The position numbers and the translations under genes are program-made. Shown piece after piece: positions 1 through 64,000 of a stretch of 64,000 bases of DNA. The notes beneath the pieces are model-generated. The model worked only from the letters and a program-made list of their open reading frames with translations, made no database searches and was not told the origin of the DNA. The number at the start of each line of letters is the position of its first letter. Position 1 is the first letter of the stretch. The DNA comes from Oopsacas minuta (lineage: Eukaryota > Animalia > Porifera): the NCBI GenBank assembly GCA_024704765.1, contig JAKMXF010000336.1, positions 1 to 64,000 of the forward strand, in the 5' to 3' direction.

Positions 1-240
1 GAAGCGTATTAATTAACACATTTTTTTGATTACTGCAACAGTGAATATACAATTTTGGCTCGCCTATATGTATTCTCTAATACTATTCATATATTGTGTG
101 ATCTATTGTTTACTGTCTAGTTTGTTTAACGAATGCCTACATATATACGTATATTATCGATTGCTGTAAGTCTAGTATTAGAATATATACGTATCTAAAC
201 AAGTCTGGTCCGAATTTAAGTTTGATTCATGAAGTAAACT

Positions 241-2211
241 ATGCTCCCAGTTAAGAAAAGGACGGTAGATTCTGAAATGAGGACTTTCAAGGAGTGTTGG
301 ACAGAATAATATTTCTTTATTTGCCACAATAGGCAACCTCTCTGTCTTATCTGCCAAGAGATGATTGCAGTCAAGAAAGAATTCAACATAAAGAGACATT
401 ATGAGGCAAAACACTCAAAGTATTCAGAGTACACTGGTTTGATCCGGATCGATAAGATAGAAGCTTTGAAGAAAAGTATCTCCAAGCAGCAAATGACTTT
501 TACAAAAATAAACGAAAACTCAGAGAAGGCCACCAAAGTGCATTTAGCAATCAGCCACCTAATAGCGAAGAATATGAAACCATTTTCAGATGGCCACTTT
601 TCAAGGAATGCATTATGACAGCTGTTGATTTGCTTTGCCCTGAAGAGAAAAATGTTTTTGCCAATGTAAGTCTTTCATCATCAACTGTGACTCGTAGAAT
701 TGAAGATATCGCAGAAAATTTCAAGTTGTCATTGAAGGATGTTGCTGAACAGTATCAGTACTACACTATAGCTCTCGATGAAAGCAATGATTTATGTGAC
801 ACAGCACAATTTTCGGGATTTGTGCATGGCGTTACACCTGACTTTCACTTTTTTGAAGAATTGTGCGTTGCTGCCTATGAAAGGTAGAGCTACAGATATT
901 GATATATTTAATGTTGTTAAAGATGTACTCGAGGAGTTTAACCTAAATCATGATAATATTTTTGATGTTACAACTGATGGTGCTCCTGCAATGGTTGGTA
1001 AAGAAATGGTATTGCAGCACTGCTTGAGAAATATTGCAAAGAAAATGGAAGCCAAGGAGATTTCATTAAAATACATTGCTTAATACATCAGGAGGCCTTG
1101 TGTGCCAAATCTATAAAATTGAAAAATGTCATGGGAATAGTTGTGAAGTCTGTGAACTTCGTAAAAAATCGAGGTCTCAATTACCGTCAGTTCCAAGAGT
1201 TGCTCAAACTTTACTTTAGTCTTATACCGCTGAATAATATGATAACACTCCATGCAACCGACTCATCTCCGCGATACAACTAACGAGTGTATTATTTGAA
1301 AGAAGAGGTTGACACCTTCATGAGAAGCAAGGGGATGGTCATTCCTCAGTTCACTGATTCCTCATGGTTATCAGACTTTGCATTTTAGTAGACATTACTG
1401 ATCATCTGAATTCACTCAATTTGCATTTGCAAGGTAAAAGACAGCTAATAAACGTACTATTCGAGCACATATGTTCCTTTGAAATCAAACTTCAGCTTTG
1501 GGAAAATCAGCTACAAGAAAAGAATTTTGTACATTTTCCAACTTTAAAAGCAAATAACCCAGATGACACAGGCACCTACGTAAGCTTTATTTCCGACTTA
1601 AGAGCTCAGTTTTCTGCCAGATTTATGGATGTACAGAAGTACAAGTCTGATTTCAGGCTACTTGTAGCATCTTTTGATGTTTCTGTTGATGAAGCTGCTG
1701 AACTAGTGCAAATGAAATTGGTAGATCTTCAGTGTAATGATCTTTTGAAGTCTAAATTTCGTGATTGTGAGGATGATATTATTACTTTTTACCAAAAGTA
1801 TCTTACAGAACAGCAATTTCCAGAACTTCGGAAACATGCTACGAAATTCTGCTGCATATTTGGCAGTACTTTCATATGCGAACAACTATTCTCAAAAATG
1901 AAGTCTACCAAAAGTATTACACGTACGAGACTCACAGATGACCATTTAAATGATGTTTTAAGAATCACAACAACTGTTAGCATACCAAATTTTGAAACAT
2001 TATCAAAACAAAGAAAACAGCATCAAGTTTCTCATTAACATGTTAGTAAAGTGTAATATTAGTTCAATGTTAGTTACTAAGAAATGTGTGAAGCAGTCCC
2101 AATTGCTTACTCTTAGGACATAGGACATAGGGTATAAAAGAGAAGTTTGGCCCGCCTGACTCACATATTAGTAGGAACTGGCACTTGGTTCTAAAAGGTT
2201 GGGGACCGCTG
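241..2211 (+). mobile_element. hAT (Charlie/GTF2IRD2-type) transposon: transposase pseudogene 241-2038 and right terminus
   Basis: ATG 241 reads MLPVKKRTVDSEMRTFKECWTE*YFF..CLICQEMIAVKKEFNIKRHYEAKH; later ALDESND, TTDGAPAM, FGSTFICEQLFSKMK..RTRLTD motifs broken by stops/frameshifts. Terminus reads CAGCGGTCCCCAACCTTTT on the minus strand (ends 2211), followed by TTCTAGAG, matching the Charlie NTCTAGAN target. Left end not seen. Confidence 0.9.
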
Positions 2212-2829
2212 TTCTAGAGATCTGTTTATACGAGCAAAAGATGGCAAAACTGCTAATATTGTATATCCATTTACCTTACAATAATTCATATACAAACACA
2301 TATTGTCCCATGAATGCATATAATCTCATGAGATTTCTATATCAATGATCAATACTTAAGAGTATCGCATATGGAGTCTACAAATCAGGTCACTGTTATG
2401 ACATATTTGGCCCAACTGCAAAAATGGTCCGTGAGGGCCAAATTTGGCATAATTCTGACAAATTGACAAATTTGGTCTGGACTAAATCTAGTCTGTTATA
2501 AAGTTTTAGTGCATCTCAAATACTAATTACAAATTTTGCTCCAGGGTTATATAAGGATGCCATTAAGTATATGGTTTCTCTAACAAACAAGATTATTGTA
2601 CTGTCAGAATGACATGATTGTTTCGAATTATGTTAGTTCGAGTTAACTTAGGGTACTGAAAATACTTTAATCACTTTGATATACAAATCACATTCCCATT
2701 ATTTAGCCACTTTTGAATACGAATTCTAAAAACTAATTTGAAATTTAAAACTAACATAACCACGGAGTACTAACTTTCTTGGACGTGACAAAGCAAAGCC
2801 ACAACCAAAAGTGCATAGGCTGAACATTG

Positions 2830-3766
2830 TATGACATATACAGAATGGTTCATATCGCAAACAGTACTTTTATACCTAAGTAAATGTATTACAGATATGT
2901 AGAATATCATGTCTCCAAACCAACAAAGCAAAAAAGTTGTCGAAATGTGCCAATTTCTTTGCTTAGTAAGCATCTTTGATGAGCAGTATAACGTCAAATA
3001 TCGCATCTCTGATTCAAAGTTAATGTACGAAATGATCTAAAGATGTTTTTGTAAATCAAAATAAAATATTTCTGATGATAAAGTTGGCAGGTTTTTGAGT
3101 TACAGTAATGACCATGGATGGTTTAACTTTGTCAATATGCATTTATAAGTCGAAAACACTCAATGACATAACAAAACTCACTATTGTCGAGTTATAATAT
3201 ATACTCAATTTCCCATACACTTTTAGTACATGTTGATATGATATCTCCTACGATTATAACGTAATCCTGAATATTACCATGTATGGCTTTATTGATGACT
3301 ATGCAATAATTCGATATCATATGATAGCATATCAACATGTACTAAAAGGTATGGGAAATCGAGTAGGTGCTATAAATTGGCAATAGTGAGTTTTGTTATA
3401 TCATTGATGGTTTTCGACTCATAAAGCACAATGACAAATTATCACAATCCATGGTCACTACTGTAACTCAAAAGACATGCCAACTTTATTATAACAAATT
3501 TTTAATGTGTTTTACCAGACCATCTTTACATAATTTTGTGCATTAACTTTGAAAACAAAGATGCGATATTTGAGATTCAACAACTCATCAAAGATTGGGG
3601 CCATATTCTCCAAATAATGCTTATTAAGCAAAGAAATTGACACATTATGATAATTCTTTTGCTTTGTTGGTTTGGAGACATGATATCTGCATATATGTAT
3701 TTTATTCTCTTAGACATAAAAGTACTATTTGTGCGATATGAAACTATTCTGTAAACTAATATCATA
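2830..3766. repeat. ~940-bp foldback (long imperfect inverted repeat), MITE-like
   Basis: Arms ~2830-3245 and ~3320-3766 are reverse complements, e.g. ataaagttggcaggtttttgagttacagtaatgaccatggat vs atccatggtcactactgtaactcaaaagacatgccaactttat; no TSD found. Confidence 0.8.
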
Positions 3767-4006
3767 ATTATCGTAGACTACTATATCAATAGTCTAAAGA
3801 TTAGAGATTGATGGTAGGCCTTATATAGAGAAGGCTATGATTATAGGCACTAGAATTTCAATACCAACAAATATTGTGATAGTTTTTGCTGAATATTGAA
3901 AGCTACCTGTATTATTCTTATATTCAAGATTTCGTTACTTCAAAGCATCAATATGTAGTTTAAAATATTTAATAGTTATGATTATTAAAACTTTCTTAAG
4001 CGCTAC

Positions 4007-4794
4007 CATAGTCTACAACATAACACGGATAGGAAAGTAGCCGAGCAACAAATACAAAAGAGAGGCCATTTGTAAAAATCTGATAAAGCACAATTACCCT
4101 TTCAAGATTTGTGAATTGAAATTTTTAGGATTAGAAAATGTAAGGAATCAGTTAAGACTATCTAAAAAGTTCAAACTGCCATCCTTCGTCTCGTTTAGGC
4201 GCATTCCAATCATGAAATCAAAATTCACACAAATCCTCATTTGAAATAGATTATTTTATACATATTGAAATTCTTGTGTATTTCGATCAATTAATGCCCT
4301 CAATTTATTCATACGGTATAAATATTTAACACGTTTTCTTTAGAATAGAATTCAGATGACATCTTCATATTTATTTTTGAGATCATAAATCAATTTTTGA
4401 TAAATAAATTATTTTCATGTCCATGATATAATTAATAATTTTCTTCCAATAAGATATCTTTAAAAACATGGATTTAACTTGAGTGCGAACTACATGTACG
4501 AATTCAAACAATATTAGCATAATGTTAAATAAAATACATTTTACGAAAATATCTGTGTAAATAATCAAATTATATAATACAAACGTCATCGGATAAATGG
4601 CGCCTAAACGAGATGAAGGATAACCGTTTGAACTTTTTAGGTAGTCTTAACTAATTGATTACATTTTGTAACCCTAAAAAGTTCGATTTACAAATTTTGA
4701 AGGATGAAATTAACTTTTAGGAGATTCATACAAATGGCCTCTTTTGTATTCGTTGCTCGGCTACTTTCCTATCACTATGATATATTAGTCTATG
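4007..4794. mobile_element. Long-TIR MITE with P-element-type ends
   Basis: ~200-bp TIRs; ends CATAGTCTA...TAGTCTATG; flanking 7-bp direct repeat gcgctac/acgctac. Confidence 0.75.
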
Positions 4795-5816
4795 ACGCTA
4801 CAAATAGATTGTCATTACCTCAGTATTATTAAAATTCTTAACCACATAAAAATTGAAAGTAAAAACTAAACAACGATAACTGCTATGGTAATACTGGCCA
4901 CCATAACTAAGACGTCACCAAAATGGATATACGTATAGATGACAAATGAAAATTTTCAAAAGGTTTGATTTCGAAAAATTCGGTGAAACAGAAGTATTTG
5001 CAAACAATCACATAATTTTGTATGTTTGTGCTAAGTCAGTATGACGTCAGGGAATACTAGAGTGCTCATAACTCGGTTTTTATACGAGATAGGATGGTTC
5101 TGTCAGTTGATGACCTGTAGTATATGTTAGGACAGAAACAGTACCAACATTAATGATGACGTCATCATAGTAAATTAATAATGACGAATTTCAATTCCTG
5201 GGGCAGATAGAGGTTGTATAGCAGAGCTGGCAATCCCTAAATGTGGTATGGCGAAGCGAGAACGCTCTGAAAAGTGGTTACGCGCTCGTTGCACCACCGT
5301 ACCCAGTCTGTCGCCCATTGCTTGAAACTTTCAGTACTTAATGTATAATATTTTGGCTGTGACTGGCGAGCGAAGGATAAATATAGAATATAGGCTAGTG
5401 ATATCAAAATATAAGTACTGGCACTTTATGGTCTACACATAAATAATACAAGTCGACAGATTGGTACGCAGCACGGACTCTGGATCATGATTCTTACCAA
5501 TGAACAAACTCATTAGTCATTAAAATGAACTAGCGATACCATGCGAGTTGTTGCTACCTCTTTGAAAATTCTGCATAAATGCAGTCTCTGCCTCCATTCC
5601 AGTGGGGAGAGAACCCCGGGGTACCCAGATATGGCGCCTGTGGTCGCAAGTTAGGGTTGTGGTGGGCTTGCCTCCCCAAGGAATTGACTAGTTGATCGAT
5701 CCTGAGCTATCCCGTAACAATCTATACGGGGTGCATGCATTTGTTAGAATTTAGTAGTCATTTGTCAGAATTTCTACAGTTTGCACTTGTTAGAATGAGT
5801 TTTTCATATGTTTATA

Positions 5817-6002
5817 CAGTAGAACTCGGATAAGACGTACCCCCTCGGGAAACAGAAATTAGTTCGTCTTAACCGAGTGTACGTCTTATCCGAATATGTT
5901 TGCATTACAAATAATGATGACTGATATTTTGGGATACAAGAAATAGTACGTCTTAACCGAGTGTACGTCTTAAGCCGAGTACGTCTTATCCGAGTTCTAC
6001 TG
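5817..6002. mobile_element. pogo/Tigger-type MITE (copy 1)
   Basis: TIR CAGTAGAACTCGGATAAGACGTA, TA duplication (5815-16, 6003-04), inserted in the MULE TIR. Confidence 0.9.
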
Positions 6003-6293
6003 TACTTGTTAGAATGTTTTTTTCATTTGTTTATACTTGTTAGAATGGGTTTTCATATGTTTGCACTTGTTAGAATGTTTTTATCGAGATACAGACAAAT
6101 GACTACATGATAGTTGGGAATGGACACATTGACAACAAAGAACTTCAAGAGTGTCCTTTATTGTTGTATTTATTGAAAGAATACTTATTCATTAGTCCAT
6201 CTAAGTTGCTTCAGCTAACAATTCCAAATAATAATGGATTGCTTCCACATAACACTTAACAAATAGACAAGACTAATAATAGGCAGTTTGGCA

Positions 6294-6318
6294 ATATATA
6301 TATATATATATATATATA
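6294..6318. repeat. (TA)n microsatellite
   Basis: Pure TA run. Confidence 0.9.
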
Positions 6319-9300
6319 CGTGACGTATACGTATATTCTATTTGCATATCTCTAAATTTGTTGGTATTATTTTGATGACTGAGCCAAATACAGAACCAAG
6401 TTAGTTCAGGTTGATCAGATTGTCAACTATCCGAAAGGAGTGTTATAAACTTCCCAAAGGCGGTTATATCTATAATAAACAGAGAGTAATTGGGGATGTT
6501 ACACACTGGCAATGCGAGAAAACAAGGATATGTAAAGTAAGGCTCCATACTAAAATGAACGAAATTGTAAAGCGTCCTGGAGAGCATTTTCATAGTCCAG
6601 ACATATTGCCTGTCAATTGCTTAGAAGTGAAGGATAGAATGAAACGTAAAGCTCGCCAAACACATGACACAACTCATCATATTCTTGAAGACGAATTGGG
6701 AATAATTACTGATTCAAGGGCTGCAAAACTACCAAAACTTGATTGCATGAAGCATACCATTCGTAGAGAAAGGCAGGTACGAGATATAACTCCCGTTCAA
6801 CCAGAAAGTCTTCATGATATTGCCATTCCTCATGAGTTTACGATAACAGCTAAAGAGGAAAACTTTCTATTATATGATTCCGGTCCTGAACTAACCAGAA
6901 TTCTAATATTTGGGACACAGAAGAACTGTGATATGCTAACAACATACAATATTTTGCTAGCAGATGGAACTTTCAAAACCTCGCCTCAACTTTCGCTCAA
7001 GTATATACAATACACGCGTTACGTCGAGGTCCAAACCCTCGACAAGATAGCTATCTTTTACCTTGCCTCTTTATACTATTACCCAATAAGACCGAAGCAA
7101 CATACACTCGAATGTGGGAACGTATCAGAATCCTTTGTCCTACAGCATCTCCAACAAGCATGATTATGGATTTTGAAAAGGCCGCAATCAATGCCTTTCA
7201 GATGGAATGGGCAACGACTACAGTAAAAGGCTGTTTCTTTAATTTCGCGCAAAATGTTTGGCGTAAAATTTAGGAATTAAGATTCCAAACAACTATTTGA
7301 ATGATGAACAATTAGCTCTTCGTCTAAGAATGCTTCCTGCACTTGCTTTTGCACCTCCACTTGAAGTTCAAGAACTCTTGCCACAAGTAATAGAACAACT
7401 GGATATGCCAGCTTCTCTGGAACTTGCATTGTATTTTGAGAATACCTACATAGGTCGAACAGTTGCCAGCGGAACACAGTTAGCACCATTATTTCCCATT
7501 GAGATGTGGAATCATCATCACGCTGTACCTCAGGGGATACCTCGTACAAACAATGCTATAGAAACATGGCACAGAGCCTATAATGTTACTATTGGTTGCC
7601 ACCATCCGAATATATGGAAATTGATTATCACAATCAAACGAGAACAAAGATTGGTTGAAGTAAAGCAGGATAATTTTTAGCGGGGGATAAGCCATCTAAA
7701 AGAACACATAATTCCGCTAATGAGGAGGGATGACCAATCTTGTTTTTAGTTATTTTCACCGATCCCAAATGGAATTCCTCCAAGGGATTGCACCCAGATT
7801 AACTTTTGGAACACTTAGGACGAGTATTAGGATATACTACTTTGATATTCTATCCTTCCTTATGCATCATTACTTCGTCTTTTGCAATTTGACTTATTAT
7901 TAATTTTAGTAGAATATATATATAGACACATCACTTTAAATCAGTAGAAAACATGAATCTATATCACAAAGTACGGGAATTGTAATATTTATCATGTAGT
8001 CATTTGTCCGTATCCCGTTGTTTTCATATGTTTGCACTTGTTAGAATGATTTTTTCGTATCAAATTCAGTGACAATCAACAATATTTTTGGCTGATACGA
8101 TGAAGGCGTTGGAGTTGTGCATTCAACACTGCATCATGAATGAACCATTCTAACAAATGCAAACATATGAAAAAACCCATTCTAACAAATGCAAACATAT
8201 GAAAAACTCATTCTAACAAGTGCAAACATATGAGAAATACCATTCTAACAAGTTCAAACTGTAGAGATTCCAACAAATGACTACTTCAAAATTCTAACAA
8301 ATGCTGCGCTCCCATCTATACACTATTACATTAGTGCTGATTGATGGTTCCGGACCAGGGATAAGTAAAGTCAGTGCTAAGGAATTCTATTAGTTAAGAT
8401 AAATTTAAACGGTAATTCGGCCCGAAATATGTATTATTGAAATTTGAAATTACTCACAGTCTACATCTACAAACTATTTCGGTACAAATGACGTAATCTA
8501 ATTGCTTACTTAGCAAATATGTCAGAAAAATGCTTCACTTTTGAATCTCTGTATAGAAGAAATTAATATATAAACAGTTACAAAATTGCTACTATGTGAT
8601 CTAACTATGTTGCTATACAAAATATCTAAATTTTGACAATGTAAAGTTCGCGCGATCAGAGTTATAGTAGTGACCATGGATAGCTTCTTTTTGCCAATAT
8701 TCAACCATAACTTACAACCTCCAAAGATATTGCCAAATAATCAAACAGATTTATAGCATATACCGAATTCCCTTACTCTGATAATATATTTTAATATGAC
8801 ATCTCAAAAGAATATCGTGAAGTCAGCAATAATACCATATATAGCCATTTTCGATACTGACTAGCACACTGGAACACGAACTTGATAATAACAAAATTTT
8901 GGTATAGCAACAGCGTAAGATACGATGGTATAAGTTTTGTAACCGTTGATATATTCATAATCTATTAACAGAGTTTCAAAATGGGGCATTTTCTGAGATA
9001 TTTGCTAAATCAGCAATTAGATAACGTCATTTTTGCAGGTAATAGTTTGTTGATGTAGACTTTGAGTAATATTATTCATCAATAATACGTATATTCGTGC
9101 AAAATGTAGTGTATAAATTTGATCTCAACTAATAGAATTCCTTAGCCCTGACTTGAAGTATTCCTGGTCGGAGTCAATCAATCAGCACAACTACCTTAGT
9201 CTATAGAGTGTTATAGCTATTCCTTATATCTACTAGTACAACTATAATGAAGCAAATATTCAGACGTATAAGACGTTTGGTTGTACTTAGGGATGGACCT

Positions 9301-10462
9301 AGACACGAAGATTTGCCTGGCTATTTTGTTGGATCATCGTATTATCCGGGATCGAGGCTTTAGATTGTACCAACTAAATACAGTGAAAATCCGAAAATAT
9401 TTGGTGTGTATAGGGATTTTGGCAATCTAGATGGTAAAATGGGAGCTCCATAAAGGATATACAGTTGAAATTGGGATATTTTGACAAGGGAGTTTTGTCC
9501 TATCTGTTAACTTGAGTTCAAGTCAGTGAAAATTGTTTAATCGAAATTCCTAAAATAATACGTTTTTTGTCCTATCGAGTACTTTGTATATCAGAGGACG
9601 AAAACAATTAAAAATCGGTCTGGCTTTCATTTGTCCCATTAGTCAGGTTCATTGTCAAAGATTTATGGTTCGTTGGGACCATGTAACGAATTGTTACTCT
9701 AAATTATTTTGGATAGCATATGACCAGAGGACTTAGAAACCCAATGTTGCGAATGTTGTGATCCAAAATTGTGACTACAAATGATTCAATCCAATAAATA
9801 TGTTGCTATACGTAATCAGAGAGAAATTCCCGTCTTACAACTGGTATAAACTCCCTATACTGTCATTTGACTCAAATGTGAGGATTTTTCTCTGCCACAC
9901 CTTATATTATTGCATTCACTAGCTTTAGTGGAGTCGGATTTGACATTAATTATGCATTTTACCTCAATTAAAATATTTCTTTGTTGGCTATAGTGCCAAA
10001 TCCAATTTGAATTGTGTCGGCCAAAATGACCACTTAAGCGACACATTCTGGAGGAGTTAAAATCCAGCTAACGGCTACAATTATATTTTAATCTAATCTG
10101 TGTGCAGATATTTGTGATCAGTGTAAAATTCTTTCCCCGTCTTGCTATTCTTCAGTTATATAATAATGATTGGCTATGAATTGATTACGTGTGGGCTGAA
10201 TCCGTCCAATGATTGAGGTGACAAAGGTTTGCAGCAAAGAATAATCTAGGAGTATGATAATTGAAGATAATGTAATTCGGTGCGTAAAAGGTTTCCCAAT
10301 ACCATAACACTAATATACTGATTCAAGCATATGAAAAGTTGAGAGAAGGAAAGCTAGGAGCGTGCTCCGAATAACCAATATAACTCTGTGGTTGGCAAGT
10401 TTGTACAGTTCAAAAGTCATAGTAATTCGCGACAATTTGCATGTGTGTTTCAAAAGTAGATA

Positions 10463-11568
10463 CCTTAATTCCCTGAATTATCGCACGGCTTATTAACAAT
10501 AAATGGGGGTAGTTTAATGCGATTTGCTTTAACAGCGAGACACACAGTAATGCGAGACTTTCATGCCGGTTGTCCTAATTGGGATAGATTTATGTCCCAT
10601 GAAATCGACAGTTGTATCGGCAGGCATGAAAACCATATTGGAGTCGCATCCATGGCTCCGATATGGGAAAGCTGGTATCGATTACGTGGAATTTGCGAGC
10701 GGACGAAGATGATGTAATTCATCAACTTTGGAATGACTGTTTCAGGAATCTTTTGTCCAACTGTAGTACGACGCCTGAGAGTAATATTGTGTCTACCAAA
10801 AAAGTTCCGTAGCCAACCGCGACTTGCTACGAAGGATTCTTCTTCTCCAGCATAGAGTTCTAGAGCCTTTCCCTGTACCATTTTACGTGTAACTCTCAGC
10901 CTCTGGCTTCTCAGATCCTCAATCCATGAATACAAACTTTCCTCCAACGTCTCGAATGAAGGCGGCCGACTACCGCCATCTAGCCTACGACGCTTTGCAT
11001 TATGAGCAGCTTCACAACTATCTTTCAGCTTGTCTTTGTTTATGCACCATTCCCGGACACGCTTGCAGTCGACGCCATACTTTCGAGCTGCTTCTTCCTT
11101 TGAATTTCCAGAAGTTACAAAATGAACAGCTTCTAATTGAAATTCAAGTGTGTAGCTAAGAAACTTTCGTTTTAATTGCCCTCTTTCCATATTTACTATT
11201 GCTAATATGAAAGGGAAGACAGTATTATGTAGCTAATAATGGCTAGTACCTGTACACAAATTACTATTTATCCGATTTGAAAAATCAAACACATAAACTC
11301 AAAACAATACAATTTGTAATCCAACCTTTATTAATCGAGCTTAATACTAATTAGAAAATTTTTACATCACGAGTCAGATCACACTAACATGTTTATTACG
11401 CCTACTTTCAGTTTTTTAATCGATAGAATTACAATGTAAACATCATTCATTCATTCAAACTTGTGATATACCATATACGTATACCTTTACTGATCAATGA
11501 ATTTCAATCCCTAGCGTTTATTAAAACGGGCACTTATAACAGACCGGCGCTTATTCGGGGAAATACTA
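10463..11568 (-). mobile_element. pogo-family element, internally deleted (ORF 10561-11190)
   Basis: Brinker-like DBD (YTLEFQLEAV..AARKYGVDCKRVREW), CENP-B-type HTH (FVASRGWLRNFFGRH) and only the first catalytic motif (MDATPIWF); imperfect TIRs (tagtatttccccgaataagcgccgg) flanked by TA. Confidence 0.85.
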
Positions 11569-13175
11569 TAATCAAATCAGGATAGCAATTCTATAGCACC
11601 GATAAACTTCCGAGATATGACATCATCGGGAGAATCATTTTGTGCTGTACCTCGGTGGTTGACGTATCTAAGAAGTAGCCCCTATACGCGGTAAATTTAC
11701 TGTATATGTATTACTAATAGTTATTAAAACTGTTTAACCGAGGAAGACGTTTTGGTTTAGGAATCCATGTGTCTACCATCTAAAATCAAAATCCAAAATG
11801 TTAAATTAAATCGAAGGATTCGAATTGTGGAATCCACAGATCTGCTTGAGGATTTTGAATGTTCGATGCTACGAGTTTATCAAAATATCCTGCAAAATCC
11901 TTTTATGCCAGCATCAAGATAGGTTCGGGTAAACTCCTGGTAAACCTCTTGCCTCGGCTGATGGAGATTTCTGGGTGCCTAAATGATATTATCAAAATAC
12001 AATTAATCTGTATATATGTATGTATGAATATGCTTGTATGTTCGGAAATTATAGGAGAAACTGAAAGACACCCATGGCTGATTATTAGCATACAGGAGTA
12101 TTTGGGCCTGGCTCGGACACATTTGAGTCTTTGACGAAAGTTCACACTTATGACAAAACTATGACGTAATTGTAACTTTATAGATTTTGAAAAATCACAT
12201 TATCCACCACTGATTGGGAAGTATAATTGATAGAAACTTGAAATTTGAATCACAAGCACTCAGTAATATGTAGATGTGACGTCACGATTTTGACAAATGC
12301 CAACTCATCATGGAGTTATTACGTCATCATAACTGTACAAAAATCAGAATTTTCCGATATTGTAATGCCTGAGGCACAAAATGCCAAGATTACTAACCAA
12401 AAGGACCATCTCCAGTCACCGCAAAAGACAATAAATGTAATTTGGATGTAGCAAGGATAATGTAATCTTAAAATTGCTTCTATATTATGAACTCAAGGCA
12501 CGAAATTCTGAGTATACCCTGTCGCTTAGTGACCAACAACACTAACAAATTTGCTGTTCAATAATTCTACTAACCTGAGGCATTAAGCCGTCGCGTATGG
12601 CTTTGCAAGAGAAGCGCCTTGTCTATACATTATATCACAAATAATCAATAAATATGTGGATATATTCGAATGTACATATATACATATGGGTAGCCGGAAT
12701 TTGTCCTACAAACAGTTTTATACAACCTTGTCCTACATTAATCTAGATATAGGAATTCGTCCAACAACCAATTTCGGAACTTGTCCTCTAAGATATTGTT
12801 CATAGGAATCTGTCCTGTGTTGTACGTATTGCTTGAAAAGCAAGATATAGTAGTAATTTGAAATTCATCACAGTTGTATAGAGGTGACCTTTATGAATAC
12901 AAGAGAAGTTACTGATGAATAAGATAATACAGGGCAGTAAGAAATAATCGAAGGAACTTGTCAAAGGTGGAGTTTATGAGCGTATATAGATGTGACCTTA
13001 AGAGACATGTTTAGTGTCAATAACTAAGAGCTCATAATGGTGGCTCCTGGTGTAGGGCAGGTGACAACTATACAGATGACATTATAATAAGAAATGGTAG
13101 AGATCTTTTTAGTAGCCGCTAAGTCCAGCCAAGAGGAGGTCGTTCAATGTTGAGATCCATATTAATTTAATTACA

Positions 13176-13665
13176 ACGAGCTTTTGGCTATTCGCTTTGC
13201 GGTTAACTCGGCTCATTGCACCTCGAGGTATCCATTATTCTCCAAATTGACTGCCCCTTCGAGTATTATAATATAGATATACGTAGATGGTATACATATT
13301 ATTGAGTTATTTTGTAATATACAATAAATTAACATATGAGAAACCTGAAAATGCGAAGTTTAGATTCAGCGTACTTAGTTACCTCTGGGTAGCCGTTTAG
13401 AGCAAGCCTGTAAGTATATTTTGAGATATGGATAATTTTTTTACTTTATATTCATAAAAACAACAATAAATTTACATATGATTAATCCAAAAGTGTGAAA
13501 TTCAGATTCTGCATTTTTCATATATTTAGTGAGTTTATTGAATTTTATTTACTTCCTTGATAAACACGATTAATACATAATTATGTGATTATTTCAAAAT
13601 TGCATACCGTAATTCTTTCCTTGGCAACGGAGAAACAAACAAAAAACAATTGAGATTAAATAATA
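13176..13665 (-). mobile_element. Non-autonomous Helitron-like repeat (family H), copy 1
   Basis: Homologous to 47597-48195, 54000-54225, 54850-55020, 55197-55643, 59646-60040 and fragment ~14290-14480; (TTTG)n near one end, GC-rich hairpin at the other; no TIR/TSD. Confidence 0.55.
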
Positions 13666-13670
13666 TATAT

Positions 13671-14073
13671 CAGTGGCGTCGCATTGCTTCAAAAAGTGCT
13701 CCGACTAGATATAGAAACAAATCTTAGTTGTATGGCCCAATAAATGTAGAGTTAAAACATTGGGAAGTAATTAATAAACTTATAAAGTGTTCTCATAGTA
13801 GAGACACTAGATTACATGTCATATTTTGAAAACGTACCAAAAACAGTTACTCAGTGTTCAGTGCTCGAAAATTGATTTGCCAAATCAATTGCTACTTGGG
13901 AAATCGGAAATATATAACGATTTACAAGGTCAGAAAATTATTTCCATACTATGGATAAAATAGTGCGATGCAATAATTTATCAAAACAAGAAAAGTCATG
14001 GTCCGGCTAAAAGCCTACGAGCAAATTCTGTCCAAAAAAGGTCCGCCAAAGCCGACCTACTCCCACGCCTATG
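13671..14073. mobile_element. hAT-type MITE
   Basis: Ends CAGTGGCGTC...ACGCCTATG; TSD unclear in AT-rich flanks. Confidence 0.5.
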
Positions 14074-14655
14074 TATATTATATAATATTTAATGTAACAA
14101 AATGACAAGTTAGAGCATATATGTGCATAATCAAACTGACCGTTAGCTAAATCTTAACACCTTCAAAATGTATCTCTTAAGTGGTAAATTGTGGCCGATA
14201 TAATGGAAATTGGAGTTTGTACTATGTCCAGAAATGAATTATTTGGGTTGAGGAACAACCTTAGAAAGTGCGAAAATATACATTAGTAAATCTCAATTGC
14301 TCATTGTCTGTCTGTTGTACCTAGTCAAGGGAAGATTTACGGTATGCAATTTTGAATGTAGCATAACTATGTATTTACCCTGTTATCAAGGAAGTAAATA
14401 GAATTCAATAAAACTTCACCAAATATATCGAACATGCTGAATCCGATGGCTACTAAGTGTTCACAACAGCGCATTCGTTTTATGTGAAAATGAATCAAGC
14501 CTTTATCTACTATATCAACTGCGCTAACTCTGATTATTATTGTACAATCTTGACATCTTCTAAACCTCACCACCTTAGATACAAGGGTATTGAGTAATCC
14601 AAATATTGAAAACACAACAAGTTCTCATTTTCAGTGCTTCATAAATATTCCGGAC

Positions 14656-14717
14656 CAGAGACGTAGCTAGGGCCGCGCAAAGGGTGTGGCATGTGCCGCG
14701 CCCTGGCTACGCCTCTG
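14656..14717. mobile_element. 62-bp hAT mini-MITE
   Basis: CAGAGACGTAGCTAGGG...CCCTGGCTACGCCTCTG; 8-bp flanks ttccggac/tttcgaac. Confidence 0.7.
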
Positions 14718-14744
14718 TTTCGAACACAAGGCCACATATAATAA

Positions 14745-15356
14745 CACTGTACAACAAATTTTCATTTTGGAAAAAAAACGAGAGCCTGATTAGGTCTCTA
14801 TAGTCAGTTAGGATCTCTTGATTCCGAATATGAATACAGATTTGCTCAATCACGCACCAATTTTATAGAATTCAACTAATAAATTGTGAAAATTGTATGT
14901 ATTACCAAAGAATTTCTGCCTAAATCTCAACAACTCATGTAAAACTTGTGAGGAGTTGTATTTTTGTGGTTATGCTGAATTCATTATTACAAGAAATAGC
15001 TCTGTATTGGCTAAACTTTGTATTTATATGGTATTTTAAGATATTTTGTGATTTTTCTCATTTTTTGTATTGTGATTCAGATTTCGTTGGTAAATGACCA
15101 ATTTTTTTCCTCGTTGTAGTATATATTTGCTCTAAATACGATGTAGTTTAATAATCTTCACTGGTTTTACATGGCTAGATGATATTTCGAAAAACTTTTG
15201 CAGATTGTTGTAATTTCCCATTTTGTATGTTGAATTCTATAAAATTGGAGCGTGATGGGGCAAATCTGTATTCATATTCGGAATTAGATCCTAATTGACT
15301 ATAGAGACCTAACCAGGTTGTCGTATTTTTCAAACATGAAAATTTGTTGTACAGTG
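14745..15356. mobile_element. MITE with ~180-bp TIRs, Transib-like CACTG ends
   Basis: CACTGTACAACAAATTTTC...GAAAATTTGTTGTACAGTG; 5-bp TSD not clean, so superfamily is tentative. Confidence 0.65.
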
Positions 15357-15964
15357 TAATCCCGAAGATTGGCTCCTCGTCATCTCTAATACTTTTGACC
15401 ATTCAAAAATGACGCTATTTCTACATTTTGGAGCAAGAGGTGCTCTAGAAATCGCTATTCATACCTCTAATCCATGTCTATGGGATAAAGGATTATTAGA
15501 TATTACGTATTTTTGAATAGCTTGGGTAGTACTATAGCCATGAATTCATGCCCTCTGATAATTCCCCGTCCTTCCTTAAATGAAAATCTTGGTGACGTTC
15601 CTGTATATTTTCTATATAATGAGGCATTGATCATCCGAATCAAATATACATACATTGCACTTCTTACTTATTCCTAGCTCAGAAAATGTAGTTTAAAGTC
15701 AATGTATTTCTTGATTCATGAATATCGTAATAAATTACAGATAAAATGTTGGCCATACAATGTAAGTCATCACAAACTTATGATTACATTACTTTGTAAA
15801 AACGATTTAGTATTTAATTAATCGCATAATAGAAAGAATCTTTATCAGGATTACGAATGAGGAATGATAACTAGAAAACTTAGAATAATACCAAGATTCA
15901 TTGTTTATTCCCCTTTGAATAATTTTATATAAAATAAAGTACAACAAGAAACGCCCAACAATTT

Positions 15965-16830
15965 TCAGTTGATTCGATTCAGAATTCCATCTTGAATATT
16001 CTTAACCTCCTCTACCCATTTATTCAACGATTTATATCGGAAACATTTTTGAGATTCCCGTTCGAGGTATAAGATTTGGTTGACCTGATCTATCTGACCC
16101 TTGATAGACAAATCTAGGATACAAGAAACCAACAGAGACTCAACTTCATTGTTAGTAATACATAATTCTTCTGAAATAAACGGAATATGTATACGCGTAT
16201 AGGGGCATATTAATTTTTTCAAAACTTCAGTGCGAATATTTCTAAGCAAATCTTCTATGTGTTCTCGAATAAAGAGATCTTCCATAATTGTCTTATGATT
16301 GTTTTTAAGAATATTTTCAAACTGTTTGATTTCACCGCTTTGATATGCTTGCACCAGATTCGTCATCGCAAGAATTTCTTGCTCTTGTTTGTAGGGCTTA
16401 GCTTCTTGAGAATCAAAGGGATTTATATCTGATTTCATTAACATGTTAGCAAGGACAACATATTTTAAACAAGTTGTTCGACGAGGACTTCCAGATTCAT
16501 CATAATTCTTAAATGCCTCGAAAAAATCAATATGTGCCTTCTCAAATTGTCCAGCTCGCAAATGCATCTTGCCACCACATTCCCTAATAACTCCCATAAT
16601 TAGAGGATGTGGTATAGCGGATTTAATGTTCAGAGATTGCTGGTAAAGAGCTTTAAGTTTTTTGTGATCTTTTTGTTCAGTATACATTTGTATTTCCAAA
16701 GCATATATTTCAAGCAGCTGTGTACCCTTCTTCAAATCTTCTTCCCCTTCTTCAGTTTGGCAAGCTTGCCTCAGTTGTTTCAATACACGTGTGAGACGAG
16801 TGAAATCACCTTGATCAAAGTATAGCTTTC
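15965..16830 (-). CDS. COPS2: COP9 signalosome subunit 2, terminal exon
   Basis: Acceptor ctttccttttatag|GA AAG CTA at 16830 gives (G)[50 protein letters not shown]...[10 protein letters not shown]...[11 protein letters not shown]...IDQVNQ, closely matching CSN2; no stops. Upstream exons not found. Confidence 0.95.
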
Positions 16831-17164
16831 CTATAAAAGGAAAGAGTTTATAGAAACACGAAGATCTAAATACACGGACGTGACACTCTCACATCACGGT
16901 AAAGCACAATGGCAAAATAGGCGGAAATAGAGATTTTTTGATATGTTTAAACCTAGAAATTATACAGGTGATATCTGAGATGCTATGATAGATTGAGGCA
17001 CTACCATAAAAGCAAATAATATAATTAATTTTATTCATGTTTAAATTGATAATGAAAATGAAAATATAATGAGAATGTAGCCAACTTCTTGAGTCTCACT
17101 TTAGATGGCTGAAGATTGACAAACAAGGTCGGATATTGTATATTTTAAGGATGATCGATGCAGT

Positions 17165-19118
17165 CAGTGGCGTAGCTAAGCACGGGCCTGTGCCCGGGAA
17201 ATAAATATTCTGTCTGCACGCTCACATCATTTCATCCCTAATAATGTTACATTACATATATCAATTCCTCTTACGTTTTAACCTAATTTACTATTCTACG
17301 ATTTATTATATTTAGTAATTAGCATATATGTCTCGAAAATTTAACATTACCAACAGCTCGCAGCTAACTTTGTTTGCCACCTACAAGAGAATAAAGCTAA
17401 CTTCTGCAGATGGTAAGGATATTACCTATGATAATATTGACCATTCTCGGGAAGCACAAGAGCCTGACTTCGTGCCTCCATGTGATACTAGTAATCTTGT
17501 CAGTTCTGATCCAATTGATAAAACAACGCTACCCAGTAGGGCACCAACACAAAAATCAATTTCACCTGAAACTCCCAATGTCAAGCTTCATCCACCTTTA
17601 GATATTGCTCAAGGGCCAAATGATAAGCCGATTCAGCCCAGCGGACATACTTGCCGATTTCCTTCAACATTAGTGGGAACCAAGAAAAGACAATTCAATC
17701 CAGAATGGTTTGTCACTTTACTTGGTTGGAAAACTCAGTAAAAGAGACGCTGGTTTCTCCTAAACAGACATAATATTAAGAGTATCGTCGAAGTTATACT
17801 CTGGTGTAGTCGCCTTGAAATTGCCTTCCGAGGACATGATGAATCCGAAAATTCACTGAACAAAGGAAAGTTTTTGAGGTACTGCAAGTTATTGGCAATC
17901 ATGACCCAATTATCCAACATAGATTAGAACATGGCCCACAAAATGCAACTTATCGTTGACCAGAAGTTCAGAATTTGTTATTGAATATCATGGGTGACAT
18001 ACTTAGAATAACAATTGGGATAGTGTACTAAAAGCGAACTTCTTTTCGTTGCTTGCAGATCAATCAAAAGATGAAAGCAAGAAGGAACAACTGGCTATTA
18101 TTGTTAGGTACGTTGATGACAAAGCAAACATTCACGAGAGATTCCTTACTTTCGTGGACGCAATTAGTCTAACTGCTGAGAGTTTGACAACTTACTTCAT
18201 ATCCACTCTCAGTAAGCATGGGTTGGATCGTTCCTGCATCGTATCTCAAGGAAATGATGGAGCTGCTGTGATGAGTGGAAACTGTCACGGTGTGCAGCAG
18301 CGAATGAAAGAAATAAATCCCTGTGCAAATACATCCATTGCTATGCACACAAACTAAACTTAGTTCTCGTTGACTACGGAAAGATTCAATTCGCTTGCAA
18401 TTTTTTCTTATTGCTTGAGGCTCTCTATGTATTCATTTCTTCCTCTAAAGCACATACCGATCTTCGTGTCAATGCAAAAGGAGATTCACCCAGAGAAGTA
18501 AGTACGTCAGCTACCAAAGCTATCAGATACAAGATGGACGCAGGCAATCTTCTGTTAATGCGATTTGCCACACTTATGATTCGTTGATTGCTACCTTGGA
18601 AGAAGTTTCTGGTGGAATAAATCGAGATGATGCTGTTAAGGCAATAGGCCTTCTTCTTCAGATCAAAAGTCTTAAGTTTTTGCTATTACTCATCTTGTTG
18701 ATAGAATACTGACCTGCACTAAGAGTTCATCAGACTATCTGCAGTCTCCACAAGTTAATTTGGCTTACGCAACTGATTTAGTTTCATCAACAGTGTCAAC
18801 ACTCGGATATTTTCGTACCGATGAAGAACGGGAGAAGATATTCAGATATTCTGAGAACGTAGCCAGATCCAATAATATAGATATTACAAAGTATCAGGAA
18901 CCAAACAGAGACGACTTCCTCAACACTTGAAAGGTTTCACAGTCTTTGCACCTACTAGAACAAGGGAATCCCTTTCAAACATTCAGCAATATAAAGTTAA
19001 TCTCTATTTTCCTATATTGGACACCTTCCTGGAAGAGCTAAATCGTCGTTTTAGTAAAGGAAGCACAGACATTATGATGGCAATACATTCATTTCATCCG
19101 CAATCAGAATACTCTATG
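17165..19118 (+). mobile_element. hAT (ZMYM1/DUF4371-type) transposon, transposase pseudogene, cut by contig break
   Basis: Left TIR CAGTGGCGTAGC at 17165; RQFNPEWF, LADQSKDESKKEQLAIIVRYV, SQGNDGAAVMSG, LSDTRW, YFPILD..LEELNRRF; many lesions; N at 19119. Confidence 0.85.
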
Positions 19119-20211
19119 NGGGATTCATTTCATTCATATATTTAACCGACTTATGGCATCGCCAAAGAAAACATTTGTGATTTTTCGAAAGTATAGCGTT
19201 GGTAGATTACAATAATGTTATCAGAATTGTAAATGTGTGATGACTTAGCATTAATGTTTTGAGTAACTTTGCATTCATATCAAATATAATATGTTGTTCG
19301 ACCGGCTTCTCATTATTATTTTGAAACAAAAGTTTTCTTCTACATACTATTGAGGCCTGGTGGACTATGTGTTTAAAATTTCTTTTACAATATTCATTAC
19401 TCTTTGAAATATTATATTTTGAAAATTCAATGAAGAAGTTAGACTAGGGTCACTTCAGTCACTAATTTGACTCACTTATACTCATCAGATCTAAATGAAA
19501 TTAGTATCATTGGAAAGAGTAAAGTTGAACGTCCTAAGCAATATGTCTTGATTTTAAATCCTTCACTTTTTCGCTACTTTTTTGGTGAAAACTTTCAGTC
19601 TCATAACTTCCAGAATTCACCCACCTAAAATTCAGAATTCGATTCTGAAAATATATATGCATACTATGGTAATATGGACGTTTATGAAAATTCAATTTCA
19701 TTAAAATATTGAAAGCTCGCGAGCTAGAGGAATTCAAGTTTCAAGGCGGGAGTGAGAGTGGTAGGGGATGAATCATTTTCTACATAAAGTATGGTCAGTT
19801 CAAACTCATGTTTCTTACCCTAAATCCGACTGAATTTCAATTAGTTTAATGCTAATCGATAGTTGAGACATAGGCGTTTATAACAATATCGATATTTTCG
19901 TGAAACACTACAAATACTCATCAGCAACAGCCTACAAAATCGATAAATTCTCAGGTTTTTTGTGTATTACGAATTCTAACTTTGAGATAAATTCTTGAAG
20001 TTATTTCTCTTCAGAACACCTTCCAAATTTATAGATACCTTCTTTCGTATCTTATAATTCAATTTCTTTACAAATAACAGGGGTCGTTAGTACATTTTTA
20101 TGATTTTTAGATTTACTTATATTCTGTTTTATCTCAATTTTCTTCAGTTGCCTCACTATTCTTATTGTGTTTTAAGAATAATATTGCATAGACTATACTC
20201 GTAAGATTATA

Positions 20212-20607
20212 CAGGGTGTCTCAAAATTATTGCGGTGTTGTATAATACTCAATAACTTTAGAATTAATATACTTTGATAAAGTTATATTTGCCAATATAT
20301 TTCCCTGACAATTCTATACATTTCTGAACGCGCATTGGCATCCCTAAGTATAATCTTTCTAAAATATCAGGGTCGATTGATGACCAAGCATTTTTTAGCA
20401 TCTTTTCCAAATCTTTAACGTTGACAGCAGGCTTCATCTTGTCAATCTTATCTTGAACGATTGACCAAATATTCTCTATTGGGTTGAGATCCGGAGAGTT
20501 GCCTGGCCACTTCTGTTTCTCCCAGAACCCAGGTAAGTTCTGTCTGCACCAGTCTTGAGTCTTTCTAGCTGTATGACCCGGAGTTCCATCCTGCATAAAT
20601 ATCGCTT
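20212..20607 (-). mobile_element. Tc1-like transposon 3' fragment, DD37E spacing
   Basis: QDGTPGH...WPGNSPDLNPIE with 37 residues between D and E; TIR CAGGGTGTCTCAAAA after TA; truncated at N 20608. Confidence 0.85.
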
Positions 20608-20733
20608 NGTTAATTAAAAATTTGACTTGTCCAGTGAAATGTACGGGGTCGATTTCATATATAAGTATAATACAAATATTATCGATTTGAAGTTACAATT
20701 TGGCTAATCCCTCATTTTCGCCTTTTTGCCACA

Positions 20734-21516
20734 CTGTGTACTGCGTATCATTCACAACCTAACGCATTGGTTGAAGCTCATAATAAGATTTTATAACGGT
20801 AACACATAGTATTAACTATACCTTCAGTAATGTAAGTAGTGGTTTTCAATTAGCAAAATTGCGAGCTCATTTTTCATCAGGATACCGAGTGGCCAAATAA
20901 ACTACAACCTGCAGGTCTATCTCCTAATGTACATAAAAAGCAAGCAACTCAATACAGGCCTTTCCAGTTAATTTATGGTCGTGACTTTGGTCATCTGTCT
21001 CTTTTACGAATACTAAATTTACGTTCGCAAGATAAAATTGAGGAAGAAAACAGTGATGAAGAACAGCTAGAGCTATCTAAATTTGAGAAATCATAAATCA
21101 CTTTCGAAGACACTACTGACTGGGTATCAGATTTACAACACCTCAGAAGCCTCCAACGCGAAGATGCTAAAACAAACATAACTATCCAACAGAGTGAACA
21201 GAAAGTATCAAATGACAAAAGAGTTCAAACAACCACGTAAGCAGTGTATTATTTTCATTTGATCCTGTGTTATTTGTATAGATGTAATGTAATCCTCTAG
21301 CTGTTTATCTAAATATGTCGATCTTTTTCTCGTACTGGATAGAACAAAGGAAAAGATAATGCCTGGTACTAATGATAAGCTGCTTTATAAAGGACCATTC
21401 CAAGTTACCTATGTAGCAGCCAGCCATTTAATCACAATTGTTAATGATAAAACAGTAAAATTTCCTGCGCATTTGTCAAGGAAATATTATTCCAAAGAAC
21501 GTGCGGTAAATCAATA
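20734..21516 (+). pseudogene. Ginger-like (gypsy-related) integrase relic with apparent introns
   Basis: Manual translation: LCTAYHSQPNALVEAHNKIL / DTEWPNKLQ / ASTQYRPFQLIYGRD / AKTNITIQQSEQK..DKR / KLLYKGPFQV (GPY/F); gtaag...tag segments interrupt the frame (~20843-20880, ~21237-21280). Confidence 0.7.
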
Positions 21517-22619
21517 AATATATATGTATAGTTGATTCTGTATAGTAGAGACATGTTCGCTGTTCCGATAAAGCAGAGTCAACTATGCTTGATTGTACTT
21601 ATATAGACTGATGATAGTCTTCCAAAGGCGGCATCCATCACTACTCCAAAACGAAAGGGTCAGAAGAGACTAAATAATGTAGAAACCAGGAAAATGAGGA
21701 TATGAAATGCAAACTTTTCAAGATAATTTGTTCTTTTTCGAGTTTTTTAATTCACTCGATGACGTAATATCCGATTAAGAGTGAATTTTGATGACTGAAA
21801 GTGGTTTTTGAAAGAATAATTGAACTCTAACATTACATATTCAGATCGATAACAAAACTTGAGCCATACTAAGAAAATTGTAGTAATGTGGCCTATGATA
21901 TATTTTACATAGTGTAACTATGATGATGAGAATAAGGACACTTATGGTGTCCTAAAGAAAACATAGTAGAATGAATCATTTCTTTTAAATGTAAGAATAT
22001 CAAGTTATTCTGATTCATCAGCTTTAGTAAAATAACTTCAATGTATTATGAAAATTACTAGGATCAAGTAATAAAACACATTATGTAGAACACTTTCATG
22101 TCAAAGTTGCATGAAGAATTAACTATCTCTCCTGGGAGGAACATAACATCCAACACTATTATAGAATATTTTTTGAAAGATTGCAGTCCAACTAAAATGG
22201 CAAATTATAATCTCTAGCTCAATCTTTGTGTTTCTACACATTTTGTTTTTAATAGTTCTTTGTTAAGCGTGAAGAAATTCTTGATCACCTACTTGAATGG
22301 ACAAGAACAGCATACAGTGATATGTGCTCTAAACAGCCATTAAACCCTATAGACTATGTTCATCACGTTTTATACGCAACTGTAAGTTCTATTACATAAT
22401 TCATTAAATAATGTACCGTCCGCCATCCCAATTTCAAGAAAATTTTGTTGAGAATCACGTAATTAATTTTAGGTGGACAAATATTAATATATATCAGTAG
22501 GTGATAGAGTATCTAGAGGACAAAATACTGATAGCGTACAGAACAGGATATAGTCCACCTTATAGAATTCACCATCCAATTTTTCCTAAAAGAAGGACCT
22601 TACTATTGTCCACCAAATC

Positions 22620-23163
22620 TTGGGTGGCTCAGATTTAAGTGTACACAATTTCGTATTGAATTCGAGACTACATTGTACCAACCTACTATATGAGGGAGAG
22701 GAATCAAAGAATGTTGTACCATCAGCACAGCTATCAATTGAAGGAGATGATAATTGCTTGTCCCGAACCTTTTCTGCTATACTGATAGGAAAACAATGTA
22801 GTTACGCAAAGATTCGTGCTGAAATTTGTCGATACATTATAACACAGGAGCAAGCTTTCTCGCTATTTAGAGACAAAGTTCGACTCAAATTCACCTGCTG
22901 AGTATATGAAGATGTCAGACATGGACGAAGGCTCGAAATGGGGCACTGATATAAAAATAGGAGCTTTTTGCTGCATGCTTAATGTAGATATCTTTGTATC
23001 AATTCCCCAAGATGCCATCCTGAAGAACTAAGTCCAATCAACATGGTTCAGACACCACTCCAGACAAGATGTCTACACAATCCCATCGCTCTATTTGATC
23101 AACAGAGGAAATGTCTACGAACCCGTCCTTGATTTAATAGAGTCGTTATCCATCATATTCTAA
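22620..23163 (+). pseudogene. OTU-like cysteine protease domain relic
   Basis: IEGDDNCLSRTFS..LIG..IRAEICRYI, then WGTDIKIGAFCCMLNVDIFV and SLYLINRGNVYEPVL; catalytic His position is Val; frameshifted. Confidence 0.7.
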
Positions 23164-23584
23164 TAGTTATAGCTTTAGTGATGCCAAGATCATCGAGTGA
23201 CTTTATTCCTTCATAATTAGTATTGTAATATATTTCTAATATCTAAATTCTGTTCGAAAATAATGAACAGTAATGGTGTATTGAAGGGGTATACAGTTTA
23301 ATCTCCGAATTACGGGCACGTTAGAAACATGACTTTGTCCGTTATAGAGGGGTTGTCTGCTTTTCAGAGTGTTCATTTGGGACACTCTACTGGACTACAG
23401 TATCTCTCCCTTAACCATCAAACTCATCCATTAAGATATAAAAACCTGGACTGGAAATTGAATGAAAAGTGAGGTAGTATGGATAGTTAGGAATTTATAA
23501 TAAGAATCTAAACCAAATCTTGATAATGGAACTGAAATTGTTGGGAATTGATGTAACAACAGTAGTTGTCCTCCCATACACCAG

Positions 23585-26145
23585 TCCTAACACGCGTAAA
23601 TGAATGAAAAAACAAGTTACAAGTTAGAATCACCTTGTACGAGGGTCAGTCCAAAAGTTTTGTCGTACCAAAAAAATATAATAATAAATTTAATAAAACT
23701 TTCACAGTTTCTCAAGGTAAGGACCACAAAATCTATGCAAAATGCATACGATGAAACCAACTGTCGAAACAATTATGCCATTTTTCCTCTAGCAGGGCCG
23801 AAAGGGCCTCTTCAGGATTCTCAAACCTTATTCCATGGATCTTTTCCTTGACTGTTGGGGACAAGGAAAAGCCCCATGGAGCTAAATCTGGACTGTAAAG
23901 TGGATGCGATACCAATTGGACCGAATTTTCAGCCAGAAAGTCCAATGTTTTGGCTGCTGTGTGTGCAGATGCATTATCGTAGTGGAGGAGAAGTCCTCTG
24001 ATACTGGTCTTAGGGCGACGAGAACTAAAAGCTTCGAAAGCCTTGTGCAGGCAATCGTTAATGCACCAATCAGCATTGGCGGTACAACGATCCTCGAGAG
24101 GAGTTATTGCTACTTGGCCAGTCTTACAGAGAAAAGAAGCCACCATCTTCTTCTCAACGCTGCGAGCCCGCGAACTTAAACAGGGAGATCTTCGCAGGAA
24201 ACACCCAGATTGAAGATTGTCGCATTGTTTCCGAATCGTACAGATAGATCCATGTCTCATCACATGTTAGTATGTCATAAACTCGTTTAAACTCTCCTCC
24301 TTTAATTACTTGAGCATAAACTTGCACCATTCTACCCTTTCCTCTAATTGCATTTCAGAGAGAGTACGAGGGATCCATTGGGCCGCAAGCCTTCTGACAC
24401 GAAGATAATCATGTAGAATTGTATTGATGGCGGCTTTACCGATCTTTAGGTTCTCAGCAAACTGCTCATAGTTAATGCGGCTATCTTCTCTGAGTAATGT
24501 CTCGGCAGCAGCAATAGTCTGTGGAGAGACTGCGGGTGAAGGTCGCTCAGACCTCGTCTCATCTTGTAGTGACGTTCTCTCCCTCCTGAAATCTAGATAC
24601 CAACGCTCCACTGTACGCTTAGATGGAGCTTGATCATGGAAAGCATCCACGAAGTTACCATCACTCTGCTCCATTAATATCTTACGCATAAAGTCATAAA
24701 ACATCATGGCTCTAAAATCCCTTCTTTCCAGTTCCATTCAGTAATAATAAAATTTGTATATAGGCTTATGGATAAAATAGCGCTACTCAGAAAATACTTG
24801 ATGAATATAGCTCAAATTAACAGTAGAGTCAATATATATATATATGTAAGTAGATAGTGTTGTATATAATTGATTGAAGGCAAAATAGAACATTTGTACG
24901 ACCAGACTTTTGGACCGACCCTCCTATATGTCCCAAAACGTGAAAATGAATCAAAAACCTTGATACAGTTTAGAATCACCTTGAATGTGTGCTAACAGGT
25001 AAATTGAATGAAAAAATTGTAGTAGGTTAGAAACAGCTCGATTATGTGGTAACACTTGAAATTGAATGACAAAATTGTTGATGGTTAGAATCACCCTGAA
25101 TATGTCCTAAAAAGGCAAATGGATGAAAATACACTGGTACTAGTTAGTATCACCTTGAATATGGAATAAAAGGTGAAATTAAATGAAAAATGTTGTTGCA
25201 GGTTAGAATCACCATGAATGTGTGAAAACACGTGAAATGTAATGGAAACATTGTTGAAGGTTAGAATAACCCTGAATATGTCCAATCAAGAGAAAGGAAT
25301 CAAAAACACAGTTACATGTCACCAACATCATGGATATGTGTTTAGAGGTGAATTGAATGAAAAAGGTTGTTGCAAATTAGAATCACCTTGAATATGTGCT
25401 TACAGGTGAATTTGAATGAAATAAGTTTTTGAAGGTTCGAATCACATTGAATATATCCTATCAAGACAAATGAATCAAAAATACAATTCTACATGTTACT
25501 ATCACCTCGAATATGTGTTAACAGGTGAAATTGAAGGGGAACAGTTGTTGTAGGTTAGAATAACCTTGAATATATACTAACTGGTGAAAATGTACGTAAA
25601 AACTTGTTACATGTTAGTATCAGATTAACTATGTCCTAACATGTCTAGTGAATGAAAAAAGTTGTTACATGTGAGAATCAACTCGAATAGGTTTTAACTG
25701 GTAAAATTGAATGAAAACACATATTTCATGCTTGAATGACCTTGGATATGTACTAATACCTCTATTAACTATAACAAGTTATGACATGTTAGAATCACGT
25801 AGAATATGTTCCGATACGCGAAAATGAATGACAAACATCTTTCCAGGTAAGAATCACATTGAATATGTGGTGACAGGAGAAAACTGAAGGAAAACACATG
25901 TTACATGTTAGAGTCAAATTGAATATCTCCTGATACTTGAATATGAATGAAAACACTTTTGGAGTTTAGAACCACGTTAAATATGTGGTGACAGGTGAAT
26001 TTGAATGAAAGAACTTGTTCTAGAATGGAATACTCTGAATATGTGACAACAGTTTCAAATTGACTGTAAGAACATATTCCATGTTAGAAATACTTTGAAT
26101 ATGTGATGACAGTTGCAATTGAATGAAAGAGCTTGTCCATGTGAA
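23585..26145. repeat. Divergent ~58-59-bp satellite array (~22 units), split by a mariner
   Basis: Consensus ~ttagaatcaccttgaatatgtgctaacaggtgaaattgaatgaaaaa.ttgtt.ca.g; unit starts 24970, 25027, 25085, 25144, 25203, 25261 ... 26084. Confidence 0.9.
23640..24924 (-). mobile_element. mariner transposon, full length, frameshifted transposase (23733-24737)
   Basis: TIR CGAGGGTCAGTCCAAAAG, TA TSD; WIPRTL, HYDNASAH, YSPDLAPWGF (third Asp lost). Confidence 0.93.
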
Positions 26146-26359
26146 TCTGTTGGTAACCTGTATTCAATGACGCAAAATTAACTAAGAGAATAATCAATCG
26201 GAATGTTTGCCAAAACAATGCACAATTGTAGTGCACAACAGTGCCTATTCCTACGTATAATCTGATTGGCCCAAGTGTTACATGGTGAGATCCTAGATGA
26301 ACCGAAACGGTGTAACAATAATATTGCTAACATGACTAATTAATTACGTAACCATTGTA

Positions 26360-28260
26360 TCCATGATGCTGCAAGAAAACAAAACTGGAAACAGAACCTG
26401 AAGAAGAAAGAGAAGCCCGTCTTGAGTGTAAATGGATATATACTTTATTCTCCAGGACCTCAGAAAATAAGTAACAAAGAGAAGACGTGTATAACTATGA
26501 AAACGAACATTTCACCAAGAACTAAAAATTGTAATACTATTATGAATATCGCCTTCTCCTATAATGCAAACGTTGACTACAAAAACCACCCATTGCTGAT
26601 CACTCACAGCATAAGAGAAGTATGTCGATTTTGCAGGGCAAAGAGGTTTAAGGGAAAAACTCTTGGTATGTGCTGTAAAAGTAGGAAAGTACAGTTAAAT
26701 AATCCTGAGGATCCACCAGAGCCACTGAAACATTTAATGCTGGGAGAGACATCTGAAGTACGACACTTCCTGGGAAATATACGAAATTATAATTCATGCT
26801 TCCAATTAACTTTATTTGGAGTAACGAAAGAAACAAGAGAATCTTGATACATGCCAACTTTCAAATACCAAGTCCAGTGTACAATACAGCTGGGTCCTTG
26901 CTTCCCCTATGTGATGAACATCAAAGATTCTTATAGAATATTTTATGGAAAATGATTATAATGAAACTAATCAAAGATGCGACACTATCCCAGGAATAAG
27001 ATGCGATAATGTCTACTCACTCGAAGACATGTTACATCGACACCACACCTATGTGTCCTCTTTCAGACATACAATAGAGAGAATGTCTGAGTCGGAAGAA
27101 GACTACAAGGTCATAATAAAAGCTGACAAGACACCTAATGGCGAACATGAAAGAAGATTCAATGCTCCAGTCACTAATGAGGTTCCTATTCTGATTGCTG
27201 GACAACATTTGAAAGAAGAGACAATATTTTGGAAGAACGTTGCAGTAGTCTTCTCAAAATCTCTGAAGCCCATCAAGCCTATGACACAATTCAGTGTCCA
27301 CAAATTTTCTGGAAGGGCCAGGCCGGATATAACTTTGGGATCCCACAAACAGACCTAAAATCGGAGGAAATAGGTTAGATAAAATGGTATCGACAATGGA
27401 CTTTTAGGCTTACCGTTTCATGGTACTTGATCACAGCTTCAATCTGATTCTCCGAGCTATAAATATATTCCACCAAATTGTTGTTAACATATACGCTAAG
27501 GCAGAGACAGAAGGACTGTTGTTCATCAGCTTAGATCAGAATAAAGCTTGCATGCGAATATATCCATCTACGAGGTGTATTATTGTCCAAAATTACGATA
27601 GACCAGATCTATATATCACGTTTCCTCGTAATCTACTCTGGCCTGAGATTACTGAATCTTAAATGATGGAGAAAATCCACATGATAGACATAACATCGTT
27701 GCCAGAGTATTCAGACAAAAGCTACTTAAATTTATGTGCCTTCTTACCAAATAGGCTGCATTTAGAAAGACACTCTGCAAAATGTACTCAATTGAGTGTC
27801 AGAAACATTGTTTTCCTCATTCCCACATATTGATATGGGTGAGAGGAAAATTCGTCCACACAACATTGATCAATGCATAAATGCAGAATTTCCTAAACCC
27901 GAGGAGGATCCAGAACTCTACAACAGCATCCGTGAACAGATGATACATGAACCGTGTGGAATTCTCGACAGGAAATCCCCGGTGCATGTACATCTCCGGT
28001 GTGCTCAAGACTTTCCAAAGCGCTTGGTGAAGGAAACCCAATCTTGTGAAGACCCTAAATACAAAAGAAAAGTACCTGAAGATGGTGGTTTACCAAGAAA
28101 ATTAAAAGAGAGAATAAAGAACACATCGCTGTTGACAACAAATGGTTAGTCAGTCATAGTCCTATATTGTGAAGATATTTGATGCGCATATCAACGTGGA
28201 ATATTGCAACTAAATAAACTCCATCGAGTATGGTGTAAATACACCAAAAAAGGAACGTAA
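26360..28260 (+). pseudogene. Helitron Rep/helicase N-terminal relic
   Basis: ETEPEEEREARLE, CRFCRAKRFKG..CCK, RNYNSCFQLT, KADKTPNGEHERRFNAP, RPDLYITF, NIVARVFRQK, INAEFP.PEEDP.LY..I..QMIHEPCG; many frameshifts. Confidence 0.85.
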
Positions 28261-28410
28261 AAGAAGTTAGCAGCCAATTCAAATAAACATATGGGATTCA
28301 TTTCATTCATATATTTAACCGACTTATGGCATCGCCAAAGAAAACATTTGTGATTTTTCGAAAGTATAGCGTTGGTAGATTACAATAATGTTATCAGAAT
28401 TGTAAATGTG

Positions 28411-28652
28411 NNNNNNNNNNNNNNNNNNNNNNNNNNNNNNNNNNNNNNNNNNNNNNNNNNNNNNNNNNNNNNNNNNNNNNNNNNNNNNNNNNNNNNNNNN
28501 NNNNNNNNNNNNNNNNNNNNNNNNNNNNNNNNNNNNNNNNNNNNNNNNNNNNNNNNNNNNNNNNNNNNNNNNNNNNNNNNNNNNNNNNNNNNNNNNNNNN
28601 NNNNNNNNNNNNNNNNNNNNNNNNNNNNNNNNNNNNNNNNNNNNNNNNNNNN
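28411..28652. other. Assembly gap (N run); single Ns also at 19119 and 20608
   Basis: N bases. Confidence 1.
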
Positions 28653-28770
28653 CCCAAGGTGCTTTAAGATTTTCTAACCCCTCTCCCATTATAGAAACAC
28701 TGACTATAGGTTGTATCTTGCTCTTATAGTCTACAGAGAATATTCTCTCTAAAGTATTAGCTGTAGCCAT
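28653..28770 (-). CDS. NHL-repeat gene copy A (5' end only; rest lost in gap)
   Basis: MATANTLERIFSVDYKSKIQPIVSVSIMGEGLENLKAPW, same as copy B. Confidence 0.8.
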
Positions 28771-29176
28771 TAGTTCAGTTCTGTAACTAGAATAATGAAA
28801 CAATTCAAATAATATAACTTATCTATTTGACTATAAGTAATGAGCTCTAACTATAAATACAAATCAATACAGAGACCTATACAGAGAGATATCAAACTTA
28901 TATAATTATATGAATTCAAATAGAATACAGTATATTCTGCTTTTCTCTAACATTCATATATTTGTAATTGTAAAGTATATTTTAGGCCGAATTAGATCTG
29001 TAGCCAAATATTCGGTCTGTCGATCCTAACTAGTCCTCCCAAGCAATCCATGAAGATACTTAAGGTTTGAAATGGGATTTACATTTGATTTCCACTAACA
29101 CCGAATTCCTAGGGCTATTCCCACGAGGAATTTCTCATATACGATTCCTTCCCATTAGTAAGGCAACTACAGAGAC

Positions 29177-29802
29177 GGGGCGCATGCATTAGGATTACGG
29201 TGTTGGCATTTGGTCGAATTCCGTGTGTTGGCTTTAGTTCGAGTTTCATTGTTTACATTAAGTCGAATTCGGAGCGCATCAATTAGGTCTAAATCCAATT
29301 TTGCTATGATTTCGATAGAGCGAATGTATGATAGCTATGAATATCTCTTTTTTAAGGCCGATTAATATTTTGAGAAACACTGAATGCATCCATAAATTTT
29401 TGGAATACCTGCACAAACGTTTTAATAGCAAAAAATCCAGCGATCCCCCATTTTGTGCAAACTTTTCTAATAATTAATCCAACAAAGGTCCATCCAAACA
29501 CAAAATTAGCATGGGCTCCACATGCCCGCCCCTAGGTAGCTTAATAACGAGTAGAATGAAAACTCCCAGAGCGATAGGGTAGTGAACAAAATCCCTAATC
29601 CCTCCCAATGATATGGGTTGATAATTAATACAATAAAATGTACTACCACGTCCTCGCTTCTATAAATCCATTTCAATATCGGTCTATCGACAACATAGCT
29701 AAAATACATTCGATCTATCACAACATCTTAATTCGACCTATTACACACATTGTAAATTCGACCTAATGCCAACACACGGAATTCGACCTAATGCAGCACC
29801 CC
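29177..29802. mobile_element. MULE-type MITE
   Basis: GGGGCGCATGCATTAGG...CCTAATGCAGCACCCC; degenerate 9-bp flanks ending AGAGAC; empty site in the paralogous flank ~51230-51260. Confidence 0.75.
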
Positions 29803-31031
29803 CCCAAGAGACGTGGCAACGGGGGAGGCATAGATGTCATCCCTTTGGCTCGATTGGCAGATTATAACATTTCGCCTCGCTTCGCTCGCATCTTCCCCTC
29901 AATATTATGTAATCTCTAGAATTATCCTGATCAAATGTATCCATTTTTTCATATATAATAAATGGTCAAATATTCCAAACCACAACTAGCTAGTACTCTG
30001 ATAAAATTTCCTAATTAATTCCAAAGAATCGAGTTTGAATAAATATAAAAGTATAGTTTGGAATTAATCGCCATGTCAAGATGGAATAGAAATTCGGATT
30101 ATACCGGATAATAGATCACAATTGATTAGGTTGTAACAAGGGTAACCCATTGGTCAATTAGTGAGATTAGTCATGACTCAAACACAACGATAACCCATGG
30201 GCCATGGTTGATATATTTTAATGATAAGATAAATCAGAAATAATTGGTCAGTTACATTAACAAGATCATGATGGGCTCAGGATTTAGGACTACAATTGGC
30301 TGATAACTATTAATGGGGCGCATGCAATTGGTCAACTATTTCATTCTAACATTTGGTGGATTTCACAATAGACACTACACTGTTGATTGAATACTAAAAT
30401 GTACTAGAAATCACGTTTACTCGTCCCTGGTTCAGTTCATAACTAGTCCCAATAAAACTCCCAGGCCCATCAGGTTGTGAACTATATCCACAGATCCGTC
30501 CATTTGCAACAGTCCTCAGCTATAATCCAATCTAATTCCATTCCTCTTTTATGTTTGTAATTTCAGCGAGTATATTCCATGATGGAATTTGAAATTTGGT
30601 GGATATACGTATAAGAAAGGATGCTCAGTGTATTTGTTATGGGCAGTATGAGAAATTGGGCCTTATCATAGACTCCTTTAGAGAAGGACTGGAACGTCGC
30701 GATCTCGGGGTTTTTAACTTGAGTCTGAGAGGCTCCAATTAAAAAATTGAAAAAGCATTAGAACCCATATTTAACCTGTGGTTGGGGGCCAGACACAACC
30801 AAGAAGCTTAAAATAAGAGTATTGGCCACATTTCCCTTTGACCTTAGGCAGATATGAACTTCCTGTTTTCAACCATATTTCCTTATGTTTTCCTTATGTT
30901 TGTGGGATATTTGCATGTTTTGTGCAATTGCTGCGTGGTAATGTTTTATTTTTCTTGTTGCAAATAGTCTGCATGTTTATTGATATTGATTATGCATGAT
31001 AATGTGTTTTGTTTTCAGCTTTTGTGACAAT

Positions 31032-33610
31032 ATGCCACGTCATTGCAGCTGTTTTGGTTGTAGAGGAAATATGATGGGACGCCTTACCTAAGGGTCATAT
31101 CCTTCCCAAAAGATCCTGAGGAGAGGGAGAGATGGATATTGGCAATGCCGAATGAAAACGAAAGCTTGAGGCGCTTGAAGGAGATATATATTTGTGAGAG
31201 ACATTTCAATTGTGAATGGGTGTCAGTAAAGGGTGGAAAGCGACCAAAAGAACCGCCATCAATATTTCCTGGAGTACCGAAATCAGTTTTGAAGCAGGTC
31301 ACCTCAGCTCCACGCCCAACATCATCTACATCAGAATCAAGAGCTAAAAAAGTGCAGGCAGCTTATGAGGCTGCAGACAAGATCCAAGATTTCGACCACT
31401 TCTCCGCCAAAATGAGCTCCTATTTTCCTGGCTTTAACTTCATAAAAGACCAGAAAAACCTGTACCTATCAAGAACTGACGCTACTGGACAAACTGTCAA
31501 GCAGTTCTTTCATTTCCAACAAGTCAGTTCACCATTTGGATTCCTATTCTTGAATAGAGTTGAAAAAGATAGTATTGAGGTGTCCAAGCGACTATTTCCT
31601 TTGCAGAAGAACAGCTTACTCTCGAAATGGTCCCAGATTGGATACATAACTGACCAGGTAAACGCCTATGAGTACACAAGCCAAGAAATTCTTGAGCACG
31701 CAATAAGCCAGCTCTGCAAGATGACTGAGGCGCACGAGCTTGCTCATTTCACCTTCCTTCTGTCGCAGCTGTGCCTTATATTCAAACCTGATGGACGCCG
31801 ATTTGACACAGATACTATGATTTTCGCAGTGCAGCTTCACAACATATCACCTAGTGCATACAAAATTATTCGCCGATCCGGCTTAATCATTCTGCCATCA
31901 ACAGAAAAGGTAAAACAGATGCTTGCTAGGAGTCTGCATGACTCCAACCTCAAAACCTTGTTCGACCAGCTTAAGCCACAGCAGCGTTTGGTAAATTTAA
32001 TGTTTGACGAGGTAAAGCTGGTCGAGACATTGCGATTTTCTGGAGGGCATGTTCTAGGATACTCTCAAAATACTGCAGCGGGTGGTGACCATGAAATGCT
32101 TGCTTCACATGCTATGGTGGTTGAAGTTGCCTGCCATTTTGGTGGTCCACGCTATATTCTACGCGTTTTGCCCTGCAAAAAACTAACTTCGGATCAGCTG
32201 AAAGAACTCCTTATTGAAGCTGGTTCAGCTGTAGTTGGTGCTGGCGGTACTGTAATTTCTTTAATATGTGACAATTGCAATACCAACCGTAGTGTTTATT
32301 CAAAGCTTGGAGGACCTGGAAGTTGTCGAGTGCTATCAATTCAAGAACAATCTATGTTCTTAGAGTACGACTACTTGCACATCTTCAAAAATATACGCAA
32401 CAACTGGATTACTGTTGATAGCAAGACACTCTCATTTGTCGTAGATGGCAATGAGTACAAAGCTTACTGGAGTGATATTCAGAAGCTTTATGAGATCGAC
32501 CGAGCTACTCCTATTCGTTTAACCAAGCTGACACACACTGCTGTTTTCCCCAAGCCCCTTCAACGTCAGAGCGTACCATTGGTATGTCAAGTGTTCAATG
32601 ACAAGACTGTCGCTGCCTTGAAGACGTTCAAGGGTTCACTGGGCATCAGCGAAGGCACCATCATTCTCACCCAGACAATCAGTGAGTGGTTCAAGATAAT
32701 GATTGTGAAAGACCGTTTCTCAGCTATCCGTCTTCGCGACGAATCCAGACAGCCTTGGACAGCAGACTGTACAAGTTTCACTAGGCTGGAGGAGGCCTGC
32801 CAAATTATATCTACCTGCGCATGGCAAGGAGGTGGTGGTCGTAAGCTGAAGCTAACTAAGCAAACTGCTGAAGCCTTCACTGTGTCCACACGTAATAATG
32901 TGGATGCTGCCAAATTGCTTCTGGCGGACAAAGATTGACTACGTTCTCCTGCTATATTCGCGGATGAAGCCTTGGAAAAGTTTTTCGGCCAAGCCAGACA
33001 AAGAAGAGGTGGAAACTTTTACATTGACGTAGTTGACATTATGGCTGCAGCTAAAATTGTAAACTTGCAAACACTCAGTAAGCATGACATTATGGTAGAA
33101 TCGAGTTCTCGTGTGCATGATTGTGACAAGAATTGTACAACTTCCGAAAATCCAGCTGAGCGAAGTGAATTCATTGACGAGATCACTCCTCAAGACACTC
33201 AAGAACTCTTGAGGTCTGATGATACCCTTAAGCATAAAGTTGTTTATTTGGCCGGATACCTTGTTTATAAATTTGGTGATAGCACTAGTATGGAGGAGAT
33301 CATTGGTGATGAAGATGGTAACGAGGTGTCATCTGAGTTCCTAGATAATTTGAATAGAGGTGGACTGAGTGTGCCGACTATGTCAACCGTCTTTTTTGTA
33401 CACAATGCCTATAATTTGCATGACCAGACTAAAATGCGTTGCCGCTTTCATTTTGCTGAGCTATTATCCTTTGTAGATGCACCTTTAATAGGTAATAAGG
33501 CTGCATGTACTACTTTAGCTAACATTCTATTGAAAGCTCATGTCCTCAATGTAAGTGACAAAGAAAAGTCTTTGGGATGCCTCAGAAGGCAAGACAAGCT
33601 CTCTAACTAA
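31032..33610 (+). pseudogene. THAP-domain P-type transposase, small frameshifts near 31070 and 32935-32950
   Basis: MPRHCSCFGC..FPKDPEERERW..ICERHF (THAP); FDEVKL, ICDNCNTN, DYLHIFKNIRNNW, DEALEKFFGQARQR. Confidence 0.88.
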
Positions 33611-33674
33611 CGATAGGCATAGACAATGTTGTAATAGACATAGTGTTGTGATATGCATATAATGTAATTACATA

Positions 33675-33844
33675 CAGTAGAACTCGGATAAGACGTCCCC
33701 CCTCGGGAAGTCTAAAAAAGTACGTACTATCCGAGTTGTATTTACATAGAATCCTATGTAATAATGAATTTTGGTTCATAAAATTTAGTACGTACTAAGC
33801 CGAAATACGTCTTATCCAGGGTACGTGCTAACCGAGTTCTACTG
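33675..33844. mobile_element. pogo/Tigger-type MITE (copy 2), inside the P element
   Basis: Same TIR as 5817-6002, TA TSD. Confidence 0.88.
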
Positions 33845-34287
33845 TATATGACAATAAATATCAAATTTGTGCTGCTATACACTACTGCGTCTCATTACAA
33901 TCAGCCATCTCTCACCTTTATTAGTTAGACAAAAAAAGGGCAAAAATTACCAAAATTCACCCATTTGACCTTGAAATATAACCTTTTGACCTTTAAGATG
34001 ACCGCAGGTGGTTTTGAAAATGGCGCCATTGAACTCGCCGTCCTCAAAATCTCCTATGTGGACCCGAGATCGTGTCTCTAGCCCTTCTAGAAGTCATTTT
34101 AGCCCAGGACTCAAGTTAATCCTTCAGACTCAAGTTAAAAACCCCGAGCATGGGAGGATTCAGTCCTTCTTTAAAGGAGTCTATGGGCCTTATACATAAT
34201 GCCCAGGCAATATGCAAAATGCTACTCTTATTGGACAATATGCATAATGTCCAAAGACAACATGCATAATTCTACTCTTATTGTATG

Positions 34288-34910
34288 CAGTGGAGGCGCT
34301 AGCTATCCGTGGTTGAAGGGCTAAACGTTTAATTATAAGTTATCGAAGCAAAATACAGAAATTCATTTTAGGAACATTATGAATACTTAGAATCAGCTGT
34401 CCATTTAACAAACTTTATACGAATTATATATTTTAATATCTAGGGTATGTCTAATTGAGGAAGATACTAATTCAATTAGGTTGGAAAATTGACGTATAAG
34501 GAATAATTAGTACTCTCATCAATCTCATCTCCTATTTGTACTAGTAGCTCTGGATTTTTCAGGAGTCGAATTCACCATGATTTTTTCTTTTTATTTTAGC
34601 GATCCATACTTGGGCAGATGATTATATTAGTTTCCAATTGATAGTTCGAGGTCTGCAATACCTACTATTTATTCGGATTAAAGAAAATGGTGATTATCTT
34701 AAATGTGATATTAATGCAATAGCGATTATTCTAAATGAGATGTTACACAATATCGAATGTTCAAAATGTATATAAAGCAGTCAGTAATAAAGGTTTAAGA
34801 TGTAAATACTGTTTTCTAGATCCTAGTCCTTTACTTCTCAGCCCCATCACTTTATGGGGCTGACAAAAATTTTTAATGGGGCTCTAGCCGCTTCTCTAGC
34901 GCCGCCACTG
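34288..34910. mobile_element. hAT MITE (partial paralog ~52250-52700)
   Basis: CAGTGG(A/C)GGCGCTAG termini; 8-bp flanks attgtatg/attgcatg. Confidence 0.8.
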
Positions 34911-35086
34911 ATTGCATGATGCTACTCTTAGAGTGCCTCGTAATAATTATGCGACTTTTAATTAATTCAATTAATGAAAACTGATCGTAGATATAGGATA
35001 TTCTATCATGCTAGATTCCGCTATATGCATTCCGGTCGGACAATCTACGTCGTAAGTGGTCCTCCTGAACCAATTACGTCAACTTT

Positions 35087-35314
35087 ATGTGGTCTCCATT
35101 GGACCCTTTATATTTTGCCATGTGTCGAGGTGATGGTGACTTTCGAAACATTAAAGCAGTTGTTGTGGCAATCGAGCATAATGGTACCTACAAGCTGGGT
35201 ACAAAATACGGTCTATTGAATTCGCATTACACCAGAAATCAATTCACTCCATGCCTGGATAAATTCTTGGAGATAAATGATGTCCAAACAGGAAAAGAGA
35301 TTTATTTGCGATAA
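35087..35314 (+). pseudogene. Ginger2/KRBA2-like integrase C-terminal fragment (copy 1)
   Basis: GDFRNIKAVVV..YKLGTKYGLL..YTRNQFTPC..DV..EI.LR. Confidence 0.6.
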
Positions 35315-35356
35315 GTAGCATGTATGGTGAGCAGTAAATCTCAAATCGGACTATAG

Positions 35357-36136
35357 CAGTGGCGGATCTATGGGTGTATGGGGGTATGCATACCCCCCCC
35401 ACCAGCTTTGTTAAATTATTCATTTCGTCTACTCAGTAGAGTGAATAAAGTACATACCTTGTTATACCACAACCCTAATGAATTTATTTTCTCGACTATA
35501 TACTTGTAATTCGGGAAATGTTCCTTCAATATTATTTCATTATTGCCTGCTGTAGTTATTAAGGAGCCATAGGAATATAATTCTGATATAAATTAAAGAA
35601 TATATATTTCACCATATTTCTAACTATTTGTTTACCCTTTTGATAATTAGTGTTTCCTTATGCAATGTAAGAAAGTTTGTTTGACAAAAGATCAGCCAAC
35701 TTTGAGCAACTTTTTTGCAAAGTCTCAACTCCCTTCTAATTCACAATTACCAGATATTGACTCAACAGATGTAGTTCCACATTCAGAAATTCTCATTATA
35801 TATTAAACTATGAACACACATACATAATGTTTGTATTGAGAACATAATTATTTTGGAGTACCTTAGACTGCTTGTCAAGATTGGTTAAATTGGTCATGGA
35901 GATTAAGCCTGACATAAAAATCGCATAAAATACATACATCACTATAGAATATTTGTTGATGTTTGGTTAAAACACTACAAATTGAGAAATACTGGCTGTT
36001 ATAGTATAATTACAATTTGTTAAAATAACAGAATAAACTGATAATGATCAAGTGGAGAGCAAAATCCAATAATTGAATATTTGGACGGTTGGGTAGGCGG
36101 CATACCCCCCACCAGATTTTTCTAGATCCGCCCCTG
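35357..36136. mobile_element. hAT MITE
   Basis: CAG(T/G)GGCGGATCTA termini, perfect TSD GACTATAG. Confidence 0.92.
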
Positions 36137-36544
36137 GACTATAGACATCCAATTAGCAATGACAACATGTTAAAAGCTAATTATTCCAGTTTCCCAGGGT
36201 ATGGGATTACTGTAACACTTGCAGATATAAATATGAGGAATGATACCTTGATACCATTAGTATAAAATTTATCATTTTGTGATATATTAGGAAACTTAAT
36301 GTGCTCGCTATACTCTTTACCAATTAACAATTGAATGACCATGACTCCGCGAGTTGCTGATATTGATTAAAGAAATTAAACAAATTGCTCGATAATCACA
36401 TTGTGTAAAACATTCAAATCTTCTCTATTGAATGATGTAAATCTCGTTAATATTTGACAAATTAAAGTGGGTCAAATTAGTGACTGAAGAATATAAGCTA
36501 AATGTGTCAAATATGCTGAATCTGATTTCACACATTTGAATTAA

Positions 36545-36797
36545 TCATACCATAAAAATCTGACACAATAAATTCTGAGTCAAAAACCGACAAATAATAT
36601 TATTAACCTCTACAGGCATATCTTACTGCATCCAATGTCCACAGTTTATAATCTTACTCTCCACACGCTGACATATGTCTTGTGACCTTCAGCCATTTTC
36701 GTTGAGACAAAAAGATCATGTTATCTATTCAGAATCAAACTAGGCAACTGAATTTTATCATAAACAATTCCTTCTCTCAAAATCAGTAAATACATTC
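36545..36797 (-). pseudogene. Epoxide hydrolase (EPHX3/4-like) terminal exon, damaged copy
   Basis: Reverse complement of 54420-54636 with indels/stops. Confidence 0.75.
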
Positions 36798-37254
36798 CTG
36801 ATAAAGTTAATGGGCTAGGGAAATTCACGCTTTTGTGAGAATGTATACAGAAAAGTTTACATATCTTCATCAAGTTTTGTTAAACTTCACACTCGTTAAG
36901 TTATGCGGATAATTCATTGCTGAAATTCGTTGCTGACTCACACTCGTTCTAGGGAATTGAGTTCTAGGAACAAGATTGTTCCATAACTAGGAGCTACAGC
37001 ACTCTCAAACAGTAAAGGGCTAACTTATCCTGTTTACTTACTAGTTAGCTACGCCTCAGGTAGCTACTTCACAATGACGCCAGTACGGATGTTATACCTA
37101 CCCACCCTTTATGATAATTCAAGTGGATTTTCAAAATATTTGTAAAATGCCATGTGAGGACTAGTTAGTAGGGCAGGACAGAATAATCCGCGACAGTACT
37201 GATCACACTGAATTACTTTAACGATTAATTCTAAGAATGTCAGAGCATAGCAGA

Positions 37255-37419
37255 ATATACTGTATTCTATTTGAATTCCTTTAATTATATAAATTTGATA
37301 TCTCTCTGTATAGGTCTCTGTATTGATTTGTATTTATAGTTAGAGCTCATTACTTATAGTCAAATAGATAAGTTATATTATTTGAATTGTTTCATTATTC
37401 TAGTTACAGAACTGAACTA
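37255..37419 (+). promoter_or_regulatory. Conserved NHL 5' block (putative promoter/leader); also at ~28771-28950, 49690-49860, 53689-53855, 59303-59470 and orphan 50843-50990
   Basis: Near-identical non-coding sequence before every NHL ATG that retains its 5' end; TATA-like tatttata and acceptor-like ttattctag. Confidence 0.6.
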
Positions 37420-38275
37420 ATGGCTACAGCTAATACTTTAGAGAGAATATTCTCTGTAGACTATAAGAGCAAGATACAACCTATAGTCAGTGTTTCTATA
37501 ATGGGAGAGGGGTTAGAAAATCTTAAAGCACCTTGGGGAGTAACAGTTGATAATTCTACAAGAGATATCTATGTAGCAGATTACTGGAATAATTGTGTGA
37601 AAGTATTCGATTGTAATGGTAAGATTATGTTTAAATTTGGAGATGAGGAAGGAGAAGGAAAGATGAATGGTCCAATTGGGTTAGCTATGTGTAGAGATAG
37701 AATTCTGATTGCCCAAAGAAGTGATTCTATTTTGAATTATCAAGTGAATGGAGAGTTTATTTCTAGAATAGGAAAACCTGGGAAAGGAGAATTGGAATTT
37801 TCTGATCCTCTTGGGCTGACATTCGATGAATCTAACGGAGAGGTATACATATGCGATTCTAATCATAATTGTATTCAGATACTGTCCAAGGAACTTACCT
37901 ACAAGACACAGTTTGGACAAGATTATCTCAACTTTCTTCTTGATGTTAAACTTACAAAAGAATTCATTTATATTCTAGATGAATCTAATCCTTGGCTTCA
38001 TCTGTACAGCTACAATCTTATTCTATATAAGAGTATTATTTCTAGACGAGATGAATTACAGCTGGATAATCTTAACTTCCTCTGTCCTATTATAACAATA
38101 TTCTTATTACAGATTATTCTTATTTCTCTCGTCCTGGCTGTATTTCTATTTTCAACTCTCAATTTGATTTGATACACAAGATATCTATAGCAATTCTGGC
38201 GGTAGTACAGTGGATAACAGAGGAAGAGTTATTGTAGTTTGTGATGGAGGTGAACATACCCTCAATATTTTTTGA
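37420..38275 (+). pseudogene. NHL-repeat gene copy B (late frameshift ~38075)
   Basis: NHL motifs PWGVTVD..IYVADYWNNCVKVF, DPLGLTFD..ICDSNHNCIQIL. Confidence 0.85.
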
Positions 38276-38803
38276 TTATTTTTCTATTTAACGAGTGTTC
38301 ATATTTTTGTTTATGTTTCCTTTGGAATAACTTTTTGTAACATTTGAATAAACTATACTCTTTCCATATTATGTATTATTCCTTGTATTTCACCTCTTAT
38401 AGAGGATGCCTACATGTTATAACGACGCCATAAGCCCGCACTATCCCTCGATCCCTAGTTTTACGATTAAAACAAATTGCTATTCTAATAATTTGATATG
38501 ATATTCAACATAATTCAGATATCATTAGTTCCTCTCCTTTAGGGAGATGCACATTAGTGTTTGGCCAAAAACTGAAATGAGTTGTGAGCGCTCCTCATTA
38601 TAGTTAAGCTTGGAATATCTAATCGCCCCGGATATTATTCGAGGTAATACGATATTCATGGGATTCTGAATTCATTATCCATCGAATACTACAAAGTACA
38701 AAACTCTCATTTAATTCCACATCCATGGTTCTTCCTATATATTATACTAATATTCTCTGTAGCCCCTTCCCAATCTATGAGTACCATGAACTGGGGCTAC
38801 ATT

Positions 38804-39109
38804 GGGAAACATGAATAAGACCGAATGGAATAAGACCGAGCTTGGCTAGAGCTGAGAAGATGAGCATTTGAGTACACTCGTTCGGATAACTGGTGTGGTA
38901 TTTGATTGGACTATCGTTGGATCTGTATCAGGCTGTGAGTGGATGAGAGTATTTAGAAGTGACGTGAGCGTGCCCTAGAATTGGCGTTTTCATTTGGAAA
39001 TGAAAATCCATGGAAATTTGTAAAAGGGGTTGGTAAGTCTGGGTCGGTCTTATTCCAGTCTTGGAAAATATATTTTCACACTGTAAATTGGGTCTTATTC
39101 AGTCAACCC
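38804..39109. mobile_element. MULE-type MITE
   Basis: GGG..TGAATAAGACC termini; flanks gctacatt/gctacttt. Confidence 0.7.
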
Positions 39110-39717
39110 GCTACTTTGGCCCACTGGGTTTGCTTTTAGTAACACCATGGATACTCATATCGTAGTATTTTAAGGAGAGTATAGAATTCTGAGATTTAAC
39201 TACGCAACACGAATTGTACATGTGGTTCATTGTAATACTCAACTATCTATGCACTAGAGATGTAATGTGCCTTACAAATTACAATATTTCCCTATATACA
39301 GTATACAAAGTGATAATTATTTACTTATTTTTGGTTCGCAAAATGACTGAATAACATTTTATTGATTTTAATATAGTTCATACGAGTCTCAGGAAGTGTG
39401 TAAGTAAACATGAAACGTTACTATATTAAATGATCCATCGTTGTAAACATAAAACATCTCTTTCTCTCTAAACTATTTGTGTCTTAATCAAGGTTGCAAC
39501 CGAATAATATCAGTATTCTGTATTCGGTTGGTCCAAACCGAATATTAACAGTATTCGCTTAAGCAACTATTCATGAATACTGATATTCGGTTCGATCGGT
39601 TTCAAACTTCATCTTAATTCAAGAATATTTCGGAACAAGATGTCAGAGTTTAATGAATTAAATATATAAAGTACCTAAAAATGAAATATTCAAACAAACA
39701 TGTAAATTTACAATATA

Positions 39718-41064
39718 CAGTCTGTAACATAATTATTGAGAATTTTCGATATATTCTTAAAGAACCAATTTTCTTTCAATCATACTTTACAATATTATTT
39801 ACATGTAGAATTAGTTAGACATATGCTTTTCTTAACTATTTTGACCATTTATCAACTTAGATTGCATTCTTCAATATTTAATTTATATGAAGAAGCTATT
39901 GACTACGTCATCATTTTTCTCAATTCTTGAATAACAACTTGTAAATTCAAAATATTCTAATTTTTAGCTTGTAATCCCTTGATATGAGTCAACAGCGAAA
40001 GAGACTACAGATAGAAACATTACTTATCAGTTCTGGTCTATCTGTTGTTCAGATTTCAAAGAAACTTGGCGTCAGTTTGGCCACGGTTTATCGAGTAAAA
40101 TCAAGAAAACAACATAATGTTGGTCTTGAACATCGTAAGGGAGCTGGGAGGCCATCTAGCCTCAGATTATCTGTTAAGAGAAGCGTTACTCAACAGATCA
40201 GACATAAGCCCTTTCTTTCTTTACGTACTTTGGCATCACTTGCACCCGGTAAACCCTCACACGAAACAGTCTGGCGCGCGATGAAAGATCTTGACTATAA
40301 CAAAAAACAACCGACAAATAAACCAATGATTAACGAGAAAAATCAACTTGCAAGGCAACAATGGGCTAAGAAGTACAAATATCCCAAGAAAGCGTGGTAC
40401 CAAACAGTATTTATTGATAAAATGTCGATTTGGCTTGCTCGAGGAAGGATCAAAATGTGGACAAAATCAGGCCAAAAACGAATAGTCCCGACAACTAAGC
40501 ATTCTCCAAAGATCAATGTTTGGGCGGAGTTTAGTTCAATGGGAACATTTCCTATATGTATTTTCACCGAAAACATGAACAGTCAAATGTTTGTTGATAT
40601 TCTAGAAGGGCATTTGTTAACTCAGGCAGAAATCTTCCACCAAAATGAATAGCGTCTTGTCATGGACAACGACCCAAAGCACACCTCTAGACTTGTCAAG
40701 GCATATCTTGTTGAGAACATCCCAAATCATCTTCCTTGGCCTTCTCAGAGCCCTGATATTAACCCAATAGAAAATGTTTTCAGTTGGGTAAAACGAGAAC
40801 TTATAAAATTGGCTCCTCGGACAATTTCAGAGCTAAGGAAGAAGCTTGAAATTGTATGGGAAAAGATAACCCCTGAATTTCTGAAGCCATATTGTGATTC
40901 GATGCCACACAGATGCCAGATGGTAATAGAATCTGGTGGTTTTGCTATAAATTATTAACTAGTGATGTTTTTTTGAACCAAAATCACATGAATTAGTACT
41001 CATTCAGGAAAATTGGTTCTGTTCTAGCTCATTGAATAATTCTCAATAATTATGTTACAGACTG
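39718..41064 (+). mobile_element. Young Tc1 (DD34E) transposon, one nonsense codon at 40650
   Basis: Perfect 27-bp TIR CAGTCTGTAACATAATTATTGAGAATT, TA TSD; ORFs 39984-40652 and 40662-40958 are in frame; DNDPKH..WPSQSPDINPIE. Confidence 0.95.
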
Positions 41065-41905
41065 TATGTATGCAAATCTTGTCATTAGTAATTTGGCATT
41101 TATAACATTTAACAAGTCATTATGTTACAGAGGCTGTAACATAATGACTATATAAATAGTAGTCATTTTGCTACAAAGAGTCATTATGTTACGAAACAGT
41201 ACTCTGACTTAGGGCCTACGGTTAATATTTACAGAAGCCATATAGTTCGTCCTAGGCGATAGTACTGCAAATGGAGCCATATTTTGTGAATCGACAACTC
41301 ATTTCGCTGGAGATGTTGGCTATTCGACAACATCTACCATAACATATATAATCTAAAACAGATGTAATACTTTCACATAGAGTGTCCCTAATATAATTGT
41401 ATAATTAGTCAGTTTTTAGATTATAGCCTATTACACAGTCGTACCAAATAGTAACTATTTTAGCTATGTTATCTCTAGATTGAATTTATTAAAGCTATTA
41501 ATATCTTGTTTGAAAGTCATTTCGTATTTGTAAAACACTGAATGCTAACTTAGATATCTAAAAAACCTGGAGGAACGTTGTAAAACCAAAAATATAACGA
41601 TCAGCCATTTCTCTAACAATTAATCCAACAAAAGTCCATCCAAACACAAAATTTACATGAAGTCCACATCCCCGCACCTAGGTAACTTAAGAACGAGTAC
41701 AAATGAAACTCCCAGATCCAATAGTACGGGTTTATAATTAATACAATAAAAAGTCCTATCACGTCCTGGTTTCTATAAATCCATATTTTTCTATATCAAT
41801 CTTATCAACAACATCAAAATTCGACCTAATGGAGGGTCGGAAGGGTGTATGGTCTGGAAAGGGGGGAATGATCGACCTGCATCTTGTAGTTAGGGTTGTG
41901 TACAG

Positions 41906-42047
41906 CAAGCGCTCGACCAAATTGAAATGCCATGGTGGCTAACTTAGCTACCACCTCACATAACTAAGCCAAAATACATGATTTTTGGTGGCTTAAGGGA
42001 AAATTCTGGCGGCTATAGCCATCAACCACCGGATTTGTCGAGCACTG
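41906..42047. mobile_element. hAT mini-MITE
   Basis: GCTCGAC(C)AAAT termini; flanks gtgtacag/atgtacag. Confidence 0.7.
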
Positions 42048-42443
42048 ATGTACAGCCTCCCTCTTCCCCCTGTATCCGTCACTAGTTTTACATATTTTTA
42101 GAACAATATTCACGACATAAATCCCTCAAGTAACAAGTCCACTTGTCAAGAAGTGACCTTGTGCATTACTTATTATTGATACTAAAGTAGTTAGGAAGCA
42201 AAATTTGATCAATAATATCACAAAATATACAAATAGAAGAATATAAATGTCCAAGCAACAAAATTTTTGCCTCTAATTGGGAAAGCTAACTAGTAAAGGC
42301 ATAATGACAGAAAAATCCTATGAAGTAAATGGAAATGACAAAAACGCAGAAAATACGAAAAGTTCTATAATAAATATTTTGGACTTTTGAGAATGAAGGC
42401 TGAAATTAAGATTCCATTTAGAGGCATGATCAAACTGAAATAA

Positions 42444-43427
42444 TCAAAAACTGAAATCACATCCTAGTGAGTTACCCTTTGATTCGAGCATATTTTCTGT
42501 TCGTATTGCTAGTTGTTTCATCTGTTCTGAGATTACACGACAGGGAACAAGAATCAAAATTTCATCTCCAAGTGGAATCACTGTTTTTACGAATATTTTC
42601 AGATCGTAAATAACCTGACTTTCAATTTTAACTACATTTGCTTTAGCATGGATCCGTGAGATTAAAGTTAATCCCTCTTTTAGTATGTTACTCATGCTTG
42701 CAACAATGTTCATTCTTTCCCTGTCCGAATTTATTGTTTTCCGTGCAAATTCTATTTCTTCTTCTAGATATATGATATGACTTTCTATATGCAAAATTTG
42801 TTTCTTTTCTTCGTGAATACTTCTTCTGAGGTTAGATTTTAATTCTTCTTGACTTTGTAAATGAGAAACATGTTCTTCATACGTTTGGTGTAACGCTTTT
42901 ACGTTGGCAGCAAGAACTGAATCAGCGATTAGACCCGAGAAGCCTACGATTGGAACGAAAATACCGATTATTGTCGTGGCTATGTTTGTAGTGTTTCTTG
43001 CATTCTCAGCAGATTCCGTTTTCTGTTTCAGTGTATCTAGCTCTACTTTTGTATCTTCAATATTTCCTCTCAATCTTTCCATCTCGTTTTCATTCTCATC
43101 TAATTCACGGTGTACTTTCTCCATAATTCTCGTTTTTTTGTTAATTCTCATGCTAAGATTTGCAATTTCATCTTTCATTGTATTTTCTGAAAGTAGGTAC
43201 TTTGATAATTCATCTCTTATCATATCAATACATTCATCCAACGTCTTTCCAGCTTGTTTAAAATATCTTTCAGCAAAAATGGCATGTCTTCTAAGTGTAA
43301 ATTTAGTTGATACGCGTTCAGATAACGATAGAGTGAGAAAAATGGCTTCCACAGAATCCAAGCCTTTTTGTAATATGCCAAAGAAATCGCTTTTCGACAG
43401 TCTGTTTTTCAACTCCAATGTTGTCAT
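42444..43427 (-). CDS. 327-aa coiled-coil protein with central hydrophobic segment, function unknown
   Basis: Intact ATG-stop intronless ORF in AT-rich DNA; heptad-rich aa ~60-145 and ~178-260; hydrophobic aa 149-177. Confidence 0.75.
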   Translation of the reverse strand: MTTLELKNRLSKSDFFGILQKGLDSVEAIFLTLSLSERVSTKFTLRRHAIFAERYFKQAGKTLDECIDMIRDELSKYLLSENTMKDEIANLSMRINKKTRIMEKVHRELDENENEMERLRGNIEDTKVELDTLKQKTESAENARNTTNIATTIIGIFVPIVGFSGLIADSVLAANVKALHQTYEEHVSHLQSQEELKSNLRRSIHEEKKQILHIESHIIYLEEEIEFARKTINSDRERMNIVASMSNILKEGLTLISRIHAKANVVKIESQVIYDLKIFVKTVIPLGDEILILVPCRVISEQMKQLAIRTENMLESKGNSLGCDFSF

Positions 43428-43445
43428 GATTCTCTAGCAATAAAA

Positions 43446-44070
43446 TTATTGGAAATATATTCTAACTGACAAGAATAAATAGCAGGCACATTTTATGTGA
43501 GATGCCATTTGAAATTTTTTGAGAAGAGACTGGAGGAGATTTTGGAATGCAGTGATTGGGAGACCATGTTGTAAATACTGTAATAGCGCTTTTCTGTTAG
43601 CTATAGATGGAATAAACATACGCAATCCCTGGGAAATGGGAAGTAATTGTTGATCTTCATCAATCTGGATGGAGGATGAGGGGATATCTTTCATTGTGCC
43701 AAGAGTAATGCCATCAAAGATTACAACATCGGGAGAATCTTGGCATTTGGAACAACTAAAACTCTCTCCGTAATTAATATTAATGAGACGGAGATAAGCA
43801 TTCCTAGCTGGATGGAAAACATGATAATGTATTTTCTCAGATCTGCCTAAATGTTTTAGCTTCCGATTCTTTGCTCTAATAAAGAAAGTTCTCATAATAT
43901 TCAAAAGATATCATTGGCATAGGTAATTATATACATACCTGGGATATCCTTGAAGAGTACTCCTTGACATTGTCATCAATTCCCCGTATCCATACAATAA
44001 CGAATAGTGAATGAAGTAGCGATTGTTTCAACTGAGTAGCAGATCAGAGTACCCATCATAACTTGTACAC
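43446..44070 (-). pseudogene. CxC/KDZ (Zisupton/HMGXB3-like) relic
   Basis: YDGYSDLLLS*NNRYFIHYSLL and YGESFSCSKCQDSPDVVIFDGITLG resemble the N-terminal region of KDZ-associated proteins; recognised from memory only. Confidence 0.4.
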
Positions 44071-44073
44071 AAT

Positions 44074-46405
44074 CAGGGTTCTATCTAGGATGTTAAATTT
44101 GGGGGGAAGCTTAGAAATCCTTAGTACCCAATTATCACAATATTACAACCTTGAAGTAAACACCAAACATTCAAGTTAATTCCTAATAATGAAGATTTCT
44201 ATTGTTAGTAAAACATGAAAGGGCCGCTCACAAATTGATTTTTCTAATTTTCATTCCTTTATAATGCTCCAATACTGCCTCTAAATTTTCATCAGATAGG
44301 TGATCAGGACCTTCAATACATATGCGCATACAATAATCAAGTGTCTCTTCACTCATTCGGCTGCGAAGTCTCGTTTCTATTAATTTCATATTGCTAAAAC
44401 TCCTTTCGACTGTGACTGTTGTCACTGGTAATACTTCCTAAATAGCAGCTATCTTTGCCAAGTTTGGAAATGCAGCATATCTCTCCGTTCTCAGCAGTCT
44501 TGAGAGTACAAATTGTATGGACCTACCTTTATACTGTAGGAAGATTTAGCGTCGAAACAATTTCCACTCTGACTCAGTTTCTTTAGCTTCGATGTCAGGT
44601 TATGATATACCTTCATCTCCCCCTACAGTGATCCTTTGTTCTACACTATAAATATCCGTGAGTGTCTTAATCTGTTCCATTCCGTACTCTGATAATTCTT
44701 CTTCTGTACCAGGAAGATGGCGAGGGTCAAAAACAGACATGGCTGAAATGAGTTGAGTAGACTCCATCCTGACATTAATATGATCTATGACACTTTGGAA
44801 GTATGGTCGATACACCTTGTGAAGAAATTCACTCTTCTCTTCTTCCAATACCACGATGTGTTTCTCCCCTAATTGAGCATCATCAGTAAAAACCAAAGAA
44901 TGTTCCTTGAACCATGTGCTGCTTGTTACATCTTCTTTGAGCTCCAACAGCCGTTTAGTAGTACTAGCAACCATCGATGGCACACTCGCAAGATCAATAT
45001 CCTTGGCTTGTAGGCTTCCTTGCAATTTCGCTACGATATAAAGAACATCTGATAGCATGTAGATACATGCGACAGTCTTGTACTTCACTAAGAGAGTTGC
45101 AATTCCATGTGCTTATGCATCCCCAGTTTCTGCGTATATATCTTCAAATGTACTGACCAAAGCTGGTAAACTCCTTCGCACAACAGACACAGCTCTCTCA
45201 CGGGCTAATCACCGAGTATCACTAGGCTTCTGCATTTTGATTTCAGGAGCCTGAAGTTCAGCTTGAATCTCAGCAAGTTTCTCAGCTTTTTTGGAAGAAA
45301 AGTGAAAAGCCTTCCAGATTGTTAATAATATACCCAAAACTCTCTTCACTACTGTATGTTCTGATGCAGCATTTAAAGCACCAAGTTGAAGCTTATGGCA
45401 GCGACAGTGCATATAGATAGAGCTTGGTGCATGTAATCTTAGCCGTATTTGAACACCACTTCTGTGACCCGACATAGTATTTGTATCATTAAAATTAAGT
45501 CCACGCATCTTATCAAAACCAATGTTTTTGGATTGAAGAAAAGTTCGAAGGTAACAAGCGATTGCTTGAGTAATTTTCTCCTTCGCATGCAAAATGCCAA
45601 CAAAATGTTCTACTGGTTTATTATCTTCTATCCAACGTGCACATACTGACAACTCTTCTTGTGATGTTACATCCGTACTTTCATCTACCATTAATGAATA
45701 CAATGGGCTAGCACTGAGACTGGTGATGATTCTCTTCTTGAATACATTGCTAATACTTGAGAGAAGTTCCACTATTGTGGTATATGATTCATATGTCGCA
45801 TTGTGTAGACACTTCTCTTTGTGAGATTTCAGTGTGATGTCCCCATTCTCAATTTGTAAAGTAATGAGGTTTTTCAAATGTAGTTGTATGGGGGATATGA
45901 TGCTTAACCAAGAAATATAAGGATCGAATAAGCTTTTTCATGATGTCACGGTTCTGTTTCTTCTCCTCCGCAGTGGCTGCTTCCAATTGTTCCATTACAT
46001 TACCATGTTCCTCTGTTGATTGAAACATAACCATTATTTCGATCGCTGCTGCGTGCCAATCAGATTTCTCATGTTGTATTAGCAAACTTTCCACCTACAC
46101 CCAATTGTTTATAGGTCTTGTCACCCATGCACCTCTCGCTTGTACCGGTGGTTTACCATGGACCTTACAAATCGTACACACCATACCATTTTGGGATGAA
46201 TCGTAGTCCATCCAAGTATACTCATTCTTCCAAGTAGGATTATAAACTAAGTTGTCCTTGTAGGTTCGCATTTTTTGGCTGTTTTAGAAGCGCATGGAGT
46301 AGAAACAATCGCATCTTCCTCTGGTGGTTGTGGTTCAGACTCAGATATATTGTTGCAATCAGAAATATTTCTTTTAGTTCCTCGAAAGATAACAAATTTA
46401 TCCAT
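44074..46405 (-). mobile_element. hAT (ZNF862-type) transposase pseudogene with one terminus
   Basis: ATG 46405; HEKSDWH, LMVDESTDV..EELSVCARW, HCRCHKLQL, MQKPSDTRW, VERSFSNMKLI.TRLRSRM; TIR-like CAGGGTTCTATCTAG at 44074. Confidence 0.88.
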
Positions 46406-47596
46406 ATGGTAACACTGGGTTAATCAATTATTACCTATGTGAAGTTAACAAAAATAATTTTTCCATTATACTATATCTCAACAATTCGTACATCACTGAT
46501 GTATAGGTATTATTAAACATATCCATTATACTTATTTATCTCAGATCACACTACACAACTAACAAATCTATCACATGGGAAGATGGAAAGGCTTCTATAG
46601 TAGAATGAATATATTTTCTAAATCTCTTTTCTATAATGTTATAGGTTATATATTATTATCAAATCAAATTTTTAATTACAACTCTCTCATTGTATATTTA
46701 TCAAATTAATACAAGTATCCATCTGAGCCTGTTCTTAGCTCAGTCATTACTCTCTGGAAGATTCTGTCTGCTATTGAGGACAATGATCAGTTGGCGAATC
46801 TACTTGAACCCGCTCTAGCTAGAATAATATTAGTTGAAAACACTGTGATATACATGGAAGATGATGCAAGTATTTAAATCTGGAAATCAAGGTGATATAT
46901 CTGTAATGTTAGTAGATTGGATTCCTTACATAACAAATTTTTACTACTGCTAATTGCTTTCTTGTCAACAAGATCAAGAACTATAATTCACTTGTAACTT
47001 CTAGAGATATAGAAAACATAAACTGAACAACTTCTCATAATGTTGTGAAGTGTCTTTGTTATTATTGTAATTGTATGTATTTACATTTAGTATATTTATG
47101 TTGATTGGGTTATTGCCCAATATACATTAGTTTCAATGAACTTCAAATAGAATTTGAATATCTTAGTTTAATACCAGCGAGGGATTATTATGAATAATAG
47201 AAATAACATTTTGATTAGATATTTATGACAATACAGAATTCTTCAAAATCAGCTAATGACGCATCTCTGGTACTTTTACTGTCAGACCAAATATTCAGTA
47301 AGCAATGACCAGCGGCTATCGAATTATACGAGATAACGTTATTTCGAGCTGAGATAACTTTTATCATATAGCTAGTATAGAGTCTTAACCATCACTAATA
47401 CATCTATTCGAGTCACAATGTAGCAATTGTGTTTGATCGAGAATATTAGAATTTACTATCAAATACAGAGCTTTAACGCTCTTCAATTGTTGGAGCAGGC
47501 TCCCACTTCTGCTCCTTACTCAGACAAGGTGCAGACTCGGGCCCGCTCAAGTCAAAATGGAGCGCGCTCCAATTCATTCTTTCAGATTTACATTAG

Positions 47597-48195
47597 ACGA
47601 GACTTTGGCTCGTCGCTCCGCAATGAACTCGGCGTATTGCGTCTCGAGGTATCCATTATTCTCGAATTGACGGTCCCTTTGAGTATCATATAGAAATATA
47701 TTCATAACAATATAATTCACAAATATACGTATATGGCTTATATGTTATTGAATTATTGTGTAAGATCAACCCCATTTGTACCTGTTGAGAGAAAGCCTAT
47801 TCATAAAAGCAACAATATATTTACATATCAACGGACAAACAAACAAACAAACGACAATTCAGATTGAATAATATAGATGGTGTTTACAATACCATATTCG
47901 GACTCAGCATACTCGATTACCCCAGCATAACAATTGAAAGCATGTTTCAACAACAATTTGAAAATTGTTTACTTTATATTCACATGAACAGCAATAAATT
48001 TACATACGATGAATCTCAAAATGTGAAAATCGGATTCAGCATGTTTTATACATTTAGTTAACTTCTATTGAATTATAGTTACTTCCTTGATAGACACGAT
48101 AAATACATAGTTGTGCTATAATTTCAAATTGCATACTGTAAATCCTTTCCTTGACAACGGAAAACAAACAAACAACAATTGAGATTAAATAATAT
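47597..48195 (-). mobile_element. Family H Helitron-like repeat
   Basis: Homologous to 13176-13665. Confidence 0.55.
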
Positions 48196-48846
48196 TGATT
48201 TGCATTTGAAGTAATTAGGATTAATTAATTCATTAGAGATGTGTCAAACCATTTCAATAAATTGTGAATTATACAAAAGTGTCCTAGCATTAGTTTTGTA
48301 TAGCAAGAATACTGAAGTTCATATAGAATAACGATGAAAATTGTAAATTGTTTGCAATTAAATAGGAGCTCGCTGCTTCTAAAATTACCGCAGCTCGACC
48401 TACCTTCCTAAATCATAAATTAAGCGTGTTACTTTAGTGCTTTGTGCTTAATAAAAGCAGTAAAAATGGGATACAAAAGGTAATATTAGGTCAAAGTTGA
48501 ATTGTTAATTATTAAAGCATCTCCAGTGGTGCTTTGGAGCGTTCGCGGTCCTACTTCTATCCTGGAGACGTTTTATAAGAAATATATTAACTTTAATGAT
48601 GAGCTAGGGAGCGTCCTCATCACACTTCGTCTTTGACAAAACAACACTGTGCATCTCCCTAAAGGAGGAACGTTAATCGCAAAACTAGAAATCAAAGGAT
48701 AGTCAGGTCTTATGGCGTACGAGCAGCCCCTAAACAACAAGGAATAATACATAATATGGAAATAGGATTATTTGTTCAAATATAACAAATAGTTATTCAG
48801 AAGGGAACATGAATGATTGTGTGAATATATTAGTAAATAGAAATTA

Positions 48847-49689
48847 TCAATATATATTGAGATGATGTCCATCACAAACTACAATAACTCTTCCCATGTT
48901 ATCTACTTTAATACCGGTAGGATGAGCTATAGATATCTGGTGTATCAATTCTAATTGAGGGTTGAAAATGTAAATATAGTGAGAAGTAAATTTTGTAGTA
49001 AGAATATTGTTAGAATTCTCAATACAGAAATACCATGGATAAATCAGCTGTAGTCCATCTCCTCTAGAGATAATACTCGTATGTAGAATAAGATTGCAGT
49101 TGTACAGATGAAGACAAGGATTAGATTAATCTAGAATATAAATGAACTCTTTTGTAAGTTTAACATCAAGAGGGCAATTGAGGTGATCTTATCCAAACTG
49201 TGTCTTGTAGGTAAGTTCCTCGGACAGTATCTAAATACGATTATTATTAGAATCACATATGTATACCTCACTGTTAGATTCATCGAATGTCAGCCCAAGA
49301 GGATCATAAAATTCCAATTCTCCTTTCCCATGTTTCCCTATTCTAGAAATAAACTCTCCATTCACTTAATAATTCAAAATACAGTAGCTTCTTTGTGAAA
49401 TAGGAATTCTATCTCTACATATAGCTAACCCAATTGGACCATTCATCTTTCCTTCTCCTTCCTCATCTCCAAATTTAAACATAATCTGACCATTACAATC
49501 AAATACTTTCACACAATTATTCCCCCAATCAGCCACATAGATATCTCCTGTAGAATTATCTATAATTACTCCTCTAGGTCCTTTAAGATTTTCTAACCCC
49601 TCTCCCATCTTATAAACACTGACTATAGGTTGTATCTTGCTCTTATAGTCTACAGAGAATATTCTCTCTAAAGTATTAGCTGTAGCCAT
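48847..49689 (-). pseudogene. NHL-repeat gene copy C (premature stop 49366, later frameshifts)
   Basis: Collinear with copy E to the terminal stop. Confidence 0.85.
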
Positions 49690-50169
49690 TAGTTCAGTTC
49701 TGTAACTAGAATAATGAAACAATTCAAATAATATAACTTATCTATTTGACTATAAGTAATGAGCTCTAACTATAAATACAAATCAATACAGAGACCTATA
49801 CAGAGAGATATCAAATTTATATAATTAAATGAATTCAAATAGAATACAGTATATTCTGCTATTTATATTATTATTAGAAGTTCTGAAATGGGAATTACTT
49901 TTGATTCGATTCTCATTAACATAGAGAATTCACAAGATACCATAGGATTCCTTCTCATTCCTAAGTCACCCAAATGCACGTCTCCGCGGGGGACATGGTG
50001 GGCTATACCCCCCTGGCAAGATGTCGTGCGCCAAGACATCTCTTTGGCCCAATTTGCAAACTATCAAATTTCAGCTCCCTTTGCTCGCATAACAAGAAGA
50101 AAAGTCAACTCATGGGAATATACAAATGTAGTTTAAGGTCAATTATCATTATTAGAAATTTATCTAATA

Positions 50170-50842
50170 ACTAATTCTGAAATCTTTTACGAATAACTGT
50201 AGTAGCTTCTGGAGAGTTATAAATGGGGTTCAAGTGATGGGAGGAAGTTATACGTATTCAGTATGCCTCCAATTCTTGTGGTTTTTCTTTCTGAATTTGG
50301 TGGTACGGTACGTCGAGGGAGCGGTTCGACAAAATGATATAGTGCGATGCTGCATTAGGGAGATTACCACCCTTAACCTCGAGAAGTGGTGGAGGGACTT
50401 GGATCGCAACAGGCGCACCATTGATTTAGTGGTACTACTCCGTTAATTCATCAATTATAAGAACTCGTTCGAACGAGTACCCTTCGAAACAGCGGTCTCC
50501 AGGAGGTTTCTTGTAGAAGGATTGTCCGAATTCACGCAAAGTGTAGCTGTTCTTCCAAGTCATGTGGAGCCACACATATATAACATTTGGGAGTGGGCTG
50601 TATGGCTTTGAGTTTGAATGTATGAACTCGTACTCTTCTGGATGCTACCAGATGAGATCAAAAGAGAATGTGCCGTCAACGAGTCGCTGATATACAATAC
50701 GCTTTCTTTGGAGTTTGGACGGCGGGGGGAGATCTTATTGGGATTTGGAAACATTGGGGATTTCCCCACTGGTCATACGACGAGCCCATTTGAGTATAGC
50801 CAATGGCGGCATCGATGTGACAGGTGAGACTGGTTCGACACA
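50170..50842 (-). pseudogene. Endogenous CRESS-DNA-virus Rep fragment (SF3 helicase)
   Basis: Manual translation: PNVIY / CGST*LG(K)T (Walker A, frameshifted) / SYTLREFGQSFYKKPPGDRCFEGYSFERVLIIDE (Walker B) / LEVKGG / YIILSN (motif C) / EAY*IRIT; GC-richer than flanks. Confidence 0.8.
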
Positions 50843-52872
50843 CAAATACTTGAAATTATCTATTTAACTATAAGTAATGAGCTCTAACAATAAATACAAA
50901 TCAACACAGAGACCCATTCAAGAGAGATATCAAATTTCTAAAATTATAGGAATTCAAATAGAATACAGTATACTTTGATCTTCTCTGACATTCATATATA
51001 TTTAATTGTCAATTTATATGTCAGGGCGAATTAGATCTGTAGCTAATATTCGGTCCGTCCGTCCAAACTAGTCCTCCCAAGCAATGCATAGAGACACTTA
51101 AGGGTTGAAATGGGAACTACATTTGATTCCCATTATCACCGAATTCCTCGGAGTGTTCCCACGTGGGATTTCTCACATGGGAATCGTTCCTATTTCCCTA
51201 CAAGATTCCCTTACGGTTCCTTCCCATTACTAAGGCAACCCCACAGACGTGGCAACGGGGATGCATACATGTCATCCTTTGACTCAATTAGCAAACGGTA
51301 ACATTTCGGCTCGCGTCACTCGTATCTTCCTCTCAATTATATGTGATCTCACCCTGTGGCGTCGTTGGACTTGAAATCAGGGGGGTGCACAAATTCAATC
51401 TAGTGTACAAGAAGTTCTGGATGAGGGTCTACGGGCGCTGTAAACAATTGCAATCAGTAAGTTCCAGGACCGAATCCCTTCGCAAGAAATAACGTTTGAA
51501 TTGCAATTACCCAGAAAGTTGACATTTTCTGGTACCTTGGAGTAGTGATGTAGCTTAAAGAATATTTGGGAGCACGGCTCCACCAGGCACATATAGCAAG
51601 ACACCAATGATCTCACCCAAATATGAGGGAGCTTTAAATACCTAAGTAATATTTTTCGAGTATTAACCTGATCAAATGTATCCATAAATGGTAAAATATT
51701 CCAAACCAAATGTGTTTACACAGTTATGAGAAATTGTATCAATTTAAAACCTACGAAGCAATAGAAAAGTAATTAATGTGGTAGCATATATTGCTTGGTG
51801 TCCAAGGACTACCCCCCTACTCCACTAGACCACTGGAAGACTTAAAGCGCTTCCCAGACCCCAGCTAGAGTGCCGTCGTGTTAAATGTGACTGGGTCCGC
51901 CTCCAATATTTCCGAGTTCTACATTATTCGTCCAAGGGACCAGAAAAATCTCAACTTTCTGGACCAATTGCAAGCCAAACAAAATATCTTGGAATGGTTT
52001 CCCTCCGCGACCTTACTGATTGTATACCACGCGCATAGACCATCATCAAGAGCTTGTTGCAAACCAGATTCAAAGCCACACGACGCCACGGCCCAGCTGG
52101 GTAGTTATACCAAACTAACAATCTATAGATACACCACTGAGCATGCCTCTTGCTAAACCCATGAAAACACCTTGCCCCTCGTCTTACCCTCTGCTAACTA
52201 TGAATCCCCTGGTAATTTATTGCCTCCTAGGTCCAAAATCCTAGCGATGTCCCTATAATGAAATTAGGTTGGAAAATTGATGCATAAGGAATAATTAGTA
52301 ATCTCACCAATCTCATCTCCTAATTGTACTAGTGGCTCTGTATTTTTCAGGTCTCGAATTCATCACGAATTTTTCTTTGTATTAAAGCGATCCCTGCTTG
52401 GGCAGATAATTATATTAGTTTCCAATTGATAGTTCTACGTCTGCAATACTTACTATTTATTCGGGTTAAATAAAATGGTGATTATTTTCAATGTGATATT
52501 ATTGCAATAGCGATTATTCTAAATGAGATATTACACAAAATCGAATTTTCAAAATGTATATAAAGCAGTCAGTAATAAAGATTTAAGATTTAAATACATT
52601 TTCAAGATCCTAGTCCTTTACTTATCAGCCCCATCACTTTATGGGGCTGACATAAATTTTTAATGTGGCTCTAGCTGCTTCTCTAGCGCCGCCACCAATT
52701 GCATGATGCTACTCTTAGAATCCCTCGTAATAATTTTGCGGCTTTAATTAATTCAATTAATGAAAACTGATCGTAGATATAGGATATTCTATCATGCTAG
52801 ATTCCGCTATATGCATTCCGGTCGCACAATCTACGACGTAAGTGGTCCTTCTGAACCAAGTACGTCAACTTT

Positions 52873-53266
52873 ATGTGGTCTCCATTGGAGCCTTTATATT
52901 TTGCCATAGATCGAGGTAAAGGTGATTTTCGAAACATTAAAGCAGTTGTCGTGACAGTCGAGCATAATGGTACCTACAAGCTAGGTACAAAATACGGTCT
53001 ATTGAATTCGCATAACACCAGAAATCAATTCACTCCATGCCTGGGTAAATTCTTGGAGATAAATGATGTCCAAACAGGAAAAGAGATTTCTTTGCGACAA
53101 GTATCACGCAATGAATCAGTTGGTACAGGTCAAGGGGTGTTTCATTGCTTTTGTAAGAAACATATCTTCGTACTACGTGCAAGTGTTATCATTCAAATCG
53201 ACTATGTCACAGTAGGTGTCACAACAACCAAAGCTGAAGTAATAAGTAGAGTTGTGAAAATAGAGA
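52873..53266 (+). pseudogene. Ginger2/KRBA2-like integrase C-terminal fragment (copy 2)
   Basis: As copy 1 plus SLRQVSRNESVGTGQGVFHCFC and, shifted, TCKCYHSNRLCHSRCHNNQS*SNK. Confidence 0.65.
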
Positions 53267-53334
53267 CTTCATAGTACTATTAGCAAAGAAAAACGTAAGC
53301 CAAGTAGCTGAGTATTTATAGAAGAATAATTAGC

Positions 53335-53688
53335 CAAAATTCTAGAAATAAACTTCCCATTCACTAGATAATTCAAAATACAGTGGCTAATCTGTAAAAT
53401 TAGAATTATATCTCTACATATAGCTAACCCAATTGGACCATTCGTCTTTCCTTCTCCCTCCTCATCTCTAAATTTAAACATAATCTGACCATTACAATCG
53501 AATACTTTCACACAATTATTCTCATAATCTGCTACGTAGATATCTCCTGTAGAATCATCAATTGTTACTCCGCTAGGTTCGCCAAGATTTTCTAGCCCCC
53601 TTCCCCTTTTACAAACACTGACTATAGGTTGTATCTTGCTCTTATAGTCTACAGAGAATATTCTCTCTAAAGTATTAGCTGTAGCCAT
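53335..53688 (-). pseudogene. NHL-repeat gene copy D (3' truncated)
   Basis: Homology ends after GKFISRI. Confidence 0.85.
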
Positions 53689-53999
53689 TAGTTCAGTTCT
53701 GTAACTAGAATAATGAAACAATTCAAATAATATAACTTATCTATTTGACTATAAGTAATGAGCTCTAACTATAAATACAAATCAATACAGAGACCTATAC
53801 AGAGAGATATCAAATTTATATAATTATATGAATTCAATTAAAATACAGTATATTCCTCTATGCTCTGATATTCTAATATTTAGAGAAGTTATTCAAGACT
53901 CTAGGGTCCAGCTCAAAAGTTCATCCCAGAACCTAAGGTCCTTAGTATCCGCTCCATGAATCCAGGACCTTAAATTTACTTGTGCAAATTTAATTATTT

Positions 54000-54225
54000 A
54001 CGAGCCTTTGGCTCGTTGCTTCGCGATTAACTCGGTGCATTGCGCCTCGAGGTATTCAACAGACAAACAAAAAGGATATCAACAATTAAGTTTTAATAAT
54101 AGTGATGTTGTTTATAATATTCAGATTCAGCATACTCGAGTATAGCAGTATAGTCGTTGAAAGTATGATTCTACAACAGTATTGAAATTTGTTTACTTTA
54201 TGTACCTAAAAGTAAACAAATATTC
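54000..54225 (-). mobile_element. Family H Helitron-like repeat (partial)
   Basis: acgagcctttggctcgt hairpin end plus internal homology. Confidence 0.5.
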
Positions 54226-54419
54226 ACAATAGTTATGAAGCAATCTTGTTCCTACACCCCAATCCCTAGAACGAGTGTGTAGTCAGCAGCGAGTCTCAGC
54301 GGTGAATTGTGCGGACAACTTAACGAATGTGAAGTTTAAGAGCTTGATGAAGATATGTAAAGTTTGCTGTATATATTCTCATAAAAGCAAGCATTTACTT
54401 GGCCGATTAACTTTATCAG

Positions 54420-54636
54420 GAATGCATTTACTGATGTTTTGAGAGAAGGAATTGTTTATGATAAAAATCAGTTGCCAACTTTGATTCTGAATGGAGAACA
54501 TGATGCCTTTGTCTCAACGAAAATGGCTGAAGGTCACGAGACATATGCCCATCGTATGGAGAGTAAAATTATATACTGTGGACATTGGATGCAGCAAGAT
54601 ATGCCTGTGGCGGTCAATAGGTTTATATGTCAGTTC
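54420..54636 (+). pseudogene. Epoxide hydrolase (EPHX3/4-like) terminal exon, cut by a hAT terminus at 54637
   Basis: Acceptor ctttatcag|G; (R)NAF..PTLILNGEHDAFV..IIYCGHWMQQDMP..VNRFI with the catalytic Asp/His region. Confidence 0.8.
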
Positions 54637-54849
54637 CAGGGCCGGAGAGCAGGGGCGGCAGGGGCGACCTGAGCCGCCCCACTTCGTATGTGATTCTCTT
54701 GGTACAGAAAATTTCCGTGCATGGTTCGTGATAATATTTTTGTGATCTTTTGAATAGTTTAGTTTTTGTATATTTGAGGAATATGTTTGGCACCGAGTTC
54801 AGCCTGGAGGATCTTCTATAGTATACTTACAATTTTGTTATATATTTCT

Positions 54850-55020
54850 ACGAGCCTTTGGCTCGTCGCTTCGCGATGAACTCCTTATTACGCATCGGGG
54901 TATCCATTGTTCTCCAAATTGACGACCCCTTTGAGTATTATAATATAGATATATTAAAACAATGTAATTCACAAATATGCGTATATGGCACACATATTAT
55001 TGAAATATTTTGTAAAATCA
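54850..55020 (-). mobile_element. Family H Helitron-like repeat (hairpin end fragment)
   Basis: acgagcctttggctcgtcgcttcgcg. Confidence 0.5.
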
Positions 55021-55196
55021 ACCCTATGGATCAGTTATTATTTGAAACGGTATTAAACTACCTAAGAACATGGAAGTGGACTTCATGCTAATTTTGTGAT
55101 TGAATGGACTTTTGTTTGAGTAATTATTCCTTTTCAACCGTCTGAACTTATTCATAATGATTTTAATAGTAAAAATCAATATTCTTAAATCACAAT

Positions 55197-55643
55197 TGTT
55201 GTATATTTGTTTGTCCGTTGTCAATGAAAAGATTTACACTTTGCAATTTTGAAATTGTTACATAACTATGGATTTATCGTGTTTATCCAGGAAGTAAATA
55301 GAATTCAATAAAAGTTAACTAAATATATCGAACATGCTGAAAAGGATTTTCAAAATTTTGGGTTAATCATATGTATATTTATTGAATATATCGTAAAAAT
55401 AATGAATTATCAAAATATTTGTAGAGACTGAGTACGCTGAATCCGAATTTCGTTTTCTACGTTTTTCATATCTAAATTTTGTTGTTTTTATGAATTTATA
55501 TAGTAAATAAATATAGTTAATATATATTTATTTATTCATTTTGCAATTTGTATACTTTGTCAAATCGAGGCACAAAGTGCCGAGTTACATGTGAACACAG
55601 ATTGTTCGCAAGGCGCGCAGCGCGAGCAAACGAAGCGGCTCGT
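55197..55643 (+). mobile_element. Family H Helitron-like repeat (opposite orientation)
   Basis: Starts tttgtttgtccgttgtcaa, ends gcggctcgt. Confidence 0.5.
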
Positions 55644-55802
55644 CTGGACGAGATGACATCACAAGATCGGTATGCTTTTAGCCTGTTTCATTACAAAATA
55701 TCAAAATGAAATTTACCAATATTCATCTATAACTATTAATGTTATGATCAAATAATCATTAATGCATATAGTATACAACCAATTTCACATACTTTGATTT
55801 CG

Positions 55803-57000
55803 GGATACAGACTTGTCGTGACAGGACCTTTCGTGACAGAGACTTTTAGTGACAAGATGGGTATATTTATACACATGGATATAGGTAATACTTTTCTATT
55901 CAATAAGTGTTGTGGTTACAGAAACAAGAGTACAAATAACCTAAATCAAAGAACTTTGAATCTTGAAGAGTAAAATGGTAAGAAATTCCTCTTAAGAATT
56001 CAAACTTTGGATTCAGCAAGTAATTTTGTAACAAATTTTGTAATGCCTTTTCTCTTTCTTCAATATATTTGCGTTTCGAAGGATTCCCCCACTTATATTA
56101 AACGCTTGTTTTACTTCAACCAACCCTTGTTCTCCATATAGAAGGATGGTGGCAGGATATGTGACAAGGAAATGAACGGTGCCAGGCATTAACTACATTA
56201 TGTGTTTGGTAACCCATGCTGAACCATGAAGTGGTTGTTCCACATTTCCATTGGAAATATTGGTGAGGACATGAAGGGGGGAATTAGCGATATGCCTACC
56301 AATATAAGTAGCTTCAAAGTATATTGCCTGGTCGTAAGCTTTCACAGGTAGTTGTAAGAAAAGACTATTGAAAAGTTCAGGTATGTCAGTAGAAATTGCA
56401 AACGCTAGTACAGATAGCATTCGCACTTTTATTGCAAATTCTACATCTAGCATATCTCTATGCTGCTAGTCCTAATTGTTAATTGTTGAACTTTACACCA
56501 GACATTTACATAAATGAAAGAAACAGCCTTGAAGCTTTTTAGTTAGGAAGTATTGTGAAAATGCATTAATGGAGGCTATTGCACAATCCACAATTAGATG
56601 TGTCGGGTAAGCGATTGGACATAATTCATGTACTTTGTTCAACATGTTTCCATATGTATATTCGGCCTAGTTTGCTAGCAATTCGTAGAGACATGGGAAA
56701 TACGACCAGTGAATATCAGATCCGGCCCTCCTTTCATAGCATGTATCATGTACAGTTGATAAAACAAACTGGGCACGGTTTTAAAGGTGCTATCAGCTAA
56801 CTAGACAGTTGCAGATGAGAGTAAATCCACATTAGCTTGAGTTCCGAAGATTACGATCCTCTGATTTCCACTTTGCGTGCCAGAATCGTAGAGTATAATT
56901 GTTGGCCCTTTTGTTTTAGTATAGCTTTCTGGTATCTCGAGATACTGTAGTGATAGTGGTTCAGGCGGAACGTTTTCGGCTATATTTCTGTTCTTCACTA
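55803..57000 (-). mobile_element. Degenerate MULE transposase relic
   Basis: ILYDSG..RIVIFGT, KGCFFHL, VRMLSVLAF..YFEATYIG; subrepeated TIR-like end near 55803. Confidence 0.75.
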
Positions 57001-57624
57001 TTAATCCTTCAAGCTATGTATTTTGGGTGCATGTACAGCTCGGCATTCACAAGAAATTTAGGAAAGAATTAGAGAATCAAGCAAAAATTGGAAAAATATG
57101 TACCATTTTTTGCAAATAATTGTCTAAAATTGCAATTTATGTATTTAAAACATTGAAATCCTGAATGGAAATCATTCCAGAATCTCAGGAATTATCACAA
57201 AGGGTGGGTAAACATGACATGAGTACATGAGTGATTGTGAAGCAGCTTCCTGACGCGTAGCTAACTAATAAGTAAAATGGGGTAAGGTGGGCTGTATCCC
57301 TAGGTATGGAGCAATCTACTTTCTAGAAGCTAATTCGCGAGCGCATCATAAATGTCTAGGATGACACCAGGGACAGTATAATGTACGGATATATGGTCAG
57401 CGAGCCTGAGGACTTACCTTCCAGAACACAAAATTAGTAAGAATGATAAATTACACATTAGTATTAAGAGGAACAGATAATGAATTGAATAATTAAGTGA
57501 GCAAACTCGAAATCATTGGGAAGGGGCGATAATTTCAATTCCATGGGCTGAGTCCCCGTAGCTACCATAGCCTCGCCACCCCAAGTAAATGAAGCTTGCT
57601 AGTAACCAATAGATATTAACTCAC

Positions 57625-58013
57625 CATCATAAACGGTACAATCTCAACAAGATCTAACATTACAGATTTTTCCTGAGCAGATCTAGTCTGTGCTGAGCTA
57701 TGCATCAGAGCTAGTTTATCATTTGAATAATTCAGAAATTTCTCCACTACAGAATGGAATAAATCCAAACTCTGAAAACAGATAACTCGGAATTGACAGA
57801 GGCCATCTTTAGCAGAGACAGTCTTCCCGTGATCAACACAAAGTTGACAGAATTTGATTATCACTAAACTCTGTTCATTCAATTTATCTCTGTGACGTTT
57901 ATTCCTGAGAACATCGAATAACTTCTATAGCATCGGCGTATTTCTCTACATCAATGAACTCATCTGCACGCTGTATAGCAGATTCAGGTTTACCAGAAAC
58001 CCGGTTTAGACAT
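57625..58013 (-). pseudogene. EIF3A: eIF3 subunit A first exon, frameshifted copy
   Basis: KPESAIQRADEFIDVEK..DVLRNKRHR..IIKFCQLCVDHGK..AKDGLCQF aligns to the eIF3a N-terminus; ends at donor ATG|gtgagt. Confidence 0.8.
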
Positions 58014-58453
58014 CTGAACTAAACTCAAGAGGTAATTACAAGTATAGTACAGTAGTCAAACTTGACATAAATTGATGGCAACCCCTGTATACATAATAGG
58101 GGCGCGTTAGCCAACTTTGTATAAGAAATAGCTTAACTTTAATGAGGAGCGTTCACATCTCATTTCATTTTTGGCCAAACACTAATGTAAAGGAGAGGAG
58201 CTAATGATATCTGAATTATGTGGAATATCGTATCGAGTTTTTAGAATAGCAATTTAACGTTATTCGCAAAACTAGAAATCGAGGGATAGTTCGGGCTCAT
58301 AGAAACCTTTTAAAATGAAGGAATCCTCTATAAGAGGTAAAATACAACCAGGAATAATACAAAATATGAGAAGAGTATACTTTGTTCAAATGTAAAAAAG
58401 AACTCAAAAGGAAACACAAACAAAGATATGAACACTAGTAAATAGAAAAATTA

Positions 58454-59302
58454 TCAAAAAATATTGAGATAATGTTCACCCCAATCACAAACAACAATAA
58501 CTCTTCCTCTGTTATCTACTGTAATACCGGTAGGATAACCTATAGATATCTTGTATATCAAATCAAATTGAGAGTTGAATACAGAAAGAGAGTTAGAATA
58601 ATAATCTGTAATAAGAATATTGTTAGAATTGTCAATATAGAAAAAATATGGACAATTCAGCTGTAATCCAATTCCTCTAGAAATAATACTCCTTTGTAAA
58701 ATAAGATTGTAGTTGTACAGATGAAGACAAAGATTAGATAGATCAAGAATATAAATGAATTGTTTTGTAAGTTTAACATCAAGAGGGTATTTGAGGTTTT
58801 CTTGTCCAAACTGTGTCTTATAGGTAAGTTCCTTGGACAGTATCTGAATACGATGATTATGAGAATCGCATATGTATACCTCTCCGTTAGATTCATCAAT
58901 TGTCAGACCACGAGGATAATCAAATTCCGATTCTCCTTTCCCAGGTTCCCCTATTATAGAAATAAACTTCCCATTCACTTGATAATTCAGAATACAGTCG
59001 TTTCTTTGTGAAATAAGAATTCTGTCTCTACATATAGCTAACCCATCTGGATGGTTCATCTTTCCTTCTCCTTCCTCATCTCCAAATTTTAACATAATCT
59101 TACCACTACAATCGAATACTTTCACACAATTATTCTCACAATCTGCTACATAGATATCTCCTGTAGAAATATCAATAGTCACTCCTCTAGGTCTTCTAAG
59201 ATTTTCTAGTCCCTTTCCCCATGTACAAACGCTGACGATAGGTTGTATCATTCTCTTATAGTCTACAGAGAATATTCTCTCCAAAGTATTAGCTGTAGCC
59301 AT
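58454..59302 (-). CDS. NHL-repeat beta-propeller protein, copy E (intact, 282 aa from ATG)
   Basis: Six blade-like repeats, no stops; no RING/B-box/coiled-coil seen. Confidence 0.9.
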   Translation of the reverse strand: MATANTLERIFSVDYKRMIQPIVSVCTWGKGLENLRRPRGVTIDISTGDIYVADCENNCVKVFDCSGKIMLKFGDEEGEGKMNHPDGLAICRDRILISQRNDCILNYQVNGKFISIIGEPGKGESEFDYPRGLTIDESNGEVYICDSHNHRIQILSKELTYKTQFGQENLKYPLDVKLTKQFIYILDLSNLCLHLYNYNLILQRSIISRGIGLQLNCPYFFYIDNSNNILITDYYSNSLSVFNSQFDLIYKISIGYPTGITVDNRGRVIVVCDWGEHYLNIF

Positions 59303-59645
59303 TAGTTCAGTTCTGTAACTAGAATAATGAAACAATTCAAATAATATAACTTATCTATTTGACTATAAGTAATGAGCTCTAACTATAAATACAAATCAAT
59401 ACAGAGACCTATACAGAGATATCAAATTTATATAATTATATGAATTTCAATAGAATACAGTATATTCTACTATTCTTTGACATTCTCGTATTTAGAGAAG
59501 TTATTCTCAGGACCCTGGGGTCTTGATAGCAAAATCCAAGGATCCTAGTGTCCTAACAATATTTCTGGGATCTCAAGGTTCCAGAGGTATCAAGTCAAAA
59601 TTTTATCCCAGGACCCTATAATTTCTAATGCAAATTTAACTTTAT

Positions 59646-60040
59646 TCGAGCCTTTGGCTCGTCGATTCGCGATGAACTCGGCGCATAGCGCCTCGAGCTA
59701 TTCAACGGACAAACAAACAGACAAATAACAATTCATATTTACGAATATGGATGTTGTTTACAATATTCAGACTCAGCATCCACTTTAGTTGTTGAAAGTA
59801 TGATTTGATCCCAATTTTGAAATTTGTGTACTAGAAAACAACATACATTTACATATGATTAATCCAAAAGTGTGAAAATCGGAATTCGCATGTTCGATAT
59901 ATTTTGTGAAGTTTTGTTGAATTCATATTACTACCTTTAATACACACGAAATTATGCTACAATTTCAAATTTGCATACCCTAAATCCTTTCCTTGACAAC
60001 GGATAAACAAACAGACAAATAAACAAACAAACAAACAACA
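59646..60040 (-). mobile_element. Family H Helitron-like repeat
   Basis: Hairpin end plus (CAAA)n end. Confidence 0.55.
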
Positions 60041-60554
60041 ATCTATATTATGAAATCTCAATGATTATTTGTCTGTTTGCTTGTTTCTTTCATTGTAACG
60101 ATTGACTGGACATTCTTTTCTTCACCTGCATAGAGATATTGATGTAGACATCAATGATTTGAAATATGAGTTTGGACGAATCAATCCAACGAGACTGCAA
60201 TTGTCTGACATTTTAGCTGATTGAGAAACATTAAAATAGTCATTACTAAGTTTGATTTATTATCAAAGTATAGCTAAATAAATTTCAATGTCAATCCATA
60301 TTAATTAGTATCCTTAAACACTCTTTACCAAATAACAATTTGAATTACATAACTCTGCGAGTTATTTATATTGTTTAAAGAAATTCAATAATTTGTACGA
60401 TAATCACATTCCGTAAAACATTCAAATCTCCTCTATTGAATGATATTAATCTCGTTAATTTTTTGACAAGTGAAAGTGTGTCAAATTAGTGACTGAAGTA
60501 AATATGCAAAATATATCAAATATGCTGAATCTGATTTCACACATTTGAATTCAA

Positions 60555-60807
60555 CATATCACAAAAATCTGACACAAGAAATTCTGAGTCAAAACTGACA
60601 TATAATAGTATTAACCTCTACAGGCATATCTTGCTGCATCCAACATCCACAGTTTATAATCTGATTCTGCACACGCTGGACATATGTCTTGTGACCTTCA
60701 ACCATTTTCGTTGATACAAAAGGATCATGTTATCCATTCAGAATCAAACTAGGCAACTGAATTTTATCATAACCAATTCCTTCTCTCACAAATCAGTAAA
60801 TACATTC
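60555..60807 (-). pseudogene. Epoxide hydrolase terminal exon, third copy
   Basis: Near-identical to 36545-36797. Confidence 0.75.
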
Positions 60808-61157
60808 CTGATAAAGTTAATAGGCTAGGGAAATGCACGCATTTGTGAGAATGTATACAGAAAAGTTTGCATATCTTCATCAAGTTTTGTTAAACTTCAC
60901 ACTCGTTAAGTTATGCGATAATTCACTGGTGAAATTCGTTGCTGACTTCACACTCGTTCTAGGGAATTGAGTTCTAGGAACAAGATTGTTCCATAACTAG
61001 GAGCTACAGCACTCTCAAACAGTAGAGGCCTACCTTCCCCCTGTATACCTACTAGCTAGCTACACGTCAGGAAGTTACTTAACAATGACGCCAGTACGAA
61101 TGTCACACTTACCCTCCTTTATGATAATTCATGGGATTATCTAAAGATTTCTTGGCA

Positions 61158-61960
61158 AGATACAACCTATAGTCAGTGTTTGTAATTGGGGAAGGGGATT
61201 AGAAGATCTTAATAGTCCAGAAGGAGTGACTATTGATAATTCTACTGGAGATATCTATGTCGCAGATTACTAGAAAAATTGTGTGAAAGTATTCGAAAAT
61301 AATAGTCAGATTCTGTTTAAATTTGGAGATGAGGAAGGAGAAGGAAAGATGAATCATCCAGAAGGGTTAGCTATATGTAGAGATAGAATTCTAATTACAC
61401 ATCAAAGCTGTATTCTCAATTATCAAGTTAATGGGAAATTTACTTCTAGAATTGGGAAGCCTGGGAAAGGAGAATTGGAATTTTATGATCCTCTTGGGCT
61501 GACATTCGATGAATCTAACGGAGAGGTATATATATGTGATTCTCATAATAATCGTATTCAGATACTGTCCAAAGAACTTACCTACAAGACACAATTTGGA
61601 CAAGATGACCTCAGATTTCCTCTTGATGTTAAACTCACAAAAGAATTCATTTATATTCTAGATCTATCTAATCCTTGTCTTCATCTGTACAACTATAATC
61701 TTATTCTACATAAGAGTGTTGTTCCTCGAGGAGCTGGATTAAAGCTGAATACTCCCAGGTTCTTCTATATTGACAATTCTAGCAATATTCTTATTACAAA
61801 TCATTCTGATATCTCTTTTGGCTCTATTTCTATATTCAACTCTCAATTTGATTTGATACAAAAGATGTCTATAGATTATCCTACCGGTATTACAGTAGAT
61901 AACAGAGGAAGAGTTATTGTGGTTTGTAAAGGATATAAACATTTCCTTATTTTTTGGTAA
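61158..61960 (+). pseudogene. NHL-repeat gene copy F (5' block and ATG deleted; stop ~61270)
   Basis: Begins at gcaagatacaacctatagtc (SKIQPIV); ADY*KN. Confidence 0.85.
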
Positions 61961-62406
61961 TTTTTCTATTTTACTAGTCTTTATACCTTTGTTTATGTTT
62001 CCTTTTGAATACATGTTTTTACATTTGAGCAAACTATACTCTTCCCATATTATGTATTATTCCTGGTTGTATTTCACCTCTTATAGAGGATGCCTTCATG
62101 TTATAACGACATCATACGCCCGAACTATCCCTCGATTTCTAGTTTTGCGATTAACATCAAATTGCTATTCTAATCGTTACGATATTCCACCTATTTCTGA
62201 TATCATTAGTTCCTCTCCTTTAGGGAGATGCACATTAGTGCTTGGCCAAAAAATGAAATGAGATGTGAGCGCTCCTCATTAAAGCTAAGCTATTTCTTAT
62301 AAAAAGTTGGCTCACGCGCCCCGATTATGTAGCAGAGGTTGCCATCAATTTAAGTCAAGTTTGACTACTGTACTATACTCGTAATATTCTCTTGAGTTTA
62401 GTTCAG

Positions 62407-62633
62407 ATGTCTAAACCTGGGTTTTCCGGTAAACCTGAATCTGCTATAAAGCGTGCAGATGAGTTCATTGAAGTAGAGAAATACGACGATGCTATAGAAG
62501 TTCTATTCGATGTTCTCAGGAATAAACGTAACAGAAATAAAGTGAATGAACAGGTTTAGTGATAATCAAATTCTGTCAGCTTTGTGTTGATCACGGGAAG
62601 ACTACCTCTGCTAAAGATGGTCTCTATCAATTC
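62407..62633 (+). pseudogene. EIF3A: eIF3 subunit A first-exon fragment
   Basis: MSKPGFSGKPESAIKRADEFIEVEKYDDAIEVLFDVLRNKRNR, frameshift, IIKFCQLCVDHGK..AKDGLYQF, then truncated. Confidence 0.82.
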
Positions 62634-64000
62634 TTGTAATTCACTTTTACTACGTATATTTGACTGCTGAAGTGTGTAATGATTTTACTCGCTGAGCTAA
62701 TTCCTGATTAACGCAATACAAGATTTAATTAGTTTGCAATATACAGTTACACCATTGTGGTATCAATGACAGCTCTGTAGTTAGTATAGCAAAGTATATT
62801 TAAGGAAGATTATAGATAACTCTTCTTAGAAGACTTATTACCTAACAAATTCTACAAACGGAAAATTCCTATCATTAATCACGACACAATGGTTACTACA
62901 AAGACTCGAGCAAACAACTTTTCAGCTTATACTTAACTAATACTTAGATCTTCCTTAGTTTTCTGTCCAATTAAGTATATACTAAGTATTGGTTAAGTAT
63001 ATGTGCATTGATGGAAACTTGGCAAAAACTAACTTAGTACTTAATTTCGAGTTAAGTTTAAGTTTTAGCTTAAGTTACGTAGTTTAGTGAATAAGGCCCT
63101 AGGGTCTAATATATGATACTCTCTATGAGTTATCAGCTCTCTCTGAATTACTACAACATCGTGCCATTACAATTATTTATACTGATAAAATGATTCACAG
63201 AACAATTCGATGTCTAGAAAACTTGATCGAGAATGGAGGGACTAGTTAGTGGAAAGAATATTCCGCGACAGATCTAATTCGCACAAACATATATTGTAAC
63301 GATTATATATCAGAATGTCAAAGCATGGAATATTCTGTATTCTACTATAAACTACCAGTTTGAAATTTCATGTAATTTTTGGAGATGATTGAAAAGGACT
63401 ATATTCGGGAAACTACCAAAGCATTAGACTATAAATAAGATTAAATCGATAGTATAAATGAATTTTGAAAAATTGAAAACATTTCAAGATGTCCATAAAT
63501 TACAAAAGTCTATAAATTACAAAAGTCTATAAATTACAAAAGTCTATAAATTACAAATGTCCATACATTTGTCAATGTGTGGACATTTTGTAATTTATCA
63601 CGAAATATTTGTACTATTTTGCCCGATAACGAGTTTGTCTTAGTTAAATCTTTCCAAAATCCCATATACGTTATTGCTTTTAGCACAATTTTTCGTACAG
63701 TGGAAGCTGCCTGATGGTCGGGCTAGGTAGGCCCTGTGCTCCACTTGATTTTGAGCTGCCCTCCCTTTTAATATAAGTATGCCCATTTGAACCACCTGTG
63801 ACGTAATTGTACCCTACCAGTAGCAGCTGACTAGCGCGCCTCTGTGTACAGTATTACATAACACTGCTCTAATTGTGTATTAATGGTTTTCTTACAACAA
63901 AACAGTCCAATAGTCTTCTCCGTTTCTTTCTTTATCAAATTCATTATAATACTTTATTGTCCTCAATTTATGTTCGTATGTATAGTTGCTCTGTTCTCTT

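Follow-up and report, generated by a model that had tools for sequence, protein, structure and literature searches.

Germline-encoded recognition repertoires under diversifying selection are built on LRR, Ig, B30.2, FReD, and WD40 scaffolds. In TRIM5, TRIM22, and the teleost finTRIM genes, a TRIM-derived recognition domain has gone through lineage-specific tandem expansions with birth-and-death turnover, and positive selection is concentrated in the surface loops that bind viral targets. The recognition domain of these proteins is PRY-SPRY/B30.2, and the effector part, composed of RING, B-box, and coiled coil, is retained.

Positive diversifying selection on a propeller was reported for the WD40 genes of the HNWD/NWD family of Podospora anserina (het-d, het-e), where it acts at a few positions per repeat; these belong to the top platform and fall in the d-a loop and b-c turn (PMC1805685). 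For LIN-41, the residues contacting RNA are C563/R564, R581/S582, R611, K628/D629, Y658/W660, and R676 (PMC5908797). We found no description of an NHL expansion, of diversifying selection on NHL, or of an NHL-propeller recognition repertoire in literature searches, nor in either glass-sponge genome paper. Here we describe a family of NHL genes in the glass sponge Oopsacas minuta, starting from a window that comprises the first 64 kb of contig JAKMXF010000336.1.

Results

NHL copies in the window

Six NHL copies and one orphan 5' flank lie within the 64-kb window. The sequence-only reading of the same DNA had listed six copies, A to F, and tblastn with copy E as the query returned exactly six at those places, protein identity of the other copies to E being 74-84%. 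The gene unit is intronless and about 1.4 kb long; in self-comparison of the DNA it appears as repeat units of 1.1-1.5 kb that are 80-92% identical. The features are listed below.

28653-28963 (tblastn 28657-28803), minus strand: copy A, 5' flank and first ~39 codons
37230-38272 (tblastn 37387-38272), plus strand: copy B, pseudogene, ATG at 37420
48850-49863 including 5' flank (tblastn 48850-49722), minus strand: copy C, pseudogene, ATG at 49689
50843-51194, minus strand: orphan 5'-flank relic of a seventh unit, from self-similarity matches and comparison with E
53338-53882 (tblastn 53338-53721), minus strand: copy D, truncated, ATG at 53688
57622-57921, minus strand: eIF3a N-terminal pseudo-exon fragment ~530 nt downstream of copy E (tblastn, 89% over 100 aa)
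58454-59302 (tblastn 58457-59335), minus strand: copy E, intact ORF of 282 aa plus stop, NHL-only six-bladed propeller
59303-59402, minus strand: 5' island of copy E (-100 to -1), running on into codons 1-22
61160-61960 (tblastn 61160-61948), plus strand: copy F, pseudogene
62488-62633, plus strand: eIF3a N-terminal pseudo-exon fragment ~530 nt downstream of copy F

Copy E, whose protein is P0001 (100% match), is the sole intact NHL gene of the six, and four of the five assessable copies are dead. The remainder of copy A is lost in an assembly N-gap (28411-28652). Copy B carries two frame changes near its 3' end, at ~38090 and ~38195, seen as tblastn HSPs in three frames and in three-frame translation. 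Copy C is full length, yet its frame-0 translation contains four in-frame stops. Homology in copy D stops after approximately residue 128, and the same junction peptide occurs on another contig (L004, 16582-16932). In copy F, the 5' part ahead of residue ~19 has been replaced, and a single in-frame stop interrupts the AD-xx-N motif of blade 1 ('ADY*KN'). The orphan relic is cut ~45 nt short of the expected ATG position, and the eIF3a fragment near copy E belongs to the duplicated unit. The four dead copies, the cutting of copy A by the gap, the orphan relic at 50843-51194, and the continuation of the cluster past the window had no place in the sequence-only reading. The 327-aa gene in L006 is a GVIN1_C protein, and a 327-aa coiled-coil ORF at 42444-43427 was considered as another; this was rejected, as BLASTP shows no similarity.

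The blade motifs and post-proline codons on which the earlier proposal was built are all present in the translations and the nucleotide sequence. The xxPx motif of blade 1 reads KAPW in copies A and B, KGPR in C, GEPS in D, RRPR in E, and NSPE in F; the ADxxN motif occurs with YW, WG, YE, and CE; blade 2 has NGPI, NHPD, or NHPE, blade 3 SDPL, DYPR, or YDPL (the last common to copies C and F), and blade 5 NCPY, NTPR, or IYPW. The codons tgg, aga, agc, and gaa are found after Pro. Seven to 12 different residues occur per variable site. Per-site entropy was compared between 32 Oopsacas paralogs and 61 paralogs of a sister assembly (ENA ERZ25766962); both sets show periodic maxima at matching blade positions (Spearman 0.45, p=3e-15), and this agreement means that the pattern is not due to chance.

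Copies A-D are preceded by the same 5' island as copy E. The p-distance between paralogs is 0.027-0.045 in the island versus 0.12-0.17 at third codon positions of the gene body, and its predicted RNA fold is of ordinary stability (z-score -0.64). A conserved 'ttctag/ttacag' upstream of the NHL ORF resembles a splice acceptor, which raised the possibility that the ORF is a terminal exon. This was rejected for the coding sequence because the ATG and flank are homologous to the start of an intronless 413-aa paralog and the 409-aa genes of the sister assembly are single ORFs. The same point may serve as the acceptor of a 5'-UTR intron or of trans-splicing.

Fold, origin, and amplification of the family

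The Pfam NHL model (PF01436, cut-off 20) matches copies E, B, and F with 112.7, 72.8, and 62.5 bits, respectively. The AF2 model of copy E (pLDDT 92, pTM 0.90) has 24 strands in six blades, with an N-terminal strand (residues 23-25) completing blade 6, and in Foldseek it gives TM scores of 0.84-0.88 to the NHL domains of Thin, TRIM71/LIN-41, TRIM2/3, and Brat. The ORF of copy E begins 22 residues ahead of the first strand, with in-frame stops upstream. In the Pfam search and ORF translation the propeller alone is encoded, with no effector or signalling domain, and no signal peptide is evident by eye in the ~282-aa form. No RING or B-box was found, and the N-terminus of even the long form described below has no Pfam match above the threshold. 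These observations, together with the homologous ATG, bear out the proposal of a stand-alone NHL protein lacking RING and B-box.

A longer form of 409-413 aa, in which a helical region of ~125 aa (a putative coiled coil) precedes NHL, survives as a single copy in this cluster and predominates in the sister assembly. The ATG and flank of the 282-aa short form are homologous to those of the intronless 413-aa paralog with putative coiled coil and NHL, and the short form equals the long gene minus ~390 nt, removed between GAGAGA microhomologies. The 282-aa NHL-only form descended from the 409-413-aa gene by this in-frame deletion, which is why none of the six window copies has the helical region.

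At least 43 annotated paralogs of the O. minuta genome are found among the best 120 matches, and no transcript-derived source was seen among the matching protein records for NHL proteins. The cluster runs on beyond the window: 15 copies occupy 87 kb of this contig (contig positions 28-114 kb). Over the sampled loci we counted 31 copies in tandem and dispersed clusters, at least eight of 30 assessable copies being broken, and the tree is star-like, with 87% terminal branches. The family grows by segmental and tandem duplication at the DNA level. The duplicated unit comprises the 5' island and the coding sequence, to which some copies add a captured eIF3a fragment, and many copies die. The birth-and-death evolution suggested earlier is supported by the arrangement and state of the copies and by the tree. 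Public records of the family are misannotated, with bacterial-style names and gene models that fuse NHL with eIF3a.

Exchange between copies had been suspected from blades shared by different genes, and the PHI test for recombination among the paralogs is significant (p<0.0005). Sequence passes between copies through recombination or gene conversion. Conserved codons lying no more than two codons from a hypervariable site have a synonymous rate of 1.42, versus 0.85 for those farther off (p=0.012).

Selection on one face of the propeller

Selection was analysed in 21 intact Oopsacas paralogs. Most of the six window copies are pseudogenes, and the selection signal is accordingly that of the wider family and not theirs. 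The M1a/M2a and site tests were run in a custom implementation, neither PAML nor HyPhy, in which branch lengths are fixed, optimisation is on a grid, and posteriors are empirical-Bayes. By NG86, dN/dS is 1.30 in top loops, 0.46 in strands, and 0.39 in bottom loops; the corresponding maximum-likelihood omega values are 1.18, 0.36, and 0.37, the latter two rejecting omega=1 with LRT 32-93. The top loops as a whole class, at 1.18, are not significantly above 1, and the signal appears only with a site mixture or cross-validation.

In the mixture model M2a, approximately 10-12% of codons have omega of about 3. M2a is preferred to M1a with LRT 247 on a single tree, 180 with six segment-specific trees, and 104-111 in gap-free blades; recombination inflates these tests, a problem that segment trees lessen without removing. 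The segment-tree fit yields 21 sites with P>0.9, of which 17 are in D-A or B-C loops, four at the first residues of strands A or C, and none in bottom loops (top versus bottom loops, Fisher p=1e-4); 15 selected sites are common to both tree settings. Selected sites are enriched in R, Y, W, H, N, and G, Arg most of all, and the 21 paralogs differ in the net charge of these sites, from -4 to +7.

Two further tests left the synonymous rate free. The cross-validated hypervariable class has omega 1.8-2.4 with its own synonymous rate (LRT 4.8-10.7 in eight of eight splits), and the site-wise test finds 17 positive sites, 13 of them in top loops, and 60 negative ones. When the elevated synonymous rate (2.15) of the hypervariable sites defined in the sister assembly is fitted separately, their omega in Oopsacas is 0.95. 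Given this value and that of the top-loop class, the case for omega above 1 rests on the site-mixture and cross-validated tests. The sister assembly itself replicates the mixture result (LRT 113), with 14 of 15 sites in top loops and nine of the 15 also selected in Oopsacas (Fisher p=9e-7).

Taken together, the scaffold is kept by purifying selection, and amino-acid change is favoured at codons that lie almost entirely in the D-A loops (xxPx) and B-C turns (AD-xx-N) of all six blades, on one face. The diversifying selection postulated by the sequence-only reading is recovered as an excess of dN/dS in both lineages, and its mapping to a single face holds on the predicted structure. Its further claim, that the variable positions are those contacting RNA in LIN-41, also stands: the selected xxPx and AD-xx-N positions align with the LIN-41 contact residues in a sequence alignment compared with the published list (PMC5908797).

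Discussion

We consider it quite likely that this large, lineage-amplified family of intronless NHL propellers with a selected hypervariable face is a germline-encoded recognition repertoire, probably one that serves defence. Each paralog would be a cytosolic binder with its own specificity, the most likely targets being rapidly evolving molecules of non-self or selfish origin, for instance the RNA or proteins of viruses, transposons, or microbes. The short form has neither an effector nor a dimerising domain, so its predicted mode of action is to sequester or mask the ligand, or else to recruit a partner via another surface. More tentatively, and with a likelihood that we place well below even, the NHL-only propellers may form a repertoire that recognises non-self in the cytoplasm of a syncytial animal, and so be the animal counterpart to the HNWD het genes of fungi. 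They would then detect foreign molecules in the cytoplasm that the glass-sponge syncytium shares, whether derived from viruses, transposons, or allogeneic cytoplasm after tissue fusion.

Among the alternatives, the one to be taken most seriously, although we hold it to be unlikely, is that the paralogs are endogenous post-transcriptional regulators of the Brat/LIN-41 kind, each tuned to host mRNA or transposon transcripts and not to pathogens. The nearest folds are indeed RNA-binding TRIM-NHL domains, the selected positions are LIN-41 RNA contacts, the cluster is very rich in transposable elements, and Arg is the residue most enriched at selected sites. However, the variable face is neutral or acidic in several paralogs (net charge as low as -4), regulators of host mRNA are normally conserved single-copy genes, and the effector domain is absent. 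A bacterial symbiont gene or a recent transfer of an NHL 'eukaryotic-like protein' is hardly credible. It would account for the lack of introns and the bacterial-style names of several paralogs (PknD, PEP-CTERM protein, cell surface protein), but the neighbours are eukaryotic transposons and sponge genes (CSN2, eIF3a fragments, PI3K, GVIN/URGCP GTPases), the G+C content of 32-41% is like that of the remainder of the window, and the best solved relatives are metazoan TRIM-NHL domains (phmmer E 5e-42 to 1e-21) versus 1e-7 for PknD.

Two other explanations, both of which we regard as improbable, concern the selection signal itself. If constraint were simply relaxed, decaying duplicates would let the least-constrained loop residues drift neutrally with omega near 1, and this agrees with four of five assessable window copies being dead, with the non-significant excess in the top-loop class (1.18), and with omega 0.95 at the sister-defined sites under their own synonymous rate. 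Yet the 21 intact ORFs are under strong purifying selection elsewhere (0.36-0.37), the neutral mixture M1a is rejected with LRT 104-247, the cross-validated sites exceed 1 in all eight splits with the synonymous rate free (1.8-2.4), and a second lineage shows selection at largely the same sites. Concerted evolution or local mutability could instead mimic nonsynonymous change on a wrong tree, conversion tracts or mutation-prone loop codons shuffling a few variants. The PHI result, the YDPLG motif present in both C and F, the raised synonymous rate near hypervariable sites (1.42 versus 0.85), and the homogenised 5' island all fit such an artefact, whereas the LRT of 180 that persists with segment-specific trees and a similar site set, the 87% of terminal branches, which gives topology errors little weight, the confinement of the excess to nonsynonymous change, and the 7-12 residues per site, beyond what shuffling can create, argue against it.

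The family is a candidate for intracellular recognition in a syncytial animal that branched off early and for which few immune components have been described, and it would indicate that the residues by which LIN-41 holds RNA can be repurposed as a hypervariable surface. Should the counterpart to HNWD be real, immune-type diversifying receptors would here be built on the NHL fold for the first time, and Hexactinellida would have its first described family of this kind. With more than 40 closely related propellers that differ mainly at ~25 surface positions, the family also forms a natural series for studies of specificity and for binder engineering.

Comparison with known systems

The O. minuta family shares with the TRIM-NHL proteins (LIN-41/TRIM71, Brat, Thin/TRIM32, TRIM2/3, Mei-P26) the six-bladed NHL fold, at ~25% identity, and the N-terminal strand closing blade 6, and its long-form relatives have a helical region before NHL, as TRIMs do. 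In contrast to TRIM-NHL proteins, it has no RING, B-box, or filamin domain, and the dominant Oopsacas form is also devoid of the coiled coil. The TRIM-NHL genes are conserved and single-copy, whereas O. minuta has dozens of clustered, intronless, fast-evolving paralogs, many of them pseudogenes. By net charge, the putative O. minuta binding face is not uniformly basic, whereas RNA-binding NHL domains (Brat, LIN-41) hold RNA at a basic top surface or pocket; the range of charge among paralogs makes a uniform RNA-binding role unlikely.

In TRIM5, TRIM22, and finTRIM the selected domain is B30.2 joined to RING, B-box, and coiled coil, whereas here it is the NHL propeller alone. The HNWD genes have the same topological placement of selected sites on a kept propeller scaffold; both families exchange sequence between members, include pseudogenes, and are cytoplasmic, a location that is predicted for O. 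minuta. The fold, however, is WD40 in one and NHL in the other. HNWD repeats are nearly identical within a gene and are reshuffled as units, whereas O. minuta blades have diverged within the gene and the variation lies between whole-gene paralogs. Finally, HNWD proteins carry NACHT and HET effector domains, which the O. minuta propellers do not, and the recognition role of the latter is that of a candidate.

Copies of the NHL Gene and Their Surroundings

The six NHL copies (A-F) reported by the sequence-only reading were all recovered by tblastn with copy E as the query, each where it had been placed, and all the motifs and codons quoted for them are present. The copies are there, but in poorer condition than had been assumed, E alone being intact. 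Copy A is cut into by an N-gap, copy B carries two reading-frame changes near its 3' end, copy C has four in-frame stops, the homology of copy D is gone past approximately residue 128, and in copy F the 5' end is replaced and an in-frame stop lies within the blade-1 AD-xx-N motif. Copy E is 100% identical to an annotated protein of 282 aa (P0001), and its nearest relatives are Oopsacas minuta proteins.

Features of the window
1364-2038, 6411-7163, 10561-11190, 23733-24737, 31139-33610, 39984-40652, 44600-45877: DNA-transposon ORFs
15965-16783 (-): CSN2-like PCI-domain ORF, 272 aa, uninterrupted
24926-26128: degenerate tandem array, period 58-59 bp, 176-bp higher-order unit, ~20 copies, 65-74% matches
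28411-28652: N-gap cutting into copy A
42444-43427 (-): coiled-coil ORF, 327 aa, long coiled-coil segments, central hydrophobic stretch
50843-51194: orphan remnant of the 5' flank from a seventh NHL unit, cut ~45 nt before the expected ATG
53338-53688: copy D
57622-57921 (-): eIF3a N-terminal exon fragment
58454-59302 (-): copy E, intact
59237-59402: 5' island of copy E
62488-62633 (+): eIF3a N-terminal exon fragment

In a DNA self-comparison of the window, the NHL repeat unit measures 1.1-1.5 kb, is 80-92% identical and occurs in both orientations. The orphan 5' flank is followed by unrelated, G+C-richer sequence. The end junction of copy D is identical to that at positions 16582-16932 of a sampled locus on another contig (L004), and therefore this broken copy has itself been duplicated. 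Over the sampled loci, 31 NHL copies were counted, at least eight of them fragments or pseudogenes.

With a G+C content of 31-42% and few long ORFs, the window is eukaryotic; its positions 60498-64000 are identical to the start of locus L009 (record positions 60498-81358 of JAKMXF010000336.1 in GCA_024704765.1), which makes it the first 64 kb of that glass-sponge contig. The surroundings are dense in DNA-transposon ORFs (hAT, FLYWCH, Tc5/pogo, mariner, P-element/THAP9-like, and Tc1), and ORFs of at least six DNA-transposon types are interspersed among the NHL copies; the mariner-type transposase ORF (23733-24737) adjoins the tandem array. The PCI-domain ORF resembles COP9 signalosome subunit 2 and probably represents an ordinary host gene, or an exon of one, bordering the cluster. 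No Pfam family above threshold was found for the 327-aa coiled-coil ORF; its kinship with the 327-aa GVIN1_C-type gene in locus L006 was considered and rejected, the two being unrelated. A GVIN1/URGCP-type large GTPase gene of 1244 aa lies within the NHL cluster (L006 16729-20545 plus L001 1-1205; contig ~90.9-94.7 kb), and OTU-domain genes adjoin NHL copies in loci L005 and L002. The presence of GTPase and OTU-domain genes nearby may point to a defence-gene neighbourhood.

Origin of the Short Form

Relatives from the sister assembly (ENA ERZ25766962) are single uninterrupted ORFs of 409 aa (e.g., L002 10001-11230), and one 413-aa single-ORF paralog lies inside the Oopsacas cluster (contig positions 103544-104785). 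In pairwise alignment with this 413-aa form, the short genes match it through the 5' flank, the ATG and the opening codons, lack approximately 390 nt, and then resume at '...GAGAGAATATTCTCTGTAGA'. Given the shared start and this absence, the 282-aa form is genuinely an NHL-only gene, which arose when an in-frame deletion removed the N-terminal helical region. Neither a RING nor a B-box is detectable, the long form included.

Upstream of each NHL ORF stand 190 highly conserved bp ending in ttctag/ttacag, 10-16 nt before the ATG. This motif was considered as a splice acceptor for coding sequence and rejected, because the long relatives are single ORFs and the ATG and 5' flank are common to both forms. 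The paralogs differ by only 0.027-0.045 across an island (-100 to +66 relative to the ATG) found also in copies A-D and in the paralogs of loci L003-L009; third codon positions outside it differ by 0.12-0.17. In dead copies the difference is ~0.02, the island being retained when the gene is broken. No unusual RNA stability was seen for it (fold z -0.64). The island may serve to anchor gene conversion, act as a common promoter/5'UTR, or provide a trans-splice acceptor at ttctag/ttacag.

Many NHL copies, E and F included, are followed at ~530 nt by an eIF3a N-terminal pseudo-exon, with further fragments at contig positions 65647-65960, 71801-71878, 81070-81363 and 105302-105615. The duplicated NHL unit has captured an exon of its neighbour, and its duplication was therefore at the DNA level rather than by retroposition. 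The annotated proteins P0011, P0015, P0021 and P0028, which carry a PF22591 tail, are mis-splices of the NHL ORF to this pseudo-exon. Sponge NHL proteins also bear misleading source names ("Serine/threonine-protein kinase PknD", "PEP-CTERM domain protein", "Cell surface protein", "PKD domain-containing protein"); these bacterial-style names are transferred from bacterial NHL matches.

Fold and Location of the Variation

The best 120 of 778 significant matches comprise 43 Oopsacas proteins and 77 from the sister assembly. AlphaFold2 on a 93-sequence alignment predicts 24 strands in six blades, blade 6 being closed by N-terminal strand 23-25 (pLDDT 92, pTM 0.90). Among solved structures, Foldseek ranks highest the NHL domains of Thin, TRIM71/LIN-41, TRIM2/3, Mei-P26 and Brat (TM 0.84-0.88, ~25% identity). 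The phmmer results concur: E values are 5e-42 to 1e-21 for these metazoan domains, versus 1e-7 for bacterial PknD.

The RNA contacts of DrLIN41 are C563, R564, R581, S582, R611, K628, D629, Y658, W660, R676, R707, F722, R752 and R770 (PMC5908797), and the aligned TRIM71 chain has the same residues there, its numbering shifted by a constant 543. Via this alignment, the contacts map to P0001 positions 36, 37, 55, 56, 84, 100, 130, 132 and 148, D629 falling on a one-residue insertion directly past position 100. The matching positions are those of the xxPx and AD-xx-N motifs. The sequence-only statement that these positions form the RNA-binding face in Brat and LIN-41/TRIM71 is therefore correct for LIN-41, the protein compared here at residue level.

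In both protein sets, 32 from Oopsacas and 61 from the sister assembly, entropy has its maxima at the same periodic positions (Spearman 0.45, p = 3e-15). Loops were assigned from the strands of the predicted model, D-A/B-C to one face (top) and A-B/C-D to the other (bottom), so that the face follows strand topology, not measured geometry.

Variation and codon rates by region (sites of entropy >=1.6; NG86 dN/dS and ML omega for Oopsacas; omega for the sister assembly)
Top loops (D-A/B-C), 78 codons: sites, Oopsacas 34, sister 24; NG86 1.30; ML 1.18 (not significantly >1); sister omega 1.27
Bottom loops (A-B/C-D), 50 codons: sites, Oopsacas 0, sister 2; NG86 0.39; ML 0.37; sister omega 0.45
Strands: NG86 0.46; ML 0.36; sister omega 0.44

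Codon Tests

From eight further Oopsacas loci, 21 intact coding sequences (20 short form, one long form) were codon-aligned on copy E. The global GY94 fit gave omega 0.60 and kappa 1.90, and the tree is star-like, internal branches making up 13% of its total length. We used custom pruning-likelihood GY94+F3x4 code that works with marginal likelihoods only and matched the iqtree lnL of -7456.42 exactly; site tests were run by grid optimisation with branch lengths and kappa fixed. On a single tree, M2a was favoured over M1a with an LRT of 247; ~10% of sites had omega 3.5, and P exceeded 0.9 at 21 sites. Recombination is detectable among the paralogs (PHI p<0.0005) and was partly controlled by re-estimating the tree within each of six 47-codon segments: this lowered the LRT to 180 and put 12% of sites at omega 3.0, the number of sites at P>0.9 staying at 21. 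Seventeen of these 21 lie in D-A/B-C loops, four begin an A or C strand, and the bottom loops have none (top versus bottom loops, Fisher p = 1e-4). The gap-free codons 23-229 alone gave an LRT of 104-111.

As a check on circularity, the 30 most variable sites were picked on half of the paralogs and tested on the other half with the synonymous rate free; omega was 1.8-2.4 (LRT 4.8-10.7) in 8/8 splits. A site-wise test with free synonymous rates found 60 negative and 17 positive sites (p<0.1), 13 of the latter in top loops. As a caution, hypervariable sites defined in the sister assembly had, in Oopsacas, omega 0.95 and a raised synonymous rate of 2.15. Among the 21 paralogs, the synonymous rate is 1.42 at conserved codons within two codons of hypervariable sites versus 0.85 farther away (LRT p = 0.012). 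Multiple hits, short tracts of gene conversion or locally raised mutability may lie behind these elevated rates.

Sister-assembly genes of the family are ordered head to tail in single-strand arrays, up to seven in 21 kb (L010), and retain the N-terminal helical region (409-412 aa; L010, L011, L012); by contrast, the Oopsacas copies are scattered, of mixed orientation, and pseudogene-rich. For 16 intact sister paralogs the overall omega is 0.65, and M2a versus M1a gave an LRT of 113 with 15 sites at P>0.9, of which 14 lie in top loops and the bottom loops have none. Sites selected in Oopsacas include nine of the 15 (Fisher p = 9e-7).

Discussion

Taken together, the data support birth-and-death evolution in which paralogs exchange sequence and one face of a stand-alone NHL propeller is under positive diversifying selection. 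R, Y, W, H, N and G are over-represented at the selected positions, whose net charge ranges from -4 to +7 across paralogs, a pattern more in keeping with diverse ligands than with uniform RNA binding. Inspection of the N-terminus reveals no evident signal peptide, and we infer that the family is a cytosolic recognition repertoire. NHL or TRIM families go unmentioned in both glass-sponge genome papers, and our full-text literature searches turned up no report of diversifying selection in an NHL family.

The nearest mechanistic analogue that we verified is the WD40 domain of the Podospora HNWD proteins, where the selected positions, one pair in the d-a loop and one in the b-c turn, lie on the top platform (PMC1805685). 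The sponge NHL family is alike in having its selected positions at the d-a loop and b-c turn. Unlike HNWD, it varies between whole-gene paralogs rather than by shuffling near-identical repeats, and its propeller stands without an attached effector domain.
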